Below are positions 1-64,000 of a stretch of DNA of 64,000 nt, piece after piece. The stretch covers positions 4,203 through 68,202 of the forward strand of contig JAKUOU010000019.1 of NCBI GenBank assembly GCA_022451065.1. The letters are read 5' to 3'. Both the position numbers and the translations under genes were made by a program. How positions within the stretch are numbered: the stretch's first letter is position 1; every line of letters begins with the position of its first letter. The notes under the pieces are model-generated. The model did no database searches. It worked only from the letters and a program-made list of their open reading frames with translations, and was not told where the DNA came from. Source of the stretch: Pedosphaera sp. GTDB lineage: Bacteria; Verrucomicrobiota; Verrucomicrobiia; Limisphaerales; UBA1096.

Positions 1-177
1 GCCGACCCTAGCCACGTGAGCGGGCAATTCACGGATGATCGCACCAGCTTCTTCCGGGGTGAGGTAACGCGGACTAGGCTTGTAAAACATGAAACCTAGC
101 GCATCCGCACCGGCCTCAACCGCCGCTTGAGCATCGTCGATCGACGTGATGCCGCAAATTTTTACCCTTACACTCAC
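1..177 (-). CDS. trpF: phosphoribosylanthranilate isomerase, N-terminal part (gene runs off the left edge)
   Basis: Not in ORF track because truncated. Manual reverse translation from GTG at 175-177 gives [59 protein letters not shown], the canonical PRAI N-terminus (KICGIT...GAD.LGF.F...SPR). Confidence 0.75.
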
Positions 178-286
178 GGCGCAAGACGCTATGCGGTCGG
201 GGCCAAGTGTCAACGCTCGTGTCGGATTCGGGTTGCGCCGGTGGGTGGGTCACGGCAAAACCAAGCGCGTGAGCGACAAATCGCTG

Positions 287-793
287 ATGGCCTATGTGGC
301 GCTGGGTGCAAACCTCGGCGACGCCGCAGCGACGTTGAGCGGTGCCGCCGCCGAGATCGCCGGCTGGTCGACGGGCTTGGCGCTTGGCTCGTCGCTTTGG
401 CGTACCGCGCCGGTAGATTGTCCGCCGGGTTCACCGCCGTTCCTCAACGCAGCGCTTGGCCTCCGGCCGAAATCTGTGACCACGCCGGAGTCGCTGCTCG
501 ATAATCTGTTGGCGCTAGAGAGCAAACTGGGCCGCACCCGCTCCGGCTTAGCCAACGCGCCGCGCGTGATCGACCTCGACCTGATTGCCTTTGGCACTGA
601 GACGCGCAATATGCCAACCCTGATTTTGCCCCATCCGGAAGCTCACAAGCGTTCGTTCGTCCTGGCTCCACTTGCCGAATTCGCTCCCGGCTTGGTGTTG
701 CCCGGTCAACAGCAAACAGTTTCCGGCTTATTGGCTAAGCTTGGTCAAGGGGGAGAGGTAGTGAAAACCGAACAACGTATCCTCTGCGTTTAA
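287..793 (+). CDS. folK: 2-amino-4-hydroxy-6-hydroxymethyldihydropteridine diphosphokinase (HPPK)
   Basis: ORF 146..793. I prefer ATG 287 (MAYVALGANLGD...), a typical HPPK N-terminus. DLDLI and LILPHPEAHKRSFVLAPLAE motifs present. Confidence 0.8.
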   Translation: MAYVALGANLGDAAATLSGAAAEIAGWSTGLALGSSLWRTAPVDCPPGSPPFLNAALGLRPKSVTTPESLLDNLLALESKLGRTRSGLANAPRVIDLDLIAFGTETRNMPTLILPHPEAHKRSFVLAPLAEFAPGLVLPGQQQTVSGLLAKLGQGGEVVKTEQRILCV

Positions 794-801
794 TTCTACC
801 A

Positions 802-1584
802 CTATTGCAATTTTGTCTCTGGGGCAATTTTCTTGAAGACGATGATGTGTTGACGGGGGAGCACGGAAATTGTCTGTACCCACTCGAGCGGGTGCGGCGT
901 AGCTTCCTTCATCACCTGCAGTTGCGACATCTTGTGCAGCAGCTTGATCGGCACGTTGGGATCCTCCATCCGATACTCGACGAACGCGATTCGCCCTCCC
1001 GGCTTTAGTGCGCGGCAGAGGTTCTGCAGCATCTCGTGCGGGTGTGAAAACTCGTGGTACACGTCGACCATTAACGCGAGATCGATGGTGTTGGTCGGTA
1101 AGTTGGGATTTTTGATCGTGCCGAGCACGCCTTTTACATTTTTTATCCCGAGCTTCCCGAGGTTCTGTGCGAGTAGCTCAAGCATCTCTGGCTGGATGTC
1201 CACCCCGTACACTGTGCCCTTAGGGCCGATGACTCGGGCGATGCGTCGCGCGAAGTATCCAGTGCCGACGCCGATGTCCGCCACGTTGTCGCCGGCCTTG
1301 AGCTTGAGCGAGCGGATGAGTGTCTGCGGTTTTTCCTCGACCTCGCGCGATGGGCGCTCGAGCCAGCCGGCACCAAGGTGCCCCATCACGTGGGCGATCT
1401 CGCGGCCCATATAGAATTTGCCAATGCCGTCGCGGCTGTGCTGCGCGCGGTGTGTATAGCGCGGATTCTCGGGATCAGCTCGGACGCCCTTGGCGTTGGT
1501 GGTTGGTTGGCCAAGCGCGGGGGGAAAGTGGCCAAACGCAAAAAAGGCGGCGACGATCGCGGGACAAATCCATTGGTGGTGCAT
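802..1584 (-). CDS. class I SAM-dependent methyltransferase with N-terminal signal/anchor
   Basis: ORF 802..1779. Internal ATG at 1584 (MHHQWICPAIVAAFFAF...) avoids overlap with the divergent gene. SAM motif I VADIGVGTGYF and LKPGGRIAFVEY. Confidence 0.75.
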   Translation of the reverse strand: MHHQWICPAIVAAFFAFGHFPPALGQPTTNAKGVRADPENPRYTHRAQHSRDGIGKFYMGREIAHVMGHLGAGWLERPSREVEEKPQTLIRSLKLKAGDNVADIGVGTGYFARRIARVIGPKGTVYGVDIQPEMLELLAQNLGKLGIKNVKGVLGTIKNPNLPTNTIDLALMVDVYHEFSHPHEMLQNLCRALKPGGRIAFVEYRMEDPNVPIKLLHKMSQLQVMKEATPHPLEWVQTISVLPRQHIIVFKKIAPETKLQ

Positions 1585-1671
1585 GTGGGTGAACCTACCC
1601 TCGGTCAGCCCAGATGACAAGCTGGCCCGCGCTTGGCTCGACCCAGTCGGCTTGATAGGGTAAGCCGCGTT

Positions 1672-2058
1672 ATGGCTTTGGCAAAAAAACTGTTGCACAC
1701 TCGCTACCGAGTCAACGATCTGGGGAAGACCGTTGATTTTTATAAAAACGTCCTTGGACTCGAGGAGGTGCGTCGGCACAAGTCACCGCGTGGCTCCGAG
1801 TTGGCCTTCCTGAAGGCGCCCGAGAGCGAGGAGACCATTGAGATTTGTCATTACCCCTCGAGCGGCCCGGTGGAGGTGCAGGAGGATCTCACGCATGTGG
1901 CCTTCGAGGTCGATAGCTTAGAAGAATTCGGCAAACACCTGGCCACGCTAGGGATGGAATACTCCGATGGCCCGACAATGAAGGAGACCGGCGGTGGCTT
2001 TGCCTTCATCGATGCTCCCGAGGGCTATGAAATCGAGTTGATAGAAATCGCTAAGTAA
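1672..2058 (+). CDS. gloA: lactoylglutathione lyase / VOC (glyoxalase I) family protein
   Basis: ORF 1633..2058 with ATG at 1672. LLHTRYRVNDLGKTVDFYKNVLGL... and C-terminal GYEIELIE resemble GloA. Size is about 128 aa. Confidence 0.65.
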   Translation: MALAKKLLHTRYRVNDLGKTVDFYKNVLGLEEVRRHKSPRGSELAFLKAPESEETIEICHYPSSGPVEVQEDLTHVAFEVDSLEEFGKHLATLGMEYSDGPTMKETGGGFAFIDAPEGYEIELIEIAK

Positions 2059-2091
2059 TAGGCGATTTTGGGGTTTTTATACTTCCAAACA

Positions 2092-2116
2092 ATACTTGAC
2101 TCAATCAGTCGGGATT
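2092..2116 (+). promoter_or_regulatory. candidate Rrf2/IscR-type operator overlapping a TTGACT -35-like hexamer
   Basis: ATACTTGACTCAATCAGTCGGGATT contains the inverted repeat GACT-N5-AGTC. By my alignment it matches 22 of 25 positions of the E. coli IscR type-1 consensus as I recall it (ATASYYGACTRWWWYAGTCRRSTAT). It lies 17 nt upstream of the Rrf2 ATG. Confidence 0.4.
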
Positions 2117-2132
2117 CTAGTTTTCCCTCGGC

Positions 2133-2594
2133 ATGAAACTGTCCCAACGAGGAGAGTATGCTTTGCGCGCATTGTTGGTCATGGGAATGAACCACGGCCC
2201 CGGTGTGATTCGAATTAAGGATATTGCGCAGCAGCAGAATATTCCACGCCGGTTTCTGGAGCAGATTCTCAACGATTTGAAGTCGGCTGGTTTTGTGCAA
2301 AGCAAGCGTGGTGTAGCCGGTGGCTACAGGCTGCAGCGCGGGCCGGATCAGATTTCGTTGGCTGATATCATCCGGCATTTGGAGGGGCCGTTGGCTCCCG
2401 TGGGGTGCGTGAGTGTGAATTATTATCAGCGCTGTTCCTGCCCCGACGAGGACAAGTGCGCGATCCGCAGCGTGATGCAGGAGGTGCGCGATGCTATCGT
2501 AGGCGTACTGGAGGGGGTGACGGTGGCGCATATGTGCGATCGTGTGCGCGATTTGCAGGGTCCACTGGTGAATCCATTGGACTATGTGATTTGA
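2133..2594 (+). CDS. Rrf2 family transcriptional regulator (Cys-rich, probably Fe-S binding)
   Basis: MKLSQRGEYALRALLVM..., wHTH segment IAQQQNIPRRFLEQILNDLKSAGFVQSKRGVAGGYRL, and cysteine cluster GCVSVNYYQRCSCPDEDKC. Confidence 0.85.
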   Translation: MKLSQRGEYALRALLVMGMNHGPGVIRIKDIAQQQNIPRRFLEQILNDLKSAGFVQSKRGVAGGYRLQRGPDQISLADIIRHLEGPLAPVGCVSVNYYQRCSCPDEDKCAIRSVMQEVRDAIVGVLEGVTVAHMCDRVRDLQGPLVNPLDYVI

Positions 2595-2612
2595 GCAGAT
2601 TTTTCTAGTCAT

Positions 2613-2622
2613 CTTGGCCAAG
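2613..2622. repeat. iterated palindrome copy (CGCTTGGCCAAGCG family), 10-bp core
   Basis: CTTGGCCAAG in the Rrf2/DUF1592 spacer. Its TTG is the ORF-track start at 2614. Confidence 0.9.
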
Positions 2623-4554
2623 TACAGTTGGGTGACCGGCTTATCGGTTAACAGTGGTATCAGATCGCTGCTTCTCGCTGCAGCGGCTTGGCTTTGTTTA
2701 TCCAATGGCGTACCCGCCGTGGAACATCCGGGATCAGCCCTTATCGAGCATTACTGCTTCGATTGCCACGATTCGGATACGCAGAAGGGGGAGGTGAATC
2801 TAGAGGCGGCGCTGGGGGCCAAGCCGCTGGTCAAGAATATCGATTTGTGGAGAACGGTCATCGCGCGGGTCGAGAACAGCGATATGCCGCCCAAGAAAAA
2901 ACCGCAACCCAAGCCGGAGGAGAAAAGGCGGTTGCTGAATTGGCTCGACTCGGAAATTAACCACTTTGACTACAGCCAGGTTGACAATCCTGGTTATGAG
3001 CCGGTTCGTCGACTGACGCATATCGAGTTCAGCAACACGCTGCGCGACCTGCTGGGTTTGGACCTGAATTTGGTTGCTGATTTCCCGATCGATCTTAGTG
3101 GAACAAGCGGGTTCGAGAACAGCGCGAACACCCTCTTTCTGCAGCCAATTTTGATGGAACGCTATCTTAGCGCGGTTGACAAGGCGGTTGAAGCGGCGGT
3201 GCCGCTGGATAGCAAACCGAGCGCGGACTCGCCCGTTTTTGTCGCTTGGCCAAGCGGGAAGATTTCTGAAAGAGAGGCAGCGCGGAAAATTATCGACCGC
3301 TTTATGCTTCGTGCGTTTCGGCGGCCACCGACTGAAGATGAGGCGAAAGAACTTCACGGGGTTTATGCTCGTTCGCGAAAGGCGGGTGAAAGCTTTGAGA
3401 TGGCAATCCGCCGAGCACTTGGGGCCGCCTTGGTTTCACCCGCGTTTCTGCTGAAGTCGGAAATTGTCCAGAACACAGATGAGTCGTATCAGGTCAGCGA
3501 CTACGAACTGGCCTGTCGGCTGTCATACTATCTTTGGGCGAGTATGCCCGATGACGAACTGTTCCAACTCGCCGCCGAGAAGCGCTTGGCCAAGCCGGGG
3601 GTGCTCGCGGAGCAGGTCACCCGCATGCTTGCCGATCCCAAGGCGGGAACTCTGGGTAGCGTATTTGCAGCGCAGTGGCTTGGCTTTGACGCGTTGGGAG
3701 TGCGCGTGCGGCTAGATCCCATTGACAATCCTTGGTGTACCGACACGTTGATGGCAGCGATGAAAAAGGAGTCGGCGATGGTTTTTACAGCACTTGTTCG
3801 GGAGAATCGTCCGCTGAAAAACCTAATCGATTCGAAGAATACTTTTGTGAACGAGGAGTTAGCCAAGTTTTACAAATTGAAAGGCGTTAAAGGGACGGAG
3901 ATGCGTCGGGTGTCGCACACGGACAAACGGCGCTACGGTCTCTTTGGCCAAGCATCGGTATTGGCGGTGACCTCATCGCCACATCGTACGAGTCCGATTC
4001 GCCGTGGGGAGTGGATTTTGAGTTCGCTACTCGGCACGCCGCCGCCGCCGCCGCCGCCCGATGTCGGTGAACTGGACGAGGAAATTGAGGAAAACCGCAA
4101 ACTCACTTTCCGCCAAAAACTTGAGATGCACAGCAAGGATTCACGCTGCAACTCCTGCCATCGTGAGATGGATCCGCTTGGTTTTTCTTTGGAAAACTAC
4201 GATTGGTTTGGTCGGTGGCGAACCAAGAGCCGCGGCCGCACGATTGATGCCAAGGGCAAACTGCCGAGTGGCACAGAATTCGAGGGACCGGTTGGTTTAC
4301 GCGAGGTGATCCTTGCTGAGAAGTTGGACGACTTGGCTCGTCAGGTGATCCGTAAAATGCTTTCCTACGGGCTTGGCAGGCAACTCGAGTATTACGATGA
4401 GCCTGCAGTACGTAAAATCCTCGCGACGTTCAAAAAAGACGGTTACCGGATGCAAACACTGGTGCGTGAGGTGGTGAAAAGTTACCCATTTCAGTTCCGC
4501 AAAAACCGGGTGGAACCGGACAACGAATCGAAGGAAGTAGTGAAAAATGGCTAA
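2614..4554 (+). CDS. DUF1592/DUF1588/DUF1595-type planctomycete-specific (PSD) protein with CxxCH motifs
   Basis: 646-aa ORF. N-terminal signal, CFDCHDSDTQKGEVNLE and CNSCHREMDPLGF motifs. Sits directly upstream of a DUF1552 gene, the usual pairing. Start uncertain: TTG 2614 lies inside a palindrome copy and GTG 2632 is an alternative. Confidence 0.8.
   Translation: MAKYSWVTGLSVNSGIRSLLLAAAAWLCLSNGVPAVEHPGSALIEHYCFDCHDSDTQKGEVNLEAALGAKPLVKNIDLWRTVIARVENSDMPPKKKPQPKPEEKRRLLNWLDSEINHFDYSQVDNPGYEPVRRLTHIEFSNTLRDLLGLDLNLVADFPIDLSGTSGFENSANTLFLQPILMERYLSAVDKAVEAAVPLDSKPSADSPVFVAWPSGKISEREAARKIIDRFMLRAFRRPPTEDEAKELHGVYARSRKAGESFEMAIRRALGAALVSPAFLLKSEIVQNTDESYQVSDYELACRLSYYLWASMPDDELFQLAAEKRLAKPGVLAEQVTRMLADPKAGTLGSVFAAQWLGFDALGVRVRLDPIDNPWCTDTLMAAMKKESAMVFTALVRENRPLKNLIDSKNTFVNEELAKFYKLKGVKGTEMRRVSHTDKRRYGLFGQASVLAVTSSPHRTSPIRRGEWILSSLLGTPPPPPPPDVGELDEEIEENRKLTFRQKLEMHSKDSRCNSCHREMDPLGFSLENYDWFGRWRTKSRGRTIDAKGKLPSGTEFEGPVGLREVILAEKLDDLARQVIRKMLSYGLGRQLEYYDEPAVRKILATFKKDGYRMQTLVREVVKSYPFQFRKNRVEPDNESKEVVKNG
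3243..3256. repeat. iterated palindrome copy, 14 bp, inside CDS
   Basis: CGCTTGGCCAAGCG read as V-A-W-P-S-G. Confidence 0.9.
3584..3595. repeat. iterated palindrome copy, 12 bp, inside CDS
   Basis: GCTTGGCCAAGC read as R-L-A-K-P, a different frame from the copy 340 bp upstream in the same gene. Confidence 0.9.
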
Positions 4555-5905
4555 ATCTTGGCAAATCTCTCGAAGAACCGTGCTTCGTGCAGTGGGCGCA
4601 GCTGTGACTCTGCCATGGCTTGAAGCGATGCAGCCGCTGTCGGCGTTGGCAGTGACGCCGAAGCGGCCGAAGCTGCGTGTTGGTTATCTTTATTTCCCCA
4701 ACGGCGTGGCCAAGGGCGGTTGGGAACCTGAGAAGGTTGGGGGCGATGGCGAGCTTTTGAAACTGAACAAGTGGATGAAGGACCTCGAGCCATTCAAGGA
4801 AGACATTTTGGTTGCTCGAAACATTTGGACGCCACGCGGCAATGGTCACGGAGCCGGTACGGCGACTTGGCTGACCGGGGGTTCTTATAGCGGTTCGCGC
4901 GTGAGTGCTGGAGGCGCGTCGGTCGACCAGATTATCGCGCGTCAGGTTGGCAAAGACACGATGCTGCCGTCTCTCGATATGTCGATGAAAGGTGAGGGCT
5001 ATTTCTCTAATAGCTTGCCGCGCAATACCATTTCGTGGGTAGGCGAAAAACTGCCGGCGACTCGTGATACCAATCCACGGACAATCTATGACCGGATGTT
5101 TCGCAAAGCCAGCGATGGTGTCACTGACAAGGGCGTGATTGACTTGGTCAATGGCCAAGCAAAGAGTTTGAAGCGGCGCGTTGGTCGTATAGATCAACAA
5201 AAGATTGATGAGTATTTGGAGTCGCTTCGTGCAGTTGAACGCAGGATGGAGTTTGCCGAAAAACAAGCCGATAAATCCGCGCTTTCCCAAGTGAAAGGGG
5301 TGGAGTTTAAACGACCTCAGTTGGGCATTCCGGATAGTCACGAGGATTATATGCGCACCATGATGGATTTGATGGTGCTTGGCTTTTGGTCGGGAGCAAC
5401 GCGTGTGGGTTCGTTGATGTTGGATCATGGGCAGAGCAACCGATACTTTGATTTCATTGATGGTGTTCGGGGCACTTGGCATGCGCTGTCGCACTACCGC
5501 GATATCAGTGGCAAAACAGAGGATGATGACGGCGTCAACTCTTGGAAGACCGTTTCTGAAAAACGCGACATGTACAATGTGATCACCGCCTGGCACAATC
5601 GGCAGTTTGCCTATATGCTCGGTAAAATGAAGAGCATAGACGAAGGCAATGGCACGCTACTCGAAAACTCCATGCTCCTTTACGGTTCCAGTCTTGGGGA
5701 CGGTCATGCTCACGGTGAGGAGAATCTGCCAGTGGTGTTTGCAGGTGGCGGTGGTGGCACGATTAAAAATGGTCGATTCCTCAAATACCGGAAAAACTTC
5801 TCTCTCTCAAAATATCATTTGGCGACGATGCAACGAATGGGTGTTGGAGTGGAGGAGTTTGCCGACGCGGAATCGCCGATGAGCGGCTTGACCAAGGATG
5901 TTTAG
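4547..5905 (+). CDS. DUF1552 (HXXSHH) family protein with Tat-like signal
   Basis: SRRTVLRAVGAAVTLPWLEAM N-terminus and a WHALSHY motif. 8-nt overlap with the upstream DUF1592 gene. Confidence 0.8.
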   Translation: MAKSWQISRRTVLRAVGAAVTLPWLEAMQPLSALAVTPKRPKLRVGYLYFPNGVAKGGWEPEKVGGDGELLKLNKWMKDLEPFKEDILVARNIWTPRGNGHGAGTATWLTGGSYSGSRVSAGGASVDQIIARQVGKDTMLPSLDMSMKGEGYFSNSLPRNTISWVGEKLPATRDTNPRTIYDRMFRKASDGVTDKGVIDLVNGQAKSLKRRVGRIDQQKIDEYLESLRAVERRMEFAEKQADKSALSQVKGVEFKRPQLGIPDSHEDYMRTMMDLMVLGFWSGATRVGSLMLDHGQSNRYFDFIDGVRGTWHALSHYRDISGKTEDDDGVNSWKTVSEKRDMYNVITAWHNRQFAYMLGKMKSIDEGNGTLLENSMLLYGSSLGDGHAHGEENLPVVFAGGGGGTIKNGRFLKYRKNFSLSKYHLATMQRMGVGVEEFADAESPMSGLTKDV

Positions 5906-5917
5906 TTCGTTTTTCAC

Positions 5918-6850
5918 ATGAAGAAACTGATAGTTCCCGTTTTGACATCGGTGTTTCTGGCCGGTTGTGCGACCTACCAAAAGAGTGCCGATATCCCGAT
6001 CATCGACACGCACATTCATTTGTACGACACCAACCGGGCGCAGGGCCTGCCTTGGCCACCGAAGGACGACAAGGTTTTGTATCGACCGGTACTCACCGAA
6101 CATTTCGACAAGGTGTCGGATGAGAACGGTATAAACGCCACGGTTATCGTCGAAGCGAGCAAATGGATTCCAGACAACCAGTGGGTGCTCGACTTGGTGA
6201 AGCACGATCCAGATCGTTACATCGGGTTGGTCGGTAGCCTTGAAATTGGAACACCGGATTTCAAAAAGCACCTGACCGAGTTGTCGAAGGATGCGCGTTT
6301 TGTTGGTATTCGCATGCGCGAGAGGCCCGGTGGCGATAATTTCTTTGAAAACGAGGCAGTGTGGAGCGATCTCCAGTTGCTGTCCGACATGAATCAGACG
6401 CTCGATGTTTTGATGTTTCAATACAGTCTTGATGACGTTGACATGATCTCCAAGCGTTTGCCCAAGTTAAAGATTTTGATAAACCACGTGGCTGGGGCAG
6501 ACATTGAAGGTAAACCGGCCGATCCGAAATGGATTGCAGCTGTCCAAAAAGTGGCGAAGAACCCAAACGTAAACTGCAAAATCTCCGGCTTGTTCCAGCA
6601 ATCACACCGCCGGCCCTCTCCAAAGAATCTGTCCTTCTACAAACCAGAACTCGATTTGTTGTGGAAGGCGTTCGGCGAAGACCGTCTGATCTACGGCAGT
6701 AACTGGCCGGTGACCATGCGCGGTGGCACCTACGGTGAATACCTCGCAGTTGTGAATGGGTTCTTTGCGGATAAGAGCCGTGCAGTCCGAGAGAAATTTT
6801 TCTTCAAGAACGCTCTGAAGTTTTATGGGCTTCCAGCACTGAAACGCTAA
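5918..6850 (+). CDS. amidohydrolase-2 family metal-dependent hydrolase, lipoprotein
   Basis: Lipobox LAGC. IIDTHIHLYD metal-binding start of a TIM-barrel amidohydrolase. C-terminal YGSNWPV. Confidence 0.75.
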   Translation: MKKLIVPVLTSVFLAGCATYQKSADIPIIDTHIHLYDTNRAQGLPWPPKDDKVLYRPVLTEHFDKVSDENGINATVIVEASKWIPDNQWVLDLVKHDPDRYIGLVGSLEIGTPDFKKHLTELSKDARFVGIRMRERPGGDNFFENEAVWSDLQLLSDMNQTLDVLMFQYSLDDVDMISKRLPKLKILINHVAGADIEGKPADPKWIAAVQKVAKNPNVNCKISGLFQQSHRRPSPKNLSFYKPELDLLWKAFGEDRLIYGSNWPVTMRGGTYGEYLAVVNGFFADKSRAVREKFFFKNALKFYGLPALKR

Positions 6851-9609
6851 TTTAGTTCGGCTTCGAGGTCGGACTGGATTTGTTTGAGCAGCGCTTTGTC
6901 AGTTGGCTTTTTCCCGAGGTCGGTTCGGACGTAGAATGTATCGATTGCGGCGCCCTTCTCGGTGCTGATGCGCGCCACATGAATACTCAGTCCGTGTCGA
7001 GTGAGTATTTTGGATATGCGATGCAACAGGCCCAACCGATCCTCGGACTCGACCTCGACGATAGTACGCGACTTGGCCGAGTGGGTGTCGATGCGGATGC
7101 GTGTTGGCAGTTGCCATTCTGCTGATGTGCTGGGCTTGGCCAATGTTTCGATCTGTGACTCGAATTCAGGCGACTCGTCGGACAACAGCGCCTGGGTGAT
7201 CAACTTTTTGAATGTGTCGCGTTCTGGCCGCTTGACCAAGCCGCCGTTTCGGGCGTTCAGGACAAAGAAAGTGTCGATGATGATCCCATCACCTCGCGAA
7301 AATACCCGCGCACTCAAAATGTTCAGACCCGTTGCGGCCAACGCCCCAGAAATCGTGGTGAAGAGCCCCGGCCGATCCCATGTGCAAATCTTCACCGAGG
7401 TATAGCCACGTGCCGGCTGGTTGTGCCAGGCGATGATTGGCTCAAGCACTTTTGTGCCGGTGCCGTTGACCACTCGCTTGAGGAAGCGATTGACCTGCGT
7501 GAGGTCAATATGAATATGCTTCAGGGAGTGGGTGCGGAAATATCGCGGCGTGAGGTGCTCGAAGTGGGCCTCGAGTTCCTCGCTGGAAATCTTCAGCGGC
7601 AACTGTTCGTGTGCCTCCTGCTTGAGTTTAGCCAAGTGCTCTGCCTCAGCCTTTTTGTAATCTTTGCCACTGGTAAGACGGCGACCGGCAAGGTGGTACA
7701 AGGTTTTCAGCAGCGTATTTTTGAAATCGTTCCACAGGTTGTCGCTGGTGCCCAGTGAGTCGGCGAACGTCAGCAGGGTGAGCATGGCCAGGTTTTCCTC
7801 GTCCTGAACTGTCTTGGCGAACTGGTGAATAACCGTCGGTGAGTCGATGTCGCGCCGCTGCGACACCTCGGCCATGAGTAGGTGGTTCTCGACGAGGAAA
7901 TTCAGCCTGGCCAGGCGGCGCGCATTGAGTCCAAGCCGCGCGCCGACTTTCTGGCACACCAGCATGCCGTCCCTGACGTGGTCACCGCTTTCCATGCCCT
8001 TGCCGGCATCGTGCAAAAACAGGGCCAGATAGAGCAGGTACGGCAGGTCGATGTCCTGCAGGATGTGGGTGTAGTGTGCGAACGGCGGCTTGTCCGCGTC
8101 CCAGATTTGGTCGAGTTTCTCGAGGCAGACGAGCGTGTGCTCGTCCGCCGCGTAGGCATGAAAAAACTCGTGCTGCACAAGGCAAGTCATGCGGCCGAAC
8201 TCGGGGATGTAGCGCCCCAGCAAGTCGACCTCGTGCATGGCGCGCATAGCGGGGGCGACGTTGCCACGCTGGTTGAGAATCTCGAGAAATGTCTCATGGT
8301 TTTCGGCGTCGTGAATGAATTCGTCATCCACCAGCGGGGCGTTGTCGCGCAGTAGCTGCGTGAGGTCGGGATGAAACTCAAGGCCGCGCTGTTGTGCATA
8401 CAGAAATACACGCATGAGTCGTCGCGGTTGATCCTTGAAAATACGCGATGAGGTCGGCACCAGTTCGCCGTTGATGATTTTAAAGCCATCGATCGACTCC
8501 TCTTTTTTGCCGCCGCCAAACAGGGTGCGAAACGAAGGCAGACGATGGATGTTCTTGGGGCGGAGGGCCAGGCGGCGCTCGACCATGCGGGTGATGAGGT
8601 GGATCGCCCGCAGGTGCGTGTATAGATCGCGCATCAACTCCTCGAGTCGGCGCGCCGGTGAACGGTTCTTGTAGCCAAGATGCCAGGCGACCCTGGGTTG
8701 GAGCGCCTTGGGCATGTCGTCCACCAGTCGCGTGGTTTGATAGTGCAATTCGTTGCGGGTGCGGAGCAGGAAGTCGTAGCCGACGTCGAGTTGCATGCGG
8801 TTCTTCGGGCGGATCATTCCCTGAGCCTCGAGTTGCTCTAGGGTGCGCGTGCCGTACTTGAAGTGGGTCATCCACAGCAGATTTTGGTAGTCGCGCAGGC
8901 CGCCGCAGCCGTTCTTGATGTTCGGCTCCTGCAGCAGGGCGGAGTTGCCGAACTTCACACGGCGCTTGTCCTGGTCGCCGATGCGCATCTGCAGGTAGTC
9001 ATCGACATGGTTGCGGACGCACTTGGCCTCTAGTCGCTTGCAGAACCGCTCAAACAGCGCGGTGTCGCCGGTAATGAGGCGCGATTCGATCAGCGACGTC
9101 TTGGTTTTCATGTCGTCGTTGGCGATGTTGACCGCATCCTGAATGTTGCGCACCGAGTGGCCGACCTTCAGGCCGAGGTCGTAAAGCGTATAGATCAAGC
9201 CGCCGGTGCCGGTGAGCTTCTCTAGAAGAGGATGCCTGTAGATGCGGGTCAGGCTCGGCGCCGAGCCGTTGTGCAAGATCATGATGTCGATGTCGCTGTG
9301 AGGGCTGAGTTCCTCGCGCCCGTAGCCGCCAATTGCGACGAGTGAAACCTTGAGCTTGCGCGCGTTGCCGGGCAGCTTGAGGCTTGCCAGCGTCCACTCG
9401 AACAGCGTCCGGAGCAGTGTGTCGATCATCCGCGACCGGCCAAGGCACACCTCGCGACCGCCGCCGCCATCACGGTGCCACTCCTGAAGCCGGGCCGATT
9501 CTGTCTTTAGATACCGCTTCAGTCCCGACAGTTCCCCGGCAGGGGTGCTGTCATTGGGGATGTCCATCAACTCCGTTGCGTTGGGTTGGTCTGTAGCGTT
9601 CTGCGGCAC
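6847..9609 (-). CDS. glnD: [protein-PII] uridylyltransferase / uridylyl-removing enzyme
   Basis: 920 aa. Nucleotidyltransferase region (GGYGREELSPHSDIDIMIL), HD domain (FLHDAGKG), two C-terminal ACT-like domains. GTG start. Confidence 0.85.
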   Translation of the reverse strand: MPQNATDQPNATELMDIPNDSTPAGELSGLKRYLKTESARLQEWHRDGGGGREVCLGRSRMIDTLLRTLFEWTLASLKLPGNARKLKVSLVAIGGYGREELSPHSDIDIMILHNGSAPSLTRIYRHPLLEKLTGTGGLIYTLYDLGLKVGHSVRNIQDAVNIANDDMKTKTSLIESRLITGDTALFERFCKRLEAKCVRNHVDDYLQMRIGDQDKRRVKFGNSALLQEPNIKNGCGGLRDYQNLLWMTHFKYGTRTLEQLEAQGMIRPKNRMQLDVGYDFLLRTRNELHYQTTRLVDDMPKALQPRVAWHLGYKNRSPARRLEELMRDLYTHLRAIHLITRMVERRLALRPKNIHRLPSFRTLFGGGKKEESIDGFKIINGELVPTSSRIFKDQPRRLMRVFLYAQQRGLEFHPDLTQLLRDNAPLVDDEFIHDAENHETFLEILNQRGNVAPAMRAMHEVDLLGRYIPEFGRMTCLVQHEFFHAYAADEHTLVCLEKLDQIWDADKPPFAHYTHILQDIDLPYLLYLALFLHDAGKGMESGDHVRDGMLVCQKVGARLGLNARRLARLNFLVENHLLMAEVSQRRDIDSPTVIHQFAKTVQDEENLAMLTLLTFADSLGTSDNLWNDFKNTLLKTLYHLAGRRLTSGKDYKKAEAEHLAKLKQEAHEQLPLKISSEELEAHFEHLTPRYFRTHSLKHIHIDLTQVNRFLKRVVNGTGTKVLEPIIAWHNQPARGYTSVKICTWDRPGLFTTISGALAATGLNILSARVFSRGDGIIIDTFFVLNARNGGLVKRPERDTFKKLITQALLSDESPEFESQIETLAKPSTSAEWQLPTRIRIDTHSAKSRTIVEVESEDRLGLLHRISKILTRHGLSIHVARISTEKGAAIDTFYVRTDLGKKPTDKALLKQIQSDLEAELN

Positions 9610-9649
9610 GTGGCGGGAGTCTAGCCGCGCTCGGCGGTCGAAACAATTC

Positions 9650-9664
9650 CGCTTGGCCAGGCGC
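9650..9664. repeat. iterated palindrome copy, degenerate
   Basis: CGCTTGGCCAGGCGC, one A-to-G change in the core. Intergenic between glnD and the ECF sigma gene. Confidence 0.8.
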
Positions 9665-9677
9665 TATTTCCTTCACT

Positions 9678-9706
9678 CGTAACCTTGCCGCTTGGCCAAG
9701 CGTAAC
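9678..9706 (+). promoter_or_regulatory. candidate ECF-type promoter (GTAAC-N17-CGTAAC) upstream of the ECF sigma gene
   Basis: cGTAACc at 9678-9684 and CGTAAC at 9701-9706 resemble the AAC-N16/17-CGT architecture of ECF promoters. The spacer is occupied by a palindrome copy. The predicted leader is very short, so the call is weak. Confidence 0.3.
9689..9702. repeat. iterated palindrome copy, 14 bp, intergenic
   Basis: CGCTTGGCCAAGCG 20 nt upstream of the sigma-factor ATG. Second copy in the same 112-bp spacer. Confidence 0.9.
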
Positions 9707-9721
9707 TTAGATTTTTGCTGT

Positions 9722-10330
9722 ATGGTTGACAGGAACGATCCCGATGTGGCCCTGATGTTGAGGGTGAAAGGGGGAGACTTGTCGGCCTATGAGGAATTGG
9801 TGGAGAAGTTTAAGCAGCCGGTGATGAACCTGATTTACCGGCTGATCAACGACCTCGACGAGGCGGAGGACATTGCTCAGAACGTCTTTATCCAGGTCTG
9901 GAAAACCCGCGAACGCTACGAGGTGGCCAGCAAGTTCACCACCTGGCTTTTCACCATCGCCCGCAACCTTGGTCTGAACGAGATTCGGCGGCGCACGCGG
10001 CATCCGGCCGACTCACTGGATGAGCCGCGTCCCGACAACGAATCCCAGCCGCTGCGCGTGGTGGAGGATGCCGCCAGCCCGATCCCTGCTGATGCCACTC
10101 TCAGTGCCGAACTGTGCGCCAAGGTCGAGGAGGCTCTGATGGATCTGCCGGAGAAACAGCGTACCGCGCTGCTGCTCTGTCGTGAGGGCGGTGTCAGCTA
10201 CGAGGAAATTGCCGATGTGATGGGCGGAATCTCTCTGACGGCAGTAAAATCGATCATTTTTCGAGGCCGTTCGGTGCTCAAAAGCCGCCTGAAACCGTAC
10301 CTGAAGTCAGGCGAATGGCAAAAAAAATGA
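9722..10330 (+). CDS. RNA polymerase ECF-type sigma-70 factor
   Basis: ORF 9692..10330. ATG 9722 preferred because TTG 9692 lies inside the palindrome. Region 2 (AEDIAQNVFIQVW, FTTWLFTIARN) and region 4 (SYEEIADVMGGISLTAVKSIIFRGR). Confidence 0.85.
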   Translation: MVDRNDPDVALMLRVKGGDLSAYEELVEKFKQPVMNLIYRLINDLDEAEDIAQNVFIQVWKTRERYEVASKFTTWLFTIARNLGLNEIRRRTRHPADSLDEPRPDNESQPLRVVEDAASPIPADATLSAELCAKVEEALMDLPEKQRTALLLCREGGVSYEEIADVMGGISLTAVKSIIFRGRSVLKSRLKPYLKSGEWQKK

Positions 10331-10379
10331 CCCGATGGCAAAACTTTTGTGTGACCTTGGTTTTTAAGGAAAGGCGATA

Positions 10380-10871
10380 ATGAACCAACCCGAGTTTGAG
10401 AACCTGTTGCAAACGGTGCACACGCGTGACTTAACCGATGCCGAGTTGGCCAAGCTGGAGCATTGGCTGGCAGCGAACCCTGACGAGCAGGACGCGTGGG
10501 CAGCACTGGACCGTCTGCTGGTCGCGCTGCCTGATGCCCCGGTGGCGACCAATTTCACCGCTCGCGTGCTGGACAAAGTCCGCCGAACCGAGGCCACCCG
10601 CCAGGCGCTTGGCCAAGCGTGGTGGCGGAAGCTCCTCGCCCCGCAATTTCGTCCCATCCAAATCGCTGCCGCAGCGGCGCTCGCGATGGTCATCGGTGGC
10701 GTCGGCTACCAGTCGCACCTCACCCTGAACCGGGCGGAGATGGCTGCAAGCCTGCATGAGGTGGCAGCCATCGCCGAGATGGTCCCCGGGTTGTTGAGTG
10801 ACTTCGAGGCCATCGAGGCCATCCAACAGGCCGACCCGATCGACGAGGAACTCTGGGCCGCCCTTAAGTAA
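10380..10871 (+). CDS. putative anti-sigma factor (single-pass membrane protein)
   Basis: Immediately downstream of the ECF sigma gene. One TM segment (IQIAAAAALAMVIGGVGY). No strong family motif, so the call rests on context. Confidence 0.55.
   Translation: MNQPEFENLLQTVHTRDLTDAELAKLEHWLAANPDEQDAWAALDRLLVALPDAPVATNFTARVLDKVRRTEATRQALGQAWWRKLLAPQFRPIQIAAAAALAMVIGGVGYQSHLTLNRAEMAASLHEVAAIAEMVPGLLSDFEAIEAIQQADPIDEELWAALK
10606..10619. repeat. iterated palindrome copy, 14 bp, inside CDS
   Basis: Read as A-L-G-Q-A in the anti-sigma gene. Confidence 0.9.
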
Positions 10872-10875
10872 CCCC

Positions 10876-11829
10876 ATGAAATTGCGAGTCACAGTTGCCC
10901 GCTTGCTACTTCTGCCGGTTCTGGCGATGGGAGCCACGACCGGTGCGCTGGCTGTCGACTCGCCGTTTGCCGTCTTTAAAAAAATCGTCTTGCTGCCCAA
11001 GACCGAACGCGAGGCGGCGGTGGGTGAGTTCAAGATTTCCTCCAAGCGTCATCGCGAGCTTTTGCAGGCCAAGGTCCACGAATACGCCGCCATGACGGAG
11101 GCCGAGCGCAATCGCAAGCTCGATGCGCTGGATTTTCGCTGGCACCTGATGCCGCTCATGAAAACGGCAAAGGCCGATCGGGCCAAGCGGTTGGCCTCTG
11201 TGCCAGAGCGATTCCGTACCGACATCGAGCGGCGGTTGATCGGCTGGGACAAGCTGGACGCCAAAGTCCGCGCTGATCTGCTCAGGAACGAATCGTTTTT
11301 CCGCTATCTATCCAGTTTTGGACGGGGCCGCCAGTCCCGTGTCGCGCTAACGAACCACATGGAAAAAATGCCGTCCCGTCTGCGTCAGGGGCTCGATGGG
11401 CGCATCACGACCTGGCGCGAAAAACCGAGGACGGAACGCCGACGGATAACCCGCCAGTTTCACCAGTTCTTTGATCTGCCCAAAGCTGAACAGGAACGCG
11501 CCTTGGGCCACCTCACGCGCAAAGAGCTCGCCAAGATGGATGCCACCCTTGATCAATTCAAGGCCATGTCCCGCGCTCAGCGGGAGTTGGTCATGCGGTC
11601 GTTTGAAAAGCTGGCTGGCATGTCCCAGGCTGAACGCGCCGGTTTTTTCCGCAACACCGAGCGCTGGAATGGCATGACCAATGCCGAGCGAAAAAAGTGG
11701 CGGACTCTCGTGACACAGATGCCGCCGCTGCCGCCTGGTTTCGGGAATGAGCTCAGGCCACCGCTGCCACCCGGCCTAGTGGATGAAAGCGTGCCAGTTC
11801 AGACTGTGGTCACCAACACCATTCGCTGA
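10876..11829 (+). CDS. secreted helical-repeat protein (DUF3106-like xAER/RW repeats, Pro-rich C-terminus)
   Basis: ORF 10798..11829. ATG 10876 gives the signal peptide MKLRVTVARLLLLPVLAMGATTGALA. Repeated (S/T)xAER...W units. Third gene of the sigma/anti-sigma operon. Confidence 0.5.
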   Translation: MKLRVTVARLLLLPVLAMGATTGALAVDSPFAVFKKIVLLPKTEREAAVGEFKISSKRHRELLQAKVHEYAAMTEAERNRKLDALDFRWHLMPLMKTAKADRAKRLASVPERFRTDIERRLIGWDKLDAKVRADLLRNESFFRYLSSFGRGRQSRVALTNHMEKMPSRLRQGLDGRITTWREKPRTERRRITRQFHQFFDLPKAEQERALGHLTRKELAKMDATLDQFKAMSRAQRELVMRSFEKLAGMSQAERAGFFRNTERWNGMTNAERKKWRTLVTQMPPLPPGFGNELRPPLPPGLVDESVPVQTVVTNTIR

Positions 11830-11837
11830 ACGGCGCA

Positions 11838-12656
11838 ATGGATCCCGTTGCCTTCAAGATCGGCGGCTTTGCAATCTACTGGTACGGCATCCTTGTGGCC
11901 GGTGGTTTCCTCGCCGGGCTGTGGACAGCTAGCCGCCGGTGCGTCTTCGACAAGCTTGACGGCAAGGTTATCTCCGATCTCGGTGTGTGGATTATCATTG
12001 CAGGGATGCTTGGCGCCCGGGCAATGCACGTGATCACCTACTGGGATGATCAATACGCCGGCAGTCCGCTCTGGCAGGTGCTCGATTTTCGGAGCGGCGG
12101 GCTGGTGTTTTACGGCGGCTTCATCGGCGCTGCGATGGCGGTGATTCTGTACATCCGGCTGCACGGTAAACAGCCCTTCTGGAAAATCGCCGACGCCTTT
12201 GCCCCGAGCATCCCGCTTGGCCACGCGCTGGGCCGCTTGGGCTGCCTGATGTTCGGCTGCTGTTTCGGAACCGCATGCGACCTGCCGTGGGCCATTCAAT
12301 TTCCGGCGGACAGTCCAGCCATCAATGCACTTGGCCATGCGCCAACCGACGCTGCGCACTCGTTGCATGTCCACCCGACGCAGGTTTATTCTGCGCTGTT
12401 GAACGTGGCCCTCTACGGCGGCCTAGCCTGGTTGTATCGGCACAAACGGTTTGACGGCCAGGTGTTCGGCCTTTACCTCGCGGGCTACTCGATCAACCGC
12501 TTTGTCGTCGAGTTTTTCCGGGGTGACTACCAGGTCGAGCAACTGTGGTTTGGCTGGGTCAAGCCGGGGCAGCAACTCAGCCTGTTTTTGTTGCCTATAG
12601 GCATCGCGCTGACCATGTGCCTGCGCCGCCGATTCATGGCCGAGCGGCAGGCTTGA
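11838..12656 (+). CDS. lgt: prolipoprotein diacylglyceryl transferase
   Basis: FAIYWYGILVAGGFLAGLW and GRLGCLMFGCCFG signature motifs. Polytopic membrane protein. Confidence 0.9.
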   Translation: MDPVAFKIGGFAIYWYGILVAGGFLAGLWTASRRCVFDKLDGKVISDLGVWIIIAGMLGARAMHVITYWDDQYAGSPLWQVLDFRSGGLVFYGGFIGAAMAVILYIRLHGKQPFWKIADAFAPSIPLGHALGRLGCLMFGCCFGTACDLPWAIQFPADSPAINALGHAPTDAAHSLHVHPTQVYSALLNVALYGGLAWLYRHKRFDGQVFGLYLAGYSINRFVVEFFRGDYQVEQLWFGWVKPGQQLSLFLLPIGIALTMCLRRRFMAERQA

Positions 12657-12683
12657 GTTGGACTCCTTTTTGACTTTCTCAAA

Positions 12684-13412
12684 ATGAAAACAATGACTCG
12701 ATTCATTTTTGAAGTGGCCTTGGCTGGCGCACTTACGGCTCAAGCCGCCGACAAGATCAAGACGACCAAGGGCGACCTGGAGGTGCATCCGGTCAGGCAT
12801 GGCACAGTGGTGTTCAAGTGGAACGGCAAGACAGTTTTTGTTGATCCGGTCGGCGGCGCCGCATCGTTCAAGTTGTACGGTACGCCGGATCTCGTGCTGG
12901 TAACCGACATCCACGGCGATCACTTCAACAAGGATACCCTCGCGGAGATTGTGAAGGAGAAGACGGTCGTTATCGCTCCCGAGGCCGTGGCTGCGCTCGC
13001 GCCGGAGGGGCTAAAAAAAAGCATCACCACTTTGGCCAATGGCGGGTCGATGGAGAAACTGGATGTGAAAATCGATGCGGTGCCAATGTACAATCTGACG
13101 CCAGCACGGCTGCGGTTTCACAACAAGGGTCGAGGCAACGGCTACGTGATGACTTTCGGCGGCAAGCGAGTGTACGTGAGCGGCGATACGGAGGACATCC
13201 CGGAGATGCGCGCACTGAAGAAGATCGACGCGGCGTTTGTCTGCATGAACCTGCCGTACACGATGACGCCAGAACAGGCAGCTGACGCGGTGCGGGAGTT
13301 CAAGCCGAAGGTGGTTTACCCGTACCACTACCGGGGCAGCGATACGGCTAAGTTTGAAAAACTGGTCGGCGATGCCTCGGAGGTGCGACTCCGCGATTGG
13401 TACAAGAAATAG
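12684..13412 (+). CDS. MBL-fold metallo-hydrolase, secreted
   Basis: Signal peptide, then VTDIHGDHFN (HxHxDH-type motif) and YVSGDTEDIPE. Confidence 0.75.
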   Translation: MKTMTRFIFEVALAGALTAQAADKIKTTKGDLEVHPVRHGTVVFKWNGKTVFVDPVGGAASFKLYGTPDLVLVTDIHGDHFNKDTLAEIVKEKTVVIAPEAVAALAPEGLKKSITTLANGGSMEKLDVKIDAVPMYNLTPARLRFHNKGRGNGYVMTFGGKRVYVSGDTEDIPEMRALKKIDAAFVCMNLPYTMTPEQAADAVREFKPKVVYPYHYRGSDTAKFEKLVGDASEVRLRDWYKK

Positions 13413-13424
13413 CGCTTGGCCAGG
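13412..13424. repeat. iterated palindrome copy, degenerate, between convergent stop codons
   Basis: GCGCTTGGCCAGG begins at the G of the MBL-hydrolase TAG (13410-13412). The ftsK stop is at 13428-13430. Confidence 0.8.
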
Positions 13425-13427
13425 TAG

Positions 13428-16088
13428 CTAGTCTTCGACATCGAATAGGATTTCACGCGGCTCGGCGCCACGGTTGGGGCCGACGAGTCCGCGATCCTCT
13501 AGCTCGTCCATGATGCGGGCGGCGCGGGTGTAGCCCAGACGCAGCCGGCGTTGCATGAGCGAGACGCTAGCCTTTTGCTCGATGCGGATGATCTCGATGC
13601 ATTGCTGGACGATTTCCTCGTCCTCGTCGATGCCGCTGCCACCGTTACCACTTTTGCCATTCTCAGGCCCCTCGAGTTGGCGCTCCATTTCCGTGTCGTA
13701 ACATGGTTTGGCCTGAGTGTTGACGATTTCGACAATACGGTTGATTTCCTCATCCGTGACAAGGCAGCCCTGTGCGCGGCGGAGGTTGGCCGTGCCGGGC
13801 GGAAGGAAGAGCATGTCCCCCTTGCCTAATAGTTTGTCGGCACCCATGGCGTCAAGGATTGTGCGGGAGTCCACCTTGGCCGCAACTTGAAAGGCAATAC
13901 GGGCCGGGATGTTGGCCTTGATGACGCCGGTGATGACGTCAACACTGGGTCGCTGCGTGGCGACGATGCAGTGGATGCCAGCGGCGCGGGCCATCTGTGT
14001 GATACGTGCGATGCTGTTCTCCACATCGTTTTTGGCCATGAGCATCAGGTCCGCCAACTCATCGATGATGACAACGATGTAACTAAGCTTTTCGGGAATC
14101 TCGACGTCATCCTCCCGTGGAATACTGACTTCCTGATCCATCTCGACGGCAAAACCTTCGCTTTCGTCAAGCGGCAGTTCCGCCTGATCGGTCTTGGGCG
14201 GCTTCTTAATGGTGCGGGAATTGAAACCAGCGATGTTGCGGGCGCCGACCTTGGCAAAAATCTGGTACCGCTTTTCCATTTCGTTCACCACCCACTTGAG
14301 GGCGAGAATGACTTTCTTGGGATCGTGCACCACCGGCGCGGCGAGGTGGGGGAGGCCGTTATAAATCTGCAACTCGACCACCTTGGGGTCGATCATGACG
14401 AAGCGAAGTTCCTCCGGTGTAAAGCGGAATAGAAGCGATGCGACCATGGAGTTGATGCAGACTGATTTACCCGAACCAGTGGCGCCGGCAATGAGCAGGT
14501 GTGGCATCTCGGCCAGGTCGGCGACGATCGGCTTGCCATAAACGTCCTTGCCCAAGGCAAGGGGAATTTTTGCCTTGGAGTTCCTCCATTCCGGCGACTC
14601 GACGATGTCGCGGAACAGCACCTTGGTCTTGACAAGGTTGGGGACCTCGATACCAACAGTGTTGCGGCCGGGCACCGGGGCGAGGATGTTGATTCGCTCA
14701 GCCTTGATGGCGGCAGCGATGTTATTGGCCAAACCGGTGATTCGCTCAAGTTTGACACCCGGGGCCGGATGCAGTTCGTAGCGGGTGATAGTCGGCCCCT
14801 TGGTGATGTCCCCCTCGTTGACCTCAATCTTGAACTGCTCCAGGGTGTCCTTGAGTAGTCGGGCATTGGCAAGAAGTTGTTCGCGGGTCTCGGTGGGGGC
14901 GCTCGGCGCATCCGGCTCATCGAGCACCTGTGACTTCGGCAGCTTGTAGCCGTCGACCTTTGGTGTCTTGGCCACAGCCGTCGGTCCCTTGGTCTTGGCT
15001 AGGCGCTTGGGCAATTTGAGCTTGGGTGGTGCGTCGGTCTCTTTCTCCTTCTCCTCGTCGGGCGGGATTTCGTCTGGCTCCGTCTGGCCAAGGACATCGG
15101 CGGTGTTGGCTACCTCATGCTCGGTCGGTTCGCTTGATTCCTCCGATTGAGGTTCCTCAGTGTCGGGCGTATCGGTTTCGGTGGTTTGCTCCTCGGTGGA
15201 CGCTTTGACCTCCTCGGCCGAAATCACCTCGCCCATCTCGACTTCGTCCGGTTCCGGTTCTGCTTTCTCTTCTGCTTTCTTCCGGCGCTTATTGCCGGAG
15301 ACGCTCAGGTCGCGAACGGTCGGCTCGGGGATCGGCTTGAGGTCGGCGCCGATGCCTTGGTCTGCTTCCAATTCCGCGGCAGCTTGGCCGATCTCCTGCT
15401 TGATCGCCTTCTTCTGCCTGGCCAGATCGCGCTCGAGGCGTTTGGTTTTGCGTTTGATTGTTTTTTGGGAAGGGCCGCCGGTTGCCAAGCCGGGATCGGC
15501 CCGGCGTTCGCGCCAGTTCTCCCACGTGTCCACTGTCCAGTGCCAAAGCTCAACCGGCTGGAGGTTGGTCAGGAAATAGAGGCTGGAGAGCAGCAGGGCG
15601 GAGTAGATGATGGTCGAGCCGATGACACCAAACCATTGGAACAGAAAATGAATGCCCATCCCCAAAATACCGCCCAGGCTGGGCATGCCTTTATCGTCGA
15701 TCAGGACCTTGAATCCATCCTTGTAGACCTCCAACAGGCCCATAACACTGACCATGTAAACCAGTGCGGCCACCCAGCCCTTCCATTTGTGGCGCAGGTG
15801 ATCCAGGTACGGCGTGACGAGACTGACTCCGAATATAATCAGCAAAAAAGGGATCATGTGCGCCGCGTAGCCGGTCAGAAAAAAAGCGATATGGGCGGTG
15901 CGTGCCCCCGCTGTCCCGATGGCGTTCTCGGGTGGATCGTTCGGGGGTGTCTTGTTCGAAGCGAGATCGCCCGCATCAAACGTTTGGAGTGCCAGCAACA
16001 AAAGAAGGGCGCCGGTTAGCAACACGATCCCGATGATGGGAAACGCCCAGGATGGAAGAAGTTCGGATGACTTGACCCTGCGCAGCAC
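13428..16088 (-). CDS. ftsK: DNA translocase FtsK/SpoIIIE
   Basis: 886 aa. N-terminal TM helices, acidic/Pro-rich linker, Walker A GATGSGKS, Walker B VVIIDELADLM, gamma wHTH domain at the C-terminus. Confidence 0.9.
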   Translation of the reverse strand: MLRRVKSSELLPSWAFPIIGIVLLTGALLLLLALQTFDAGDLASNKTPPNDPPENAIGTAGARTAHIAFFLTGYAAHMIPFLLIIFGVSLVTPYLDHLRHKWKGWVAALVYMVSVMGLLEVYKDGFKVLIDDKGMPSLGGILGMGIHFLFQWFGVIGSTIIYSALLLSSLYFLTNLQPVELWHWTVDTWENWRERRADPGLATGGPSQKTIKRKTKRLERDLARQKKAIKQEIGQAAAELEADQGIGADLKPIPEPTVRDLSVSGNKRRKKAEEKAEPEPDEVEMGEVISAEEVKASTEEQTTETDTPDTEEPQSEESSEPTEHEVANTADVLGQTEPDEIPPDEEKEKETDAPPKLKLPKRLAKTKGPTAVAKTPKVDGYKLPKSQVLDEPDAPSAPTETREQLLANARLLKDTLEQFKIEVNEGDITKGPTITRYELHPAPGVKLERITGLANNIAAAIKAERINILAPVPGRNTVGIEVPNLVKTKVLFRDIVESPEWRNSKAKIPLALGKDVYGKPIVADLAEMPHLLIAGATGSGKSVCINSMVASLLFRFTPEELRFVMIDPKVVELQIYNGLPHLAAPVVHDPKKVILALKWVVNEMEKRYQIFAKVGARNIAGFNSRTIKKPPKTDQAELPLDESEGFAVEMDQEVSIPREDDVEIPEKLSYIVVIIDELADLMLMAKNDVENSIARITQMARAAGIHCIVATQRPSVDVITGVIKANIPARIAFQVAAKVDSRTILDAMGADKLLGKGDMLFLPPGTANLRRAQGCLVTDEEINRIVEIVNTQAKPCYDTEMERQLEGPENGKSGNGGSGIDEDEEIVQQCIEIIRIEQKASVSLMQRRLRLGYTRAARIMDELEDRGLVGPNRGAEPREILFDVED

Positions 16089-16198
16089 GGGCCGGAGTGT
16101 AATGGCTTAGCTATCGAAGAAAAAGCGTGTAGTGGCAATTTGTTTTTGGCGTGAACAGAGGTTGCCTTTCCGGCGGTTTCCTGTTTAATTCTTTGCCG

Positions 16199-16984
16199 AT
16201 GAAATTTTGGTCCGTTTTGGGGCGGGTTTTGACTCTGGCAGCGCTGGTTGTTGGTGCCATCGGCTGCAATCCAACGAGCGGGAGCCAGTCCCGGCTGGAG
16301 GACGACCCCGATTTTGTCCGGGGCAAAAGCCGCCTGGCCCGCAAGAATATCGACGGGGCGGTGCTTTCCTTCCGCGAGGCGCTCGCAAACAACCCGGGCA
16401 ACGCCGCCGCCCATTTCGAACTTGGGCTGATTTTTTACGAGCCCAGCAATGAAAAAAACAACTACGTCTCGGCTTGCTATCATTTCCAGCGGCATCTCGA
16501 GTTGCAGCGGGACTCCCGCCACGCCGGCAACATTGAGGGGTTCATCAGGGCTTGCAAAAAAGAGATCGCCAAAGACATCGCCATGGCGCCAATCCCTCCC
16601 TCGGAGATCAACGCCATCCACTCGCTGCGCACGCAGTTGGCCAAGGTCAGCAGCGAGAATAGCCATCTCAAGAGTCAGGTCCAGGCCATGCGAGGTCGTT
16701 TGCAGCAGGCCGGCAAAGTGCCGGAGGTCGCCGTGGCGGCCGGTGGTTCGCCGCCCTCCGTGAAACCCAGCAATCCGCGCACGCCACCGCGGCCCAATTA
16801 CGGCAGCCGATCCAGCCAAACCCGGACCCACACGCTGAAGCCGGGCGAGAGCCTTTACAGTATTTCCCGGCAGTACGGCGTCCCGTTCGCAGTCCTCAAG
16901 GCCGCCAACTCGCGCCTGATGCGAAACTCCCGCGACCTGAAGCCGGGGGTAACTGTTTACATCCCGCCCAAGCGTACCCCGTAA
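16199..16984 (+). CDS. LysM domain lipoprotein with TPR-like region
   Basis: ORF 16151..16984. ATG 16199 gives a lipobox (VVGAIGC). C-terminal LysM domain HTLKPGESLYSISRQYGVPFAVLKAANS...LKPGVTVYIP. Confidence 0.7.
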   Translation: MKFWSVLGRVLTLAALVVGAIGCNPTSGSQSRLEDDPDFVRGKSRLARKNIDGAVLSFREALANNPGNAAAHFELGLIFYEPSNEKNNYVSACYHFQRHLELQRDSRHAGNIEGFIRACKKEIAKDIAMAPIPPSEINAIHSLRTQLAKVSSENSHLKSQVQAMRGRLQQAGKVPEVAVAAGGSPPSVKPSNPRTPPRPNYGSRSSQTRTHTLKPGESLYSISRQYGVPFAVLKAANSRLMRNSRDLKPGVTVYIPPKRTP

Positions 16985-16993
16985 TCTAACGCC

Positions 16994-17815
16994 GTGCGTC
17001 GGTTGGCCTTTCCAGTCATCCTCCTGTTTTGGCTGGTGATGAATGCGCTCCTCTGGCGCGCCGAGTATGGCGACACCGGCCGCGGCAGCCGCGTCTCCAA
17101 CGACATAGTGCTCGACAAAATCTTCAATGCACCCGACGCCTCAAACCTGCGGGTGTCCCAAAACGGCCGGTCGCTTGGCTTCATCCGTTGGGAAATTATC
17201 CCCGATGAGGTTTACTTCGGCGGCACCAATCAGCCGGCCGGCCGTGTTGAGTCGATTATGGGCTACAACCTCGTGCTGGATGGACGGCTCAATGTCGAGT
17301 CACTGCAAGGGAAGTTGCGATTCACCTTACGCTCAATGCTGGATGCCGGTCTGGATTGGCAGAGCGTCAACACCACGATTGATCTGCCGCCGAGCACCTG
17401 GGAGTTTGCGGCGTCGGCAACCAACCGGATGCTGACTGTGAAACACGATGGGGTGCTTGGCCAATGGGAACGTACGACGCCGCTTGGCGAATTGCGCAAC
17501 CCTGTCGCATTGGCCGAGCAATTCGCTGGGCCGCTTGTTGTGCCGTTGCTAAAGCCGTTGCTGTCGCCCAGTGTCCCGTTTGGTCAAGCGGCCGGCGAGC
17601 CGATTGCGCTGGGCTTTGATTGGGTTGCCTACAACGACGCCGTACGGTTTGGCAGCACGCGCGTCCGTATTTATCGCATCGAGGCCAGCCTTCCCGGCGA
17701 TCGTGTGGTGACGATTTTGGTGAGCCGCGTGGGCGAGGTTTTACAGGTTAAATTTCCCGGTCAACTGGAATTCACCAACGAAAACATCCCACTAAAAAAA
17801 AGCAGCTTAAAATGA
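16994..17815 (+). CDS. hypothetical membrane-anchored protein
   Basis: 273 aa, one N-terminal TM helix, no motif I recognise. Stop overlaps the ABC ATPase start (ATGA). Confidence 0.5.
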   Translation: MRRLAFPVILLFWLVMNALLWRAEYGDTGRGSRVSNDIVLDKIFNAPDASNLRVSQNGRSLGFIRWEIIPDEVYFGGTNQPAGRVESIMGYNLVLDGRLNVESLQGKLRFTLRSMLDAGLDWQSVNTTIDLPPSTWEFAASATNRMLTVKHDGVLGQWERTTPLGELRNPVALAEQFAGPLVVPLLKPLLSPSVPFGQAAGEPIALGFDWVAYNDAVRFGSTRVRIYRIEASLPGDRVVTILVSRVGEVLQVKFPGQLEFTNENIPLKKSSLK

Positions 17816-18534
17816 TCGAAATCGATCAATTAACCAAACAATTCGGCGATTTAAGGGCTGTCGCTGATATCAGCCTGACCGTGCCAGCAGGGGAGTTTTT
17901 TGTCATTCTCGGCCCCAACGCCGCAGGGAAAACCACTACCATCAAGGTCATGGCTGGACTGATGAAACCGACGAGCGGCTCGGTGCGGATTTGTGGATTC
18001 GACATCAGTGCCAGCCCAATCGAGGCGCGCCGCCGCATGGCTTATGTGCCGGACTTTCCCTTCCTCTACGACAAGCTCACGCCGACTGAGTTTTTCCAGT
18101 TCACCGGCAAGCTGTTCGGGATGGAGGATGGAGCGATGCAGGCCGAAGCCGAGCGCCTTACCGGGAGGTTTAACCTCGGCGAATTCCTAGCTAAGCCGAT
18201 CGAGGACCTTTCGCATGGGACCAAACAGCGCGTGGCTATCGTCTCCGCGCTGATGCATTCGCCGGAGGTCGTCGTGTTCGACGAGCCGATGGTCGGGCTC
18301 GACCCGCATCACACCCGCGTTCTCAAGGACATTCTGCGCGAACAGGCCGCCGCCGGCGTGACGGTGTTTGTCTCCACTCATCAACTCAGCGTTGCCGAGG
18401 AGATGGCAGACCGCATTGGCATCATGCATCAGGGCCGACTCGTCGCTGTCGGGTCGCACGAGGAACTGCAGGCAGCGAACCGGGATAACACGCTCGAGTC
18501 GATTTTCCTGGCGCTGACCACTGACAACGCATGA
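17812..18534 (+). CDS. ABC transporter ATP-binding protein
   Basis: Walker A GPNAAGKTT, signature LSHGTKQR, Walker B VVVFDEP. Confidence 0.9.
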   Translation: MIEIDQLTKQFGDLRAVADISLTVPAGEFFVILGPNAAGKTTTIKVMAGLMKPTSGSVRICGFDISASPIEARRRMAYVPDFPFLYDKLTPTEFFQFTGKLFGMEDGAMQAEAERLTGRFNLGEFLAKPIEDLSHGTKQRVAIVSALMHSPEVVVFDEPMVGLDPHHTRVLKDILREQAAAGVTVFVSTHQLSVAEEMADRIGIMHQGRLVAVGSHEELQAANRDNTLESIFLALTTDNA

Positions 18535-20258
18535 ACGGCGCGAAGCCCATTTCGCATTGGCGACTGTTGGCCAAGGTCAACCGTATGCAAAACTGGCGGC
18601 GGCTCAAGTCGGCGGTAGTGCGTTCACGGCTGCATGCATCCCTCATGGGCCTGTTCGTCGTGGGCTATGCCTGGATGGCGTACTGGCTGTTTCACAAGGG
18701 ACTGCAATTTACTTCGGGCTTTCCCGGTCTGGGGCCGGTGCTGATCGAGCGGATGATGTTCCTGCTGTTCGCATTCCTTTTTTTGCTGCTGCTGCTCAGC
18801 AACGTCATCATCAATTTCACCAACCTGTTTCGAAACAAGGAAACCCAGTTCCTGTTGTCGTTGCCGGTGCCGCGCCAGGTCGTTTACCGGTGGAAGGTGT
18901 TCGAATCCGGCATCCTGGCGTCGTGGGCGTTTTTGTTCCTGATCGCGCCACTGGTGGCCGCGTACGGCGCAATCTACAATGCGCCGTGGCATTTTTACCT
19001 TGTGACGCCGTTGTTTGTGGCGTTGTTCGTCGTGCTGCCGGCCATCCTCGGTAGTTGGGCGGCGCTGGGACTGGCACGCTGGGTGGATCGGCTGGCGTTT
19101 CAGGTGGCCGTCGTGCTGGCGGTGATCGTGCTGATTGTCGTTGCCAGCTCGTGGTTGCAGCCGGAGACGGTGACTGACGAGATGCTTGAGACACGCGTAC
19201 TCGATGTCGTCGACCGGCTGCTGGCGCGCACGCGATTTTCATTGTTCCCGTTTCTTCCAAGCTACTGGGTGTCGAGCGGGATCACCCAGTGGGTTGAGGG
19301 CGCGTTAATGGGTACTTTTTTCTTCGGCTTGGTTTTGCTGAGCCACACGCTTTTTTTCGGCTATCTCGCCTCGACCCGCACGGGCGGTATTTTTTACGGC
19401 GCAGTCTCGGCGGTGAACAGCCGGGGAGGAGGAACAGCGGTCGGCTGGAAATTTTGGAAACACAAACCGGCGCTTGGCCAGACGGCGTTCGCTCCCAGGC
19501 TACTCGACCGCCTGGCCAAGCTAATGTGGTGGGGCCGCGGCGACACGCGGGCGCTGATCGTGAAGGACATCCGCACCTTTTGGCGGGACGCAACACAGTG
19601 GGGTCAATCGCTTATTCTGCTTGGCCTGCTGATCGCGTACATCGTGAACCTACGACACTTCTCTCACCGGCTGACCAGCGACTTTTGGATCGACCTCACC
19701 TCGTATCTGAACCTCGGTGCATGCGCACTGAACCTTGCCACGTTGACGACGCGGTTTGTGTTCCCTCAAATCTCGCTCGAGGGCAAACGCATCTGGATCA
19801 TAGGCATGGCACCGCTCGGGATGCGCCGCACGCTCATGGCCAAGTTCCTATTCTCCACCGCCGTGTCGATGGGCGTGACGATGGCACTTGTGGGGGCGTC
19901 GTGTGCGATGCTTTCAATTCCACCTGGGCGCGTTTTATACTTCACACTGACCATCGGCGTGATGGCGTTCACCCTCAACGCGCTGGCGGTGGGCCTCGGT
20001 GCGGTGTACCCGAACTTCCGCGAGGATAATCCGAGCAAGATCGTCAGCGGTTTTGGCGGCACGCTCTGCCTTGTGCTGAGTTTCATCTACATCGTCGGCA
20101 TGCTTAGCCTGATGGCGGCAACGTCGCGCTGGGCATTCGGCGGCAGCTCGGCAGTGGAATTCTGGCTCGGGTGGGCGGTGTTTCTTGGTGGCTCGTTCCT
20201 GCTCGGCTGGCTGCCGCTACGGGCCGGTATCCGCAAAATGGCCAGTGTGGAAATCTAG
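18531..20258 (+). CDS. large polytopic permease (putative ABC exporter type)
   Basis: 575 aa with many TM helices. ATGA overlap with the ATPase gene. Confidence 0.65.
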   Translation: MNGAKPISHWRLLAKVNRMQNWRRLKSAVVRSRLHASLMGLFVVGYAWMAYWLFHKGLQFTSGFPGLGPVLIERMMFLLFAFLFLLLLLSNVIINFTNLFRNKETQFLLSLPVPRQVVYRWKVFESGILASWAFLFLIAPLVAAYGAIYNAPWHFYLVTPLFVALFVVLPAILGSWAALGLARWVDRLAFQVAVVLAVIVLIVVASSWLQPETVTDEMLETRVLDVVDRLLARTRFSLFPFLPSYWVSSGITQWVEGALMGTFFFGLVLLSHTLFFGYLASTRTGGIFYGAVSAVNSRGGGTAVGWKFWKHKPALGQTAFAPRLLDRLAKLMWWGRGDTRALIVKDIRTFWRDATQWGQSLILLGLLIAYIVNLRHFSHRLTSDFWIDLTSYLNLGACALNLATLTTRFVFPQISLEGKRIWIIGMAPLGMRRTLMAKFLFSTAVSMGVTMALVGASCAMLSIPPGRVLYFTLTIGVMAFTLNALAVGLGAVYPNFREDNPSKIVSGFGGTLCLVLSFIYIVGMLSLMAATSRWAFGGSSAVEFWLGWAVFLGGSFLLGWLPLRAGIRKMASVEI

Positions 20259-20259
20259 C

Positions 20260-20273
20260 CGCTTGGCCAAGCG
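20260..20273. repeat. iterated palindrome copy, 14 bp, between convergent stop codons
   Basis: TAG(20256-20258)-c-CGCTTGGCCAAGCG-cggg-TCA(20278-20280, recJ stop). Confidence 0.9.
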
Positions 20274-20277
20274 CGGG

Positions 20278-21996
20278 TCAGTCTTTGGCAGGACGCCAAT
20301 CGATGAGTTTTAGCTGCACGGAGCGACGGCCGTTGAAGTCGTTGATCTGCGGAGCGACGGCGACGTCGAAGGTATCTTTCGGCTCGTCTTCGGGCTTGAG
20401 GTTCCACGCAACGACTTCGCAGGCATCGTGATTATCGGTCACCCAAAACTTGGCGTGTTGTTTGTCGCGCCCCATGCGGTAAATGGGACTCGATAGGGTG
20501 AGTTCGGGAACGAGGAGTTGGATCTCCGGATTGCCTTGGCCAATCGGCTCGAGTTGGCTCATTTCCTCGATGTGCATGAGTGTCAACTCTGAGAGGTCGG
20601 TCCCAGCGTCGAGCTTGAGCGGTGGCTGGAACATTTCAGGCGTGATGGTTTTTTTGGCGATCTCATTAATGCGTTCACGGAAGGCCTCGAGCCGGCCGGG
20701 CTTGACGGAGACGCCGGCGGCCATGGCGTGTCCGCCGTGGTCATTCAGAAGGTCGTCGCAGCTGCGCATGGCCTCGGCAAGGTCGAAGCCCTCGATGCTT
20801 CGGGCGGAGCCTTTCCAGCCGTCACCGTCGCTGGCGAGGATGAAGGTGGGCCTGTAGAATTCGCGCATGACGCGGGAGGCGACGATGCCGATGACGCCGA
20901 GATGCCACTCCATGTTGCCCTCGACGATGACAAAATCCTCCCCGGGGTCGAACCGCTGGCGGACGCTCTCCACGGCCTGTGTGGAGATGTCGCGCTCGAT
21001 CTCCCGGCGTTCGCGGTTGTAGTTGTCGAGGGTTTCGGCGGCTTTATCGGCCTCGTAGCGGTCCTTGGCGATCAGGAGGTTCAGCGCTGCATCCGGGTTG
21101 TCCATCCGGCCGGCGGCGTTGAGTCGTGGGCCAAGGTGGAACCCGACATTGAACACGGTGACCGGCTTGGAGACATTGGCTACTTTCTTGAGGGCGATGA
21201 GCCCAGGTCGGGTGGTTTCGCCGAGCTGCTCGAGGCCGGAGTGGACTAGTTTTCTATTCTCACCGGTCAACGGGACGAGGTCGGCCACGGTGCCAAGCGC
21301 GACGAGGTCGATGTATTGCTTGAGGTCGAGGTCGCGCTCCTTTTGCAGCCCCTCCTGGCGGCCGCGCTTGACGAGCGCGTGCGCGAGCTTGAAGGCGAGG
21401 CCAACGGAGCATAGCTCCTGGAAGTTCGGGTAATCGTCGCTGAGCTGGGGGTTGACCATGGCGAACGGCTCGGGCGGCGGTGTGCTGACCTGGTGATGGT
21501 CCAGCACCAGGACATCGATCTTTTTGTCATTAAGAAACTCGATGGCCTTGACAGCGGTGGAGCCGCAATCGACGGCGAGCACGATGTCGGCCTTGAACTG
21601 CTCGAGGCATTTCTCGAGGGACACCTCGCTCAGGCCGTAGCCGTCGTCGAAGCGGCCGGGGAGGTGCGGCTCTACCGCCCAGCCGAGCTCGGTCAACACC
21701 TCCACGAGCAACGCCGTGGAGCTGACGCCGTCCACGTCGTAGTCGCCATATATCAACAACCGCTCGTTGTTTTCTCGTGCCTTCCAGAGCCGCTCGATGG
21801 CGGCATCCATGTTTGGAATCAGGTACGGATCGGCCAACAACTTGAGCCGTGGGTTCAGGAACTCGCTGACTTCGGCCTTACTGGTAACGCCCCGGTTGAC
21901 GAGGCATTGGGCCATGAGCGGCGACAGCGGCAGCTCGCGAATGAGTTGGCCTGTTAAGAGCGGTTGTGAGGGTGCGAGGCTCCAGCGATATTTCAC
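20278..21996 (-). CDS. recJ: single-stranded-DNA-specific exonuclease RecJ
   Basis: DHH motifs (IYGDYDVDGVSS, DCGS, VLDHH) and DHHA1 (GGHAMAAG). GTG start. Confidence 0.9.
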   Translation of the reverse strand: MKYRWSLAPSQPLLTGQLIRELPLSPLMAQCLVNRGVTSKAEVSEFLNPRLKLLADPYLIPNMDAAIERLWKARENNERLLIYGDYDVDGVSSTALLVEVLTELGWAVEPHLPGRFDDGYGLSEVSLEKCLEQFKADIVLAVDCGSTAVKAIEFLNDKKIDVLVLDHHQVSTPPPEPFAMVNPQLSDDYPNFQELCSVGLAFKLAHALVKRGRQEGLQKERDLDLKQYIDLVALGTVADLVPLTGENRKLVHSGLEQLGETTRPGLIALKKVANVSKPVTVFNVGFHLGPRLNAAGRMDNPDAALNLLIAKDRYEADKAAETLDNYNRERREIERDISTQAVESVRQRFDPGEDFVIVEGNMEWHLGVIGIVASRVMREFYRPTFILASDGDGWKGSARSIEGFDLAEAMRSCDDLLNDHGGHAMAAGVSVKPGRLEAFRERINEIAKKTITPEMFQPPLKLDAGTDLSELTLMHIEEMSQLEPIGQGNPEIQLLVPELTLSSPIYRMGRDKQHAKFWVTDNHDACEVVAWNLKPEDEPKDTFDVAVAPQINDFNGRRSVQLKLIDWRPAKD

Positions 21997-22097
21997 GCTG
22001 GAATCCGAACCCTCCTTGATGTCCGGATCAGTTGGTCAGGGTTATTGTTCATACAACTAAAATTGTTCGCGGCGGCGTTTTGCCACGCGCCTGGCCG

Positions 22098-23114
22098 TCA
22101 CTCTTTCCCGGCATCTTTCCCGGTTCCTTCCGGTGCCAACACCGAGGCTACGATGGACAGGCCAAGGATTGCTCCGATGATGCCGAGGACGGCGTCGTGG
22201 TTGCCCTCAAAGTTCAGCCAAGCTGGATGGCCTTCCCAAAGGACGACCAGCATTTTGAACCCGATGAACACCAGCACCAATGCCATCCCGTGTTTCAGGT
22301 AGCGGAAGTGCCGAAGCAACCCCACCAAGACGAAGTAGAGCGACCGAAGACCTAAAATAGCAAACACATTCGAAGTGAAAACGATGAACGCCTCGGTGGT
22401 GATGCCGAAGATGGCCGGGATGGAGTCCACCGCAAAAATGAGGTCGGTCGTCTCGACCATGATCAGGCACAGGGCCAGCGGCGTGAGGGCGCGGCGGCCA
22501 TTCAGCAGGGTGAAAAAGTGTTGTCCATCATACTCTGTTGTAATCGGATAGATCTTTCGGGCCAGGCGGATGACGATGTTTTTTTCTGGCTCCACTTCCT
22601 CGTCGCCGGCGAAGAGCATCTTGATGCCGGTAAATAGCAGGAATGCGCCGAATACGTACATAATCCAGTGGAACCGCTCGATCAGTTCCGCCCCGGACAG
22701 GATCATCACCCCGCGCATCACGAGTGCGCCGAGGATCCCCCAGAACAGCACGCGATGCTGATATTCCAGTGGCACACGGAAGTAGGTGAAAATCAGCGCG
22801 ATCACGAACACGTTGTCCATCGAGAGCGACAATTCCACCACGTACCCAGTGATGAAAAGCGTCCTGTGGGAGTCCTTCCATTGTTCGCCTATCATTACTG
22901 GTGCCAGCCAGAAGGCGAACGCCATGGCCATCGAAAACCAAATAGTCGTCCACATCAGCGCTTCACCGAAGGCAACAGCTCGCGGTTTGCGGTGGAATAC
23001 ACCGAGGTCGAGCGCGAGAAACACCAACACCGCGCCTGAGAAGACGAGCCAGATCACCGGGGGGACGGTTAGTGTAGGATCAATGGCTGCGGTGAGTGTC
23101 ATGCCCGGTTTCAT
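22098..23114 (-). CDS. TerC family integral membrane protein
   Basis: 338 aa, polytopic. ELSLSMDNVFVIALIF and TDLIFAVDSIPAIFGIT are the duplicated TerC motifs. Confidence 0.85.
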   Translation of the reverse strand: MKPGMTLTAAIDPTLTVPPVIWLVFSGAVLVFLALDLGVFHRKPRAVAFGEALMWTTIWFSMAMAFAFWLAPVMIGEQWKDSHRTLFITGYVVELSLSMDNVFVIALIFTYFRVPLEYQHRVLFWGILGALVMRGVMILSGAELIERFHWIMYVFGAFLLFTGIKMLFAGDEEVEPEKNIVIRLARKIYPITTEYDGQHFFTLLNGRRALTPLALCLIMVETTDLIFAVDSIPAIFGITTEAFIVFTSNVFAILGLRSLYFVLVGLLRHFRYLKHGMALVLVFIGFKMLVVLWEGHPAWLNFEGNHDAVLGIIGAILGLSIVASVLAPEGTGKDAGKE

Positions 23115-23122
23115 TTCGGGTT

Positions 23123-23138
23123 GCGCTTGGCCAAGCGC
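23123..23138. repeat. iterated palindrome copy, 16 bp, intergenic
   Basis: GCGCTTGGCCAAGCGC, 9 nt upstream of the terC-family start codon on the minus strand and downstream of the secDF stop. Confidence 0.9.
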
Positions 23139-23217
23139 GGCTTATACCCGGAGTAGTCTTAATAGGAAAGCCGGCCGTGGGCTTATGCTGGCGCTCTTCA
23201 GTAAATCTGGCCAACCC

Positions 23218-25710
23218 TCACGCCTCCGAGGTGGAAATGCTGTGCTGGGTGATCACGGTCTCGTCGGCCAGCTTCGGCTTCTCCCCCTTGTTTTTCCAGA
23301 GCACGAGCGAGCCGGCGATGAAGATGCTGGAGAACGTGCCGGTAACCACGCCGGCTAAAAGCACGAAGGCAAAGGCATTGATTGCGCCGCCGCCGAACAG
23401 GAACAGTGATCCCGTCGCCAGCAGGGTCGTGCCGGAGGTGATAATCGTGCGGCTCAGTGTCTTGCTGATCGCGCCATTCATGATCTCGGTGAACGTGCCC
23501 GGCAAATTCAGTTTCAAGTCCTCCCGAATGCGGTCAAAGATCACAATCGTGTCGTTGATCGAGAAGCCGATGATCGTCAGCACGGCCGCCATCACCGGCG
23601 CGCTCAATTGGCCCTCAAAAATGAAGAAGATGCCCAGTGTCATCAGGACATCGTGAATGATGGCCAGAATGGCACCCAGTGCGAACGAGAACTCATAGCG
23701 GAACGTGACGTAAACAAGAATGGCAAACAGGGCGATCAGCAGCGACTTACTGGCGCTCTGAAGTATCTCATTACTGATGCTCGGGCCTGTACGCAACTGG
23801 CTGACCTTCTTAAACTCTGCGTCGGCGAACTTCTCGGTAAGCGTCTTGTAAGCTTGTTCCCCCTTGCCAAAGCCCACCGTGACCTGAAGTCTCTCTGTTT
23901 TCCCCCCGCTTGCAGCCTGGTACTGGATCTGACTGTCTTGGCCAATCGCAGCGCGCAATTCACCAGTAGTTTTCTTGGCGGTGAACTCCAATGTTATCTG
24001 GTCGCCGCCCTTGAAGTCCACGCCCATGGCATCCGAGCCCTTGTTGATGCCGTACCCGATCCCAATCGCCACCAGAATCCATGAGGCGACAAAGGCGTAC
24101 TTTGCAACGCCCATGAAGTTGAGTTTCGGCTGTTCCAGCAGGCGCAGTCCCTGGCCGGTACCAAAGTTCCTGAACAGATCAAAAATCAGGCGTGTGACCA
24201 CCAATGCGGTGAACATACTGGCACAGATGCCGACGGTCAGAGTGACACCGAAGCCCTTCACCGGGCCGGTGCCCATGGTCATGAGAATTACCGAGACGAT
24301 AAGCGTGGTCAGGTTGGCGTCAATGATCGTGCCGAATGCCTTGCTGTAGCCGGTCTCGACCGCTCCCTGCGTGCCCTTGCCAGCCTTGAGTTCCTCCCGG
24401 ATACGCTCGAAGATCAGGACGTTGGCGTCGATGGCCATGCCGATCGTCAGCACGATACCGGCGATACCGGGCAGTGTCAGCGCAGCATCGAGGTAGCACA
24501 TCACGCCGATCAGGATGAACAGGTTCAGCACCAGCGCGAAGTTGGCCACGAGGCCGGAGAACCAGTAGTAGAGCAGCATGAACACCGCTACGGCGATCAC
24601 GCCGTACAGCGCCGCGTTGAAGCCGCTATTCACCGAGTCCTCACCGAGGCTAGGCTCGACACTCATCTCCTCCTCAATCGTGAGCGGAGCCTTGAGTGGG
24701 TTAAGTAGCGCGTTGGCGATGGTGGCCGCCTCCTCCGAGGTGAAGTCCCCCGTGATCTGTCCGTTGCTGGTGATGCGATCCTGCAGAACCGGGGCGGACA
24801 GCAGCTTGCCGTCGAGAATGATTGCCATCTGCTTGCCGATGTTTTCCTGCTGGGTTAACCGTCCCATTGCAGAGGCTCCTTCGCTGTTGAAGCCGAAAAG
24901 AATCATGGGCGACTGGGTCAGTGGATCGCGGGAGGGGTAGGCGCTGGTGATGTGTTCGCCCTTCAGGCCGTATTCGTTTTCGATCTCAACCAGCACATCA
25001 CGGGTGAATTTGTCTCCTTGGGCGTCTTTTGAGGTGTAGGCGTATTTCTTATAGCCATCAGGAGTGATTTCGTCGGCGATCAACCTATCGGAATTCTGGT
25101 GAACGAGGGCGAATTCCAGAAACGCAGCCTCGGTCACCAGTTTTTTGGCTTTCGCCTGGTCAGCCTCGGACAGCCCGGGCAACTGGATCATGATCTTGTT
25201 GGCTCCCAATGGCCGTATGTCCGGCTCGGCCACACCGATGGTGTCCACGCGCCGGCGTAGCACCTCCACGGCCTGGGCGAGTGCGCCGCCGCCGGCAGCA
25301 TTCTCTAGCTTGTTGGTATCGATCGCCACGAGGAACGACGAACCTCCTCTTAGGTCCAGCCCGAGCTGAATTTGTCCGGCCACCTGTTTCTGGAGTTTTT
25401 GCAGGACAAGCCGGTTGTCGGGGACTTGGCCACGAAATGTCATTTTTGGGAAATTGTAATTGGTCAGCACCAGGCCGGATGCCTCCACAGCTTCGTAGAG
25501 CGTGCCGAACTCATTGCTGTTTTTGTCATCGGCGTCAAAGTTCGCATTAGCCGCCTGCAATACTTTGTCGAAGTCCGCGTCCTTGTTTGTGGCTTTGCCA
25601 AATTGTTCGATCAATTTTCCGGGCTGATTCCAGAGCGGGTACATCTCGGTCCATGCCCAGCCTAGGATGAGCAGCAATAAAAGAAATCTCGCTAGGTTGT
25701 TTCGTTTCAC
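23218..25710 (-). CDS. secDF: protein translocase subunit SecDF (fused)
   Basis: 830 aa. SecD and SecF halves with conserved TM blocks (GIAGIVLTIGMAIDANVLIFERIREE; IGFSINDTIVIFDRIRE). GTG start. Confidence 0.9.
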   Translation of the reverse strand: MKRNNLARFLLLLLILGWAWTEMYPLWNQPGKLIEQFGKATNKDADFDKVLQAANANFDADDKNSNEFGTLYEAVEASGLVLTNYNFPKMTFRGQVPDNRLVLQKLQKQVAGQIQLGLDLRGGSSFLVAIDTNKLENAAGGGALAQAVEVLRRRVDTIGVAEPDIRPLGANKIMIQLPGLSEADQAKAKKLVTEAAFLEFALVHQNSDRLIADEITPDGYKKYAYTSKDAQGDKFTRDVLVEIENEYGLKGEHITSAYPSRDPLTQSPMILFGFNSEGASAMGRLTQQENIGKQMAIILDGKLLSAPVLQDRITSNGQITGDFTSEEAATIANALLNPLKAPLTIEEEMSVEPSLGEDSVNSGFNAALYGVIAVAVFMLLYYWFSGLVANFALVLNLFILIGVMCYLDAALTLPGIAGIVLTIGMAIDANVLIFERIREELKAGKGTQGAVETGYSKAFGTIIDANLTTLIVSVILMTMGTGPVKGFGVTLTVGICASMFTALVVTRLIFDLFRNFGTGQGLRLLEQPKLNFMGVAKYAFVASWILVAIGIGYGINKGSDAMGVDFKGGDQITLEFTAKKTTGELRAAIGQDSQIQYQAASGGKTERLQVTVGFGKGEQAYKTLTEKFADAEFKKVSQLRTGPSISNEILQSASKSLLIALFAILVYVTFRYEFSFALGAILAIIHDVLMTLGIFFIFEGQLSAPVMAAVLTIIGFSINDTIVIFDRIREDLKLNLPGTFTEIMNGAISKTLSRTIITSGTTLLATGSLFLFGGGAINAFAFVLLAGVVTGTFSSIFIAGSLVLWKNKGEKPKLADETVITQHSISTSEA

Positions 25711-25719
25711 GATATTGGC

Positions 25720-26058
25720 TTACTTGTTATCCTTTAAATCCGACTTGTCTTTGATTACACGCTCGATGGCGTATTTCTCCACCTCAAACTTGCTCTCGAG
25801 TGAGCGGATCGAAACGGTAGTGTCCTTGACAGATTGGACGGCGCCGACCACGCCGCCTCGGGTGACCACAGAGTCGCCGGACTTGAGCGAATCCACCATT
25901 TTCGTATGTTCCTTGGCTTTTTTCTGCTGAGGCCGAATGAGCAGGAAATAGAAGATGACAACCATCAGGATCATGGGAACCATCAATCCCGTTAGGCTGC
26001 CTTGTGGTTGCGGTTGACCCTGCGCCAGCAGAATCAGTTGTGTGGGGTCGTCGCTCAT
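25720..26058 (-). CDS. yajC: preprotein translocase subunit YajC
   Basis: ORF 25720..26073 with ATG 26058 preferred. FYFLLIRPQQKKAKEHTKMVDSLKSGDSVVTRGGVVG. Confidence 0.8.
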   Translation of the reverse strand: MSDDPTQLILLAQGQPQPQGSLTGLMVPMILMVVIFYFLLIRPQQKKAKEHTKMVDSLKSGDSVVTRGGVVGAVQSVKDTTVSIRSLESKFEVEKYAIERVIKDKSDLKDNK

Positions 26059-26114
26059 TTCGGCTCTCAACAAAAGGGCGCGAACTCTAGTGATCGGTAG
26101 GTCGATTGCAAGCG

Positions 26115-26151
26115 TTTTTTGGGCGTTTTTCGCATTTTTTAACGCTTTTTT
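26115..26151. other. four phased T-tracts (helical-repeat spacing) in a divergent promoter region
   Basis: T6 at 26115, T5 at 26126, T6 at 26135, T6 at 26146. Spacings are 11, 9 and 11 bp. Each tract is preceded by a GCG/GCA/CGC triplet. Confidence 0.6.
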
Positions 26152-26240
26152 GCCTCTGAGGAAGCGTAGCCAATTATGGCCTGCTATAGAGCCATGCCTT
26201 GAATAATAGTCGACTTTTTGTAGTGTCGGCAGGTCTGCTT

Positions 26241-29200
26241 ATGACTTTTGACGGGGGGTTTTTTCGACGTTTGGCCACGCTTGGACTGGTTTGGGCCGCT
26301 GCATGGCCAAGTGGCTTGGTGTTGGCTGAGCCGGATGGGATCGAGTTTTTCGAGAACCATATCCGCCCTTTGCTGGTGCAAAACTGCTACAAGTGCCACA
26401 GCGAAGAGGCCGGTAAGGCCAAGGGCGAACTGTTGCTCGACACCCGTGAGGGCCTCCGCAAGGGCGGCGACTCTGGCCCGGCGATTGTCCCCGGCGATCC
26501 CAAGGCCAGTCTATTGATCCAGGCGGTTTCGTATAACAACGCCGACCTGCAGATGCCGCCCAAGACCAAGCTCTCGAGGGACCCCATCGACAAGTTGATT
26601 CAATGGATCGCGATGGGCGCCCCCGATCCCCGTGATGGCAAGACCGCGAACATCACCGATAAGGCCGCATTCGACATCGCCAAGCGCAAAGCCGAACACT
26701 GGGCGTGGAAGCCAGTACGGCGCGACGTCCGGCCGCCTCCGGTTAAGCCGGTAGGTAGCGCGGTCTGGGCTAACACCGATGTGGACCGGTTCATCCTCGC
26801 CAGGCTGCAGGCAGCCGGGCTTTCCCCCAGTGCACCGGCGACTCGACGCACGCTCGTTCGCCGGCTGCACTTCGATCTCATCGGCCTGCCTCCGACTCCG
26901 GAGGAGGTTAAAGCGTTTATCAATGACACCTCTCAAAACGCCTACGAGACTCTCGTCGAGAGGTTGCTTGCCTCGCCGCATTTCGGCGAACGCTGGGGGC
27001 AGCATTGGCTCGATTTGGTGCGCTTTGCCGAGACCCGCGGTCACGAGGCGGATTATCCGATTCCGGAGGCATACCGCTATCGCAACTACGTTGTCCGCGC
27101 TTTCAACGCCGACGTGCCGTATGACAACTTAGTGGTCGAGCATATCGCCGGCGACTTGGTGGAATCTCCCCGCATCGACCCGGCTACGCGCTGCAACGAG
27201 TCCGCGCAGGGCGCCGGCTTTTGGCATCTGGGCGAGGCTACGCATTCACCGGTCGATATTCGTGGTGATGAATGTAACCGTGTGCATAATCAGATTGATG
27301 TTTACTCGAAAGCATTCCTCGGCATGACCTTGGGGTGTGCCCGCTGCCATGACCACAAGTTCGACGCCATCTCGACACGGGACTACTACGCTTTCGCCGG
27401 CTACTTGCAGAGTTCCGGCTACCACTTGAAGGATGTCTCCGACCCGGCCGCGCAAACTGCCGCCCATAACAAATTGGCCGGGCTCCGTGCTGACAGCAAG
27501 GCCGGCCTGCTTAATGAGTTTGCGTCGCTAGTCGAAATCAAAGTGAGCCGTTTGGTAGATTATCTGCCGATCGCCACGGAAATTCTCCGCAACATTCCCG
27601 AAGGCAAAGATGCCCCCAAGCCGGGCGACTATATCGCCTCGCACTCGACCGTGCAGGAAGCGGCCAAGGCGAAAAACCTCCAACCGGAAAAACTCGCCGC
27701 CTGGATCTCGTACCTCGACAAGGCACGAGGCAATGTCGCTGATCCGTTGCGGGGCTTTACGCAGGCCGCGATTGGCCAAGCGCGCGCCGATGCGTTGGCG
27801 GCAATGCAAAAACTCGAGGCGGACACTGCGGCACAGGTCAAGTCGATCAAGGTCAACGTCACCATTGAGGAAGGCGAGCGCAACTACGTGAAGAGCGAGC
27901 GCGACTGGACCGCCGAGGACATGATAGCCGATTACCGCCGCGCACAGGATCCGGAGGAATGGCTCACAGGTGGAAGGCAATTCGGAGCCGGGCCGATGGC
28001 GGGTGGCACACCGGTCTTTGGAGACAACACAAGTCAACCGATAAAGGAGTTCAATGAAAATGGAGCAGCCCGCAGTGACGGATTAAGCACGCACTTCACT
28101 GGCATCATTCGCACCCGCACATTCGGCGTGAACGGCGACATGCTTTGGTATCGCTACAAGGGGAAGGCGGATGTTTTTCTTGCGGTCAATTCACACCGGC
28201 AAATAGCCGGGCCGTTGCATGGGATCGTCCGGCAGAAACTTGACAGCAAGGGCGACGAGTGGAAGTGGCATGGCCATCGTGTGCGCGACTACATCGGCCA
28301 TCGCGTGCATGTGGAGTTCAAAGCCAAAGGCGAGTTTGCGCTCGAGCGGGTGCAGTTCGGGGACAAAGAGCCGCCGGTGGTACGTCCTGCCAATTCGCGC
28401 CTGACCAAGCTGCTTGAAAGCGATGGCGACTTGGCAGCAGGTTTGGCCAGGGTGCTAAAGACTGCGGCCAATGATTGTGCCGTTGGCCAGGCAGATCGCG
28501 AAACGGCGCAATTACTCAACTGGGTGATTCGCCACGACAATCTTCTCGAAAAACCGGCTGATCTTGGCGAAGCGACAGCGAAGTTTGCCGCCTATCACAA
28601 GGTCAAGTCCAACATTGAGCGAACGATTCCCGGCGCGGTTTGGGCACTGTCGCTGCTTGACGGGAATGGCGAGGATGAACCAGTGCTCGTTCGAGGGAAT
28701 CACCGAACACCGGCTCAGGAGCTGGTGCCGCGCTCCTTCCTAGAGGCGTTGGGCGCGACTGACCGGCCCCAGCGCGGCAGCGGTCGGCTTGGCCTGGCCA
28801 AGCGGATGATCGACCCGGGTAACCCGTTTGTTTCGCGTGTGGCGGTAAATCGCATTTGGCATCACCTGTTTGGCCGCGGCATTGTTGAGACGGTCGACAA
28901 CTTTGGCGCGACCAGCAAGCCGCCGACGCACCCGAAACTCCTCGACTATCTCGCGTCGCAAATCATGGTGAGCGGCTGGTCGGTAAAGAATATGATTCGG
29001 CAGGTTGTGCTCTCGAGCACGTACAGGCAGTCTAGCAAACCGAACATGGCCAGCGCCAGGGTGGATCCAAACAACGCTCTGCTGCACCGCATGCCGATCC
29101 GCCGGTTGCAGGGGGAGGTGATACGAGATCAGTTGCTGGCGATCTCGGGTCGCATCGACAAGCGACAATTTGGCAAGGGGCCGATGGTGCACATTACACC

Positions 29201-29648
29201 GTTTATGCGGAACAACCGTAGTCCGGGCGGCAGCGGTCCAATGGACGGCGATGGGCGACGCAGCATTTACGTCGAGGTACGCCGTAATCATCTAGAACCG
29301 ATGTTGACCGCGTTCGACAAGCCGACGCCGTTTACCACGATTGGCAAGCGAATGGTGTCGAACTCACCGGCTCAGCCGCTCATCATGCTCAACAACGAGT
29401 TTGTGCATCAGCAGGCCGCTATTTGGGCTGATGCTCTTTTAAAGACCGGCAATGCCAATACCGGCGAGTTGGTAAACCGCGCGTATCTGCAGGCGTTCGG
29501 ACGTGAACCGGAGGCTTGGGAGACCGGGGCCGCGGTCGAGTTTGTCGAGCAACAACAGAGGGCTGCCGGAGGCGATTCACTGAAGCAACCACTTGCCGAT
29601 CTCTGCCATACGCTATTCAACGTTAAGGAATTTGTTTTTATAAACTAA
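26241..29648 (+). CDS. PSCyt1/PSCyt2(DUF1549)/PSD1(DUF1553) domain protein
   Basis: ORF 26199..29648 with ATG 26241 preferred. CYKCHSEEAGKAKGELLLD (planctomycete cytochrome c), CARCHDHKFD (DUF1549) and a DUF1553-type C-terminus ending FVFIN. Confidence 0.8.
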   Translation: MTFDGGFFRRLATLGLVWAAAWPSGLVLAEPDGIEFFENHIRPLLVQNCYKCHSEEAGKAKGELLLDTREGLRKGGDSGPAIVPGDPKASLLIQAVSYNNADLQMPPKTKLSRDPIDKLIQWIAMGAPDPRDGKTANITDKAAFDIAKRKAEHWAWKPVRRDVRPPPVKPVGSAVWANTDVDRFILARLQAAGLSPSAPATRRTLVRRLHFDLIGLPPTPEEVKAFINDTSQNAYETLVERLLASPHFGERWGQHWLDLVRFAETRGHEADYPIPEAYRYRNYVVRAFNADVPYDNLVVEHIAGDLVESPRIDPATRCNESAQGAGFWHLGEATHSPVDIRGDECNRVHNQIDVYSKAFLGMTLGCARCHDHKFDAISTRDYYAFAGYLQSSGYHLKDVSDPAAQTAAHNKLAGLRADSKAGLLNEFASLVEIKVSRLVDYLPIATEILRNIPEGKDAPKPGDYIASHSTVQEAAKAKNLQPEKLAAWISYLDKARGNVADPLRGFTQAAIGQARADALAAMQKLEADTAAQVKSIKVNVTIEEGERNYVKSERDWTAEDMIADYRRAQDPEEWLTGGRQFGAGPMAGGTPVFGDNTSQPIKEFNENGAARSDGLSTHFTGIIRTRTFGVNGDMLWYRYKGKADVFLAVNSHRQIAGPLHGIVRQKLDSKGDEWKWHGHRVRDYIGHRVHVEFKAKGEFALERVQFGDKEPPVVRPANSRLTKLLESDGDLAAGLARVLKTAANDCAVGQADRETAQLLNWVIRHDNLLEKPADLGEATAKFAAYHKVKSNIERTIPGAVWALSLLDGNGEDEPVLVRGNHRTPAQELVPRSFLEALGATDRPQRGSGRLGLAKRMIDPGNPFVSRVAVNRIWHHLFGRGIVETVDNFGATSKPPTHPKLLDYLASQIMVSGWSVKNMIRQVVLSSTYRQSSKPNMASARVDPNNALLHRMPIRRLQGEVIRDQLLAISGRIDKRQFGKGPMVHITPFMRNNRSPGGSGPMDGDGRRSIYVEVRRNHLEPMLTAFDKPTPFTTIGKRMVSNSPAQPLIMLNNEFVHQQAAIWADALLKTGNANTGELVNRAYLQAFGREPEAWETGAAVEFVEQQQRAAGGDSLKQPLADLCHTLFNVKEFVFIN

Positions 29649-29651
29649 GCC

Positions 29652-29897
29652 ATGGACCAACCAACAATCGCTCAACGCAACCCGATTATACAAAAGATTG
29701 GGCCCGGTACTTACTGGTGGTGCACTTGCGGCAGGTCAGCCGGCCAACCCTTCTGTGACGGTTCGCACAAGGGAACATCCTTTGGTCCCGAGAAAGTTGA
29801 AATCACCGAGGCTAAAACCGTCGCGTGGTGCGCCTGTAAGCACACCTGTGATAAGCCTTTTTGCGATGGATCCCATTCAGGTTTGGGCAATGACTGA
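29652..29897 (+). CDS. CDGSH iron-sulfur domain protein (two CDGSH motifs)
   Basis: CTCGRSAGQPFCDGSH and CACKHTCDKPFCDGSH. 81 aa, no signal peptide. Starts 3 nt after the upstream stop. Confidence 0.85.
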   Translation: MDQPTIAQRNPIIQKIGPGTYWWCTCGRSAGQPFCDGSHKGTSFGPEKVEITEAKTVAWCACKHTCDKPFCDGSHSGLGND

Positions 29898-29923
29898 GCT
29901 TATGCTTCATCCGTTGATTTAAA

Positions 29924-31360
29924 ATGAAAATGCACAGCGAAGGATGCCGGAATTATCTGCCACTACCGATCAGCCGGCGTGAGATGTTGGGACGCTGCGC
30001 CGGCGGCTTTGGCGCAGTGGCGTTGAGCAGCCTTTTGGCTGATCCGATTTATGGTAAGTCGAGTTCGCCGTTTGCGCCGCATAAACCGCATCACGAGCCC
30101 CAGGCGAAGAACATCATTTTTCTCTACATGGACGGCGGCGTGTCGCAGGTCGATTCCTTTGACCCAAAGCCTCGGCTTGACAAGGATCACGGCAAACCGT
30201 TTTCGGCGAAGATCAACCCGACTCAGTTCGACAATATCGGCACCACGTTCAAGTCGCCGTGGGCATTCAAGCGATACGGGCAGTGTGGCCTCACCGTCAG
30301 CGACATTTTTCCATACATTGGCGCGATGGCCGACGAATTGTGCGTCGTGCGCTCCATGACTTCAAAATTCTCCGAGCACAATAGCGCGAATTTTTTTCTG
30401 CACACCGGCTTCGGCGTGCAGGGCCGGCCGAGCATGGGTGCCTGGATGAGCTACGGCCTGGGCGCGCAGGCGACCGATCTGCCGGGGTTCGTGGTGCTCA
30501 ACGGCGGTCTGGTGCCGTCCGGTGGCTGGGACAATTTTGGAAACGGATTCCTGCCGGCAAGCCATCAGGCCACCGTGTTCAAGACCGGCAAGGAACCGCT
30601 GGCTGACATTCGGCCGCGCGAAAGCCGACTCGGAACGCAGGAGGCCAAACTCGGTCTGCTGAACAAGCTCGACCACGGCGTGCTCGATCGGCTGGGTCAC
30701 GTTGACAAACTTGAGTCGGCGATCGCCAACTACGAGATGGCATACCGTATGCAGGCTGCCGTGCCGGAGTTGATCGATATCAAGGGAGAGACCGAGGCAA
30801 CCCGCAAGCTTTATGGTCTTGAGGCCAAGTATGAGCACACGCGCACGTTTGGGATGCAGTGCCTGATGGCCCGACGCCTCGTGGAGAAGGGCGTGCGATT
30901 CATCGAGTTGACCTGCCCGCGTATCGGTGGCAGTGACCGCTGGGATGCTCACGGTGGGCTGTTGAAGAACCACGGAGACAACGCCCGTGCCACCGACCAG
31001 CCGATTGCTGGCCTGCTGCGCGACCTCAAGTCGCGCGGCATGCTAAAGGACACGCTGGTAGTCTGGTCCGGCGAGTTTGGCCGCACGCCATTCGCGCAGG
31101 GCAGCAACGGCCGTGACCATAATCCATACGGGTTCACCATCTGGATGGCCGGTGGCGGGGCCAGGCCGGGCATCACCTACGGGGCGACCGATGAGTTCGG
31201 CTACCACGCGGTGGAAAACAAACTCGAGATTCACGACATGCACGCAACGATGCTGCACCTGCTGGGGATGGATCACAAAAAGATGACCTACTTCTTCGAC
31301 GGCCGCGACATGCGGCTCACCGATGTCCACGGGCACGTTGCGCATGACCTCGTCGCCTGA
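29924..31360 (+). CDS. DUF1501 domain protein (sulfatase/phosphatase-like fold, Tat signal)
   Basis: SRREMLGRCAGGFGAVAL Tat-like N-terminus. IIFLYMDGGVSQVDSFDPKP and GRDHNPYGFTIWMAGGG are typical DUF1501 blocks. Confidence 0.85.
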   Translation: MKMHSEGCRNYLPLPISRREMLGRCAGGFGAVALSSLLADPIYGKSSSPFAPHKPHHEPQAKNIIFLYMDGGVSQVDSFDPKPRLDKDHGKPFSAKINPTQFDNIGTTFKSPWAFKRYGQCGLTVSDIFPYIGAMADELCVVRSMTSKFSEHNSANFFLHTGFGVQGRPSMGAWMSYGLGAQATDLPGFVVLNGGLVPSGGWDNFGNGFLPASHQATVFKTGKEPLADIRPRESRLGTQEAKLGLLNKLDHGVLDRLGHVDKLESAIANYEMAYRMQAAVPELIDIKGETEATRKLYGLEAKYEHTRTFGMQCLMARRLVEKGVRFIELTCPRIGGSDRWDAHGGLLKNHGDNARATDQPIAGLLRDLKSRGMLKDTLVVWSGEFGRTPFAQGSNGRDHNPYGFTIWMAGGGARPGITYGATDEFGYHAVENKLEIHDMHATMLHLLGMDHKKMTYFFDGRDMRLTDVHGHVAHDLVA

Positions 31361-31369
31361 TCTGCGTTT

Positions 31370-32050
31370 ATGCCGGGTGTTTCCATTGTAATTGTCGCTG
31401 CTGGTAGCGGCAGCCGGATGGGGCGGGGCGACAAGATGTTTCTCGACATCGCTGGTCTGCCGCTGCTCGGGCACACTTGGCGGCGGTTTGATCTGTTATC
31501 CGAGGCGGACGAGATCATTTTGGTTACCCGAGATGACGTGCGGCCTGCATTGGAGGATTTGGCCAAGCGCATCAACGCGCAAAAGCCGTGGCAACTCGTC
31601 GCCGGCGGAGTGGAGCGGCAGGACTCCGTCTGGAACGGTGTCAATGCCACCACCGCCGAATCGGAGATTATCGCGATACAGGATGGCGCGCGACCGTGCA
31701 CGCCGTTGGCCGCTATTCAATTGGCCTTGGTTACGGCTCGTGAAATGGGTGCGGCCGTGCTTGCCAGACGCATGGCTGACACGCTCAAGCGCGGCGATGG
31801 CGAGGGACAAATCGTAGGGACGGTGGATCGGGAAAATCTTTGGACCGTGCAGACACCGCAGGTGTTTCGGCGGGAGATCATTCTCGCTGCCTTGGCCAAG
31901 GTGCGAGACGAGGGTTTGTCAATCACCGACGACACCGCCGCCTGCGAAGCGCTTGGCCAATCGGTGAAACTGGTCGAGTGCGACCAGCCAAATCCCAAGG
32001 CGACCACACCGGCGGATCTGCCGTACATTGAGTCGCTTCTGGCGGAGTGA
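31370..32050 (+). CDS. ispD: 2-C-methyl-D-erythritol 4-phosphate cytidylyltransferase
   Basis: VIVAAGSGSRMG..DK.F N-terminus, GGVERQDSV, IQDGARP. Confidence 0.9.
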   Translation: MPGVSIVIVAAGSGSRMGRGDKMFLDIAGLPLLGHTWRRFDLLSEADEIILVTRDDVRPALEDLAKRINAQKPWQLVAGGVERQDSVWNGVNATTAESEIIAIQDGARPCTPLAAIQLALVTAREMGAAVLARRMADTLKRGDGEGQIVGTVDRENLWTVQTPQVFRREIILAALAKVRDEGLSITDDTAACEALGQSVKLVECDQPNPKATTPADLPYIESLLAE

Positions 32051-34042
32051 TCAACTCCCCGCGCCGAGCAGCTTGATCAGCGCCGCGTCCTTCTCCGGGC
32101 CGGATTGGAAGTCGAGCGCGCGGATGTAGCGCGGTTTTTCCTCCTCTGCGGTCTTTTTATTGAGTAGGATTTTCACCAAGAGGTCGGGAGTCTTGCTGGA
32201 GCGCGAGCGCCAGACGATGTCGCGGCCGGCCGGCGTGTCCCAGTTGCTGCCGACTGCTTCGAGCCAGGCACCAAAAAACTTGTCCTGCTGGCGGTCCAGT
32301 GCGAGGCCAAGCGCCTCGAGGTACCAGCGATCTGCGCCGTCGTGCTGCTGGGCGAGCTTGGCCCAGAGCGCCGGGGTGGCCGGCGAGTCGTTGTGCCGCA
32401 GCGCAATCGCGCATTCGCGGCGGACAGCCGGATCCTTGTCGCTGACCAGTTGTTTTACTAGCGGAATCACATCGAAACCGCGCTCGCGGGCGATGCGTAG
32501 GCCGGTGATGCGAATGTCCGGGTTGGCATCCTTGAGTGCCGCGCCGATGTACTTTTTCTCCAAACCCTTGATGCGGGCGAGCAGGTGCAGCGCCCGGGCG
32601 CGCAGGCGTTGGTCGTCGCCATTCCAAAGTTTGCCCAGCGTGCTCTCGGCCTTTGCGCCGACTTTGTTCAATTGCTGCCAGCCGATGTAGCGCGCAGCCA
32701 TGTTCGGCGAGGATAACATGCTGAGCGCGGTGCGTTTTTTCGGAATCGTGTATTTCGTATTCTTGCCTTTGGGTGTGAGACGGTAGATGCGACCTGTCAT
32801 CTGGCCTGGCTTGTGGTCGGTCATGTGGTGGCCGCCGACGTGGCCATCGTGCCAGTCGGCAACGAGCACCGATCCGTCCGGCGCGGTGCAGACATCCGAC
32901 GGGCGATACCACGGATCCTTGCTTTGCAGCATGTTGACAATCTTGCCCTTGTAGCCGGCGCCGCTCTTGGTGACCGGATATGCACGAACCACGCGTGGTC
33001 CGGGGTCGCAGTGCATCATTTGGCCTTGAAAAGTTTTTGGCAACAAACCGCCTTCGTAGATGGCAATGCCAGTCGGTGAACCCTGTCCGGTTTGCAGGAG
33101 GTTCGGGATCACGCCTGGATCGTTCTGGTGCCAGTGCATGGACGGCACGTCCTTCTCTTGGTTGGTGCGCTTGGTGCGCCAGCCGCGTCCGGTCAATTCG
33201 TCGGTGTAACCGTAGTTTCCGAATTCCATCACGAAGTTGATGCGGACACCTCGGTTGCCATCGTCGTCGTTGTCGGACTGCCAGATCGTACCGAATGAGT
33301 CCACTGTGACTTCGAAGTTGTTGCGGAAGTTAAACCCAAGCGTTTCCACCTCGCTGCCGTCGAGGTTGCAGCGGAACACCAGTCCCTGCCGATACGGTTT
33401 GCCGCGGCCGTTCACCTCGTTGCCGGCCTTGTCGACGATGAACTTTTTGCCATCGGCAGTCTTCAACTGCCCGCCGTTGTTGCCGACGTTGAAATAGAGC
33501 TTGCCGTCCGGGCCAAACACAAACGCGTGCGCGCCGTGGTCGTGATCCACTCCACCGATGCCGTTGAACAACACCGTCGGCGGACCATCGGCCTTGTCAT
33601 CCCCGTTCTCGTCGGTGAACAACAACACCTTGGGCGAGCAGGAAATGATCACCTTGGTGCCGAGCACAGCGATGCCTAGCGCAGCATTCACGTCGTTGCC
33701 CTGGTAAAACGTCTTGGCCAAGTCGGCTTTCCCGTCGCCATCCGTGTCCTCTAGGATTCGGATGCGGTCGCCTTCCGGCTGTATCTTGCCCCACGGCTTG
33801 AACAGTCGGTAGTTGACGCCCTCGGTTACCCACACACGGCCCTCGGAATCGATGTCCATGTTGGCGGGATTCAGCAGCATCGGCTCGGAGGCGAACAGTG
33901 TGGCCTGCAGCTCGGGGTGGGGAATCAGCTGCTTGGCCTGCTCGGCGGCAGCGGCTGGGCCGTGGCGTTGCGCGGTTAGGTTCGCTGCCAGCAACAGGGC
34001 GGCGGCAACGGTTAGGGTTGATTTGATCCAGTACGATTTCAT
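32051..34042 (-). CDS. PVC-type membrane-bound-dehydrogenase-domain protein with HEAT repeats (no CxxCH)
   Basis: ORF 32051..34549 trimmed to ATG 34042 (signal peptide MKSYWIKSTLTVAAALLLAANLTAQ). FASEPMLLNPANMDIDSEGRVWVTEG...ILEDTDGDGKADL beta-propeller region, C-terminal HEAT-like repeats. Confidence 0.7.
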   Translation of the reverse strand: MKSYWIKSTLTVAAALLLAANLTAQRHGPAAAAEQAKQLIPHPELQATLFASEPMLLNPANMDIDSEGRVWVTEGVNYRLFKPWGKIQPEGDRIRILEDTDGDGKADLAKTFYQGNDVNAALGIAVLGTKVIISCSPKVLLFTDENGDDKADGPPTVLFNGIGGVDHDHGAHAFVFGPDGKLYFNVGNNGGQLKTADGKKFIVDKAGNEVNGRGKPYRQGLVFRCNLDGSEVETLGFNFRNNFEVTVDSFGTIWQSDNDDDGNRGVRINFVMEFGNYGYTDELTGRGWRTKRTNQEKDVPSMHWHQNDPGVIPNLLQTGQGSPTGIAIYEGGLLPKTFQGQMMHCDPGPRVVRAYPVTKSGAGYKGKIVNMLQSKDPWYRPSDVCTAPDGSVLVADWHDGHVGGHHMTDHKPGQMTGRIYRLTPKGKNTKYTIPKKRTALSMLSSPNMAARYIGWQQLNKVGAKAESTLGKLWNGDDQRLRARALHLLARIKGLEKKYIGAALKDANPDIRITGLRIARERGFDVIPLVKQLVSDKDPAVRRECAIALRHNDSPATPALWAKLAQQHDGADRWYLEALGLALDRQQDKFFGAWLEAVGSNWDTPAGRDIVWRSRSSKTPDLLVKILLNKKTAEEEKPRYIRALDFQSGPEKDAALIKLLGAGS

Positions 34043-34126
34043 TGTCAAAAGTTCGTTAAATGGCTTGAGGTGCAAATGAAGCCACAAATCCACCCGGCGT
34101 TCAACCCATCGCTCACCGCTCGACTC

Positions 34127-34140
34127 CGCTTGGCCAAGCG
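34127..34140. repeat. iterated palindrome copy, 14 bp, divergent intergenic region
   Basis: Lies between the PVC dehydrogenase-domain gene (start 34042) and the GlcF-like gene (ATG 34160). Confidence 0.9.
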
Positions 34141-34159
34141 CGGTACCCTGCCAGCGCCG

Positions 34160-35491
34160 ATGTCGCCCGCTGTACAAACTGCTGACGCTCCCTTTTCCCA
34201 TTTGAAGGATCTCGACTACTCGGTGGTGCAGCAGTGCATGCACTGTGGCATGTGCCTGCCGAGCTGTCCTACCTACGATGAGACAAAGCTTGAGCGGAAC
34301 AGCCCTCGCGGTCGTATCGCCCTGATGCGCTCCATCGCCGATGGCGAACTCGAGGCCACCCGCGCGTTCGCCGAGGAAATGTACTACTGTCTCGGCTGCC
34401 TTGCCTGCATGACAGCTTGCCCGGCTGGCGTGAACTACGCCGAGCTGTTCGAGCATGCCCGTGCAGAGGTCGAGGAAAAGAAGGTCATCGACTCCATCTG
34501 GCGCAGGTTGATTCGCCGTGTCACGCTCAAGTGGCTGTTCACCAAGCATGCCCGCTTGAAGCTGCTCGGTCGGTTGATTCGCCTGTACAGTTCACTTGGC
34601 CTCAAGTCGCTTGTTCGTGGCAGCCGCGTACTTAAGTTGATGCCTAGGCGCCTGGGTGAACTCGAGGCCATGACGCCGGAGATACAGCCCAGGTTCTCCG
34701 ATGAGCTCATTCAGTTGGAGACAACGGCTAGGGGTGAGAAACGTTATCGCGTGGCCATGCTCACTGGCTGCGCGCAGGATCTTATTTTCAGCGATGTTAA
34801 TCGCGACACCGTCGAGGTATTGGCCGAGAACGGTTGCGACGTTTACACGCCACGCAACCAAGGCTGCTGCGGATCGCTGCACGCACATAACGGCGAATGG
34901 ACCATGGCCCAGCAACAGGCGCGCATGATGATCGACCTGTTCCCGCCGAGTGAATTTGACGCCATCATCAGCAACGCGGCCGGTTGCGGTTCGCACCTCA
35001 AGCATTACCACAGCTTGCTGAAAGAGGACGAAAAGTACGCCGACTTGGCCAAACAGTGGGACGCCAAGTTGAAAGATGTTCATGAGTGGCTGGTGGAGAC
35101 CGGCGTGCGCGAGCCAAGCGGCACCGCGCCTGGTCGAGCGCAAAAGGTCACCTACCACGAAGCCTGCCACCTTTGCCACGGCCAAAAGATCACTGCGCAG
35201 CCGAGGAAGATTCTTAAGGCGATTCCGGGACTAGAACTGACCGAGTTGTCGGAGAGCACCTGGTGCTGCGGCAGCGCCGGCATCTACAACATCACCCAGC
35301 CGGAGATGGCCAACAAGCTACTCAAGCGCAAGATCGAGCACATACGCTCAACCGGCGCGGAAATGGTGGCGATGGGTAATCCCGGTTGCTCGTTACACAT
35401 CACCAATGGCTTGGCCAAGTGCCAGTCAGAAGTCCGCGTGGTCCATCCCATTACCCTCCTAGCCGAGGCCTACGGAAGAGAGGATAAGTAG
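34160..35491 (+). CDS. (Fe-S)-binding protein, GlcF / heterodisulfide-reductase-like (two 4Fe-4S motifs plus CCG domains)
   Basis: ORF 34070..35491 with ATG 34160 preferred. CMHCGMCLPSCP and CLGCLACMTACP ferredoxin motifs, CCGS and WCCGSAG CCG motifs. Confidence 0.8.
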   Translation: MSPAVQTADAPFSHLKDLDYSVVQQCMHCGMCLPSCPTYDETKLERNSPRGRIALMRSIADGELEATRAFAEEMYYCLGCLACMTACPAGVNYAELFEHARAEVEEKKVIDSIWRRLIRRVTLKWLFTKHARLKLLGRLIRLYSSLGLKSLVRGSRVLKLMPRRLGELEAMTPEIQPRFSDELIQLETTARGEKRYRVAMLTGCAQDLIFSDVNRDTVEVLAENGCDVYTPRNQGCCGSLHAHNGEWTMAQQQARMMIDLFPPSEFDAIISNAAGCGSHLKHYHSLLKEDEKYADLAKQWDAKLKDVHEWLVETGVREPSGTAPGRAQKVTYHEACHLCHGQKITAQPRKILKAIPGLELTELSESTWCCGSAGIYNITQPEMANKLLKRKIEHIRSTGAEMVAMGNPGCSLHITNGLAKCQSEVRVVHPITLLAEAYGREDK

Positions 35492-35616
35492 ATTTGCCGA
35501 TTGATGGCGCCGCGCTGCAGAGAATTGGCTCATCAACTTCTCGTGCTTTTTTGTGGTTCACGGCATTTACCTGGGTGCACTTAATCGCTATTTTGGCGGT
35601 GTTCCGCTTTTTTTGG

Positions 35617-38562
35617 ATGAAATTTTTAGCATCTTTTTTTGCTTTCTCAATCGCACTTGGCCAAGCGCATGGCGGGCCTATTTCGCCAGCCGAGTCGCTC
35701 AAGCAGTTTACGGTTTTTGACGACTTGGAGATCGACCAATTGCTGGCGGAGCCGCTGGTGAAGCAGCCGGTGTTCCTGAACTTCGATGAGCGTGGCCGAA
35801 TGTGGGTGGTGCAGTATCAACAATACCCGCACCCGGCCGGTTTGAAGATGACCAGCCGTGACAATTACTGGCGCGCTATCTACGACAGAGTGCCGCCCGC
35901 GCCGCCCAACCACATTCGTGGCCGCGACAAGATCACTATCCACGAGGACACCGATGGCGACGGTGTTTTGGACAGGCACAAGACATTCGTCGAGGGCTTA
36001 AACATCGCGACATCACTCGCCCATGGGCGTGGCGGCGTGTGGGTACTCAACCCGCCGTACCTGCTTTTTTATCAGGACAAAAACCGAGACGACATCCCGG
36101 ACAGCGCCCCGGTGGTGCACCTCGCCGGTTTCGGGCTTGAGGATACGCATTCGGTGGTGAACAGCCTGCGATGGGGGCCGGACGGGTGGCTTTACGGCGC
36201 GCAGGGCAGCACGGTGACGGCCAAGGTGAGGCGGCCTGGTTTCGATGAGAACGAGATTTTTTCCATGGGCCAAAACATCTGGCGTTATCATCCCGGCACG
36301 CGCCGTTACGAGGTGTTTGCCGAGGGCGGCGGCAATGCGTTTGGCGTGGAGTTTGACGCGCAGGGGCGGGTGTTCTCCGGGCACAACGGCGGCGACACGC
36401 GAGGCTTCCACTACGTGCAGGGTGGCTATCTGCGTAAGGGTTTCACCAAGCACGGATCGTTGAGCAATCCGTATGCGTTTGGTTACTTCAACTCGATGCC
36501 GCACAACAAGGTGCCGCGCTTTACACACAACTTCATCGTGTACGAGGGCGCCGGGTTGCCCGGGAAGTATCTCGGTAAAGTCCTCGGCGTGGAGCCGATA
36601 CAGGGCCGTGTGGTGATGAGCGACCGCACGGCGATTGGATCGTCGTTCAAGACGCTCGACACGGGGCATCCGATCAAGAGCAGCGATAGTTGGTTCCGTC
36701 CGGTGGACATCAAGGCCGGGCCGGACGGCGCGGTTTACGTCTGCGACTGGTACGACGATCAGGTAAACCACTACCGAAATCACGAGGGACGGATCGACCT
36801 GCAGAACGGCCGCGTTTACCGGCTCCGAACCAAGGGCAGCCAGCCGATGGAATCGTTCGATCTGGCCAAGCTTCCCACGCCCGATCTGGTCGCGTTGCTC
36901 CGCCACAAAAACAAGTGGCATCGTCAACAGGCACTCCGCCTCTTGGGCGATCGCAGGGATGCCAAGGCCCTTCCGCTGTTGAAAACCATGCTGCGCGACG
37001 AGATTGGCCAAGCGGCGCTGGAAGCGCTGTGGGCGATCAATCTTTGCGGTGGGTTTAACCCGGAATTTGGCGGGGAGACGCTCAAGCATGCCAATCCCCA
37101 TGTCCGCTCATGGACGGTTCGCCTGCTCGGCGACGAAAAAATCATGCCGGAGGCGACAGCTGGTTCACTCGTCCGCTTGGCCAGCCGCGAGCCGCACGTT
37201 GAGGTGCGCAGCCAACTCGCCGCCACGGCCAAGCGGCTGCCGGTCGGCCAGGCGATGCCGATCATTCGCGAGTTGCTCACGCACGATGCCGATGCAGGAG
37301 ATATTTACCAACCGTTGATGGTTTGGTGGGCGCTGGAGTCGAAGACCGCCGAGCATCCGGACGAGGTGCTGGGACTGTTTGCTGACGAGTCGCTTTGGCA
37401 AAAGTCGCTCGTGCGCGAGCACATCCTAAATCGTATCATTCGCCGTTACACCAAGGCCGGCACTCGAGCGGATCTAGCGAGCTGCGCGCGGTTGTTCGAG
37501 ATGGCTCCCAACGCTGAGTCGGCGAAAATCCTGATGGCCGGTTTTGAGCAAGCGTACAAAGGTCGATCCATGGCGGCGTTGCCAGAGCGGTTGATGGCGG
37601 CGATGGCGCGACACGGTGGCGGTTCGTTTGCGCTTGGTTTGCGACGTGGCGATGTCAATTCGGTCGATGAGGCGCTACGGGTCATTGCTAGCGTGAAGGC
37701 GGATAAGGTCACACGTCTGCAGTACACGGAAATTCTCGGCGAAGCGCCGAACGCGAAAGCGATCCCGGTTTTGCTTGGCATCGTGAAGTCTGAACCGGGC
37801 ATCGATCTAAAACGTGCCGCGTTGGGTGCGCTCAAGCCATACAATGACCCACGCATCGCTGTTGAGGTGCTGGCTGTCTACGGGCAGTTAACCGATGGGT
37901 TACGCAAGGTTGCCGGCACACTCTTGGCCGGTCGCTCTTCGTCGGCATTGGCGCTGCTGCAAGCGGTGGGCGAAGGCAATTTGGCCGCCGACCTGGTCTC
38001 GGAGGAGGTGATTAGCATGTTGCGTTCGCACCGTGATGAACCCGTTGGCCAATTGTTGGCCAGGCACTTCGCCAACTCGGAGACGGACGCGTCCAGGCTG
38101 GATCAGGAAATCCAGCGCTTGGCCAAGGTTGTCACCGCTGAACCGGGCAGCCCATACGAAGGGAAGAAGCTATTCACCGCAAGTTGCGGGGCGTGTCATA
38201 GTCTGTTCGAGCAGGGCGGCCATATTGGCCCCGACTTGACGGCGTACCAGCGGGGCGATTTGGACACGATGCTACTGAGCATCATTAAGCCAGGCGCGGA
38301 GATTCGTGAGGGATACGAAAACTTTTTACTGACTACGAAGGACGGGCGCTTGGTCACGGGCTTCCTGGTCGAGCAAGACAACCGGACGGTGGTATTGCGG
38401 GGCTTGGATGGGCAGGATGTGACTATTGCCCGCGGGGACATCCGCGAGTTGAAAGCCCAGGGCGCATCGCTTATGCCGGCCGGTTTGTTGACGGCCTATT
38501 CCGATGAGCAAATCCGTCACCTGTTGGCCTATTTGCGAAGCACGCAACCCCTAAACAACTAG
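35617..38562 (+). CDS. PVC-type heme-binding CxxCH protein (dehydrogenase domain + HEAT repeats + C-terminal cytochrome c)
   Basis: ORF 35494..38562. ATG 35617 gives signal MKFLASFFAFSIALGQAHG. ERGRMWVVQY...IHEDTDGDGVLD propeller region, HEAT repeats, CGACHSLFEQGGHIGPDL heme motif. Confidence 0.8.
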   Translation: MKFLASFFAFSIALGQAHGGPISPAESLKQFTVFDDLEIDQLLAEPLVKQPVFLNFDERGRMWVVQYQQYPHPAGLKMTSRDNYWRAIYDRVPPAPPNHIRGRDKITIHEDTDGDGVLDRHKTFVEGLNIATSLAHGRGGVWVLNPPYLLFYQDKNRDDIPDSAPVVHLAGFGLEDTHSVVNSLRWGPDGWLYGAQGSTVTAKVRRPGFDENEIFSMGQNIWRYHPGTRRYEVFAEGGGNAFGVEFDAQGRVFSGHNGGDTRGFHYVQGGYLRKGFTKHGSLSNPYAFGYFNSMPHNKVPRFTHNFIVYEGAGLPGKYLGKVLGVEPIQGRVVMSDRTAIGSSFKTLDTGHPIKSSDSWFRPVDIKAGPDGAVYVCDWYDDQVNHYRNHEGRIDLQNGRVYRLRTKGSQPMESFDLAKLPTPDLVALLRHKNKWHRQQALRLLGDRRDAKALPLLKTMLRDEIGQAALEALWAINLCGGFNPEFGGETLKHANPHVRSWTVRLLGDEKIMPEATAGSLVRLASREPHVEVRSQLAATAKRLPVGQAMPIIRELLTHDADAGDIYQPLMVWWALESKTAEHPDEVLGLFADESLWQKSLVREHILNRIIRRYTKAGTRADLASCARLFEMAPNAESAKILMAGFEQAYKGRSMAALPERLMAAMARHGGGSFALGLRRGDVNSVDEALRVIASVKADKVTRLQYTEILGEAPNAKAIPVLLGIVKSEPGIDLKRAALGALKPYNDPRIAVEVLAVYGQLTDGLRKVAGTLLAGRSSSALALLQAVGEGNLAADLVSEEVISMLRSHRDEPVGQLLARHFANSETDASRLDQEIQRLAKVVTAEPGSPYEGKKLFTASCGACHSLFEQGGHIGPDLTAYQRGDLDTMLLSIIKPGAEIREGYENFLLTTKDGRLVTGFLVEQDNRTVVLRGLDGQDVTIARGDIRELKAQGASLMPAGLLTAYSDEQIRHLLAYLRSTQPLNN

Positions 38563-38763
38563 TGGGTTGCAGCAGTAACCGGATTTATCTCCTCCAAATT
38601 ATCCGGCATTTCTAAAACAGTACTAAAGGGATTGGGGGTCATGCCAATTCTTCATCTCGACCCTAATCCAATAACAACCACGCGAACCAGCAGTCAGTAC
38701 GGAATTTTTCCTGTTTTTCGCCCATTTACTCGTTTTTTTTCCAATATTTGCTAATCCTGCCCT

Positions 38764-41277
38764 ATGCAGGAGTTTGGGGCGCAACTGGATCGTTTTTCCG
38801 CCCTGGATCAGGTCGTCGTTCCGGACTTGTGGCAGCAGGATGCGGTGCAACATCTGCGGGCCGGCCGAGATGTCGTCGTTCACGCGGCAACCGGGGCCGG
38901 TAAAACCTTCATTTTCGAGTTGTGGTCCAACGAGGGTCGAAATCCGGGTCAGGCGATTTACACCGTGCCGACGCGTGCTTTGGCCAATGACAAGCTGGCC
39001 GAGTGGAGGGCGCGCGGCTGGAACGTGGGCATCGCCACCGGCGACTTGTCGGAAAACCTCGACGCGCCGGTCATTGTTGCCACGCTCGAGACACAGAAAA
39101 ACAGGCTCATAACTGGCGACGGCCCGAGGTTATTGGTGATCGACGAGTATCAAATGCTTGGCGACGCTGACCGTGGCCTCAATTATGAGTTGGCCATTGC
39201 CATGGCACCGCCGCAGACCCAACTCCTGATGCTCAGCGGCAGCGTGGCCAATCCCAGGCATGTTGTCGCCTGGCTGCAGCGCCTAGGCAGGCAGGCTGAG
39301 TGGGTGTGGCATGACGACCGTCCGGTGCCGCTCGAGGAGGTTTATGCCGGGATGCTCAACTATAATGTCCCGTCAGAGATTCGCGGTTATTGGCCGAGGT
39401 TCGCGGCCAAGGCGCTGGCAGAGGGGCTTGGGCCGATTTTGGTTTTTGCACCGCGCCGCCGCGCGGCCAAGGCGCTCGCCACCGACATTGCACGTAACCT
39501 GCCGAATCCCAACCCGCTGCAGTTGACGGCAGAGCAAAAGGATCTCGTGGATGATCACTTGGCCAGAATGTTACAGGCTCGAGTGGCGTATCACCACAGC
39601 GGGTTGAGCTACGGTGCACGTGCTGGAGTGGTCGAGCCCTTGGCCAAGGCCGGCCAACTGCGAGTCGTCGTGGCAACGATGGGCTTGGCTGCCGGCATCA
39701 ACTTCTCTTTGCGCAGCGTGACATTGGCAGCCGACTCGTACCGTCGCGACCATTTGGAAGTGCCGATCCGAGCGGATGAGATTCACCAAATGTTTGGGCG
39801 TGCTGGCCGCCGTGGCATCGACGAGATCGGTTACGGTTTGGTTTCGAGAAATGAAATCCGAATTCGCGATGGCCATCCCTGTTTCCTCTCTCGCAATGGC
39901 ATGGTCGATTGGGCGTCGCTACTGGGCCTGATGCATGGCGCGGCAGAGCAGGGGCGTGAGCCGTACACTGAGGCGGTTCGCGTGCAGGAACGGCTGTTTA
40001 GCACTCATCCAATCCTGCTCGGCATGGAGTTTGCGATGAAACATCCGGAAGTGCCTTGCGGCTTGGGCACCGACTCGGAGCGGGCGCGAAAAGCCCGAAA
40101 GCGAGTCCGTGAGATGCTAAACAGTCAGGGCGGCTGGGAGGCGTGGCCCAAGGCCAAGCAGATGCCGCTCAGCGAGGTGTTCGTTCCGAAAAAACCAAGC
40201 GGCGACAGAGAGGCGGACGTGCAACCGCCGCTTGGCCAGGCGCTCTTGCTGCGCCCGGCATTGATGGAGCCGGAGGTGCTTCGGAGAACCGGCGCGGGTG
40301 AATTGGTCCTTCTGCCGAGCGGTCAGGCGTACGGTCGAGAGCAGAAGGTGGCGGATCAACTCAACAATGAACGGCTCGACTTGGCCAAGTGGGTTCGGCG
40401 CCTGACCGGCTGGCGGATGCGCGTGGTGCCGCTGCCGCTCTGGCAAAAAAAAATCCAGCCGCTTCTCGAGGAAAAATTGGCGGCAAACCAAACGCCGGTG
40501 GAGCGGTTCCGCCGGGAGGACAACCGGCTCTTCGTTCAGCTACGCCTAGGCCACCAGGCTGTTCCCGCCCACGTCGATTTGAGCGGCGTCGCGCTATGGC
40601 GGCCACAGGAGCGGCAGGTGGTCAATCCGACCTGTTCTGGTTGTGGGCTGTACAGCGAGTGTCGTGAACTCAAGCCGGCCACCGGCGTGGCGTTGCTCTG
40701 GAAACGGCTCAAACTGGTTGAAGAGAACGGTAGCCCAACACGCCGGGGCCGTGTCGTCAGTTTTTTTTCGCAGAGCTACGGCCTGGGCATTGCGGCGGCG
40801 TTGGAGGATGAGTCGCTGCCGATCGACGAGTTGGTGTACGAGTTGGCCAACCTTGATGCTGGCTATCGTTTTGGCAATGAGGAGAATCGTTGGGAAGGGC
40901 GCATTCCCATCGCCTGCCGTGAGCGTTACGGCGATGTGACGGTGCCGGGGTATCTCGACGCCGGCTTGCCGCCTCGTTACGGCTCAGGTGCTGAGCAGGT
41001 CATAGCGGCGATGCATGCCAATCCCGCTGATAAGACCAACTGGGTGACCGATCTGCTGGGCGCTGGGGATATTGATCGCGCGGTGATCGAGTGGCGCAGT
41101 CTATTACGACAGATCACCCACGCGCCGGAGCTGGATTGGACGCGCTGGATAGAGCTGCGTGAACACGCCGGAACCCTCCTTGCCGAGACCGAGTCGCCCA
41201 CGCTCTGCGAACTGCCGCCTCTTGAGCATCACCAGCAGGGCAGGGTGGATCACCACCTGAGGTTGAAGTCTTATTGA
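38764..41277 (+). CDS. SF2 DEAD/DEAH-box (Ski2-like) helicase with about 430-aa uncharacterised C-terminal region
   Basis: Motif I HAATGAGKT, motif II VIDEYQMLGD, motif III LSGS, motif VI QMFGRAGRRG. I see no recognisable motif in the C-terminal half. Confidence 0.8.
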   Translation: MQEFGAQLDRFSALDQVVVPDLWQQDAVQHLRAGRDVVVHAATGAGKTFIFELWSNEGRNPGQAIYTVPTRALANDKLAEWRARGWNVGIATGDLSENLDAPVIVATLETQKNRLITGDGPRLLVIDEYQMLGDADRGLNYELAIAMAPPQTQLLMLSGSVANPRHVVAWLQRLGRQAEWVWHDDRPVPLEEVYAGMLNYNVPSEIRGYWPRFAAKALAEGLGPILVFAPRRRAAKALATDIARNLPNPNPLQLTAEQKDLVDDHLARMLQARVAYHHSGLSYGARAGVVEPLAKAGQLRVVVATMGLAAGINFSLRSVTLAADSYRRDHLEVPIRADEIHQMFGRAGRRGIDEIGYGLVSRNEIRIRDGHPCFLSRNGMVDWASLLGLMHGAAEQGREPYTEAVRVQERLFSTHPILLGMEFAMKHPEVPCGLGTDSERARKARKRVREMLNSQGGWEAWPKAKQMPLSEVFVPKKPSGDREADVQPPLGQALLLRPALMEPEVLRRTGAGELVLLPSGQAYGREQKVADQLNNERLDLAKWVRRLTGWRMRVVPLPLWQKKIQPLLEEKLAANQTPVERFRREDNRLFVQLRLGHQAVPAHVDLSGVALWRPQERQVVNPTCSGCGLYSECRELKPATGVALLWKRLKLVEENGSPTRRGRVVSFFSQSYGLGIAAALEDESLPIDELVYELANLDAGYRFGNEENRWEGRIPIACRERYGDVTVPGYLDAGLPPRYGSGAEQVIAAMHANPADKTNWVTDLLGAGDIDRAVIEWRSLLRQITHAPELDWTRWIELREHAGTLLAETESPTLCELPPLEHHQQGRVDHHLRLKSY

Positions 41278-41284
41278 ACGCAGA

Positions 41285-41761
41285 CTAATTGCTGGCCTTG
41301 TTGTCGCAGGCGCCGCTTTTTTTCAACACGTCGCAGGTGGCTGAGAGTTGCAGTTTCTGCGACTTCACGGTGAATCCTAAATTTTGGCCAATCTCGTTCT
41401 CGATCGACTCGATTTGATCGCTGTCAAACTCCACGATTTTTTCGCAGTCCTCACAAATGAGATGATTATGGTTCGGGTGGTCGGAGTAGTTGGGGTCGTA
41501 GAATTTGTACGGCTTCCCGAAGTCCATCTCGTGCACGAGATCGCTCTCGGTGAGGAGTGGCAATGTGCGATAGACCGTTGCGCGGGAGACGGAGCGGTCT
41601 TTCTCCCGTGCCCACTCAAGTAGTTGTTCGGCGGTGAAATGTTCCTCAGTGGAGAACACCGTGTCGATTATGACACGCCGCTGATCGGTGATACGAAGAT
41701 TCTTTTTCTCGAGGAAATCCATAAATTTCCTCTTGGCCTCCTCTCTCACTAAGGTCTGCAC
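41285..41761 (-). CDS. Fur family transcriptional regulator
   Basis: LRITDQRRVIIDTVF...SRATVYRTL DNA-binding part. HNHLICEDCEKIVEF plus C-terminal CDVLKKSGAC (Cys4 structural Zn pattern). Start is GTG 41761 or ATG 41722. Confidence 0.85.
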   Translation of the reverse strand: MQTLVREEAKRKFMDFLEKKNLRITDQRRVIIDTVFSTEEHFTAEQLLEWAREKDRSVSRATVYRTLPLLTESDLVHEMDFGKPYKFYDPNYSDHPNHNHLICEDCEKIVEFDSDQIESIENEIGQNLGFTVKSQKLQLSATCDVLKKSGACDNKASN

Positions 41762-41797
41762 GGCGTGAATTGTTGCCCAGAACCGATATCAAGTCAA

Positions 41798-41811
41798 TGA
41801 GACTAGTCTCA
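41798..41811. promoter_or_regulatory. 14-bp perfect palindrome TGAGACTAGTCTCA in the fur/GT2 divergent region (candidate operator)
   Basis: Read directly from the sequence. 37 nt upstream of the fur GTG and 93 nt upstream of the GT2 ATG. It is unrelated to the iterated palindrome family. Confidence 0.35.
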
Positions 41812-41872
41812 AAAACTTGCCAATAATCGCCGATTGTCGCGCCACCACCTTTCGGGCATCGTGTGCCGAACA

Positions 41873-41898
41873 GCTTGGTCAAGCGCTTGGCCAAGCGC
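41873..41898. repeat. tandem 1.5-2 copies of the iterated palindrome
   Basis: GCTTGGTCAAGC (one mismatch) overlaps GCGCTTGGCCAAGCGC (41883-41898). It ends 6 nt upstream of the GT2 ATG. Confidence 0.9.
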
Positions 41899-41903
41899 GA
41901 GTT

Positions 41904-43085
41904 ATGCCTGGGCAACAGACCAGCGATTCACCCGAAGTCAGCGTGGTGATGCCGTGCCTCAACGAGGCCGAGACACTAGCGGTTTGCATCCAAAAAGCCC
42001 GCGCCTGCCTCGCAGACAACGGTGTCTCCGGCGAGATCATCATCGCCGACAACGGCAGCACTGACGGTTCGCAGTCCATTGCCGAGGCTGGGGGGGCGCG
42101 CCTCGTCTCGGTCGAGGATAAAGGCTACGGCAGCGCACTGATGGGAGGGATTGCGGCGGCGGGCGGGCGGTTCGTCATCATGGCCGACGCCGACGACAGC
42201 TACGATTTCTCCGCGCTCATGCCATTCATCGAAAAGTTACGCGCCGGTTGCGACTTTGTTATCGGTAACCGGTTCAAAGGAGGCATCGCGCCCGGGGCCA
42301 TGCCGCCGCTGCATCGTTACCTTGGCAATCCCGTTCTGAGTGGCTTGGGTCGACTTTTTTTCCTCTGCCCGGCCGGAGACTTACACTGTGGGTTGCGAGG
42401 CTTTTCGCGCGATGCATTCGAGCGTATGAAACTGCAAACGACTGGCATGGAGTTCGCTAGCGAGATGGTTGTCAAGGCGACGTTGCTTGGCCTGCGAATT
42501 GCCGAGGTACCGACGACGCTCTCGCCGGATGGCCGCAGCCGGCCGCCGCACCTGCGGAGCTGGCGCGACGGTTGGCGGCACTTGCGGTTTATGCTGCTAT
42601 TCAGTCCGCGTTGGCTGTTTTTATATCCGGGACTCTTGCTGATGCTCACCGGCTTGGGTGTCGCCGGTTGGCTGTTGCCAGAGGAGCGGCAGCTTGGCGA
42701 GGCGACGCTCGATGTCCACACGCTTGCCTACGCGGCGCTGTCGGTGTTACTCGGTTTTCAGGCAGTGCTCTTCTCGCTGTTCACGCGGACGTTCGCCATT
42801 ACGCAGGGCCTGATGCCGCCAAGTCGCTTGCTGAACCATCTGTACCGTTTCGTCACGCTCGAGACCGGGTTGGTGGTTGGCGGACTGCTGGTGGTTGGCG
42901 GCTTGGCGGGCTCGTTGGCTGCAACGCTTGGCTGGCAGAAAACCGACTTTGGCCAACTTGAGCCGTCGGTCGTGCTGCGCCAAGTCATCCCGTCGATCGT
43001 AGCGCTGGCGCTTGGCTTTCAAGTTGTGCTGGGTAGTTTTTTTCTCAGTGTGCTTGGCTTGAAACGAAAGGGTAGCGACGGGTGA
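41904..43085 (+). CDS. family 2 glycosyltransferase with C-terminal TM helices (polyprenyl-phosphate sugar synthase-like)
   Basis: ORF 41817..43085 with ATG 41904 preferred. VSVVMPCLNEAETL, IIIADNGSTDGS, ADADDSYD. Four C-terminal TM helices. Confidence 0.8.
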   Translation: MPGQQTSDSPEVSVVMPCLNEAETLAVCIQKARACLADNGVSGEIIIADNGSTDGSQSIAEAGGARLVSVEDKGYGSALMGGIAAAGGRFVIMADADDSYDFSALMPFIEKLRAGCDFVIGNRFKGGIAPGAMPPLHRYLGNPVLSGLGRLFFLCPAGDLHCGLRGFSRDAFERMKLQTTGMEFASEMVVKATLLGLRIAEVPTTLSPDGRSRPPHLRSWRDGWRHLRFMLLFSPRWLFLYPGLLLMLTGLGVAGWLLPEERQLGEATLDVHTLAYAALSVLLGFQAVLFSLFTRTFAITQGLMPPSRLLNHLYRFVTLETGLVVGGLLVVGGLAGSLAATLGWQKTDFGQLEPSVVLRQVIPSIVALALGFQVVLGSFFLSVLGLKRKGSDG

Positions 43086-43624
43086 AGAGGTTCGATCGAG
43101 TCCTTCGAAATTGGCGCATTCGCAAGGCTCTCCCGCATTTAGCCGAGGTTGAACGGTTACTTGACGTCGGCTGCGGCGACGGCGAACTGTTGCGGCAATT
43201 TGGGCGGAACGGCGTGGGAATCGATCCGCGACTAGCCAAGCCGGACGGCGTTCCCGGCGTTCAGTTCGTGTGCGGCAATTTCCCAGATGACTTTCCCGCC
43301 GTCGAGCCGGTTGATGCCATCACAATGCTCGCGGTGTTCGAACATGTGCCCAAAACCAACAAGCCGGCTTGGCTAAGCGCTTGCCGCCGTCTGCTCGCCG
43401 ACGATGGCTGCGTAGTGTTGACCGTGCCGTCGCCGCGAGTCGATGCCATACTGGCTGTGTTGCGATTTTTTCGATTGGTCGATGGGATGATGCTGGAGGA
43501 GCATCACGGCTTTGATCCGGGCGAAGTGATGCCGCTGTTCGAGTCGGCCGGCTTCCGCTTGGTCACCTACAAAACATTTCAATTCGGCCTGAACAATCTG
43601 TTCGTCTTTACGAAAAACGACTAG
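43082..43624 (+). CDS. class I SAM-dependent methyltransferase
   Basis: LLDVGCGDGELL motif I. GTGA overlap with the GT2 stop. Confidence 0.75.
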   Translation: MKRFDRVLRNWRIRKALPHLAEVERLLDVGCGDGELLRQFGRNGVGIDPRLAKPDGVPGVQFVCGNFPDDFPAVEPVDAITMLAVFEHVPKTNKPAWLSACRRLLADDGCVVLTVPSPRVDAILAVLRFFRLVDGMMLEEHHGFDPGEVMPLFESAGFRLVTYKTFQFGLNNLFVFTKND

Positions 43625-43630
43625 TTCATT

Positions 43631-45235
43631 TTGTCATCCAAAAAAACAGAGAGTGTCAGCAAGTCGAAGTTGTGGTTTTGGCTGCGGATGGCTTGGTTGG
43701 TGGCGTACGCGCTGATGCTGGTGTCGATGCTGAATAACTTGGCGCGGCTGAACACCGATGCCATCTCCTACATGCGCGTCGCCGAATATTGGTCGATCGG
43801 TAACCTTGGCTTCGCGGTGAACGGTTACTGGGGGCCGTTGCTGAGTTGGCTGATGGTGCCGTTTTTATGGCTGGGCGTTGAGCCGTTGTTCGCTGCTAAA
43901 TTGGCGATGCTGATTTCTGGCGCGGTGTTTTTTCACGGCAGCCTGTTTCTCGTTCGCTCGGTTGGTCTGCGTTTGTCCGATGAGTTGATCGTGGCCTGGG
44001 TGCTGGCACTGACGATTCCCGGATGGATGTCGAATCACGTGACGCCGGACCTGCTGGTCGCCGGATTGATGGCCTTTGCGCTTGGCCAAGCGGTGGCGCC
44101 GGATTGGCTGGCTAATCGCAAGCGGGCACTTGGCACCGGCGCGACTTGGGGTTTGGCCTATCTGGCCAAGGCGGTGGCGCTGCCGGTCGGCGTGGTGGTC
44201 AGCGTTCTGTTGGCACTGTGCTGGCGGCTTGGCCAGGCGGAGAACCGGCGAGCGGCTTGGCGACAGTTGGGCGTGTCGCTTGGCCTGTTGGCACTGGTAG
44301 CGGTGCCTTGGATCACATTGCTGTCGTTGAAATATGACAAGCCGACCTTCTCGACTTCCGGCCCAATCGCCCATGCTGTTGTCGGCCCGGGAAAAGACAG
44401 GCCGGCACCACATCCGTTCGGCAGCATGATTAACAAACCGGACACGGGAAGGGTGACGGGATGGGAGGATCCGAGCCGGATGGAATACGACTACTGGTCG
44501 CCATTCGCGAGCGGCGAAAATTTTTCGCATCAACTCTCGCTAATTGGCCGCAACACCAAAACGGTGTTTCAATTATTGGCGGCCTTCGACGGAGTCGGGG
44601 CATTGCTTAAATGGTTCGGAGTCGGGACATTGGTTTTAGGCTTGGCACTATTCGCAAAACGGCCGTGGTCGAAAAACTGGCTGGCCGATCGCTGGCGATG
44701 GATGGTCATCCCGCTGATCTGCCTCGGCGGCATTTACCTGCCGGTTTATGTGATGCCGGTGGATCAGCGTTACTTCTATTTATTCCTGCCGCTGGTCATG
44801 ACTCTCACACTTGGCCTCGTTTCACCATTTTTCGCGAAGAAAATGCAAACCGGCTTGGTTTGGATGTTGATCTTCCTGCTGCCATTATTGTGGCGTGTAC
44901 CTGCGACATCCTTTGCTGGATCCTTGGCTCAAGACTTGGCGAAGCGGATGGATAGTGTCGGGATGGTAGGGCCATTTGTCGGCTCGACATTTTCGCCGGA
45001 GGGTCATCGGCTTGGTTTGTACGTTGCCTGGCATCTCGGCCAGCCATGGCATGGCGACGTCAGGCCAGCTTCGCTTGAAGCGTACAAACATTCCGGAGCC
45101 AGGTTTACGATCGCCATTGACGATTCGCCGTTGGCCAAGCAACTGGATGCAGATTCGGCTTTCAAAAATGTGAGTGTTAAATTAGGTGAAAAAGGATTCC
45201 TTGAGGTTTACGAGATTCAGGCGAGTCAGCCTTAG
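43631..45235 (+). CDS. polytopic membrane protein, GT-C (GT39/ArnT-like) glycosyltransferase candidate
   Basis: 534 aa. About 10 or more TM helices in the N-terminal two thirds and a soluble C-terminal domain. Context is GT2 + MTase. Family assignment is by architecture only. Start is TTG 43631 or ATG 43688. Confidence 0.5.
   Translation: MSSKKTESVSKSKLWFWLRMAWLVAYALMLVSMLNNLARLNTDAISYMRVAEYWSIGNLGFAVNGYWGPLLSWLMVPFLWLGVEPLFAAKLAMLISGAVFFHGSLFLVRSVGLRLSDELIVAWVLALTIPGWMSNHVTPDLLVAGLMAFALGQAVAPDWLANRKRALGTGATWGLAYLAKAVALPVGVVVSVLLALCWRLGQAENRRAAWRQLGVSLGLLALVAVPWITLLSLKYDKPTFSTSGPIAHAVVGPGKDRPAPHPFGSMINKPDTGRVTGWEDPSRMEYDYWSPFASGENFSHQLSLIGRNTKTVFQLLAAFDGVGALLKWFGVGTLVLGLALFAKRPWSKNWLADRWRWMVIPLICLGGIYLPVYVMPVDQRYFYLFLPLVMTLTLGLVSPFFAKKMQTGLVWMLIFLLPLLWRVPATSFAGSLAQDLAKRMDSVGMVGPFVGSTFSPEGHRLGLYVAWHLGQPWHGDVRPASLEAYKHSGARFTIAIDDSPLAKQLDADSAFKNVSVKLGEKGFLEVYEIQASQP
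44079..44092. repeat. iterated palindrome copy, 14 bp, inside CDS
   Basis: Read as A-L-G-Q-A in the GT-C-like membrane protein. Confidence 0.9.
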
Positions 45236-45283
45236 TGTATTTTTCTTTTCCGGAGGGGGCCGTGGTTTTATCCTCGCGTTACT

Positions 45284-47752
45284 ATGAACGGTTTGATTGG
45301 GAATGTTTTTACCTGCGCCGGATTGCTGTTAGTTTCGTTTGATTCGGTGCAAGCCGGGTTGACGACGGAACAGAAAGCCAAGCTGCCATCGCCGGCCAAG
45401 CACGCGATCAGTTTCGCCAGGGACATTTCGCCGTTGCTGGAAAAGAGCTGTACCAAGTGTCATGGCAAAGGCAAAGCCAAGGGCGGTTTCAGCATCGAAA
45501 CACGTGAAAAGTTGCTTCTCGGCGGTGACTCGGGCGGGGCGGTGGTTATCGGCAAGAGCGTCGACAGCTACTTGGTCGAGTTGATTTCCGGCATCGACCC
45601 TGAAAATGTCATGCCGCAAAAGGGCTCAAGGTTGACCCCGGAACAGGTCGGCTTGATTCGTGCCTGGATTGACCAGGGATTGCAGTGGGAAGAGGGGGCG
45701 ACATTTGCCAAGGCGCCGGTGCTGAACCTTAGCCCGCGCCGGCCGGAGTTGCCCGGTGACGAGGGCGGCCATCCGGTCGATCGCATTTTGGCGTCGTACT
45801 TCGCCAGGTACGGAGTGAAGACCAGCAGGGTGGTTTCGGATCGGCTTTTTGCCCGACGCGTGTATCTCGACACGATTGGCCTGTTGCCGCCAGTGAAGGA
45901 ACTGGACGAGTTTGTTGCCAGCACAGCGAAGGGCAAACGCCGCAAGTTGGTTCGCCGGTTGCTTGCCGATCACAAGCCGTACGCCGAGCATTGGTTGGCG
46001 TTTTGGAACGACATTCTGCGCAACGACTATGCTGGCACCGGCTTCATAGACGGTGGCCGCAAGCAGATCACCGGCTGGCTTTATGGTTCGCTCTATCAAA
46101 ACAAACCGTACGACCAATTTGTGTACGAACTGATCAACCCAAAGGAGCACTCGCGGGGCTTCACGAAGGGTATCGTTTGGCGCGGCGTGGTGAACGCCAG
46201 TCAAAAACCCCCGATGCAAGCGGCGCAACACATCTCGCAGATTTTCATGGGCGTGAACCTCAAGTGTGCCTCATGCCACGACAGTTTCATCAACGATTGG
46301 TCGCTTGCCGATGCCTACGCGTTGGCCAGTGTCTACGCTGACAAGCCATTGGAGATGGTTCAGTGCGACAAGCCGACGGGCGAGATTTCCGACGTTCGGT
46401 TCATCCATCCGGAGCTGGGCGCGATTGACCCGAAGGCGGATCGAGCCAAACGCATCGAGCAGTTGGCCAAGGCGGTGACGAGTCCGAGGAATGGCCGCCT
46501 CAGCCGCACAATTGTCAACCGGCTTTGGGCGCGGTTCCTCGGCCGTGGCTTGGTCGAGCCGGTTGATGAAATGGAGAACAAGTCGTGGCACACCGACCTG
46601 CTCGACCTGCTGGCAAGCGATCTCATCGACAACGGATACAATCTCAAGTTCACCATGGAGCAAATCATGACGTCGCAGGCGTACCAGTTGCCGGCGGTGA
46701 ATGGTGCCGAGCAGGAGGAAAAGAATTACGTTTTTCGGGGGCCACTGGTTCGCCGTATGAGCGCCGAACAGTTTGTCGATGCCATCGCGACAATCACCGG
46801 CAACTGGAAGCCGTCGCCGGCGAAGAAGATCAAGTTTGATGGGGCGAATCTCGCCGGCGTGAGGACGGGATTCGACCGGAATGATCTGCCACGGGGCAGA
46901 TGGATCTGGAGTTCGGCCGAGGCGGCCAAGGGCGTTGAGCCGGGCACGTCCTATTTTCGCAAACGCTTCGAATTGCCGCATAAGCCCAAGACGGCGAATG
47001 TCATCGCCGTGGCGGACAATTCATTCGTTCTGCTTGTGAACCATCGTACCGGTATAGCCGGCAAAAACTGGGAGGAACCGAAGTTCCACAACTTGGCCAG
47101 TCGATTCAAGAAAGGCAAAAATCTTGTCACGGTTTTAGCCACGAACGAAGGGAGCGGAAAAAACCCCGCGGGACTTTGGCTGGGCATTCGGTTTCAGTTT
47201 GCCGATGGCTCGACGATGGACATGGTGTCCGACCAGTCATGGAAAGTCAGTACCAAGAATTCTGATGGTTGGAACACGTCGGAGTTCGACGACACCACAT
47301 GGCGGGAGGCGTCGGAACTAGGAGGGATGGACATGGCTCCGTGGGGCTTGGCCAAGCGGATGAAAATGAGCGGCTCAGAACTGGCGTTTGGCGGGCGGTT
47401 TCGCGAGTCACTGCAAAACAAGACGGCGCTGACCACGGCGCTTGGCCGGCCGAACCGAGAGCAGGTGACCACCAAGCGCCCATCTGTCGCCACCACGCTG
47501 CAGGCGCTCGCGTTGACTAACGGCGAGGTCCTTTCGACGCTCATCAAGGACGGAGCCACCGCCCTGGCCGGCGAGGGCGGAGAGCAGCAGGGTTTGGCTA
47601 AGCGGGTGTTTCTGGCGGCGCTTGGCCGGTCGCCGAATCAAGCAGAATCGACAATGTTGGCAGAGCTGAGCAGTGGAGATAACGGGGCCGAGTCGGTCGA
47701 GGACGTGCTTTGGGCAGTGACGATGCTGCCGGAGTTTCAACTCATTTACTAA
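45284..47752 (+). CDS. PSCyt1/DUF1549/DUF1553 domain protein with an inserted beta-sandwich-like module
   Basis: CTKCHGKGKAKGGFSIE, CASCHDSFINDWS, C-terminal DUF1553-type end LPEFQLIY. No adjacent DUF1501 gene. Confidence 0.8.
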   Translation: MNGLIGNVFTCAGLLLVSFDSVQAGLTTEQKAKLPSPAKHAISFARDISPLLEKSCTKCHGKGKAKGGFSIETREKLLLGGDSGGAVVIGKSVDSYLVELISGIDPENVMPQKGSRLTPEQVGLIRAWIDQGLQWEEGATFAKAPVLNLSPRRPELPGDEGGHPVDRILASYFARYGVKTSRVVSDRLFARRVYLDTIGLLPPVKELDEFVASTAKGKRRKLVRRLLADHKPYAEHWLAFWNDILRNDYAGTGFIDGGRKQITGWLYGSLYQNKPYDQFVYELINPKEHSRGFTKGIVWRGVVNASQKPPMQAAQHISQIFMGVNLKCASCHDSFINDWSLADAYALASVYADKPLEMVQCDKPTGEISDVRFIHPELGAIDPKADRAKRIEQLAKAVTSPRNGRLSRTIVNRLWARFLGRGLVEPVDEMENKSWHTDLLDLLASDLIDNGYNLKFTMEQIMTSQAYQLPAVNGAEQEEKNYVFRGPLVRRMSAEQFVDAIATITGNWKPSPAKKIKFDGANLAGVRTGFDRNDLPRGRWIWSSAEAAKGVEPGTSYFRKRFELPHKPKTANVIAVADNSFVLLVNHRTGIAGKNWEEPKFHNLASRFKKGKNLVTVLATNEGSGKNPAGLWLGIRFQFADGSTMDMVSDQSWKVSTKNSDGWNTSEFDDTTWREASELGGMDMAPWGLAKRMKMSGSELAFGGRFRESLQNKTALTTALGRPNREQVTTKRPSVATTLQALALTNGEVLSTLIKDGATALAGEGGEQQGLAKRVFLAALGRSPNQAESTMLAELSSGDNGAESVEDVLWAVTMLPEFQLIY
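47346..47357. repeat. iterated palindrome copy, 12 bp, inside CDS
   Basis: Read as G-L-A-K-R. Confidence 0.9.
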
Positions 47753-47761
47753 ACGCTGACG

Positions 47762-48244
47762 ATGCAAATTCAGGTGGGAATTATTTCGGTATCGGATCGC
47801 GCGACGCAGGGCGTTTATGACGACGCCGGCGGGCCGGCATTGAAAGAGGTCGCGGCCGGCTACGGCTGGGAAATCGTCGCCGAGTCGGTGGTGCCGGATG
47901 AGGTTCGTGACATCCAGCGCGCGCTCCGCGAGCAGGTGAACAAAGGCTGCCATCTTATCCTGACGACCGGCGGCACCGGCGTCGCCACGCGTGACGTGAC
48001 TCCCGAGGCGGTGCGGGAAATGGCGTTGCGCGAGTTGCCCGGCTTCGGCGAGGTGATGCGTATCGAGTCGATGAAGATCACTCCCAACGCGATCCTCTCG
48101 CGCAACCTGGCCGCCGTGATCGACTCAGCGCTCGTGATCTGCCTGCCTGGCAAGCCCAAGGGCGCTGTTGAGTGCCTTGGCTTTGTAGAGGGCGCCATCC
48201 CCCACTGCATCAAGGTGCTGCAGGAAGTGCCGACGAGTTGCTAG
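47762..48244 (+). CDS. mog: molybdopterin adenylyltransferase (MogA)
   Basis: VGIISVSDRATQGVYDDAGGPAL, LILTTGGTGVATRDVTPEA, PGKPKG. Confidence 0.85.
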   Translation: MQIQVGIISVSDRATQGVYDDAGGPALKEVAAGYGWEIVAESVVPDEVRDIQRALREQVNKGCHLILTTGGTGVATRDVTPEAVREMALRELPGFGEVMRIESMKITPNAILSRNLAAVIDSALVICLPGKPKGAVECLGFVEGAIPHCIKVLQEVPTSC

Positions 48245-48254
48245 CCACCGCCAC

Positions 48255-48270
48255 CTGGCCAAGCGCTTGG
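48255..48270. repeat. circularly permuted palindrome copy between convergent stop codons
   Basis: CTGGCCAAGCGCTTGG contains the palindrome CCAAGCGCTTGG. It fills the gap between the mog TAG (48242-48244) and the amidohydrolase stop (48271-48273). Confidence 0.85.
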
Positions 48271-49185
48271 TTATTTTGGGATTCGAACGATGCGGCGGAT
48301 GTTGCCGCTCAAAAGCTTGTCCTGGATTTTTGTGTCCGGGATCAGTCGGCGGATGATGCCAATTGTTCGTGAGCCGATGCAGCTTGGCCCGCGCCCGATG
48401 ATGTCGTTGCAGTCGCTGCCGAAGATCAACTTGTCCTGGTGTCGCTTGATGAACTTGACCGCGTGCGCCTCGTCGCGGATGAGTGCGTTTTGCCCGGAGC
48501 CGGCCGACATGTCACCGAACATGTTCGGATAGTCGCTTAGCAGTCGATCGCTGATGCCCGATGGCGTGACGTTGCCTTTGGGGTACATGACCGTCTGGTC
48601 GTGGTTCTTGTCGATGTTTCCCCACCATGTTTGTGCGTGGCCGATGAAGTTCACCTTGGGGAATTTCTCGAGAATCTTATGGAACCGCTCGATGCCGAGG
48701 TTGTAGTTGCCGTGCTCGAAATGCATCAATATCGGCACGTCGTATTCCTGCGCCAGCTCGGCAATGCGCCCGATGTGTTTTGAATCGCACTCGACCTTGA
48801 ATTTCTGTTCGCCGATTCCGACCGCTCCCTTTTTCAAATGCGTCTCAATCGTTGGAATGCACTCCGGATGATCGGCGATCTCGTTGGCGAAGTGGACGTA
48901 GTTTCGCGGGTTTTTGACAACGACTTTGCGGACGGACTTATTTCCGCCGCAGTTGGCGGCGAGTCCGTACAGGCGGCCGGCCGGCAGCAGCACGGTCCAA
49001 TTCACACCCAGCGCGCGCTGGTGGCGCAGCAGCCGCTCGTCGTTACGGCCGCTGTAGTTCGTGTGCTGATGCAGATCGATGATTTCCTGCCTGGGCTTGC
49101 GGACGAGCGCTCGGCCGGGCAGGGCGGAGGCGGCGAGCGAGGCGGAGGTCGTAGCCAGAAACTTGCGGCGGGTGAGGGTGTTCAT
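48271..49185 (-). CDS. amidohydrolase family protein with Tat signal
   Basis: ORF 48271..49284 trimmed to ATG 49185 (MNTLTRRKFLATTSASLAASALPG). IIDLHQHTNY metal motif. Confidence 0.7.
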   Translation of the reverse strand: MNTLTRRKFLATTSASLAASALPGRALVRKPRQEIIDLHQHTNYSGRNDERLLRHQRALGVNWTVLLPAGRLYGLAANCGGNKSVRKVVVKNPRNYVHFANEIADHPECIPTIETHLKKGAVGIGEQKFKVECDSKHIGRIAELAQEYDVPILMHFEHGNYNLGIERFHKILEKFPKVNFIGHAQTWWGNIDKNHDQTVMYPKGNVTPSGISDRLLSDYPNMFGDMSAGSGQNALIRDEAHAVKFIKRHQDKLIFGSDCNDIIGRGPSCIGSRTIGIIRRLIPDTKIQDKLLSGNIRRIVRIPK

Positions 49186-49219
49186 GAGTTGAGTGTTTCC
49201 TTCACGAAGGTAGGACTCG

Positions 49220-49245
49220 CGCCTTGCCAAGGCGACTTTTTTCTT
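49220..49245 (+). terminator. terminator-like hairpin plus T-run in the leader of the sigma-54 regulator gene
   Basis: CGCCTTG-c-CAAGGCG inverted repeat (49220-49234) followed by acTTTTTTcTT. There is no plus-strand gene upstream for it to terminate. Confidence 0.3.
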
Positions 49246-49305
49246 AGCGTTGTGAAAACCGGCCCGGCTACCTATGCTGGGCAAGGCCAGTAAGGGCGCG
49301 CGCCA

Positions 49306-50757
49306 ATGGACAAACTTTTGCTCATCGATGACGAGGATGACGTACGCTACTCGTTTAAACGTATCTTCAGCTCACCCGATCTCAACCTCGAGACCGCTGC
49401 CAGCGGCGAGGAGGGGCTGAAGGTTATACATCGTTTTCAGCCGGATCTCGTGCTGATGGACGTCCGCATGGGCGGCATCAACGGGCTCGAGACGCTGCGC
49501 CGTATCCGGCAGGATGATGCTAAGTTGCCGGTGATCATGATGACCGCCTACGGCACCACGCAGACCGCGATCGATGCGATGAAACTCGGCGCGTACGACT
49601 ATCTGCTCAAGCCGTTTGACGTGCCCAAGCTCAAGCAGATTGTCACCGATGCGCTCAAGGCGGCGCGCGACATGAGGCAGGTTGTTGCCTGCGAGCCGCT
49701 CCTCGAGACGGAGGATTACGACCTGGGCATCGTCGGCCGCAGCCAGCCGATGCAGGAGGTGTTCAAGATGATCGGCCAACTGGCTGGCTCGGATGCCACG
49801 GCGCTGGTCACCGGCGAGAGCGGCACTGGCAAGGAACTGGTCGCGCGCGCGATCTACCACAATAGCCGGCGAAACGACAAGTCATACCTTCCGATCAACT
49901 GTGCCGCGATCCCGGAGAACCTGCTCGAGAGCGAGTTGTTCGGTCATGAGAAGGGATCCTTCACCGGCGCGATCTCGCAGCGCATCGGCAAGTTCGAGCA
50001 GTGTGACAAGGGCACGCTGTTCCTCGACGAGATCGGTGACATGACGCTGTCCACGCAGGCCAAGATTTTGCGCGTGCTGCAGAGCGGCACCATCGAGCGT
50101 GTTGGTGGTAACAAGCCGATCGTGGTGGACGTGCGGATCATTGCCGCGACAAACAAGCGGCTCGAGGAGGCGGTGGCTAGCAGGGAGTTCCGCGAGGACC
50201 TCTTTTACCGGCTGAACGTCGTGCGAGTAAGTCTGCCAACGCTGCGCGAACGCCGGGAGGATATCCCGCTGCTGATTGACTATTTCCTCAAGACAATTGC
50301 CAGCGCCGAGGGGCGCAAGCCCAAGTCGATTCTCGAGGACGCGCAGGAACGGCTGATGCAACACGATTGGCCCGGCAACGTGCGCGAGTTGGAGAACGTT
50401 ATTCGCCGCACAATCGTCATGGCCAAGGGTGAGGCGATCCGTGCTGACGACCTGCCGGCGGATATGCGTTTGTTAGGGAGAGATCCGGCCGGCACAAGCC
50501 AAGCGCTTGGCCAAGTGGAGCAGCCGCTGGCCGCCGCCATTGACCTTGGCACCATCTCGGCGAAGCTGTTCCACTGGGCAAAGGAACGGCCGGATATAGC
50601 CGTGCTGCCGGCGGTGGAACGCGAGCTGATTGCCCATGCGTTGCGCGAAACCAATGGCAACCAGGTGCGGGCGGCCAAGCTACTGGGCATCACTCGTGCG
50701 ACGCTGCGCAAACGCATCGAGAAGTTCAGCATCAAGCAGGCCGTCTCAGTCGAGTAG
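49306..50757 (+). CDS. sigma-54-dependent Fis-family response regulator (NtrC-like)
   Basis: Receiver domain (DLVLMDVRMGG), AAA+ (GESGTGKE, GAFTGA-like GSFTGA, ESELFGHEKG), C-terminal HTH (NQVRAAKLLGITRATLRKRI). Confidence 0.9.
   Translation: MDKLLLIDDEDDVRYSFKRIFSSPDLNLETAASGEEGLKVIHRFQPDLVLMDVRMGGINGLETLRRIRQDDAKLPVIMMTAYGTTQTAIDAMKLGAYDYLLKPFDVPKLKQIVTDALKAARDMRQVVACEPLLETEDYDLGIVGRSQPMQEVFKMIGQLAGSDATALVTGESGTGKELVARAIYHNSRRNDKSYLPINCAAIPENLLESELFGHEKGSFTGAISQRIGKFEQCDKGTLFLDEIGDMTLSTQAKILRVLQSGTIERVGGNKPIVVDVRIIAATNKRLEEAVASREFREDLFYRLNVVRVSLPTLRERREDIPLLIDYFLKTIASAEGRKPKSILEDAQERLMQHDWPGNVRELENVIRRTIVMAKGEAIRADDLPADMRLLGRDPAGTSQALGQVEQPLAAAIDLGTISAKLFHWAKERPDIAVLPAVERELIAHALRETNGNQVRAAKLLGITRATLRKRIEKFSIKQAVSVE
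50499..50515. repeat. permuted/tandem palindrome copy inside CDS
   Basis: CCAAGCGCTTGGCCAAG read as S-Q-A-L-G-Q-V in the sigma-54 regulator gene. Confidence 0.85.
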
Positions 50758-50781
50758 GGGTTCTGCGGTGATCCTAGCTCG

Positions 50782-51396
50782 CTACTTGGCGGAGAACAGA
50801 TTGCGTTTTCGTTGCCCGTAGGCGATTGAGCTATCCTGTCCACTGGATTGGGCCAGGCGCCAAAACCGCCAGGTCAACAGGATCAACATTGCGAGGTTCA
50901 CAATCTGCGACACGCCATGCCACACGGTGAATTTCCATTTGGCATTCTGAACGACGTCCGCTTTGTGTTCGGCATTCTCAATCATTGGCGGATCGCCTTC
51001 GATTTTCAGTTTGAACTGATACTTCTGTTGATGCCACACGGTGAGTTTCGGGTTGATGAATTTACCGCCGATCAGTGCAAGACCAAGCAGCACGCAAACG
51101 ATGGCAATGGCGCGTTTTGGAAATCTACCGCCGCTGTACAGCCATTCGATCAGTAGGTGTAACACAGCGACGACCCCGCAGATGGTGTGAAGCATAAAGT
51201 AGCGGCCGAGCATCGCCTGGGCAACTAAGCCATTGTATGGCGGTGGAGTGAAGTCGGTTACTTCGGAGGTGAAAAACACCGAGCCGGCGAGAAACGAAAA
51301 AAAGACCGAGCCGCCCACCCACACGGCGGCGTTGAACAGACCCGTAAATCTTATGAACCCCATCACGCCGCAGTATAACGCGACCGATTGCGTCAT
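50782..51396 (-). CDS. hypothetical integral membrane protein
   Basis: ORF 50782..51438 with ATG 51396 preferred. Four to five hydrophobic helices. No motif recognised. Confidence 0.45.
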   Translation of the reverse strand: MTQSVALYCGVMGFIRFTGLFNAAVWVGGSVFFSFLAGSVFFTSEVTDFTPPPYNGLVAQAMLGRYFMLHTICGVVAVLHLLIEWLYSGGRFPKRAIAIVCVLLGLALIGGKFINPKLTVWHQQKYQFKLKIEGDPPMIENAEHKADVVQNAKWKFTVWHGVSQIVNLAMLILLTWRFWRLAQSSGQDSSIAYGQRKRNLFSAK

Positions 51397-51481
51397 GCCA
51401 AGGTTGGTTTGCTCTCCACTAGGGGGTAAACGCTCCATTTTCTGTTGACCAAATCAAGCCTCAAATCTAGGTTTCCTTGCG

Positions 51482-52486
51482 ATGAACTCACGAATCCTAT
51501 TGTCAGTGGTGGCAGGGCTTTTGATGCTTGGCCTAACGCACAGCTCCGCCCAGGAAGAGCCTTTCACCGTCAAGAAAAACGGCGACAACTATCGCGTCGA
51601 GATTGATGGTAAGCTGTTCACCGAATACATCCCTACTGGATACAACAAGCCGGTGCTTTACCCGGTCATCGGTCCGCACGGCGTCAGCATGACGCGCAAT
51701 TACCCGTTCAAGGAGGTCGAGGGCGAAGCCAAGGATCACGTGCATCATGCGTCGTTGTGGTTCACGCACGGCGAAGTCAATGGCATCAGCTTTTGGCACA
51801 ACGGCAAAAACACGGGAAAAATCATCCCGGCCGAGCTGGTCCGTGCCGAGGGCGGTCGCCGCGGCTCGATCGTCTCGAAAAACAACTGGGTTGGTCCGGA
51901 CGACAAGGTTATCTGCACCGACCGGACATCGATCAGTTTCTATAAAGCGCTCGGTGGCACATTCGTGTCGTACAGCGTGACCGTCTTTGCATCGGAAGGG
52001 GACGTGACCTTTGGCGACACCAAGGAGGGCAGCATGGGTATCCGCACGCATCCGAACCTGCGCCTGACCAACGGCAAGGGTGTCACCACTGCCAACGGCC
52101 ACGCGCTCAACAGTGCCGGGCACAAGGACAAGGAACTCTGGGGCAAGCGCGCCAAGTGGGTCGATTACTGGGGCGAGATCGACAACCACACGGTCGGCGT
52201 TGCCATATTCGATCACCCGGACAATCTGCGCCACCCGACCTGGTGGCACGCCCGGGACTACGGTCTGGTTGCCGCCAACCCGTTCGGCATTCACAACTTC
52301 GAGGGCAAGAAAAAGGGCGTGGGCGACTTCAAGCTGAAGAAGGGTGAACAGCAGCAGTTCCTCTACGGCATCCTTTTCCACGAGGGCGACGCCCAGGCCG
52401 CTGACATTGCCGGCTCATACGCCAAATGGGTCGATGCCGTTGCCGCCTACAAGGTCAGGGCAGCGGAGCAAACTGGGAACAACTAG
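51482..52486 (+). CDS. PmoA-family / DUF6807-like secreted protein
   Basis: Signal peptide. KPVLYPVIGPHGVSMTRNYP and DHVHHASLWFTHGEVNG blocks as I recall them for this family. Confidence 0.6.
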   Translation: MNSRILLSVVAGLLMLGLTHSSAQEEPFTVKKNGDNYRVEIDGKLFTEYIPTGYNKPVLYPVIGPHGVSMTRNYPFKEVEGEAKDHVHHASLWFTHGEVNGISFWHNGKNTGKIIPAELVRAEGGRRGSIVSKNNWVGPDDKVICTDRTSISFYKALGGTFVSYSVTVFASEGDVTFGDTKEGSMGIRTHPNLRLTNGKGVTTANGHALNSAGHKDKELWGKRAKWVDYWGEIDNHTVGVAIFDHPDNLRHPTWWHARDYGLVAANPFGIHNFEGKKKGVGDFKLKKGEQQQFLYGILFHEGDAQAADIAGSYAKWVDAVAAYKVRAAEQTGNN

Positions 52487-52497
52487 CTTGGCCAAGC
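52486..52497. repeat. iterated palindrome copy, 12 bp, between convergent stop codons
   Basis: Starts on the G of the TAG at 52484-52486. Followed by gcgggc and TCA (52504-52506, cysE stop). The right flank GCGCGGG is the same as in the copy at 20260. Confidence 0.9.
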
Positions 52498-52503
52498 GCG
52501 GGC

Positions 52504-53403
52504 TCAGATCTCGTAGTTGTCGGCCTTTTTCATCACCTTGACGCTGACGTCCTCTGCGATGACGAGGGAGTTGGCCGGTACGCTGTGGATGAGGAACACG
52601 TTGCCACCCACCGTGCTATTTGCGCCAATGATAGTTTTGCCGCCGAGGATGGTTGCGCCCGGATAAATTGTGACATTGTTCTCGATGGTGGGATGCCTCT
52701 TGATCCCGCGCAACTCATCAACGCGTGAGGTGGACTTCGCGCCGAGTGTGACGCCGTGATAAATCTTCACGTGATCCCCGATACGGGTCGTCTCGCCCAC
52801 GACAGTACCGGTTCCGTGGTCGATAAAAAAATGCGAGCCGATCTCCGCGCCGGGGTGGAGGTCAATGCCGGTGCGGCTGTGCGCCCACTCGCTCATGATC
52901 CGCGGGATTAGCGCTACGCCACGCCGGTATAGCTGACGCGCCATTCGCTGAACGGCGATCGTCTCGATGAACGGATAGGCTACCACGACCTCCTCGTGGC
53001 TGATGGCGGCGGGATCCCCTGCGTAGGCCGCTTCGACATCGGTCCTGAGCAGTTCGCGGATGGAGGGGAAGCTGCCAAGGAACTCAGCGGTGAGTTCGCG
53101 GGCCAACTGCCTCGGATTGGCCGCATTATTGCCGGGTGGCTTGTACTCGATGCTCTTGGTGATCTCGTCCTCGAGCCGGCCACTAACGCTGTCCATCAGC
53201 ATTGAAATCTCGACCTTCAGCTCGGCGGTCTGAACCGGTTTTTCATCAAAAAAACCAGGCAGCAGTAGCCGCAGCAGGTCGGTGGTGATCGACGCGATGG
53301 CAAACTTGGACGGCAGGTTGCCCCCATCTAAATGATTGATGCCGCCCACCTTTGCGTAGGAGGCGATCAGCTCATTGGTCAACTGGGTGATGCTTTCGCT
53401 CAC
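52504..53403 (-). CDS. cysE: serine O-acetyltransferase (long form)
   Basis: Hexapeptide-repeat region DLHPGAEIGSHFFIDHGTGTVVGETTRIGDHVKIYHGVTLG. Confidence 0.85.
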   Translation of the reverse strand: MSESITQLTNELIASYAKVGGINHLDGGNLPSKFAIASITTDLLRLLLPGFFDEKPVQTAELKVEISMLMDSVSGRLEDEITKSIEYKPPGNNAANPRQLARELTAEFLGSFPSIRELLRTDVEAAYAGDPAAISHEEVVVAYPFIETIAVQRMARQLYRRGVALIPRIMSEWAHSRTGIDLHPGAEIGSHFFIDHGTGTVVGETTRIGDHVKIYHGVTLGAKSTSRVDELRGIKRHPTIENNVTIYPGATILGGKTIIGANSTVGGNVFLIHSVPANSLVIAEDVSVKVMKKADNYEI

Positions 53404-53451
53404 GACCGAAGTATCGGCTAATCCACCAAAATGGCAAGAAGCGGCCAGCCA

Positions 53452-54024
53452 TCAAGGCGCGACCCACGCGACGCGCCAGTCGCTGCCTGTCCACGTGAAT
53501 TGCGCGCGTTGATGACGTTCGTTGTCGAGTTGTAGCCAGTCGATAAACGTGATTTCGGCGATGAGCACGGTGAAATTTGCATAGGCAGCAGTGTAGGCAC
53601 CGGCTTGTGCTTGACCAAGCGAAGGGTCGTCGATCGGCAAGCCGGGAGCGTTTGGCGTGGCGTAATTGCGCTTGTTGGCCTCAGGCACAGCGGCCCAGGC
53701 GGTGCGGGTGACTTCATCGTCGTGATGCACGGTAACCCTCCCGTTGGCGCGAACCTGCACCTTGGTTTGCGGATCAAAAAAATGCCAGGCCACCCGTGGG
53801 TCTTTGCGGAAACCAGGCACCTTGGTCGAACGAACATCAGTCTGGGCGATGAGTTGGCGAGTTACCGGATCGACTGAGCGAAGCACCATTGTACGTACTT
53901 CGGGGCCATTGAGCCCGTGGGCGCCCAGTACCGGCAACCTCCACGGGTGATCCGCTTGGTCGGTCGCCTTGGCCAAGCCGCTCCAGGTTTGTTCGAGGAT
54001 GGTTTGAAGTTTGTCGCTGCTCAT
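53452..54024 (-). CDS. pyridoxamine 5'-phosphate oxidase family (FMN-binding split barrel) protein
   Basis: 190 aa. PEVRTMVLRSVD and RVAWHFFDPQTKVQVRANG resemble the PNPOx-like fold. Moderate confidence. Confidence 0.6.
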   Translation of the reverse strand: MSSDKLQTILEQTWSGLAKATDQADHPWRLPVLGAHGLNGPEVRTMVLRSVDPVTRQLIAQTDVRSTKVPGFRKDPRVAWHFFDPQTKVQVRANGRVTVHHDDEVTRTAWAAVPEANKRNYATPNAPGLPIDDPSLGQAQAGAYTAAYANFTVLIAEITFIDWLQLDNERHQRAQFTWTGSDWRVAWVAP

Positions 54025-54128
54025 CCGTTGGCCAATTCAACGGTGAAACCCAGCCGCTCGAAAGCCAAAAGTGCACCGCGACCGAACTTGGTTTCGCTTG
54101 AAGCGTGTCGTAGGTTGTCGCCGCGCTG

Positions 54129-54860
54129 ATGTCCAAGTCGAGTCGAGAACATGTGTACGGATTGAACCCCGCCTTCGAGGTGTTACGGGCGGGGAGGCGC
54201 CGTGTGTACTCGGCTCACCTGAACGAAGGCATGCGTGACAACACGCGCGTAAAAAAACTGGTCGGCGGCCTAGAGTGCAATAAAGTCGAAATCGACTGGA
54301 CGGACAAGGGTCGCCTGATGCAGCTCTCCGGCAGCCGCGATCACCAGGGTGTCGTGCTCAAGACATCACTCTACCCATATGCCGAATTTGATGAGTTGCT
54401 CGGCGTGCCGCGCATGCTGCTGCTCGACAACGTGGAGGATCCACACAACGTCGGCGCGATTCTCCGCAGCGCCGAGGTGTTCGGTTTCAGCTCCGTTTGC
54501 CTGCCGAAGAAGGGCGTGCCGGAGGTTTACCCGTCGGTGGTCAAGGTCAGCGCCGGCGCAACTGAGTTCATGAAAATCTGTCGCAGCGATTCAGCCAACG
54601 TCTACGCCCGCAAGGCGGCTGAGTCCGGTTACCGCATTGTCGCGTTGGACAGGGCCGGTAAAACGTCGCTGGAGGAAGTTGCCGCAGTCAGACCGGATAA
54701 ACTGCTACTCGTGATCGGCGGCGAGGATCGTTCGGTCGGCCAATTCATCCTCAACATGGCCGACGACGTGGTGGGCATCACCCAGCGCGGCCGTGTTAAT
54801 TCGCTCAATGCCTCTGTTGCCGCCGGCATTGCCATGTTCTCCCTTGGCCAAGCCGAGTAG
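54129..54860 (+). CDS. rlmB: 23S rRNA (guanosine-2'-O)-methyltransferase, SpoU/TrmH family
   Basis: LLLDNVEDPHNVGAILRSAEVFG, LVIGGEDRSVG, SLNASVAAGIAMF. Confidence 0.8.
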   Translation: MSKSSREHVYGLNPAFEVLRAGRRRVYSAHLNEGMRDNTRVKKLVGGLECNKVEIDWTDKGRLMQLSGSRDHQGVVLKTSLYPYAEFDELLGVPRMLLLDNVEDPHNVGAILRSAEVFGFSSVCLPKKGVPEVYPSVVKVSAGATEFMKICRSDSANVYARKAAESGYRIVALDRAGKTSLEEVAAVRPDKLLLVIGGEDRSVGQFILNMADDVVGITQRGRVNSLNASVAAGIAMFSLGQAE

Positions 54861-54877
54861 CTCACTATAATCCGGGC

Positions 54878-55357
54878 GTGGTTCATACTGGAATTGGGTA
54901 CGATGTGCATCGCCTTGTGGAGGGTCGGCCGCTTTGGCTGGGCGGCGTGGAGTTCGAGCACGACCATGGACTCGACGGCCATTCAGACGCCGACGTGCTG
55001 ATGCACGCGATCTGCGACGCGGTGCTGGGGGCGATCGGCGAAGGTGACATCGGTAGCTATTTCCCGCCCAGCGATCCGCAGTGGAAGGATGCGCCTAGCC
55101 GGATTTTTTTGGCGGAGGCGGCCGCGCTTGTCAGCAAAGGAGGTGGCAAAATTGTGAACATCGACGCGACGCTGATTGCGGAAGCCCCAAAAATTCTCCC
55201 GCACGTTCCGGCGATGAAAGTTGCGGTCGCCCAAGCGCTGTACATTTCTCCGGATCAGGTCGGCATCAAGGCGACGACGAATGAGTTGCTTGGGTTCCTC
55301 GGGCGTGGGGAGGGCATGGCCGCGATGGCCGTCGCGGCTGTCAACATGCCGGACTGA
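54878..55357 (+). CDS. ispF: 2-C-methyl-D-erythritol 2,4-cyclodiphosphate synthase
   Basis: GIGYDVHRL, GHSDADVLMHAICDAVLGA, DATLIAEAPKI. GTG start. Confidence 0.9.
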   Translation: MVHTGIGYDVHRLVEGRPLWLGGVEFEHDHGLDGHSDADVLMHAICDAVLGAIGEGDIGSYFPPSDPQWKDAPSRIFLAEAAALVSKGGGKIVNIDATLIAEAPKILPHVPAMKVAVAQALYISPDQVGIKATTNELLGFLGRGEGMAAMAVAAVNMPD

Positions 55358-55358
55358 A

Positions 55359-55637
55359 ATGGGGGCCAAGGGCGAGATCAGCTGGAAGCGGCGCGATGAG
55401 CATGGCGAGCGAATGGAGTGCTACGCCCGCAACGAGCGCGGTACGTGGAAGTTTTTCCGTCGAGAACGGCGCTTTGAAAATTGGGAGGTATATCCTGAGC
55501 CGGCGTTTGAGGACTGGATGGAGCTACTTGACAGCGTCCGGCGGCGTATCCCCCGGCGCAAGATGGAACCGGCAGACGAGCAGCGACTCGTCTGCACGAT
55601 TAAGGAGAAGTTTCCGGATCAAAGAGATCAGATCTGA
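55359..55637 (+). CDS. hypothetical protein (92 aa, Arg/Glu-rich)
   Basis: ORF 55221..55637 trimmed to ATG 55359, directly after the ispF stop. No motif recognised. Confidence 0.4.
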   Translation: MGAKGEISWKRRDEHGERMECYARNERGTWKFFRRERRFENWEVYPEPAFEDWMELLDSVRRRIPRRKMEPADEQRLVCTIKEKFPDQRDQI

Positions 55638-55644
55638 ATAGGTA

Positions 55645-56253
55645 TCAAATATCGACATCCTCAGGGCGAACCTCGAGGCATTCATCCTGATCCTCCCACG
55701 CCACCGCCGGGTAAATCTCGAGCAGCGCCTGTGCCAGTTGGGAGCCCGCCTGGACCAACAGTTTTTCCGCAGACTTTGCCGACAACTCGAACAGTTTGTC
55801 GTAGTCGGGTGGCAGTTTCTTGCCATCATCCTCCCAGTGCGCGACGGAATGCGCCTTGTCGTAACAAGTCGACCACGTGTCGAATACCTGCATCATCTCA
55901 CCCGGCAGATTATCAAGCTTCACGCACGTTTCGCCACAGTGTTTGCAGACTAGGCCGACGTCGAACACGTCGCGGGAGAGCACCGGCAGCAGCGGGGCGC
56001 GGCAACACTCTGCCGCGGTATATTCGGCGGGGATGATGACCATGCCCTTGAGCCAGATCTGCCGGTCGTGCGCCGTGTGTGCCGCCAGTTCGTAGGTCTG
56101 TAGCAGCGGATGGGAGAGCCGCCAGGCGTGTCCGGAGAGTTGGCCCAGCGTCTGCGCCATCCAGCGTGCAAGCGACAAGTCGTCCATTTCCACGAACACC
56201 TGGCTGTATCCCATCCACAGCTGGTCGTGTTTGGAGTTTTCCTCACGAGCCAT
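55645..56253 (-). CDS. hypothetical protein (202 aa, contains CKHCGETC)
   Basis: ORF 55645..56475 trimmed to ATG 56253. Divergent from recG with a 14-bp spacer. Confidence 0.45.
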   Translation of the reverse strand: MAREENSKHDQLWMGYSQVFVEMDDLSLARWMAQTLGQLSGHAWRLSHPLLQTYELAAHTAHDRQIWLKGMVIIPAEYTAAECCRAPLLPVLSRDVFDVGLVCKHCGETCVKLDNLPGEMMQVFDTWSTCYDKAHSVAHWEDDGKKLPPDYDKLFELSAKSAEKLLVQAGSQLAQALLEIYPAVAWEDQDECLEVRPEDVDI

Positions 56254-56267
56254 CGGCGGGGGATTGT

Positions 56268-58349
56268 ATGGTCGTACCTGGCCTAGCAAAAGGCAAACCG
56301 ACGACCGGCTTGGCCCAGCACTGGCTTGACGGTACAACTGGCGCAGTGTCCGAGGTAGAGAAAGATCCACTTGGCCAACCGGTGGCGGCGTTGCCCGGCA
56401 TCGGCGGCGAGCGTGCGGCGCGCTTAGCCAAGCTGGGCATCCGCACCGTCGGAGACCTGTTGTGGCACGGGCCAAGGCGTTACGAGGATCGCAATCGACC
56501 GAACGAGGCTAAGGGTTTGTCCAAGGGCGACACCGGCACGGTCGCCGGGCCGATTGTCGTGGCCGGCGTCAAGCGGATGCGACACGGCAAGAGTTTGTTC
56601 GAGTTGATCCTCGACGACGGCACGGCACGGCTGCATTGCCGCTGGTGGAACATGCCTTACATGGGGCGCTACTACAAAACCGGCGACTTCGTCCACGTGC
56701 ACGGCAAGCTCACTTCGGATAAACCGCGTACGATGAATCACCCCGAGGCAGAGGTCGCCGAGGAAGGAGAGGAGTTCATCCACCTCAAGCGCGTTGTGCC
56801 GGTGTACCGGCTGACCGACGGCATCAAGCAACGCTGGCTGCGTACCGTCATGTGGCGGGCGGTGGATCAGTTCGCTGACTTGGAGCCGGACACCAATCTC
56901 GGATTACTGGACGCTGACGACAGCCATTGGCTGCCGTTGGCGGAGGCGTTTCGTGCCGTCCACTTCCCCGACGATCTAGGGCAAACGGAGATGGCTCGCG
57001 AGCGTCTGGCGCTGGAGGAGTTCATCCGGTTTCAGCGGCAAATCCGCGAGAGGCGAAAGATATTTCAGGCCAAGGTCAAGGCGTTGCCGTGCGTCGGAGA
57101 CAACCGGCTGATGACGCCGTTTTTGAATGCGCTCGGCTTTACATTTACCGGTGCGCAGCAGCGTGCATGGGACGAAATTGCCTACGGCATGGCCGGCTCG
57201 TACCCGATGCGTCGACTGCTGCAGGGCGACGTTGGTTCCGGCAAAACCGCCGTCGCCGCGTGCGCTGCATTGCGGGCGATCGAGAGCGGCTTCAGCGTGG
57301 TGATCCTGGCGCCGACTGAGATTTTGGCGGAGCAGCACCATCGCGTTTTCAGCCATTGGTTTTCCCCTCTAGGTATCCCGGTGCACCTGCATACCGGCAG
57401 CAAAAAAACGATGCACATCAACGATCCGGATCAAGCCGAACTCGGCATGGGGAGTAACTCGTTGCCGCCGCTTGTCATTGGCACGCACGCGCTTGTCGAG
57501 GAGAAGTTCGCGCTCGAGAACATCGGCCTTGCGATCATCGACGAGCAACACAAGTTCGGCGTCGAGCAACGAAAAAAGCTTGTCCGAAAGGGGCGCTATC
57601 CACACGTGCTCGTGATGACTGCTACGCCGATCCCACGCACGCTTGGCCTGACCGTTTACGGCGACCTCGACATCTCGCTGATCGACGAGTTACCGCCTGG
57701 ACGCGGCCAGGTTCGCACGCACATCCGCGACCCTGAGAGCCTGCCAAAGGTGTGGGAGTTCGTTCGCGGAAAACTCGCGGAGGGACGGCAGGCATACGTC
57801 GTGTATCCGCGAGTCGACGATCAGGGTAGTGGTAGCCTCAAGGCGGTCAATCAGGAACTCGAGAACGTGCGCCAGCAACTCGAACCTCACGCCGTCGGAC
57901 TGCTTCATGGACGGCTCAATTCGGCTGAAAAGGAAGAGGTCATAGATAGTTTTCTCGCCGGCGAAATTAAGACACTGCTGGCGACGAGTGTGATCGAGGT
58001 CGGCATCGATATCCCCAACGCGACGATCATGCTCATCGAGAACGCTGACCGGTTCGGCCTGGCGCAGTTGCACCAGTTGCGCGGGCGGATTGGTCGGGGC
58101 GCACACGAGTCGCACTGCATTCTCGTCGCCGGCGAAGTGACCGACGAGGGCCAACGGCGGCTTGATGTCATGGAGAAGGGCGGCGACGGCTTTGCGCTGG
58201 CCGAGGAGGATTTGCGGCAGCGTGGCCCCGGCGAACTGCTCGGCCAGGCGCAAAGCGGCCTACCGGATTTCAATTTTGGCGACCTGATCAAGGACTGGCG
58301 ACTGATCCAAAAAGCGCGCGATCTTGTTGCCCTCGAGCCCGCCGGTTAG
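56268..58349 (+). CDS. recG: ATP-dependent DNA helicase RecG
   Basis: ORF 56079..58349 trimmed to ATG 56268. Wedge/OB domain, LLQGDVGSGKT, IIDEQHKFG, MTATPIPRTL, QLHQLRGRIGRG. Confidence 0.9.
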   Translation: MVVPGLAKGKPTTGLAQHWLDGTTGAVSEVEKDPLGQPVAALPGIGGERAARLAKLGIRTVGDLLWHGPRRYEDRNRPNEAKGLSKGDTGTVAGPIVVAGVKRMRHGKSLFELILDDGTARLHCRWWNMPYMGRYYKTGDFVHVHGKLTSDKPRTMNHPEAEVAEEGEEFIHLKRVVPVYRLTDGIKQRWLRTVMWRAVDQFADLEPDTNLGLLDADDSHWLPLAEAFRAVHFPDDLGQTEMARERLALEEFIRFQRQIRERRKIFQAKVKALPCVGDNRLMTPFLNALGFTFTGAQQRAWDEIAYGMAGSYPMRRLLQGDVGSGKTAVAACAALRAIESGFSVVILAPTEILAEQHHRVFSHWFSPLGIPVHLHTGSKKTMHINDPDQAELGMGSNSLPPLVIGTHALVEEKFALENIGLAIIDEQHKFGVEQRKKLVRKGRYPHVLVMTATPIPRTLGLTVYGDLDISLIDELPPGRGQVRTHIRDPESLPKVWEFVRGKLAEGRQAYVVYPRVDDQGSGSLKAVNQELENVRQQLEPHAVGLLHGRLNSAEKEEVIDSFLAGEIKTLLATSVIEVGIDIPNATIMLIENADRFGLAQLHQLRGRIGRGAHESHCILVAGEVTDEGQRRLDVMEKGGDGFALAEEDLRQRGPGELLGQAQSGLPDFNFGDLIKDWRLIQKARDLVALEPAG

Positions 58350-59128
58350 CTGCCGAAAAGGCGGACGAAATTTTCTTCCACGCGCCTGGCCAAGTCGTCG
58401 GGCGCTTGGCCAAGCGCCTCGGCGGCGGCCTCGTTCACGGCGGCGATGTTGGCTGGGTGGTTGACCGCTTGGCCAAGCGGATGAGTGACGCGATCTTCAG
58501 GCAGTCCTTGGTCGGGGGCGTCGGTCTCGATGAGTAGTCGGTCGGTCGGCACTCGGCGGAAGGTGTCGCGCTGGCGCGTTTTGCGTTCATGCGCGAAGGC
58601 ACCGGGAAAGCTGAAGTAGGCGCCGATTGAGGCCAACGGCTCGATCATCTCCGCCGGGCCACCGTAGCTGTGAAGTAGAAAACCGCGCCTAGGCAATGGG
58701 CTGTTGCGGAGGAGATCGTGGAGGCGCCCCCAAGTCTTGAGACAATGAAGGCTTGCGGGGAGATTACGCTCGGCAGCCAGGCTGAGTTGGGCGGTGAAAA
58801 CTTTCTCCTGTTCGTCGTAACTCAGGCCGGGCTTCCAGCGGTCGAGGCCGATTTCACCGACAACACTTGGGCAAGCGTCGAGATGTTGCTCGAGTTTGGC
58901 CAGCCAACTTGGCGTGCGCTCGTGGACGAACCAAGGGTGCAGGCCGAAGCTGGGCATCACACAGTCGTGGCGACTGGCCAGGTCGGCGACCGTGGGCCAG
59001 TCGCTCTCGCGGGTGCCGTTGACGACCATTTTGGACAGGCCAACAGCGGTACAATCGGAGATCAGTTCGTCCTGTTGATTGCCGAATCGGGCATCCTGCA
59101 AATGGTTGTGCGCATCGAACAGCCGCAT
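58346..59128 (-). CDS. tatD: TatD family metal-dependent hydrolase
   Basis: MRLFDAHNHL..., GEIGLD, LHSY, ETDAPD. Confidence 0.85.
   Translation of the reverse strand: MRLFDAHNHLQDARFGNQQDELISDCTAVGLSKMVVNGTRESDWPTVADLASRHDCVMPSFGLHPWFVHERTPSWLAKLEQHLDACPSVVGEIGLDRWKPGLSYDEQEKVFTAQLSLAAERNLPASLHCLKTWGRLHDLLRNSPLPRRGFLLHSYGGPAEMIEPLASIGAYFSFPGAFAHERKTRQRDTFRRVPTDRLLIETDAPDQGLPEDRVTHPLGQAVNHPANIAAVNEAAAEALGQAPDDLARRVEENFVRLFGS
58401..58418. repeat. iterated palindrome copy, 18 bp, inside CDS
   Basis: GGCGCTTGGCCAAGCGCC, the longest perfect copy. Lies in the 3' end of tatD (A-L-G-Q-A on the minus strand). Confidence 0.9.
58464..58479. repeat. iterated palindrome copy, 16 bp, inside CDS
   Basis: CCGCTTGGCCAAGCGG, 46 bp from the previous copy. 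A third degenerate copy (CCTGGCCAAGTC) lies at about 58385-58396. Confidence 0.9.
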
Positions 59129-59140
59129 CGGGATTGGCGA

Positions 59141-60238
59141 CTATTCATCGAAGCGAAGCCGGAAGAATTGCGCTTTGCCTAGTTTAGCTTCGATGGGGAA
59201 TTCGAGTATTGCGGTTTCACCCGGGAAACGACTGGCATGACTCCAGAAGAGCAGGTCGTGAGTCGTCTCGACGATGGCCGTCGAGCCGGCTGGCAATTCG
59301 GTGTTTAGCGTGAACCGGTTTTCGTCTGCAATAATGTTGAGCCGGACGGCGGCTTGTTTGCGCAATTGCCGGTACTTGCCGTCAGGGAGTCGGGTGGGGA
59401 CGTGGTACTTTGGATCGGTGAGGATTTTGACGATGGACTTGTCCTTGGCTCGCAGTTTTTTAGGCGTATTGAGTTTCCACTCATGCTCAATGTTTTCGCC
59501 CCGACCCTTAAAATCCTGTCCGTTGAGCAGGCTGGTGAGAGCCCAGTAAACATACTCGGTGATCTGGCAGCCGTAGTCGCAGGTGCGGTCGTCGTAGGAG
59601 TACCAGGCACTGGCGGGATAGCGGCGCGGCACGGTACGGAAGTAGCCGCCACGCGCAATGTCCATCGCGTTGGCAAGCTCAGAGCCGCGGCGTTCGCCGA
59701 ATACTTTTGGGTAAACACCAGCGTAACCGACCGATGTGATAATGTGCAAAATCTCCTCGATGGAGGCATCAAACTCGCGCGACTCGGGGTTGTGCGGCCC
59801 GGCGTTGGGCAGCGTCTCGGTGGCGTACAGGCCCTGCAGCGCATAGTCGTCGAACATCTCACCATAACGATCGTGGAGCCGTTCGAGTTCTCGCTCATCG
59901 TAGCCCATGACGATCGCCGACCGCTCGTTCCAGAGTTTGTCGTTTACTTTTGGGTTGTCCGGTTTGCCATCGCGATCGTTGTCGAGGAAATCTGCGGTTA
60001 TGTCAGCGGCGTGCAGCAGTTTGGCATCCGGCACGCGGTCGGTCGCTTGGATGTACAGTCCGAACACCTGGACATGCTTCGGCAACGCCGACTTGAGCCC
60101 GGGCAGACGGTTGTTTTTGCCGCTGTGGATCTTGAAATCCGGCTCGGCAGCTTGGCCAACCGGCGTCATGAGAAAATAAAATAGGGCCGCGCAGATGGAC
60201 GCGGTGACCCTATTGAAATGTCTTATTGTTGCGCCCAT
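59141..60238 (-). CDS. hypothetical secreted protein
   Basis: 365 aa with a signal peptide (ICAALFYFLMTPVGQAAEP). No motif recognised. Confidence 0.5.
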   Translation of the reverse strand: MGATIRHFNRVTASICAALFYFLMTPVGQAAEPDFKIHSGKNNRLPGLKSALPKHVQVFGLYIQATDRVPDAKLLHAADITADFLDNDRDGKPDNPKVNDKLWNERSAIVMGYDERELERLHDRYGEMFDDYALQGLYATETLPNAGPHNPESREFDASIEEILHIITSVGYAGVYPKVFGERRGSELANAMDIARGGYFRTVPRRYPASAWYSYDDRTCDYGCQITEYVYWALTSLLNGQDFKGRGENIEHEWKLNTPKKLRAKDKSIVKILTDPKYHVPTRLPDGKYRQLRKQAAVRLNIIADENRFTLNTELPAGSTAIVETTHDLLFWSHASRFPGETAILEFPIEAKLGKAQFFRLRFDE

Positions 60239-60244
60239 TGGTTG

Positions 60245-60255
60245 TGGCCAAGCGC
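60245..60255. repeat. iterated palindrome half-copy, intergenic
   Basis: TGGCCAAGCGC, 7 nt upstream of the ATG at 60238 (minus strand) and downstream of the esterase stop. Confidence 0.75.
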
Positions 60256-60271
60256 GTGCCTTAGGCCATAC

Positions 60272-61717
60272 TTATTTCACTTCACCTGTGGTGAATGGTG
60301 AAGCAGGTAGCCCGGCGCCATTAGCCAAGTTTGGTTCAGCTTCCTGATGGTAGCCGAAGCGTATGAACCTGGGTTTCTTCACTGTGTCACTTCTAGCGAC
60401 CACGGTGTTGCCTTTTATTTCCGCCTGGGCGGCTACAAATTTTTCATCCTCACCGGCAACTTCCCAATGGCTCAGGGCTTGGCCGTTGGTTGATTTCAAA
60501 CCATCGGCGTGAGTGAAGCGAACAATTGCGGAGCCCTTGCGGAACAACCAGGGAAATCTTACTGACTTGAACAAGGGGCCGGAGTACTCGATACCCTTCT
60601 TACCATAGTCCTTGGTGAGAGCCCACAGGGCAAGGCGGCGGCCCACTTCCTGTTTGTTGCGTGGATGAATGTCGCGGGTATTGCCGATGTCGGTGGTGAT
60701 CGCCATGCCGGTGTACGGCACCTTTAGCGTCTCCAACTGCGCCTGCCAGATTCCGGCTAGTCGGGTCGGTTCACCACCGTATTTATAGGGCGCCAGTTGC
60801 ACAAAGTAGAAGGGCATTTTTTTGTTGTTCCATATATCACGCCAGCCGTTGATCAGTGCTTTCTTTTTCTCGTAATAGAGCATGCCTTCGCCATTGTTGC
60901 TCTCCCCTTGATACCAAAGCGCCCCCCGGATGCCGTATGGGTTGATCGGTGAAATCATCCCATTATGCAGTGCAAGTGCGGACTGGTGATTTATCGAGCC
61001 GTTGTCGCGTTTTTGCGGGAATGTATCGAGTTTGTCAGCGATATCCTTCAGGGCTGGCACGGACCTAAAACCGCTCGGCGTGGTCCAAGGCTCGATGCGG
61101 GTGCCTCCCCAATTGCAGCCAAGGAGTCCGATCGGCACATCAAGTTCGCCCTGAAGATGGCGCGCAAAAGAGTACCCAACGGCGGTGAAGTTGCCCACCG
61201 TCTTCGGGCTGCAAACCAGCCAACCGTCGGTGGTGACATCTCGCTCTTCCTTGGCGCTCGGGCGGTGCGGAATCTTGATGTGACGAATCAACGGATGCTT
61301 GCCATTAGCGATTTCCTTGTCGGCATTGCCTGATGCGCGAACGGACCATTCCATGTTTGACTGGCCGGAACACAGCCAAACCTCGCCGACAAGCACGTCC
61401 TTAAAATTGATGGTGTTGCTCCCTTTGACGGTGAAGGCGACCGGCGACTTGGAGGCCTTGAGGGATTTTTTTAGTCGCAGACTCCATGCACCGTTCTTGT
61501 CAGCCTCGGCTGTATGTGACTGGCCTGCGACGGAGACGGTCACCGCCTCGCCAGGGTTGGCCCAGCCCCAGATGGGTAGTCGCTGGCCCTGCTGCAAAAC
61601 CATGTGGTCGCTGAAAACTGATGGCAGCTTGACTTCAGCCTGGACAGTCGCGTGGCCAAGCACGAGCGCACCGGCTAAGAAGACAAAACGACGCAGAAAA
61701 GAAATGGAGTAAGCCAT
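60272..61717 (-). CDS. sialate O-acetylesterase-like (SGNH/DUF303) carbohydrate esterase
   Basis: ORF 60272..61753 with ATG 61717 preferred. VWLCSGQSNME catalytic-serine block, WYQGESN. Confidence 0.75.
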   Translation of the reverse strand: MAYSISFLRRFVFLAGALVLGHATVQAEVKLPSVFSDHMVLQQGQRLPIWGWANPGEAVTVSVAGQSHTAEADKNGAWSLRLKKSLKASKSPVAFTVKGSNTINFKDVLVGEVWLCSGQSNMEWSVRASGNADKEIANGKHPLIRHIKIPHRPSAKEERDVTTDGWLVCSPKTVGNFTAVGYSFARHLQGELDVPIGLLGCNWGGTRIEPWTTPSGFRSVPALKDIADKLDTFPQKRDNGSINHQSALALHNGMISPINPYGIRGALWYQGESNNGEGMLYYEKKKALINGWRDIWNNKKMPFYFVQLAPYKYGGEPTRLAGIWQAQLETLKVPYTGMAITTDIGNTRDIHPRNKQEVGRRLALWALTKDYGKKGIEYSGPLFKSVRFPWLFRKGSAIVRFTHADGLKSTNGQALSHWEVAGEDEKFVAAQAEIKGNTVVARSDTVKKPRFIRFGYHQEAEPNLANGAGLPASPFTTGEVK

Positions 61718-61782
61718 GCCCGGAATTGAGCAGACCGTGACCTCTGTCGTCAACTAAAACCCGGGATTTACTTCCGAGGAGT

Positions 61783-62205
61783 TTATTCGCCGGTGATATG
61801 GATGTGGATGCGGCGGATGTGAGGGTGGGTGCGGTGTTCCCAGAGGTAGATACCCTGCCAGGTGCCTAGTACCATTGAACCGCCGGAGATGGGGATGCTG
61901 AGGCTGACGTTGGTCAGCGCGGTGCGGATGTGGGCCGACATGTCATCGTCTCCCTCGTAGTTGTGCTCGTAAACCGGGTCGGCGTCTGGAGCCAGGCGCG
62001 AGAAGATCGACTCAAGGTCGGTGCGTACGCTGGGGTCGGCGTTTTCCTGGATGAGCAGCGAGGCGGAGGTGTGCCGGACGTGTAGTGTCAGTAAGCCAGT
62101 CTTGAAACCACTCGCCGAAACCAGTTCGCCCACCTCGCGGGTGATCTCGTAAAACCCACGGCTGCGTGTGGCGACGCTCAACTCCTCGGCGTATTGCCCG
62201 AGCAT
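61783..62205 (-). CDS. YjbQ/UPF0047 family protein (secondary thiamine-phosphate synthase)
   Basis: HVRHTSASLLIQENADPSV, MSAHIRTALT, GTWQGIYLWEHR. Confidence 0.85.
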   Translation of the reverse strand: MLGQYAEELSVATRSRGFYEITREVGELVSASGFKTGLLTLHVRHTSASLLIQENADPSVRTDLESIFSRLAPDADPVYEHNYEGDDDMSAHIRTALTNVSLSIPISGGSMVLGTWQGIYLWEHRTHPHIRRIHIHITGE

Positions 62206-62210
62206 GGGGT

Positions 62211-63995
62211 TTATTTTTCTACGCCCAGAATTTTTTGCAGTTCGGCGTTCTTGGTGTGACCAGCTGCGAGCGCCTTTTCGTAGTGGAACTTGGCCAGGGC
62301 GGTGAAGGGCGGTTTTTGAGTGGCGTACACAACGGCGAGGTTGTGGTGGGCCTCGGCGTGGCCCGGCTTGATCTGGAGCGCCTTACGTAGTGCTGTCTCG
62401 GCGGCTTTGCGCTGGCCAAGGTTGTTGAGCGCCGAGCCAAGGAAGTGCTGTGCGTTGGCATCCTCCGGATTCAGTTTGACCGCCTTGGCCAGGTAATCGC
62501 GTGCCTCCTCATATTTTTTTTGACGGTAACGAAGTGTGCCAAGCAGTGACAGAGAGAAGGTGTCGTTTTCGTTGTTCTTCAGCGCCCGCTCCAGGCTGGT
62601 CTCGGCGCCGTCATAGTTGCCCTGTTCCATTTGTGCCATGGCGAGGCTACCAAGCGTCAGTGGGTTTTCCTCGTCCAGTTTGAGGACGTGCAGAAACTTC
62701 TGTTCCGCCTCACCGTACTTGGCCTCGACGAGGGCTGCCTGGCCCGCCTTGAAATCAGCCGCGCCGCCCTCCGGCAGGGTAGCGACCTTGGCCTGAAGTG
62801 TGTTGGCAGGTTGATCTCCTGTTTTTGGTTCGGCGAACAGTTTCTTCTCCTCGTCGGTATAGGGGATTTTCTCAGCTTCAAGAATCTCGAGTCGCGATCT
62901 CAGGGTGTCGAGCCGGTTCTGCAGTTCAGCCACTTGGGCCTGCTCGGCTCGATCCTTTTTTCGCCAGTTCAAGATGCCGGAAAGGGCCTTCCTCTTGCTG
63001 GCGGGGTTGGTATTTATTCGCTCGGCCTTGGCAAGGCGCTTCTCAAGCGAGTTGATATAGTCGCGCATTTCTTTTTCGCGGGATCCTTTCTGGAGGGCTT
63101 TGAGCTGATCCTCAAGCGAGTCGTTGCTGCTTTGTGAGGAAGCCAGGTTACTTGAGGTTTCCTTTAACTGGCTGTTACTTTTGGCCAGTTGTTTCTCGAG
63201 GGAACCGACCTTGGTCTCGAGATTCTTTTCGCGGTTGCCTTTTTTGAATGATTTGAGCTCCTCCTCGAGAGAGGCTTTATCGTTCTTGAGCGCGGCAATA
63301 TTGCCCGAAACTTTCTCCAACTCGCCCTGGTTGTCCGCCATTTTCTTTTGGAGCGCCTCAACTTCAGTTTGAAGTTCTTTTTCGCGGTTCCCCTTTCTGA
63401 ACGACTTGAGTTCCGACTCAAGGCTTTTGTTCGTCGTTTTGAGTGATGCCAGTTCCTTTTCGGTTGTCTCGAGGGACTCCTTGCTGTCCGCCAGTTGTTT
63501 CTCGAGGCGTTTGGCCTGGCGGTTGTTTGCCTCTGACTTTGCGCTCTTCACCTCCTGCTGCGATTGCTCGAGTGCTTCTCTGGTTTTTTTTGCGTCGGCT
63601 TGGGCCTTGGCCAAGTTGGCCTGTGCCTTTTCGGTTTCTGCTGTTGCCTTGGCCAAGCCGGCGTTGGCGTCCTTGAACTGTGCGGTGGCCTTGTCGATGG
63701 CGCCCTTGAGGTTGGTGTTTTCCTGGCGAAGGCCGGAGAGGTCGCTTTCCAGCTTGGCCAGTTGCTTGGTCTCCTCAGGCGACGGCACGGCAGAAAGGGC
63801 TTCCTTGAGTTTGGCATCCTTGATGACGATCGCGTTTTCGAGCGACTCAACCTTTCGCTTGAGAATGGCGATCTCGCGGCGTGCGGCGGCGGGGTCAAGG
63901 GTAGCCGGTTTGTCCAAGGTTGCCTTTACATCCTCCGTAGCTTTGGCTCCGATTTCCTTGAGCTTCTGGTCCAGGTACTTGATGCGAAAACTCAC
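62211..63995 (-). CDS. long coiled-coil protein with C-terminal TPR repeats
   Basis: 594-aa ORF. GTG at 63993-63995 lies 5 nt from the window edge, so the true N-terminus may be outside the window. Residues 1-380 are Lys/Glu/Ala-rich heptad-like. Residues 415-590 are TPR-like (AEAHHNLAVVYATQ). Confidence 0.6.
   Translation of the reverse strand: MSFRIKYLDQKLKEIGAKATEDVKATLDKPATLDPAAARREIAILKRKVESLENAIVIKDAKLKEALSAVPSPEETKQLAKLESDLSGLRQENTNLKGAIDKATAQFKDANAGLAKATAETEKAQANLAKAQADAKKTREALEQSQQEVKSAKSEANNRQAKRLEKQLADSKESLETTEKELASLKTTNKSLESELKSFRKGNREKELQTEVEALQKKMADNQGELEKVSGNIAALKNDKASLEEELKSFKKGNREKNLETKVGSLEKQLAKSNSQLKETSSNLASSQSSNDSLEDQLKALQKGSREKEMRDYINSLEKRLAKAERINTNPASKRKALSGILNWRKKDRAEQAQVAELQNRLDTLRSRLEILEAEKIPYTDEEKKLFAEPKTGDQPANTLQAKVATLPEGGAADFKAGQAALVEAKYGEAEQKFLHVLKLDEENPLTLGSLAMAQMEQGNYDGAETSLERALKNNENDTFSLSLLGTLRYRQKKYEEARDYLAKAVKLNPEDANAQHFLGSALNNLGQRKAAETALRKALQIKPGHAEAHHNLAVVYATQKPPFTALAKFHYEKALAAGHTKNAELQKILGVEK
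63021..63425 (-). repeat. three tandem 51-aa (153-bp) coding repeats inside the coiled-coil gene
   Basis: SLESELKSFRKGNREKELQTEVEALQKK..., SLEEELKSFKKGNREKNLETKVGSLEKQ... and SLEDQLKALQKGSREKEMRDYINSLEKR... start at residues 191, 242 and 293. Confidence 0.6.
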
Positions 63996-64000
63996 AACTG

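Follow-up and report, generated by a model that had tools for sequence, protein, structure and literature searches.

The closest described systems include HIP1 of cyanobacteria, a conserved word of very high copy number (PMC5861425). Like the alternate HIPs (GGGATCCC, TCGATCGA, CAGGCCTG, and others), HIP1 (GCGATCGC) is a short perfect palindrome present at about 1000 copies per Mb. The numbers of such words exceed expectation tens of times, and copies lie within genes as well as in spacers. They spread by substitution and stay in place at orthologous sites, their one-off variants are enriched too, and they are specific to lineages, being replaced or lost in some sublineages (PMC4390886, PMC5861425). 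The uptake sequences of Pasteurellaceae (USS) and Neisseriaceae (DUS) occur about once per kb, occupy the least costly reading frames, affect peptide composition, are common to related species, and have intergenic copies at gene 3′ ends that take a hairpin form (PMC1852404, PMC1939737).

All these properties are shared by a 16-base palindrome, GCGCTTGGCCAAGCGC, with the core TTGGCCAA, that occurs about once per kb in an uncultured marine clade of Verrucomicrobiota. Like REP/BIME elements, it is palindromic and is denser in convergent and tandem 3′ spacers than between divergent genes, and like parS, Noc-binding, SlmA-binding, and matS sites, which are dyads of 12 to 16 bp read by dimers on double-stranded DNA, it is a dyad of that size. 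However, it is distinct from each of these systems. The HIP sequences are cyanobacterial and unrelated to the clade word, though CAGGCCTG is also centered on GGCC, and their specificity spans 8 to 10 bp, compared to a 16-bp dyad whose 8-bp core is only 50% GC; unlike HIPs, the clade word is also strongly preferred just after stop codons. In USS and DUS, which are asymmetric, a hairpin takes two inverted copies and is followed by a T-run, whereas a single copy of the clade word is a palindrome by itself and no T-run comes after it. REPs are extragenic, imperfect palindromes of 20 to 40 nt mobilized by RAYT transposases; the clade word is 16 bp long, 86% of its copies are coding, and the window carries no RAYT gene. 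Because so many copies lie inside genes, the REP-like option offered in the initial annotation fails. Finally, parS and similar sites number tens per genome and are regionally confined, whereas the clade word would number thousands and is dispersed.

An exact search of the window, which is the whole 64-kb stretch of DNA analyzed, finds 52 copies of TTGGCCAA where about 49 had been counted by hand; dinucleotide-preserving shuffles give 1.55 on average and never more than 5. The same search reproduces the earlier totals of 26 copies for the 10-mer CTTGGCCAAG, 13 for the 12-mer GCTTGGCCAAGC, and 10 for the 14-mer CGCTTGGCCAAGCG (0 expected), as well as the extension of four 14-mers into perfect palindromes of 16 to 18 bp (Table 1). 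The starts listed earlier are right for all but one copy, whose 14-mer begins at 58466 rather than 58465 and its 10-mer at 58468 rather than 58467. One-base variants of the core are also enriched, and many one-off half copies are visible. The excess persists after dinucleotide, synonymous, and codon-order shuffles. Together with the unconserved flanks, the Poisson-like spacing, and the origin of copies by substitution, this supports the original proposal that the word is iterated throughout the genome in the manner of HIP1 or USS.

Table 1. Copies of the word in the window
Feature	Position	Context
14-mer	3243..3256	PSCyt/PSD-family gene 2719-4554, rare Trp-Pro phase
12-mer GCTTGGCCAAGC	3584..3595	coding
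14-mer	9689..9702	divergent spacer between glnD (start 9609, minus strand) and ECF sigma-factor gene; one-off copy CCGCTTGGCCAGGCGC at 9649, 39 nt upstream
14-mer	10606..10619	DUF4880 (anti-sigma-like) gene; present in 4/4 aligned relatives
Core copy	18567..18574	this genome only; absent in 17/17 aligned relatives, 10 of which have TTGGCCGG
14-mer, 15/16 consensus bases	20260..20273	fills 19-nt spacer between convergent stops of ABC_tran_2 gene (20258) and recJ (20278); core 8-mer identical in 68% of aligned relatives, no compensatory changes seen
Perfect 16-bp consensus GCGCTTGGCCAAGCGC	23123..23138	spacer between secDF (stop 23218) and TerC-family gene (start 23114); conserved island in otherwise variable spacer in most aligned high-GC relatives
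14-mer	34127..34140	51 nt into Fer4/CCG gene, start from public gene call on L001
Perfect 16-mer	41883..41898	between fur-family and glycosyltransferase genes, or glycosyltransferase 5′ end (true start uncertain)
14-mer	44079..44092	hypothetical gene 43631-45235
12-mer GCTTGGCCAAGC	47346..47357	coding, PSCyt/PSD gene
12-mer GCTTGGCCAAGC	52486..52497	overlaps TAG stop of DUF6807 gene, 17-nt convergent spacer
18-bp perfect palindrome GGCGCTTGGCCAAGCGCC	58401..58418	tatD 3′ part, phase.TT GGC CAA
16-bp palindrome CCGCTTGGCCAAGCGG	58465..58480	in tatD; core start 63 nt past that of the 58401..58418 copy
Other 38 TTGGCCAA cores, part 1	starts 1507, 2614, 3944, 7136, 10446, 13032, 14725, 16637, 17457, 20536, 23938, 27772, 31559, 31892, 31953, 33714, 35045, 35411, 35657	
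Other 38 TTGGCCAA cores, part 2	starts 37004, 38045, 38119, 38980, 39640, 40381, 40843, 41384, 42949, 45131, 46463, 50507, 53969, 54028, 54844, 56371, 60152, 63607, 63649	

The unit is a graded 16-bp dyad made of the halves GCGCTTGG and CCAAGCGC. Given the left half, the right half matches at 86, 76, 66, 64, 69, 56, 60, and 48% of copies, position by position, and the match drops to background past 16 bp; of 96 copies, only 18 have complementary bases directly outside the 16-mer. In pair tables, the two arms are nearly independent, and no compensatory changes between arms were seen. Specificity that reaches exactly 16 bp, independent decay of the arms, and the lack of any preference for alternative complementary pairs make it probable that a symmetric (dimeric), sequence-specific protein recognizes the unit as double-stranded DNA rather than as a hairpin. 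As had been argued earlier, the copies are neither MITE nor IS ends, given that no flank is conserved and gained copies arise by substitution without indels, and no longer repeat or mobile element contains them. Nor do they form a CRISPR array, as their spacing is irregular and Poisson-like (CV 0.82 to 1.03), no more even than random.

At the RecJ locus, TTGGCCAA is the top palindromic 8-mer in 22 of 22 high-GC relatives (3 to 17 copies per 10 kb), whereas a low-GC sister clade with orthologous genes in the same order is near background (0.5 to 1.6 per 10 kb). The density in the clade, about 8 to 10 per 10 kb, would mean a few thousand copies per genome. Among metagenome matches, 68 of 120 marine contigs are enriched in the word; the 27 viral matches are mostly single copies, and only one of them, L030, passes the enrichment filter, weakly. 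Alignment of orthologous loci reveals that different species keep individual copies at matching positions, both within genes and in spacers, where the copies form conserved islands. Averaged over sites, the fraction of relatives that carry the identical 8-mer is 0.544 for the word and 0.246 for control 8-mers (P=0.00025). Some copies have been gained by substitution without indels, including the double change of GGG (Gly) to AAG (Lys) at 18567. Thus, the word spreads by point substitutions and not by insertion of an element.

Within coding regions, 48 copies are observed compared to 7.35 under a synonymous-codon shuffle and 2.29 under a codon-order shuffle. Their phases are TTG-GCC-AA (25 copies),.TT-GGC-CAA (19), and ..T-TGG-CCA (4). 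The tripeptides LAK (42 observed, 10.7 expected) and LGQ (25 observed, 6.4 expected) are both raised about fourfold, and 20 of the 42 LAK tripeptides are encoded by TTGGCCAAG. The word is therefore tolerated mainly in two frames, Leu-Ala-Lys and Leu-Gly-Gln, and protein sequences are shifted toward these tripeptides.

Placement relative to genes is uneven. Coding DNA carries 2.65 copies of the 14-mer per 10 kb, and spacers carry 40 (convergent), 9.6 (tandem), or 2.7 (divergent); convergent spacers exceed divergent ones 15-fold. Of 453 stop codons, 45, or about 10% of gene ends, have the 12-mer in the 20 nt that follow, and among the 33 stop-side copies in spacers of 70 nt or more, 23 are 2 to 18 nt from the stop. 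Placing five of the ten 14-mers between genes, as was done earlier, was somewhat generous. The copies at 20260 and 23124 are clearly intergenic, and the one at 9689 counts as intergenic if the start at 9692 is dismissed as spurious, being the word's own TTG. For 34127 and 41884, the nearby 5′ gene ends are uncertain, and 34127 falls within a gene according to a public gene call.

We tentatively favor, at a probability of roughly 0.45, the reading that this palindrome is a “self” DNA word of the clade, of the HIP1/USS class, kept by selection or molecular drive and recognized by a putative reader. By analogy, the most likely mechanism is the one proposed for HIP1 and established for USS and DUS, in which the word would tag DNA as coming from the same lineage and favor its uptake, its recombination, or both. 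Its TGGCCA/GGCC core may be methylated, and selection or drive tied to the putative reader would uphold the copy number. A subset of copies may have been co-opted, or may simply be best tolerated, at gene 3′ ends, as Neisseria and Pasteurellaceae uptake sequences have been co-opted in terminators (PMC1852404). Counting against a self word are the Poisson-like spacing, the tight post-stop placement, which a pure uptake or drive model does not predict, and the 16-bp dyad, for which a DNA-binding dimer is no worse a fit than an uptake sequence or HIP word. Also against it, no competence, uptake, or methylation gene could be linked to the word in the DNA covered, and a marine methylome found no methylated motifs or methyltransferase genes in five Verrucomicrobia genomes, perhaps outside this clade, by a method that detects 5-methylcytosine poorly (PMC8919816).

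A methylation-centered model of the kind proposed for HIP (Elhai 2015) is unlikely. Here, an orphan DNA methyltransferase would act on the TGGCCA or GGCC core, and methyl-dependent repair, or selection for about one methylated site per kb for strand discrimination, would ratchet near-matches to full sites. The core holds classical methyltransferase targets, the outermost positions of conserved sites deviate most and the inner six least, and the density of about one copy per kb equals Elhai's figure for sites linked to repair (PMC4390886). Several 6-bp palindromes are depleted 3- to 6-fold, suggesting restriction-modification pressure in the lineage, and at least one marine metagenome-assembled genome has TGGCCA among its candidate 5-methylcytosine motifs (PMC8919816). 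However, specificity extends to 16 bp, past any usual methyltransferase site, and TGGCCA without the T/A flanks is only about 1.5 times as frequent as base composition predicts. No depletion is seen for the deamination variants TTGGTCAA/TTGACCAA and TTGGCTAA/TTAGCCAA (observed/expected 1.8 to 3.7), and conserved sites show no excess of C-to-T changes. None of the approximately 50 genes in the window codes for a DNA methyltransferase, Vsr, RAYT, or competence protein, in agreement with the initial annotation that no gene there explains the word. Likewise, about 0.6 to 0.9 Mb of lineage DNA contains no m5C, Dam-type, or Vsr homologue and no match to an amino-methyltransferase motif, although this sample is a fraction of one genome and the absence is therefore weak evidence. 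The restriction-modification link suggested earlier thus stands as a lead only.

It is also unlikely that the copies are binding sites for an abundant dimeric nucleoid-associated or chromosome-organizing protein, following the logic of ParB, Noc, SlmA, or MatP genome-wide, and are selected for chromosome structure or segregation rather than DNA exchange. Such a protein would suit the sharply ending dyad with independent half-sites, and cores exactly 12 bp apart (13 cases, with GCGC in common) suggest side-by-side binding; a nucleoid role is favored for HIP1 by Xu et al. (PMC5861425). This proposal gives no reason for copies 2 to 18 nt past stops or for the convergent/divergent gap, and no regularity of spacing is seen at the scale of the window. 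To our knowledge, site-specific nucleoid proteins have tens of sites, not thousands, which also counts against it.

The gene-end copies raise the question of an RNA function, which we consider improbable as the primary one. A GCGCUU-GGCC-AAGCGC hairpin would end or stabilize transcripts after stops, with coding copies secondary. The approximately 11-fold excess of the word within 20 nt after stops, the core in about 30% of convergent spacers, and the concentration of the longest copies 0 to 20 nt after stop codons all agree with this. Canonical terminator-like sites are at chance level in the window, so another signal could be in use. However, about 86% of copies are in genes, and the hairpin is weak (-3.5 to -6.9 kcal/mol), no better in context than shuffled sequence, and without a U-tract. 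The stem shows no compensatory changes, and its extension past 16 bp is, if anything, avoided. Moreover, long convergent spacers carry a separate GC hairpin with a T-run between two stop-adjacent copies.

That there is no distinct feature at all, only a by-product of codon and amino acid usage or remains of a short mobile element (MITE/REP), is very improbable: although the frames encode common residues (Leu, Ala, Lys, Gly, Gln) with the preferred codons GCC, GGC, and AAG, the coding excess survives synonymous shuffling, spacer copies are conserved, no flank is conserved, gained copies show no indels, and the sister clade lacks the excess in orthologous genes of the same order.

The 16-bp unit, its sharing across the clade, and its post-stop preference go beyond what the initial annotation had noticed. 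As far as could be found, no HIP1- or uptake-type word had previously been described in Verrucomicrobiota. Its density and its placement within genes and past stop codons make this palindrome a counterpart, in that phylum, of cyanobacterial HIP1 and of DNA uptake sequences.

Exact searches of the window recover TTGGCCAA, the 8-bp core of the 16-bp palindrome (hereafter the word), 52 times, whereas dinucleotide-preserving shuffles yield 1.55 copies on average and never more than 5. The observed count corresponds to 810 cores per Mb, or 34-fold above the shuffles. The longer matches CTTGGCCAAG, GCTTGGCCAAGC, and CGCTTGGCCAAGCG occur 26, 13, and 10 times, the last of these being absent from shuffles, and four copies are perfect palindromes of 16–18 bp. 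The word counts in the initial annotation are thereby upheld, and its listed starts are generally accurate, save for one 14-mer that had been placed one base too early. Within the window, the excess persists after correction for codon and dinucleotide bias. Coding DNA contains 48 core copies; a within-gene shuffle of synonymous codons leaves 7.35 ± 2.7, and a shuffle of codon order leaves 2.29. Seven coding 14-mers are present where shuffling predicts 0.09. In pooled clade DNA, the core is approximately 39-fold above a first-order Markov expectation. A maximal-order Markov model approximately reproduces the observed counts, which reflects independent extension of the two arms and does not make the word an expected one. 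Cores are spaced in a Poisson-like manner at the kilobase scale along the window.

The anatomy of the unit was established from 625 kb of pooled DNA (the window plus 68 word-enriched metagenome contigs) by anchoring on the left half, GCGCTTGG. Over the eight bases that follow, the match to CCAAGCGC is 86, 76, 66, 64, 69, 56, 60, and 48%, and it drops at once to background beyond them. This profile defines a 16-bp dyad whose information is graded from the center. Of 96 perfect 16-mers, 18 have complementary bases immediately outside the dyad, and the G-left/C-right combination is depleted. Moreover, the pair table of each arm position is close to what its marginals would give under independence, no preference for alternative complementary pairs is seen, and the changes in drifted spacer copies of relatives are uncompensated. 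As RNA, the hairpin is predicted to contribute only −3.5 kcal/mol (14-mer) or −6.9 kcal/mol (16-mer), and in context it folds no better than shuffled sequence. From the weak hairpin, the lack of compensation, the independent arms, and the 16-bp limit, we infer that the duplex is recognized by its sequence, probably through a symmetric dimer, rather than that a folded structure is selected. A binding site for a nucleoid protein is one of two live rivals to the interpretation favored below.

Cores also occur as pairs exactly 12 bp apart that share GCGC (TTGGCCAAGCGCTTGGCCAA). The resulting 20-mer is found 13 times in the 625 kb, and the second palindrome formed by 12-bp core pairs, CCAAGCGCTTGG, is found 64 times. 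A tandem array of a 12-bp unit was considered and rejected, as no core array longer than two is present in the 625 kb.

Copies are unevenly placed relative to genes, a relationship that the initial annotation had singled out for mapping, and concentrate just past stop codons. Genes in the 625 kb were called with a simple codon-usage gene caller whose starts are approximate. On these calls, 14-mers reach 40 per 10 kb in convergent spacers and 9.6 in tandem ones, as opposed to 2.7 in divergent spacers and 2.65 within coding DNA; the core is found in 14 of 46 convergent spacers. A measure based solely on stop codons, which sidesteps the dependence on start calls, places the beginning of a 12-mer 0–19 nt past the stop in 45 of 453 genes, or approximately 11 times that zone's share of the sequence. 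Short spacers alone do not account for the effect: where the spacer is 70 nt or longer, 23 of the 33 stop-side copies lie 2–18 nt from the stop and start-side copies are scattered.

This stop-adjacent placement amounts to a putative 3′-end signal that can be checked in existing marine metatranscriptomes, and a primary role as an RNA 3′-end hairpin is the second live rival. The stop-adjacent copies are not followed by a T-run, and their hairpin is weak. A hairpin acting as a terminator was rejected on the basis of its weak energy, context z-scores near zero, an absence of covariation, and consensus terminator-like sites that are at chance level in the window. In long convergent spacers, a stop-adjacent copy can stand at each end, with a distinct GC hairpin and its T-run in the middle. 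Hairpins of this kind, approximately 45 nt long, GC-rich, and followed by a T-run (GGAGTGCGSCGRCAGAGCGWAGCGSCGVCGCCGCTTTCS), were seen in loci compared with the window, and they may be real terminators or a separate repeat family. Elsewhere, a perfect 16-mer precedes the start codon of a TerC-family gene by approximately 10 nt; neither a yybP-ykoY riboswitch nor any other Rfam family was detected there. No Rfam families or tRNAs were found in the window as a whole.

Alignment of orthologous loci, by which the initial annotation had hoped to distinguish conserved from gained copies, reveals both. At 12 window copies within the syntenic 26 kb, the identical 8-mer is present in a mean of 54% (0.544) of relatives, compared to 25% (0.246) for control 8-mers (P = 0.00025 by resampling), and two clear spacer copies form conserved islands amid variable sequence. 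There are 22 alignment columns in which at least one species carries the word; a majority of the species share it in 13 of these columns and no more than 15% do in 6, the latter indicating that gains are still under way. Species differ in the presence of a copy by substitutions and never by an indel. For example, the word at one window site is absent from 17 of 17 aligned relatives, most of which (10) carry TTGGCCGGG, whereas the window carries TTGGCCAAG through a double substitution that replaces Gly with Lys. Old sites deviate most often by T1 to C, which turns TTG into the synonymous CTG.

Locations of copies of the word and of other features (positions in the window unless a compared locus is named)
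Sequence	Position	Feature
Window	2614–4554	Long ORF whose first start codon is the TTG within TTGGCCAA
Window	9692–10330	Long ORF whose first start codon is the TTG within TTGGCCAA
Window	18567	Gained copy with Gly-to-Lys replacement
Window	20260	Conserved spacer copy
Window	23123	Conserved spacer copy
Window	23100–23160	Perfect 16-mer and TerC-family start codon
Window	50499–50517	Paired cores 12 bp apart
Window	58466	Corrected start of a 14-mer
Window	2614–5905	Planctomycete-type cytochrome/PSD gene set
Window	26199–31360	Planctomycete-type cytochrome/PSD gene set
Window	45284–47752	Planctomycete-type cytochrome/PSD gene set
Window	32051–34042	Large DUF7133/HEAT protein
Window	35553–38562	Large DUF7133/HEAT protein
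L068	3174–3209	Paired cores 12 bp apart
L162 (= L168 reversed)	1020–1075	GC-rich hairpin followed by T-run
L123	3650–3700	GC-rich hairpin followed by T-run

A scan with the RecJ protein, using one genome per species, yielded 28 loci, all from marine metagenome-assembled Verrucomicrobiota (RecJ identity 74–98%), and nearly all keep the gene order of the window. TTGGCCAA is the commonest palindromic 8-mer in 22 of 22 high-GC loci (0.55–0.64), at 3–17 copies per 10 kb. A single genome of 51.5% GC has an intermediate density (2.8 per 10 kb), and in five low-GC (0.40–0.43) sister genomes the density falls to 0.5–1.6 per 10 kb, with 7 copies versus 2.3 expected. These loci were chosen through a protein and are therefore free of the upward bias in absolute density that affects JGI metagenome loci, which were chosen for a 16-mer. 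At least 120 JGI loci carry the 16-mer; among the matches listed, 68 are enriched (5–28 cores per 10 kb), all but one at a GC content of 0.51–0.63, and the remainder mostly have one or two copies. A tetranucleotide signature discriminated too poorly to place metagenome contigs in the clade. The 16-mer has 27 matches in IMG/VR, mostly single copies and about as many as a rough estimate predicts by chance. A single one of these contigs (L030) clears the enrichment filter, although weakly. No clearly enriched phage was seen, and carriage by phages was rejected.

The low-GC sister loci (L012, L013, L014, L016, and L019; 40–43% GC, RecJ identity 74–77%) share the gene order of the window, yet the word is almost gone from them. 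Their orthologous sites mostly differ by A or T at third positions (TTAGCAAA and CTTGCAAA, for example), and in L016 the ABC/recJ spacer resembles a decayed copy, with 10 of the 16 bases kept. Such a spacer hints at an ancestral word that disappeared from the low-GC clade during its drift toward AT. No replacement word was found there; GCTTAAGC occurs 7 times versus 1.6 expected, partly at orthologous positions. The sister clade thus offers a natural control, and a contrast in gene content could point to the protein that reads the word. The word serves as a binning marker for contigs of its own clade. One locus (L020, CATMIM010000076.1) was deposited as a “Candidatus Poseidoniales archaeon” metagenome-assembled genome, but its RecJ, 89% identical to that of the window, and the presence of the word suggest that it is probably a mis-binned Verrucomicrobiota contig.

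The genes of the window are of Planctomycetes-Verrucomicrobia type (PSCyt/PSD, DUF1501, DUF1552, and DUF7133) and include the housekeeping genes ftsK, recJ, secDF, recG, glnD, ispD, and ispF. Paralogous families are dense, and two of the three cytochrome/PSD gene sets adjoin a DUF1552 or DUF1501 gene. The word visibly shapes the encoded proteins: Leu-Ala-Lys (42 versus 10.7 expected) and Leu-Gly-Gln (25 versus 6.4) are each elevated about fourfold. Twenty of the 42 Leu-Ala-Lys tripeptides are encoded by TTGGCCAAG, whereas multiplying the three codon frequencies predicts approximately 5%. Coding copies are read as TTG-GCC-AA in 25 cases, as.TT-GGC-CAA in 19, and in the Trp-Pro phase in 4. The word can also yield false or over-extended gene starts in this clade, as with the two long ORFs that open within a core.

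Methylation offers a further explanation. In a marine methylome study, TGGCCA was a candidate 5-methylcytosine motif, and no methylation systems were reported for five Verrucomicrobia genomes (PMC8919816). An explanation based on methylation alone carries less weight here, given that specificity extends to 16 bp, that bare TGGCCA is barely enriched, and that no signature of deamination or very-short-patch repair is evident. Old sites exhibit no C-to-T excess, and deamination variants are not depleted (TTGACCAA observed/expected 1.8–2.7, TTAGCCAA 3.7). A by-product of Dcm/Vsr-type very-short-patch repair was rejected because T:G variants are not depleted and no Vsr homologue was found in the sampled clade DNA. 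Using tblastn with approximate M.HaeIII, Dcm, Dam, and Vsr sequences, together with motif patterns and Pfam searches of six candidates, we found no m5C, Dam-type, or Vsr homologues and no amino-methyltransferase motifs in approximately 0.6–0.9 Mb of clade DNA, a fraction of one genome and too small a sample to exclude a methyltransferase or Vsr. The approximately 50 genes of the window include no DNA methyltransferase, Vsr, restriction enzyme, RAYT, or competence protein, and its two methyltransferase-fold proteins resemble small-molecule enzymes. Among 6-bp palindromes in pooled clade DNA (third-order Markov), TGGCCA is the most over-represented, at 2.3-fold, and AGTACT, GGGCCC, GAGCTC, CAGCTG, and AACGTT are 3–6-fold under-represented, as expected under restriction pressure.

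REP, MITE, CRISPR, and composition artifacts are excluded, the last by the dinucleotide, synonymous-codon, and codon-order shuffles. As the initial annotation had argued, the word is neither a MITE or IS end with terminal repeats nor part of a longer mobile element, since flanks are at background, repeat finding yields only the word itself with unrelated flanks, and copies are gained without indels; nor is it a CRISPR array, since gaps between cores are irregular (42–3834 nt, CV 0.82). The suggested analogy to REP/BIME elements, which are strictly extragenic, imperfect palindromes of 20–40 nt with a RAYT, fails because 86% of the copies are coding, the unit does not exceed 16 bp, and the window has no RAYT.

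Members of the HIP class are hyperabundant perfect palindromes, at least approximately 15-fold over expectation and at approximately 1000–2000 copies per Mb (PMC4390886, PMC5861425). The word is likewise a hyperabundant perfect palindrome (810 per Mb, 34-fold), occurs in both coding and non-coding DNA with unconserved flanks, spreads by substitution, and is conserved between genomes above controls. However, the class calls for a cyanobacterial host and a word of at least 75% GC, whereas the host here belongs to the Verrucomicrobiota and GC content is 50% for the core and 69% for the 16-mer. HIP words are also accompanied by a methyltransferase in the same genome that recognizes part of the word, for which the clade DNA sampled here, a fraction of one genome, gave no candidate. 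They are periodically distributed at 10–90 kb; in the 64 kb of the window, spacing was resolved at the kilobase scale, where it is Poisson-like. As with USS/DUS, there is about one copy per kilobase, the word is common to related species, coding copies are frame-biased, and intergenic copies cluster at gene 3′ ends, although here with a weak hairpin and no T-run. USS/DUS cores are asymmetric and 9–12 nt long, in contrast to the perfect dyad of the word. USS/DUS are preferentially taken up by a competent host that has competence machinery, of which the window encodes no gene. Lineage specificity and orthologous conservation, dense and dispersed occurrence, frame bias and an effect on peptides, and spread by substitution together place the word functionally with cyanobacterial HIP1, its alternates (PMC4390886, PMC5861425), and USS/DUS. 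We rate it as the same class of phenomenon, with the phylum, the sequence, the longer dyad unit, and the marked post-stop position being new. A full-text literature search, itself incomplete and thus offering absence of evidence only, found neither the word nor any HIP-like element of Verrucomicrobiota described previously.

These HIP- and USS-like traits, and the fact that Neisseria and Pasteurellaceae uptake sequences also cluster in gene-end hairpins (PMC1852404), favor a reading to which we assign a probability of roughly 0.45. The word would be a tag of “self” DNA that is read by a dimeric protein, its copies would be upheld by selection or drive, and a subset of them would serve at gene 3′ ends or be best tolerated there. 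The more specific proposal that it is an uptake or recombination “self” signal of a naturally transformable, uncultured clade of marine Verrucomicrobiota, read as a 16-bp dyad by a dimeric protein and with a second, dedicated role at about one gene end in ten, seems to us rather unlikely.

HIP-type hyperabundant palindromes have been studied almost only in cyanobacteria, where methylation or repair, nucleoid structure, and DNA uptake are debated as functions. An independent HIP-like case in another phylum and with another sequence makes these ideas testable. If the uptake or recombination proposal is true, this would be the first HIP/USS-class system outside of cyanobacteria and Proteobacteria, and its reader would be a symmetric DNA-binding protein that is neither a methyltransferase nor a pilin.

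Follow-up and report, generated by a model that had tools for sequence, protein, structure and literature searches.

In the window analysed here, by which we mean the whole 64-kb stretch of DNA, the gene of an ABC_tran_2 protein (18531-20258, + strand) and recJ (20278-21996, - strand) converge on a 19-nt spacer (20259-20277) that is filled by an exact copy of the 14-letter palindrome CGCTTGGCCAAGCG at 20260..20273. This word is also the consensus of the family of copies described below, the invariant core of which is TTGGCCAA, and the junction at 20256-20280 reads TAG-C-CGCTTGGCCAAGCG-CGGG-TCA, exactly as claimed in an earlier sequence-only reading of this DNA. The gene layout is taken from gene calls that we made on the window, with which Pfam matches and independent gene calls on orthologous contigs were consistent. 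These separate calls reproduced the 11 convergent gene pairs of the earlier account and its five spacers of at least 15 nt (13413-13427, 20259-20277, 48245-48270, 50758-50781 and 52487-52503), as well as its observation that four of the five contain a copy. Of these four copies, two are exact and two decayed. The second exact copy, aGCTTGGCCAAGCG (52485..52498; an exact 10-mer that matches 13 of the 14 positions), overlaps the TAG stop codon of a DUF6807 gene (51506-52486, +) in the 17-nt spacer (52487-52503) that separates it from a hexapeptide-transferase gene (52504-53403, -). The right flank CGCGGG, described as common to these two copies, does recur in a few others, but the family consensus does not include it. 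The decayed copies are CGCTTGGCCAgGta (13413..13426), in the 15-nt spacer between a Lactamase_B gene (12693-13412, +) and ftsK (13428-16088, -), where the degenerate word reads CGCTTGGCCAgG, and a decayed copy with a partial second copy (CAcCTGGCCAAGCGCTTGG, 48252..48270) in the 26-nt spacer between a MoCF_biosynth gene (47762-48244, +) and an amidohydrolase gene (48271-49185, -), where it reads CcTGGCCAAGCGCTTGG. Exact copies in the convergent spacers of the window thus number two in 123 bp, coding sequence having 0.33 per kb. The fifth spacer (50758..50781), between a sigma-54 activator gene and a DUF4149 gene, is free of the word, and a copy was found at this junction in no ortholog examined. 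In some relatives the junction has small GC-rich inverted repeats of another kind.

Comparison with orthologous junctions shows how these copies come and go. The copy at 20260..20273 stays exact in the ortholog L160 (83% identity) and has decayed to CcTGGCCAAG in L266 and L267 and to CcTaGCCAAG in L268, while the copy at 52485..52498 is exact in ten of 18 orthologous loci and reads CTTGaCCAAG in two. In more distant loci the latter junction carries CCCGGCCGGG or CCCGGGCtGCCCGGG in place of the copy, other palindromes, and such replacement is better explained by a structural requirement than by one for a specific sequence. Both degenerate copies of the window derive from better ones, as relatives show: the entire 14-nt spacer at the 13413 junction is CGCTTGGCaAAGCG in L266 and L267 (L266 reading TAG-CGCTTGGCaAAGCG-CTA), and at the 48245 junction relatives with 91% identity have an exact CTTGGCCAAGCGCTTGG. 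Whether or not an orthologous spacer contains the copy, its length is the same, which indicates that copies arise by substitution and not by insertion, and the decay of junction copies in some lineages implies that selection on any single copy is weak.

The word is far from being confined to spacers. In the window, CTTGGCCAAG has 26 exact copies against 0.09 expected (10-mer count), and there are 42 matches to the 14-mer with at most two mismatches against 0.7 expected. Every sampled stretch of more than 15 marine Verrucomicrobiota MAGs contains the palindrome about once per 1-2.5 kb, with 3-12 copies per 8 kb in about 105 loci. In these comparisons the pooled set (L121-L239) was collected via close copy pairs, which were then removed, and the second set (L240-L269), being made up of window orthologs, has lineages that are not independent. 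Between 77 and 79% of the copies are intragenic, intergenic DNA being generally 2-4 times richer in them. The word is imposed on genes at the DNA level through the choice of codons and even of amino acids: coding copies begin almost only at codon position 1 or 3, giving Leu-Gly-Gln or Leu-Ala-Lys, and Leu-Ala-Lys is written TTG-GCC-AAG in 359 of 519 cases (31 expected) and Leu-Gly-Gln CTT-GGC-CAA in 203 of 282 (7 expected). The two peptides are themselves 4.4-4.8 times over-represented, with reversed controls near 1.

Upon this genome-wide layer lies a second one, a several-fold concentration in the ~20 nt that directly follow stop codons. This zone has 4.6-6.1 copies per kb, compared with 0.9-2.0 elsewhere between genes and 0.5-0.8 within them, and the motif centre peaks 0-29 nt past stops (3.7 and 2.8 per kb, over a background of ~0.5). 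A locus set found without reference to the motif gave 6.0, 1.67 and 0.51 per kb for stop-proximal, other intergenic and coding DNA, respectively. Long convergent spacers have 4.2 copies per kb near the stops and 0.31 in the middle, and in short convergent spacers the density rises to ~20 per kb. The placement is sequence-specific as well as non-random, as had been supposed from the window, since GC-rich inverted repeats of other sequence show no excess at distances of up to 20 nt from stops (0.84 per kb, versus 1.34 in coding DNA). The comparison of convergent, tandem and divergent spacers that the sequence-only reading had proposed, when run on spacers of 12-39 nt in the window and 106 independent Verrucomicrobial loci, found an exact copy in 11 of 24, 2 of 41 and none of 8, respectively (convergent versus tandem per stop codon, with ascertainment pairs removed, Fisher p = 5e-4). 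In spacers of at least 80 nt, the share of stops with a copy is 11-14% for convergent and 11-15% for tandem genes, and tandem spacers of 80-159 nt have a copy in 21 of 50 cases, mostly 2-12 nt past the upstream stop. What sets the short convergent spacers apart is that none of their bases is more than 20 nt from a stop and that they have no need of a ribosome-binding site. The earlier interpretation therefore holds in part: the placement itself is confirmed, and the proposed link to transcriptional convergence as such gives way to an enrichment that tracks stop codons generally.

Where convergent genes leave no spacer, copies had been said to sit in the nearby 3' coding ends, for which the data are marginal. 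The pooled 3' coding ends of such junctions have 0.89 copies per kb versus 0.49 in all coding DNA (p = 0.05), the positional profile shows no increase over the last 300 nt of genes, and exact copies within 150 nt occur at just one of the six such window junctions, that of RecG/TatD. There, an exact copy (58405..58414; 14-mer 58403-58416) lies in the 3' part of tatD (58346-59128, -), with a second exact 14-mer at 58466-58479, 63 nt from the first, and neither is well conserved in orthologs. The ispD gene (31418-32050, +) has an exact copy at 31891..31900, and a one-mismatch 14-mer is located at 31950-31963.

Taken over all copies, the element behaves as a word of double-stranded DNA rather than as a mobile element or an RNA hairpin, because its copies are imposed through codons, conservation is highest at its centre, the distances between neighbouring copies are multiples of ~10.5 bp and retention at orthologous positions is about twice that of control words. 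Among single-mismatch variants, the outer positions 1 and 2 account for 148 and 83 cases, and few (6-15 cases) affect the nearly invariant inner half-site TTGG. The fit to the full 14-mer is best among intergenic copies, most of which have palindrome arms of at most 7. Retention at 78-93% identity is 48% for intergenic copies and 55% for coding ones, compared with 19-24% for control 10-mers. In the case of spacing, pairs of exact copies peak at 42, 52 and 63 nt, and pairs of exact and one-mismatch copies, which played no part in locus finding, gave a Rayleigh R of 0.28-0.32 at a period of 10.4-10.5 (p ~2e-6), with R < 0.1 at periods of 10.0 and 11.0 and an n*R^2 of 12.9 against at most 3.4 for control 7-mers. 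The signal comes mainly from pairs with both copies in genes, the 36 pairs involving intergenic DNA showing no clear 10.5 peak, and for this reason a heptad-like protein periodicity (3.5 residues, or 10.5 nt) stays a candidate and may underlie the phasing, although the peptides between paired copies do not have the look of a coiled coil. A protein-mediated role at the DNA level, as had been suggested earlier, is compatible with both the invariant centre and this phasing.

Placing these results among known systems, the word is very probably a new HIP-type (highly iterated) palindrome from outside cyanobacteria, with a real preference for gene ends. HIP1 and the alternate HIPs of cyanobacteria (GCGATCGC; Robinson 1995; Elhai 2015, PMC4390886; Xu 2018, PMC5861425) are likewise short, GC-rich, perfect palindromes with hundreds to thousands of copies per Mb, which occur in coding and more densely in non-coding DNA, are conserved between related genomes above control words and show one-nucleotide deviations mostly at the outer positions. 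The Verrucomicrobiota word differs in belonging to another phylum, in its unrelated and longer sequence with information over 14 bp, in being dominated by two reading frames where HIP1 is enriched in all three, and in the short-range 10.5-bp phasing of neighbouring copies; no cognate methyltransferase was found for it in the window and 860 sampled ORFs, which is a small sample. It differs most plainly in its sharp preference for the first ~20 nt past stops, HIP1 having no positional signal at the level of genes in tests that covered starts and transcription start sites, not stops (Xu et al., PMC5861425). The placement at gene ends is thus a positional clue to what highly iterated palindromes do.

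The reading that we favour, and put forward tentatively, is that the word is a HIP-type recognition site in double-stranded DNA that is kept at gene ends. A sequence-specific and probably dimeric DNA-binding activity would recognise the 14-bp site, and gene-end copies would be preferentially retained since binding marks or insulates the end of the transcription unit, for example if the bound site pauses or blocks an RNA polymerase that has no trailing ribosome; intragenic copies would be read through. Because the word is a palindrome, one copy could serve both of two convergent genes, and in compact genomes such sharing would let short convergent spacers shrink to little beyond the copy. Neither the window nor the 860 sampled ORFs yielded a binding protein, a methyltransferase or a competence gene, although for a methyltransferase this sample is far too small to exclude one.

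A possible, though rather unlikely, alternative is a DNA uptake or 'self'-recognition sequence like the neisserial DUS or the USS of Pasteurellaceae, with a competence or DNA-processing receptor preferring word-bearing DNA; the word would spread by molecular drive, its copies settling where they are cheapest or useful, just behind genes. The DUS of Neisseriaceae and the USS are words of ~10 nt, present about once per kb, with a reading-frame and peptide bias in genes, dialects common to related species and an intergenic concentration at gene ends as inverted repeats. Our word has a similar density of ~1 per kb, a strong frame and peptide bias, an occurrence common to related species and a concentration at gene ends that matches the pattern of DUS and USS, about half of which lie in predicted terminators and whose intergenic copies are often inverted repeats (bioRxiv 10.1101/2025.10.24.684340). 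A role in uptake or in enhancing transformation is now proposed for HIP1, too (bioRxiv 10.64898/2026.06.24.733823). However, the known uptake sequences are asymmetric and form hairpins only as inverted pairs, which are usually real terminators, whereas this word is a perfect palindrome, a single copy of which makes a weak hairpin with no T-tract, and its copies are without convincing terminator hairpins. Neither is the 10.5-bp phasing predicted by uptake, and none of the sampled DNA showed competence genes or a receptor. Competence is not known for this Verrucomicrobial clade.

It is improbable, in our judgement, that the word is a by-product of methylation-linked or otherwise biased repair, as in Elhai's HIP model, with no function at gene ends. 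Near-matches would then be continually converted to the palindrome and would survive best where constraint is lowest. The core includes TGGCCA/GGCC, which are typical type II methyltransferase sites. The decay and reappearance of copies at the same junctions, the generally 2-4 times denser intergenic DNA and deviations that fall mostly at the outermost positions, as in HIP1 (PMC4390886), would all follow from this model. Relaxed constraint alone nevertheless misfits the gradient from 0.31 per kb in mid-spacer to 4.2 near stops and ~20 in short convergent spacers, for the middle of a long convergent spacer needs neither promoter nor ribosome-binding site and yet is poor in copies, and other intergenic DNA has just about twice the coding density. 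The methyltransferase that it calls for was not found in a sample far too small to exclude one, and copies are conserved above control words, which in HIP1 was taken as evidence of selection (Xu et al. 2018, PMC5861425).

Equally hard to sustain is an element acting in RNA, in which a small bidirectional hairpin after the stop would pause RNA polymerase or shield the 3' end from exonucleases after factor-dependent termination. The palindrome does lie directly 3' of stops and is identical on both strands, as in bidirectional intrinsic terminators between convergent stops; relatives have different palindromes at the 52487 junction; spacer copies are often extended by partial repeats of 12-nt period into longer palindromes (-18.3 kcal/mol in L219); and folding would be more stable in the cold (-6.7 kcal/mol at 10 C, a cold-ocean temperature). 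A single copy, however, reaches a folding energy of just -3.5 kcal/mol, where a canonical terminator from this clade reaches -19, lacks the stable stem and flanking A/U tracts of bidirectional terminators and has no T-run, so that the earlier judgement of a poor intrinsic terminator is upheld. Junction RNAs fold no better than their dinucleotide shuffles (z-scores -0.4 to +1.3). In addition, the would-be loop, the central GGCC, is the most conserved part, arms are mostly at most 7 in intergenic copies, T and A tracts are absent, there is no enrichment of other GC-rich hairpins past stops, and the ~78% of copies within genes go unexplained. One-mismatch copies in tandem spacers had two wobble-compatible and five disruptive changes, numbers that do not favour pairing and are too small to decide. 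Other convergent junctions in the clade have canonical A-tract/hairpin/T-tract terminators (L179 3682-3733, L221 914-970), and in L185 degenerate copies beside the stop are followed by one, which shows that the copy is insufficient for termination there. A role as an RNA hairpin is hence poorly supported.

Finally, the likeness to REP/BIME elements of enterobacteria drawn in the sequence-only reading extends to repeated palindromes between convergent genes and at operon ends and, conceptually, to the proposed functions of protecting 3' ends and binding proteins, but REPs are strictly extragenic, imperfect, 20-40 nt long, stable stem-loops that are clustered as BIMEs and linked to RAYTs, whereas the present copies are mostly intragenic and imposed via codons, 14-bp perfect, weakly folding and arisen by substitution. 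The element is neither spacer-specific nor REP/BIME-like, and a mobile extragenic repeat of REP/BIME or MITE type spread by a transposase, for which only the intergenic position of the four window junction copies speaks, is practically untenable, being already contradicted by the in-frame copies in genes and having against it the unchanged spacer lengths, a size of 14 bp with no terminal repeats or target duplications, and the lack of a transposase near copies in the window gene annotation.

The remaining copies of the window lie both in genes and between them. Exact copies occur at 3245..3254 and 3585-3594 (gene 2719-4554), 10608..10617 (gene 10380-10871), 33713..33722 and 34129-34138 (gene 32051-34549) and 35410..35419 (gene 34508-35491), and further coding copies of 10 nt each at 35656, 38118, 39639, 40380, 44081, 47347, 50506, 53968, 54843, 63606 and 63648. 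An exact 10-mer (2613..2622) is found in a tandem spacer 18 nt past the stop of an Rrf2 regulator gene (2133-2594, +), and exact 14-mers in the tandem spacer between secDF (23218-25710, -) and terC (22098-23114, -), at 23124..23137 and 10 nt upstream of the terC start, and between fur (41285-41761, -) and a glycosyltransferase gene (called start 41943, +), at 41884..41897, the latter overlapped by a two-mismatch copy 12 nt upstream (41872-41885). Between glnD (6847-9609, -) and a divergently oriented ECF sigma factor gene (9722-10330, +), the spacer holds a one-mismatch copy (9650-9663) and an exact 14-mer (9689..9702), the latter being conserved in both L135 (73% identity) and L222 (83% identity).

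The sequence between the stop codons of the ABC_tran_2 gene and recJ (20256-20280) reads TAG-C-CGCTTGGCCAAGCG-CGGG-TCA, and this arrangement, picked out by the sequence-only reading, is confirmed and proves to be the tip of a phenomenon that extends through the clade. Our own gene calls also agree with that reading in giving the window 11 convergent gene pairs, five of them with a spacer of at least 15 nt, and in placing copies of the palindrome in four of these five: exact ones in 20259-20277 and in 52487-52503 (DUF6807/hexapeptide-transferase), decayed ones in 13413-13427 (Lactamase_B/ftsK; CGCTTGGCCAgG) and 48245-48270 (MoCF_biosynth/amidohydrolase; CcTGGCCAAGCGCTTGG), and none in 50758-50781. 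The calls were made with a simple caller based on codon statistics, in which stop positions do not depend on start prediction, and they match Pfam hits and independent calls on orthologous contigs. Because orthologous loci carry better copies at the same junctions, the decayed copies of the window descend from better ones: relatives at 91% identity have an exact CTTGGCCAAGCGCTTGG at the 48245 junction, and all 14 nt of the FtsK/lactamase spacer of the orthologous locus L266 are CGCTTGGCaAAGCG. Junction copies decay in some lineages, and the copy at 20259 is exact in the window and in the clade locus L160, CcTGGCCAAG in the orthologs L266 and L267 and CcTaGCCAAG in L268. The copy at 52487 is kept without change in relatives as far as about 83% identity, and two have CTTGaCCAAG; more distant relatives have other GC-rich palindromes (CCCGGCCGGG, CCCGGGCtGCCCGGG) instead (window 52485-52503 compared with the orthologs L242-L245 and L258), with conserved flanks and with changes that are symmetric across both arms. 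These replacements look like conservation of symmetry and not of sequence, and both they and the decay of junction copies count against the main reading that we favor below.

The word is not confined to junctions. The window holds 26 copies of the 10-mer CTTGGCCAAG (406 per Mb) against 0.09 expected, 52 copies of the core TTGGCCAA, and 10 exact copies of the 14-mer CGCTTGGCCAAGCG; if one or two mismatches are allowed, the 14-mer count rises to 42, where 0.7 would be expected. When one genome of each species was scanned for pairs of copies lying 25-55 nt apart, at least 119 stretches were obtained. Among the stretches listed, at least about 105 belong to marine Verrucomicrobiota, represented by more than 15 MAGs (MED711, ARS81, UBA6775, NIOZ-UU28 and SB9160_S9_bin_9 among them), and these carry 3-12 copies per 8 kb. 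An exact look-up of one protein of the window gave no match, whereas the RecJ of the window has 100% identity to a protein of an NCBI MAG labelled Pedosphaera sp. The 14-mer is the consensus of the whole family, and intergenic copies fit it better than coding ones. These properties match the definition of a highly iterated palindrome (HIP) as worked out for the cyanobacterial HIP1 (PMC4390886, PMC5861425). The word is a short, GC-rich, perfect palindrome with the extreme abundance required of a HIP (hundreds to thousands per Mb, with an observed/expected ratio well above 15), and it is dispersed through coding and non-coding DNA, 20 of the 26 window copies and 483 of the 615 pooled copies (77-79% overall) lying inside genes, on which it is imposed at the DNA level. 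It is conserved above control words, orthologs at 78-93% identity retaining 48% of the intergenic and 55% of the coding window copies compared with 19-24% of control 10-mers, in lineages that are not independent of one another. Its one-nucleotide deviations are biased to the outermost positions, single-mismatch variants numbering 148, 83, 26, 46, 6, 8 and 15 at half-site positions 1 to 7, so that most fall at positions 1-2 and the inner TTGG half-site is nearly invariant (6-15). HIP1 proper (GCGATCGC) was rejected as an identification, as the Verrucomicrobiota palindrome is a different and longer word in another phylum. It also differs from HIP1 in that frame 1 is nearly absent (13 of 476 copies). 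We therefore describe a HIP outside the cyanobacteria, with a preference for gene ends and with helical phasing. Full-text literature searches yielded primers and other unrelated occurrences of the word and no account of it as a repeat in genomes.

The word leaves a visible imprint on proteins. Coding copies begin at codon position 1 in 177 cases, at position 3 in 286 and at position 2 in 13, and are read as Leu-Gly-Gln or Leu-Ala-Lys, for which the codons of the motif occur 12-29 times more often than codon usage predicts. In the coding sequence of the window and of the pooled clade loci (L121-L239), both tripeptides are over-represented 4.4-4.8 times, their reversed versions being near 1, and Arg-Leu-Ala-Lys-Arg about 100 times, figures that, like the pooled codon figures, are somewhat inflated because the loci included were found through close pairs of copies. 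The excess of motif codons together with that of the peptides indicates that a DNA word has been imposed on the proteins, and this bears on analyses of codon usage, composition and gene transfer in these MAGs.

To describe where the copies lie we used the window and 106 Verrucomicrobial loci (707 kb) and discarded those pairs of copies that had served to find the loci. Exact copies amounted to 0.50 per kb in coding sequence, 0.93 in divergent spacers, 1.71 in tandem spacers and 2.68 in convergent spacers. In the positional profile the center of the motif peaks sharply 0-29 nt past the stop codon (3.7 and 2.8 per kb), and the last 300 nt of genes show no rise. Intergenic bases up to 20 nt from a facing stop carried 4.6-6.1 copies per kb, those at 21-40 nt 2.4-2.9 and all others 0.9-2.0; a second sample, the window and 30 loci gathered by protein homology and not by the motif (orthologous and hence not independent), yielded 6.0 copies per kb close to stops, with 1.67 in the rest of the intergenic DNA and 0.51 inside genes. 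The sequence-only reading had proposed to test for enrichment at convergent junctions over other spacer orientations, and for short spacers (12-39 nt) such an enrichment was seen in the window and the 106 loci, with exact copies in 11 of 24 convergent (16 of 24 if visibly decayed copies are counted), 2 of 41 tandem and 0 of 8 divergent spacers (convergent against tandem, per stop: Fisher p = 5e-4). The tie that it drew to convergence as such did not survive. In spacers of at least 80 nt a copy lies within 12 nt of the stop in 11-14% of convergent and 11-15% of tandem cases, and 21 of 50 tandem spacers of 80-159 nt hold a copy, mostly 2-12 nt past the upstream stop, so that the element marks gene ends generally. 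Short convergent spacers stand out because every base in them is near a stop and no ribosome-binding site is required. Within spacers of at least 110 nt the first 10 nt were not significantly preferred over the next 40 (6, 4, 3, 0, 3; p = 0.2). Copies in the 3' coding ends at convergent junctions that lack a spacer, also claimed from the sequence, were only marginally in excess (0.89 versus 0.49 per kb, p = 0.05) and occur at one of the six such junctions in the window. Neutral filling of unconstrained DNA was rejected, since long convergent spacers are poor in copies in their middle (0.31 per kb versus 4.2 near stops, and about 20 in short convergent spacers). It is very probable that we are dealing with a HIP-type palindrome whose preference for roughly the first 20 nt past stop codons is real and specific to this sequence. 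An exact 14-mer at 23124-23137, in the secDF-terC spacer, is placed otherwise: it precedes the start codon of terC by 10 nt, which is where a ribosome-binding site would be and not a position behind a stop.

The distances between neighboring copies are multiples of about 10.5 bp. Measured from start to start, exact neighbors favor 42, 52 and 63 nt, with 12 and 21 nt preferred as well, and this persists if homologous pairs are merged, which leaves 137 clusters; exact pairs involving intergenic DNA likewise peak at about 52 and 60-63 nt, and in the window the copies at 58405 and 58468 are 63 nt apart and those at 63606 and 63648 are 42 nt apart. Pairs of one exact and one single-mismatch copy are free of the bias introduced by locus finding, and 161 such pairs with a spacing of 14-200 nt gave a Rayleigh R of 0.28-0.32 at a period of 10.4-10.5 (p ~2e-6), with zero phase and with the maximum at that period, R being below 0.1 at periods of 10.0 and 11.0 and n*R^2 reaching 12.9 versus at most 3.4 for control 7-mers. 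The signal is carried mainly by pairs with both members in genes, the 36 pairs involving intergenic DNA being uninformative. A period of 10.5 matches the helical repeat of DNA and also a protein heptad (3.5 residues), although the intervening peptides do not resemble coiled coils. We take this phasing as support for recognition of double-stranded DNA, with the sites on one face of the helix.

Together, the preference for stops and the phasing point to double-stranded DNA recognition at gene boundaries. Under the reading that we favor, a dimeric DNA-binding activity would recognize the palindrome, and the copies at gene ends would be retained because binding there would mark where a transcription unit ends or insulate that end; a single copy, being palindromic, could serve both genes of a convergent pair, and a ribosome-coupled polymerase would pass the copies inside genes. 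As one statement, a HIP-type palindrome at gene ends together with such an activity is put forward tentatively, as a possibility somewhat short of probable. A bolder version would make the palindrome the site of a new sequence-specific DNA-binding system marking gene ends throughout a streamlined marine genome. With its protein bound, the site would act in both directions to stop RNA polymerase that has no ribosome behind it or to insulate against it, with phased sites bound cooperatively and genic copies tolerated because the translation-coupled polymerase passes them. We consider this version improbable; if true, it would give HIPs their first concrete function. HIPs have been studied in cyanobacteria for 30 years with no agreement on what they do, and here an unrelated, longer palindrome fills the same genomic role in another phylum, in an abundant marine lineage of Verrucomicrobiota. 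The preference for the first 20 nt or so past stops, by which about half of the short convergent spacers are filled, and the 10.4-10.5-bp phasing are both absent from the descriptions of HIP1 in PMC4390886 and PMC5861425, and they yield testable predictions for maps of 3' ends, for the methylome and for DNA-affinity pull-downs.

Uptake or self-recognition of DNA is the first alternative to weigh, with the palindrome as a word that has settled at gene ends in the manner of the DNA uptake sequences (DUS/USS) of Neisseriaceae and Pasteurellaceae. These likewise settle at gene ends (bioRxiv 10.1101/2025.10.24.684340), HIP1 is now discussed as an uptake-type sequence (bioRxiv 10.64898/2026.06.24.733823), and the palindrome shares with them a word of about 10 nt, a density of about 1 per kb, a frame bias in genes and a concentration at gene ends. 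However, DUS/USS are asymmetric, strand-oriented words and the palindrome is perfectly symmetric, and we regard this explanation as unlikely, if worth keeping in mind. Among the genes of the window and 860 sampled ORFs (1-2% of each genome) there was neither a competence gene nor a candidate binding protein. The palindrome might instead have arisen as a by-product of methylation-linked repair and do nothing at gene ends, an origin that we hold to be decidedly unlikely. HIPs are further characterized by a cognate (orphan) DNA methyltransferase for their core; none is encoded by the genes of the window, and a search of the 860 ORFs (about 0.9 Mb, 1-2% of each genome) with methyltransferase motif expressions returned only a PrmC-like NPPY protein and chance hits.

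The placement behind stops would also suit a weak hairpin in the RNA that makes polymerase pause or shields 3' ends, which we judge quite improbable, as the palindrome at gene ends is not convincing as an RNA structure. The 14-mer folds with -3.5 kcal/mol (-6.7 at 10 C) when a canonical terminator from this clade reaches -19, the RNAs of the window junctions are no more stable than their dinucleotide shuffles (z from -0.4 to +1.3), and the would-be loop is the most conserved part of the palindrome. In tandem spacers, 2 changes compatible with G-U wobble in the transcribed strand stood against 5 disruptive ones, counts too small to favor either side. A generic need for hairpins at gene ends was rejected because GC-rich inverted repeats of other sequence show no excess in the 20 nt next to stops, where they number 0.84 per kb versus 1.34 in genes; of the five in that zone, two are decayed copies of the palindrome. 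In spacers, a copy often has partial copies beside it that repeat every 12 nt (gccaagcgCTTGGCCAAGcgcttgg), and these lengthen the palindrome and can form strong hairpins (for example, -18.3 kcal/mol in the clade locus L219); most intergenic copies have arms of at most 7. Partial or overlapping copies of this kind, (CTTGGCCAAGCG)n, occur at 41872-41897 and 48252-48270 in the window, at 4586-4618 in L219, at 4107-4129 in L148, and in L198 and L210, and the array has two centers of symmetry, GG|CC and GC|GC. The view from the sequence that the element is a poor intrinsic terminator holds. An intrinsic terminator has a stable GC-rich stem-loop and a U-tract (preceded by an A-tract if bidirectional), whereas no T or A tracts accompany the copies, and a bidirectional terminator was accordingly rejected. 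Consensus terminators and promoters were no more frequent in the scanned 12-32 kb than in shuffled sequence and were absent from the junctions, and Rfam gave no RNA family anywhere in the window. Classical terminators with an A-tract, a GC hairpin and a T-tract do stand at other convergent junctions of the clade (L179 3682-3733, L221 914-970, L178 3959-4001 and L185 3706-3784), that of L185 downstream of two degenerate copies that abut the stop codon.

A mobile repeat of the REP/BIME type, to which the palindrome had been likened, is practically out of the question: of that likeness the non-random placement at junctions stands, whereas REP/BIME elements are extragenic, imperfect palindromes of 20-40 nt with a stable stem-loop and BIME clusters, and the palindrome is a perfect one of 14 bp, mostly inside genes, whose only clustering is in the partial tandem copies; mobile insertion was rejected because orthologous spacers with and without a copy are equal in length.

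Comparison with L222, a MAG locus 83-87% identical to the window, showed that 4.2 kb of the window (2602-6845; three genes, for a PSD/PSCyt-domain protein, a DUF1552 protein and an amidohydrolase) are absent from positions 3543-3651 of that locus. There the Rrf2 and GlnD genes face each other across a long hairpin of canonical form with a T-run behind it, and no copy of the palindrome was found at the junction. Copies as the borders of this indel were rejected, as it is not bounded by copies on both sides. Some matches to the pair pattern do not belong to the palindrome family: L141, L182 and L164 (rumen Bacteroidales MAGs) and L155 (a 'Haliangium' MAG) matched because CTTGGCCAAG is embedded in a longer repeat unit, such as cccaatCTTGGCCAAGaatggt, with identical flanks, and they may be repeat arrays. 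Viral contigs scanned with the 14-mer gave single chance hits only; with the pair pattern they gave 17 stretches, of which only one, L276 (IMGVR_UViG_3300025936_000016, a contig of 104,655 nt), is rich in the palindrome. It carries 6 copies in 5.4 kb, a host-like density, with a GC content of 0.61 and cgc flanks, and could be a phage or prophage of the Verrucomicrobial clade or misclassified host DNA.

Follow-up and report, generated by a model that had tools for sequence, protein, structure and literature searches.

The 64-kb window (the whole stretch of DNA analysed, 64,000 nucleotides) comes from an uncultured marine Verrucomicrobiota clade related to Limisphaerales. Its close relatives are all Verrucomicrobiota/Limisphaerales MAGs, and its Pfam-annotated genes are a typical PVC-superphylum set. 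The segment shown holds tatD (CDS 58346-59128, minus strand), at whose 3′-end the initial annotation had seen three copies of one palindrome; two of these are exact, while the third, at 58386-58393, is the one-off variant CTGGCCAA and is read L-A-R.

The exact word, TTGGCCAA, is its own reverse complement and occurs 52 times in the window, where dinucleotide-preserving shuffles give 1.55, a 34-fold excess. The longer forms CTTGGCCAAG and GCTTGGCCAAGC have 26 copies (against 0.09 in the same kind of shuffle) and 13 (against 0.00). With its symmetric flanks the octamer is the core of a graded palindrome of about 14 bp, cgCTTGGCCAAGcg. The flank preferences around the core are C 78%, G 59% and C 57%, with none farther out; sequence information fades out about 3-4 nt away from the core on both sides and is about zero beyond position -4. 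The real unit is closer to a 10-14-mer than to a 12-mer. A maximal-order Markov expectation for TTGGCCAA was discarded as uninformative because the sub-words are also enriched. The core contains both GGCC and TGGCCA, which are common type II recognition sequences. The copies are given below with coordinates, gene and strand, and reading; gene models are ORF-based, and where no form is named the copy is the octamer TTGGCCAA.

1507-1514, minus-strand CDS 802-1779, A-L-G-Q-P-T
2613-2622, CTTGGCCAAG, non-coding, upstream of where the DUF1592 gene truly starts, with a TTG that gives a spurious ORF start
3243-3256, 14-bp palindrome CGCTTGGCCAAGCG, plus-strand PSD/DUF1592 CDS 2647-4554, W-P frame, V-A-W-P-S-G
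3584-3595, GCTTGGCCAAGC, same PSD/DUF1592 CDS, L-A-K frame, R-L-A-K-P-G
3944-3951, same PSD/DUF1592 CDS, x-G-Q frame, L-F-G-Q-A-S
7136-7143, minus-strand GlnD gene 6847-9609, T-L-A-K-P-S
9689-9702, 14-bp palindrome, non-coding, 20 nt upstream of the ATG of an ECF sigma gene
10446-10453, plus-strand CDS 10380-10871, E-L-A-K-L-E
10606-10619, 14-bp palindrome, same CDS 10380-10871, A-L-G-Q-A-W
13032-13039, plus-strand CDS 12684-13412, T-L-A-N-G-G
14725-14732, minus-strand FtsK gene 13428-16088, G-L-A-N-N-I
16637-16644, plus-strand CDS 16151-16984, Q-L-A-K-V-S
17457-17464, plus-strand CDS 16994-17815, V-L-G-Q-W-E
18567-18574, plus-strand CDS 18531-20258, L-L-A-K-V-N
20260-20273, 14-bp palindrome, non-coding, TAG-ccgcTTGGCCAAgcgcggg-TCA between convergent stops; weak RNA hairpin, -5.9 kcal/mol
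20536-20543, minus-strand RecJ gene 20278-21996, P-I-G-Q-G-N
23123-23138, 16-bp palindrome GCGCTTGGCCAAGCGC, non-coding, between TerC and SecDF genes; hairpin of -14.2 kcal/mol without T tract
23938-23945, minus-strand SecDF gene 23218-25710, A-I-G-Q-D-S
27772-27779, plus-strand CDS 26199-29648, A-I-G-Q-A-R
28794-28801, one-off variant CTGGCCAA, the variant initially placed at about 28795
31559-31566, plus-strand IspD gene 31370-32050, D-L-A-K-R-I
31890-31901, 12-bp palindrome CCTTGGCCAAGG, same IspD gene, A-L-A-K-V-R
31953-31960, same IspD gene, A-L-G-Q-S-V
33713-33722, CTTGGCCAAG, minus-strand CDS 32051-34549, D-L-A-K-T-F
34127-34140, 14-bp palindrome, same CDS 32051-34549, A-L-G-Q-A-E
35045-35052, plus-strand CDS 34508-35491, D-L-A-K-Q-W
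35410-35419, CTTGGCCAAG, same CDS 34508-35491, G-L-A-K-C-Q
35656-35665, CTTGGCCAAG, plus-strand CDS 35494-38562, A-L-G-Q-A-H
37004-37011, same CDS 35494-38562, E-I-G-Q-A-A
38045-38052, same CDS 35494-38562, P-V-G-Q-L-L
38118-38127, CTTGGCCAAG, same CDS 35494-38562, R-L-A-K-V-V
38980-38987, plus-strand helicase gene 38764-41277, A-L-A-N-D-K
39638-39649, 12-bp palindrome, same helicase gene, P-L-A-K-A-G
40379-40390, 12-bp palindrome, same helicase gene, D-L-A-K-W-V
40842-40851, 10-bp palindrome GTTGGCCAAC, same helicase gene, E-L-A-N-L-D
41384-41391, polymorphic, minus-strand Fur gene 41285-41722, E-I-G-Q-N-L; strains L201, L202 and L204 have T>C
41883-41898, 16-bp palindrome, non-coding, ending 5 nt upstream of the GT2 start as called in L201
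42949-42956, plus-strand GT2 gene 41904-43085, D-F-G-Q-L-E
44079-44092, 14-bp palindrome, plus-strand CDS 43688-45235, A-L-G-Q-A-V
45131-45138, same CDS 43688-45235, P-L-A-K-Q-L
46463-46470, plus-strand PSCyt/PSD gene 45284-47752, Q-L-A-K-A-V
47346-47357, GCTTGGCCAAGC, same PSCyt/PSD gene, G-L-A-K-R-M
50506-50515, CTTGGCCAAG, plus-strand NtrC-like gene 49306-50757, A-L-G-Q-V-E; intact in 3 of 6 aligned genomes including the window
52486-52497, GCTTGGCCAAGC, non-coding, TAG-cTTGGCCAAgcgcgggc-TCA between convergent stops; intact in 3 of 8 aligned genomes including the window
53968-53977, CTTGGCCAAG, minus-strand CDS 53452-54024, G-L-A-K-A-T
54028-54035, non-coding, 4 nt upstream of the start of minus-strand 53452-54024; intact in 5 of 5 aligned genomes including the window
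54843-54852, CTTGGCCAAG, plus-strand SpoU gene 54204-54860, S-L-G-Q-A-E-stop
56371-56378, plus-strand RecG gene 56268-58349, P-L-G-Q-P-V; intact in 8 of 12 aligned genomes including the window
58386-58393, one-off variant CTGGCCAA, the third tatD copy, minus-strand CDS 58346-59128, D-L-A-R-R in the window
58402-58417, 16-bp palindrome GCGCTTGGCCAAGCGC, same tatD CDS, A-L-G-Q-A-P
58465-58480, 16-bp palindrome CCGCTTGGCCAAGCGG, same tatD CDS, P-L-G-Q-A-V
60152-60159, polymorphic, minus-strand CDS 59141-60238, P-V-G-Q-A-A; GTGGCCAA in L201-L204, a loss
63606-63615, CTTGGCCAAG, minus-strand TPR gene 62211-63998, N-L-A-K-A-Q
63648-63657, CTTGGCCAAG, same TPR gene, G-L-A-K-A-T

All copies named in the initial annotation exist, within 1-3 nt of where it put them, including A-W-P-S and R-L-A-K-P in the PSD/DUF1592 gene and G-L-A-K-R at 47346. 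Of the six copies for which it gave A-L-G-Q-A, those at 10606, 44079, 35656 and, on the minus strand, 58402-58417 have this reading; the copy at 50506 reads A-L-G-Q-V-E and the minus-strand copy at 58465-58480 P-L-G-Q-A-V. It had assigned two copies in two frames to a gene at 2614-4554; the gene has three in-frame copies, one per frame (3246, 3586 and 3944), and the copy at 2614 lies upstream of its real start. We point out that the TTG within the word supplies spurious upstream start codons to ORF callers. Pfam upholds the TatD, PSD/PSCyt and NtrC-like identities, while the anti-sigma factor rests on one DUF4880 match just under threshold. The supposed membrane glycosyltransferase at 43688-45235 has no Pfam match, the GT2 gene being its neighbour at 41904-43085.

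Of the 52 copies, 45 (87%) lie in-frame inside genes and 7 are non-coding. All three frames are used, as had been claimed, but very unevenly: 23 copies are read L-A-K/N, 21 x-G-Q and a single one W-P. Per kilobase, non-coding DNA (7 copies in 2.6 kb) is 3.6-fold richer than coding DNA, and this higher density, together with the rarity of the W-P frame, shows that coding constraint still limits the word. Clustering, regular spacing and a preferred position within genes were each considered and rejected, as spacing is near random (CV 0.82, against 0.97 when copies are placed at random, P = 0.10) and copies are spread evenly along the length of genes (KS P = 0.52).

The word is confined to one lineage with a sharp on/off boundary. 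Every one of the 15 loci with a TatD at least 70% identical to that of the window has it as its top palindromic octamer, at 6-20 copies per 10 kb, whereas each of the 65 next-closest Limisphaerales loci (TatD identity at most 64%) has 0-1 copies. Expressed as density this is 0.95 against 0.019 per kb, a difference of about 50-fold (49-fold), and for the 10-mer the counts are 147 and 1, an excess of about 370-fold. Scaled to a megabase, the window has 812 copies and the clade 950. When marine metagenome contigs were retrieved by paired 10-mers, 90 of 99 had at least 5.5 octamers per 10 kb.

One phage contig, with 8 copies in 13.7 kb, has the word at a host-like density and in the same two frames as the host. 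This disfavors a restriction-target reading, and we reject a restriction-modification target under avoidance, since the word is strongly enriched in the host and also present on the phage contig. A 14-mer scan of IMG/VR matched at least 120 contigs; among the matches listed each has a single chance-level copy, and only contig L149 reaches host-like density. The paired-10-mer scan of IMG/VR added at most L213 to this; in the same scan the word was locally dense on L211 and L212, over 5.4 and 3.6 kb.

With proteins and codon usage held fixed, a synonymous-codon shuffle gives 7.6 copies against 49 observed, and a separate shuffle of codon order gives 2.4, which bears out the initial view that a protein-level explanation is unlikely. 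The refuting condition that the initial annotation had set does not apply, for distant orthologues lack any similar frequency of the encoded tripeptides. Per 10,000 residues, LAK is found 23.7 times in the clade and 5.8 times in the outgroup, and LGQ 19.9 and 4.0 times, with codon usage nearly equal in the two groups. In the clade LAK is encoded by TTGGCCAAG in 69 of 159 cases, LGQ by CTTGGCCAA in 58 of 133 and WPS by TGGCCAAGC/T in 15 of 16, which is not so in the outgroup. Alignment with orthologues places the clade-specific residues where the word is completed. Comparison with 65 outgroup TatD orthologues shows an old L-G or L-A followed by a completing residue that is peculiar to the clade (Q for K/E, K for A); at the 58402 site the outgroup has L-G-E, and at the 58465 site P-L-G-K, with Q or R less frequent in the last place. 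That tatD has three copies is accounted for by its variable C-terminal region, which already offered three L-G/L-A positions. The DUF1592 protein likewise has clade-specific residues, namely the W of AWPS (3243) and the A-K of RLAKP (3584), while its F-G-Q at 3944 is conserved family-wide and differs in codon choice alone. A DNA-level bias is overriding weak protein constraint here, with 4-5 times as many LAK and LGQ and a clade-private W-P-S peptide.

It had been proposed that the word is tolerated or inserted wherever its peptide is acceptable. Insertion is not what the alignments show: TatD and DUF1592 have zero indels at motif sites, and copies arise by single-base substitution where the sequence is already 1-2 bases off, typically at Leu-Gly-x, Leu-Ala-x or x-Pro, and are lost again through ordinary transitions. 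A recent gain is seen at 58386, where a perfect TTGGCCAA (D-L-A-K-R) is present in L201-L204, strains 99.1% identical to the window, and in L002, L005, L006, L007 and L012; in the former it is a non-synonymous gain, R to K. Turnover is fast, with 39 distinct sites among 16 genomes over 15.7 kb and private sites in every genome. Sites are nevertheless retained above controls: of 98 site-by-genome comparisons 47 show an intact motif, where same-phase control octamers predict 21.3 (about 2.2-fold), and codons for the same amino acid are identical in 88% of comparisons at the motif and 69% in the flanks, both tests pooling phylogenetically non-independent comparisons. Among genomes 99% identical, 4 of about 190 SNPs fall in motif positions where about 1.5 are expected, which means that these positions change as often as, or somewhat more than, others. 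Most clade-enriched one-off variants lie a single transition away from the word, C>T at either cytosine among them. The substitution spectrum has an excess of transitions at the outer T as well as at both cytosines, with no single-cytosine hotspot, and the idea of a methylation hotspot was dropped because no position is diagnostic. That density is held near one per kilobase across the clade requires a sequence-specific bias in the fixation of variants. Of the earlier proposal of selection at the DNA level, the DNA-level force is supported, while selection, molecular drive and biased repair are indistinguishable so far.

Pfam analysis of all genes in the window revealed no DNA methyltransferase, Vsr or competence gene, and crude regex motifs gave no methyltransferase candidate in about 1.1 Mb of motif-rich DNA, a weak negative. 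An NPPY protein in L300 was set aside as a methyltransferase candidate as it lies on a motif-poor contig. A literature search combining HIP or uptake sequences with Verrucomicrobia found nothing relevant to the word, and the element is apparently undescribed so far. Searching for the bare string TTGGCCAA returned primers and similar strings, which are uninformative.

We consider it very probable that the word is a DNA-level element of the HIP or uptake-sequence type, built by substitution. The fixed symmetric sequence suggests that a DNA-binding or DNA-modifying protein of symmetric or dimeric build would recognize it. If DUS/USS and methylated HIP1 are taken as analogues, its most likely role would be that of a 'self-DNA' tag: uptake, homologous recombination or both could favor tagged DNA, possibly once the TGGCCA/GGCC core is methylated, and a tag favored in this way would spread by molecular drive. 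For class and mechanism taken together our confidence is reasonably good, weighted mainly towards the class; that the word acts as an uptake or recombination tag we put forward tentatively, as a possibility suggested by the analogy. Natural competence is, to our knowledge, not documented for these uncultured bacteria, and we know of no uptake sequence that is a palindrome. The benefit to a phage of carrying an uptake tag is also not obvious, and a cell-wide repair or conversion bias, or prophage residence, would be a simpler account of the phage contig.

Alternatively, the word could be the neutral, functionless by-product of a methyltransferase-linked ratchet or a very-short-patch-like repair bias, in which mismatch processing and an orphan methyltransferase, with TGGCCA, GGCC or the entire word as its target, make cognate sites out of near-cognate ones. 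We regard this as somewhat unlikely. The two type II recognition sequences in the core fit it, as do the one-transition variants, the motif-rich phage contig and the lack of visible protection of motif positions at 99% identity, and the ratchet that Elhai proposed for HIP1, the abundance of which tracks CGATCG methyltransferases, is a precedent (PMC4390886). However, the substitutions have no cytosine hotspot, neither a methyltransferase nor Vsr was found in the sequences searched (again a weak negative), and a single-base bias would hardly specify 10-14 symmetric positions or excesses of the size seen for the octamer and the 10-mer. Retention of sites and synonymous positions at larger divergence also argues against it, although an ongoing ratchet would mimic this.

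The retention above controls and the symmetric, graded 14-bp shape would suit the binding site of an abundant, dimeric nucleoid-associated or chromosome-organizing protein, kept by selection for chromosome structure; HIP1, with its conservation and periodicity, is again a precedent (PMC5861425), its quasi-periodic distribution being on a scale of 10-90 kb. We think this improbable given the fast turnover with private sites in every genome, the spacing in the window that is indistinguishable from random, and the lack of any known candidate protein. It is highly improbable that the word is a short palindromic REP/BIME/MITE-like insertion, or an RNA hairpin or terminator selected in the transcript. 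The long copies do form hairpins of 5-7 bp, and two copies (20260 and 52486) exactly span the gap between convergent stop codons. A hairpin or terminator role is rejected on account of the weakness of these hairpins (-6 to -14 kcal/mol, z +1.2 to -2.1) and their lack of T tracts; the 52486 copy is not kept in relatives, and a structural role alone would not fix one sequence. A MITE/REP insertion is rejected by the in-frame copies without indels relative to orthologues and by the lack of an extended flank. There is next to no chance that the word is a by-product of amino-acid composition and codon usage, with LAK, LGQ and WPS common and written in preferred codons, for although TTG, GCC, GGC, CAA and AAG are all moderately used and F-G-Q at 3944 is family-wide, this is refuted by the shuffles, by the outgroup with its same codon usage and yet far fewer words and tripeptides, by codon choice, by the higher non-coding density and by the use of all three frames. 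The word is neither a mobile element nor a by-product of protein composition.

The sharp boundary and the many MAGs mean that phylogenetic profiling could pinpoint co-occurring genes, such as a methyltransferase, a repair nuclease or uptake/pilus genes; the case is an unusually clear measure of how a DNA-level force reshapes proteins; and binning and classification of the clade and its phages can use the word as a simple marker. If it is a transformation tag, it could aid the genetic handling of a culture-resistant group. We speculate, with some doubt, that it may be the first highly iterated palindrome outside cyanobacteria, one that evolved independently and with another sequence in a clade of abundant marine bacteria and that would serve as a kin-DNA tag for transformation or recombination, possibly read through methylation and copied by at least one phage of the clade. 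If so, HIP-type words would be a general convergent device rather than a cyanobacterial oddity, and motif-rich and motif-free sister lineages would offer a clean comparison for finding the reader protein.

Several known systems resemble the word. Like Chi- and KOPS-type octamers, which are read by DNA-processing machines, it is enriched genome-wide, but those are asymmetric, strand-polarized and about 5-10 times rarer, whereas a palindrome has no polarity. With REP/BIME and MITE elements it shares being short, GC-rich, palindromic and highly repeated; REPs, however, are imperfect repeats of 20-40 nt that lie outside genes and spread by transposition, while here 87% of copies are in genes, at most 14 bp are involved and there are no indels. 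The likeness to the DUS of Neisseria and the USS of Pasteurellaceae is closer: about one copy per kb in a lineage-specific 'dialect', a strong core with graded surroundings, and enrichment in non-coding DNA, including between convergent genes. Uptake sequences, too, are built by substitution inside genes, in tolerated frames and at poorly conserved residues, and raise their encoded tripeptides about 2-fold (PMC2817400), as compared to 4-5-fold here. DUS and USS are asymmetric and often form inverted pairs that act as terminators, in contrast to the palindrome with its weak hairpins, and our word is shared with a phage.

The function of HIP1 (GCGATCGC) has been debated for about 30 years, and HIP1 has been treated as specific to cyanobacteria. 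It is conserved beyond neutral expectation, and Xu et al. proposed a role in chromosome structure (PMC5861425); methylated HIP1 raises transformation efficiency up to 100-fold (10.1101/2024.09.10.611283), and HIP1 has been proposed as an uptake sequence (10.64898/2026.06.24.733823). The present word differs in its unrelated sequence, centred on GGCC/TGGCCA instead of GATC/CGATCG derivatives, in its Verrucomicrobiota host, in being found in one sub-order-level clade and not in most of a phylum, in the cognate methyltransferase, which was not found in the window or the motif-rich DNA (weakly negative), and in its excess over shuffles, about 34-fold as against 55-228 in most HIP1-rich genomes (PMC4390886). 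In other respects the two are alike. Both have a palindromic octamer core with an optional symmetric extension, are similarly abundant (about 810-950 per Mb here, 300-2700 per Mb for HIP1; PMC4390886), occur inside and outside coding sequence and in every frame without a peptide- or RNA-level explanation, and show enriched one-off variants and between-genome retention above control words (PMC5861425). The HIP variant CAGGCCTG of Synechococcus PCC 6312 is, like our word, centred on GGCC.

We find that the palindromic octamer TTGGCCAA occurs 52 times in the window, where dinucleotide-preserving shuffles of the whole window predict 1.55 copies, and no octamer of any kind is commoner there. By the same whole-window shuffles CTTGGCCAAG is expected 0.09 times and GCTTGGCCAAGC 0.00 times, against 26 and 13 observed. 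The initial annotation had claimed that this one DNA word is translated in all three frames and had argued from this for selection at the DNA level; every copy that it named could be located, within 1–3 nt of the coordinates given, in the frames described. With gene starts adjusted by means of homologues and JGI gene calls, 45 copies are coding: 23 are read as TTG-GCC-AA (L-A-K/N), 21 as xTT-GGC-CAA (mostly L-G-Q) and one as T-TGG-CCA-A (A-W-P-S). The other seven lie in 2.6 kb of non-coding DNA (2.7 per kb, compared with 0.73 per kb within genes). The genes that carry copies are ordinary core ones (FtsK, RecJ, SecDF, GlnD, IspD, RecG, TatD, Fur and PSCyt/PSD proteins), copies are placed uniformly within them, and the spacing of copies cannot be distinguished from random (CV 0.82 vs. 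0.97, P = 0.10). The features at tatD are as follows:

58346–59128, minus strand: TatD gene (Pfam TatD_DNase, E = 2.9e-54), with 58383–58479 inside its 3′ end
58402–58417: GCGCTTGGCCAAGCGC, in the 3′ end of tatD
58465–58480: CCGCTTGGCCAAGCGG, in the 3′ end of tatD
58386–58393: CTGGCCAA, a one-off variant, in the 3′ end of tatD

The tatD ORF is convergent with that of recG (56268–58349, plus strand), and the two overlap by 4 nt (58346–58349).

That the word is a by-product of proteins and codon usage is ruled out. Shuffling synonymous codons within genes, which keeps both fixed, leaves 7.6 ± 2.5 octamers where 49 are observed and 1.5 copies of the 10-mer where 21 are observed, and shuffling codon order leaves 2.4 octamers. 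Because these two nulls differ threefold, the proteins themselves must be enriched for the encoded peptides.

A TatD-anchored scan with one genome per GTDB species places the window among marine Verrucomicrobiota MAGs (Tara Oceans, oxygen-minimum zones, deep sea and hydrothermal sites). Fifteen loci have a TatD at least 70% identical to that of the window (hereafter the clade; GC 0.51 to 0.63), and every one of them has TTGGCCAA as its commonest palindromic octamer, at 6–20 per 10 kb, whereas 65 loci of freshwater, soil and groundwater Limisphaerales with TatD at most 64% identical (the outgroup) have 0–1 copies each. Pooled octamer density is 0.95 per kb in the clade and 0.019 per kb in the outgroup, a 49-fold difference, and the 10-mer totals are 147 and 1. 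A metagenome scan for two 10-mers 25–55 nt apart matched at least 120 contigs; among the matches listed, 99 have a length of 3 kb or more, 90 of these reach an octamer density of 5.5 per 10 kb or higher (median 10), GC runs from 0.39 to 0.65 (10th–90th percentile 0.55–0.62), and most contig names indicate Tara Oceans or JGI marine samples. Two outgroup loci without TTGGCCAA, L074 (Limisphaera sp. VF-2, NZ_JBMVQY010000001.1) and L032, are rich in CGCGCGCG (37 copies in 20.8 kb of L074, 15 in L032), which may represent simple alternating CG tracts. The PSCyt/PSD genes had been labelled planctomycete in the initial annotation, but the genome is verrucomicrobial. Three PSCyt/PSD-domain sets of the PVC-superphylum type are present (2647–5905, 26199–31360 and 45284–47752), the first two paired with DUF1552 (HXXSHH) or DUF1501 genes and the third without such a partner.

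The peptides, which a by-product of protein sequence would leave equally frequent in distant taxa, are far commoner in the clade. In an ORF-based comparison of about 67,000 clade and 240,000 outgroup residues, LAK occurs 23.7 times per 10,000 aa in the clade and 5.8 times in the outgroup (O/E 4.1 and 1.4), and LGQ 19.9 and 4.0 times (O/E 6.2 and 1.2), while codon usage is almost identical. The clade is depleted in LGE, LGK, LGD and LGN. IGQ, FGQ, VGQ and LAN are scarcely increased. Both frames therefore depend on C/G at −1 and +8, a property of the DNA and not of the protein. TTGGCCAAG encodes 69 of 159 clade LAK and CTTGGCCAA 58 of 133 clade LGQ; W-P-S is encoded by TGGCCAAGC/T in 15 of 16 clade cases and 0 of 12 in the outgroup, and W-P by TGGCCAA in 22 of 58 and 5 of 260, respectively.

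Aligned with the 65 outgroup orthologues, TatD has no indels at its three motif sites. Window HPLGQAVN corresponds to outgroup HPLG(K, less often Q or R)PLN at the first, EALGQAPD to E(F/L)LGE(P/K) at the second, and DLA(R/K)RVE to SLAARVE at the third. For the DUF1592 protein, the question raised earlier of whether the tetrapeptides are lineage-specific has a divided answer: the W of A-W-P-S (outgroup x-P) and the A-K of R-L-A-K-P (outgroup L-(S/H/R)-(D/E)-P) are private to the clade, but F-G-Q at 3944 is kept throughout the family, so that there the codons alone were recruited. It follows from the TatD and DUF1592 comparisons that the word was built by point substitution on existing near-matches; where tolerated, it is built at the price of amino-acid change.

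The word is both conserved and turned over. From 48.3 to 64 kb the window shares synteny with the 15 clade loci (72–95% nucleotide identity), and 39 positions in these 15.7 kb bear the word in one or more of the 16 genomes, with 2–16 copies per genome over the part covered and private sites in all 16. Across 98 site-by-genome comparisons, window sites nevertheless remain intact in 47, where same-phase control octamers at most 450 nt away predict 21.3. Where the amino acid is shared, the codon is shared too in 88% of cases inside the motif, compared with 69% for neighboring codons; neither set of comparisons is phylogenetically independent. The window is poorer in copies than most relatives over the same columns of this region (L002–L014; e.g., 5 vs. 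10, 7 vs. 11, 9 vs. 16). Among one-off variants, those with clade enrichment mostly lie a single transition from the word (TTAGCCAA/TTGGCTAA 11-fold, TTGACCAA/TTGGTCAA 4.4-fold, CTGGCCAA/TTGGCCAG 3.8-fold); they are either relics of decay or precursors. At the four central bases, transversions show no such enrichment. Four marine metagenome contigs (L201–L204; JGI 3300009376, 3300009104, 3300009335 and 3300008738) are 99.1% identical to the window, aligned at 39306–60756, and differ at four motif positions (41384, 43369, 58386 and 60152). At 58386 they have gained a copy, CTGGCCAA having become TTGGCCAA and L-A-R having become L-A-K, the closest outgroups sharing the window state, and their tatD has three perfect copies; at 60152 there is a polarised loss. 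Since density is similar in lineages with only about 10–60% of the window's sites, we infer that independent gains must still be going on across the clade.

With 229 copies taken from the window and from 15 related genomes, and with the two half-sites of each pooled, we find preferences for C at −1 (78%), G at −2 (59%) and C at −3 (57%), and zero information past −4. Because the preferences stop at about −4, the unit is a graded palindrome of about 14 bp, cgCTTGGCCAAGcg. A MITE or REP identity is ruled out, as a longer conserved flank is absent. Two non-coding copies (20260 and 52486) exactly fill the stop-codon gaps, just 19 and 17 nt, of convergent gene pairs (20256–20280 and 52484–52506), with a common right flank GCGCGGG and the pattern TAG-motif-gcgcggg-TCA; their hairpins are weak, and the copy at 52486 is not kept in relatives. 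The motif TTG is also the first possible start of two long ORFs (2614–4554 and 9692–10330) whose true starts, judged by homologues and a downstream ATG, lie 30–33 nt downstream; the word can mislead ORF callers into extending genes upstream.

We show here that the DNA is subject to a sequence-specific force, which works through biased fixation of point substitutions and is limited by coding constraint. As to its nature, the closest analogues of the word are uptake sequences and HIP1, for which reason we place first, tentatively and by analogy, the possibility that the word could be a self-DNA tag favoring uptake or recombination. Methylated HIP1 is reported to raise transformation (10.1101/2024.09.10.611283), and HIP1 has been proposed as an uptake tag (10.64898/2026.06.24.733823). 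We next place a methyltransferase-linked repair ratchet (PMC4390886), which we consider doubtful. No DNA methyltransferase, Vsr or competence gene is found in the 64-kb window, and when about 1.1 Mb of DNA rich in the motif was crudely scanned, none of the motif-rich contigs gave a DNA methyltransferase candidate. A nucleoid-protein binding site (PMC5861425) comes last and seems unlikely. The word's RNA hairpins are weak and have no T tracts. The word is not a restriction target avoided by phages, because L149 (IMGVR_UViG_3300032087_002358, 1–13670), a contig with a large terminase subunit (3800–5416), a DnaB helicase (8213–9646) and a PDDEXK nuclease, carries eight TTGGCCAA and four CTTGGCCAAG over 13.7 kb, read as L-A-K and L-G-Q just as they are in the host clade; the contig probably comes from one of this clade's phages or prophages and shares its host's word. 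Two further contigs labelled viral, L093 (IMGVR_UViG_3300048852_000059, 744,869 bp; four octamers in 10 kb) and L211 (104,655 bp; seven TTGGCCAA and nine CTGGCCAG in 5.4 kb), may reflect local repeats or the mis-binning of host chromosome.

We found no description of this word, or of any highly iterated palindrome in Verrucomicrobia, in the searchable literature. Uptake sequences (PMC2817400) have the same coding-frame behavior and tripeptide inflation, and the word is like them in its evolution, but it is symmetric. It behaves as a highly iterated palindrome does, being a hyperabundant palindromic octamer found in all frames and conserved beyond controls, but differs from HIP1 of cyanobacteria in sequence and in host.
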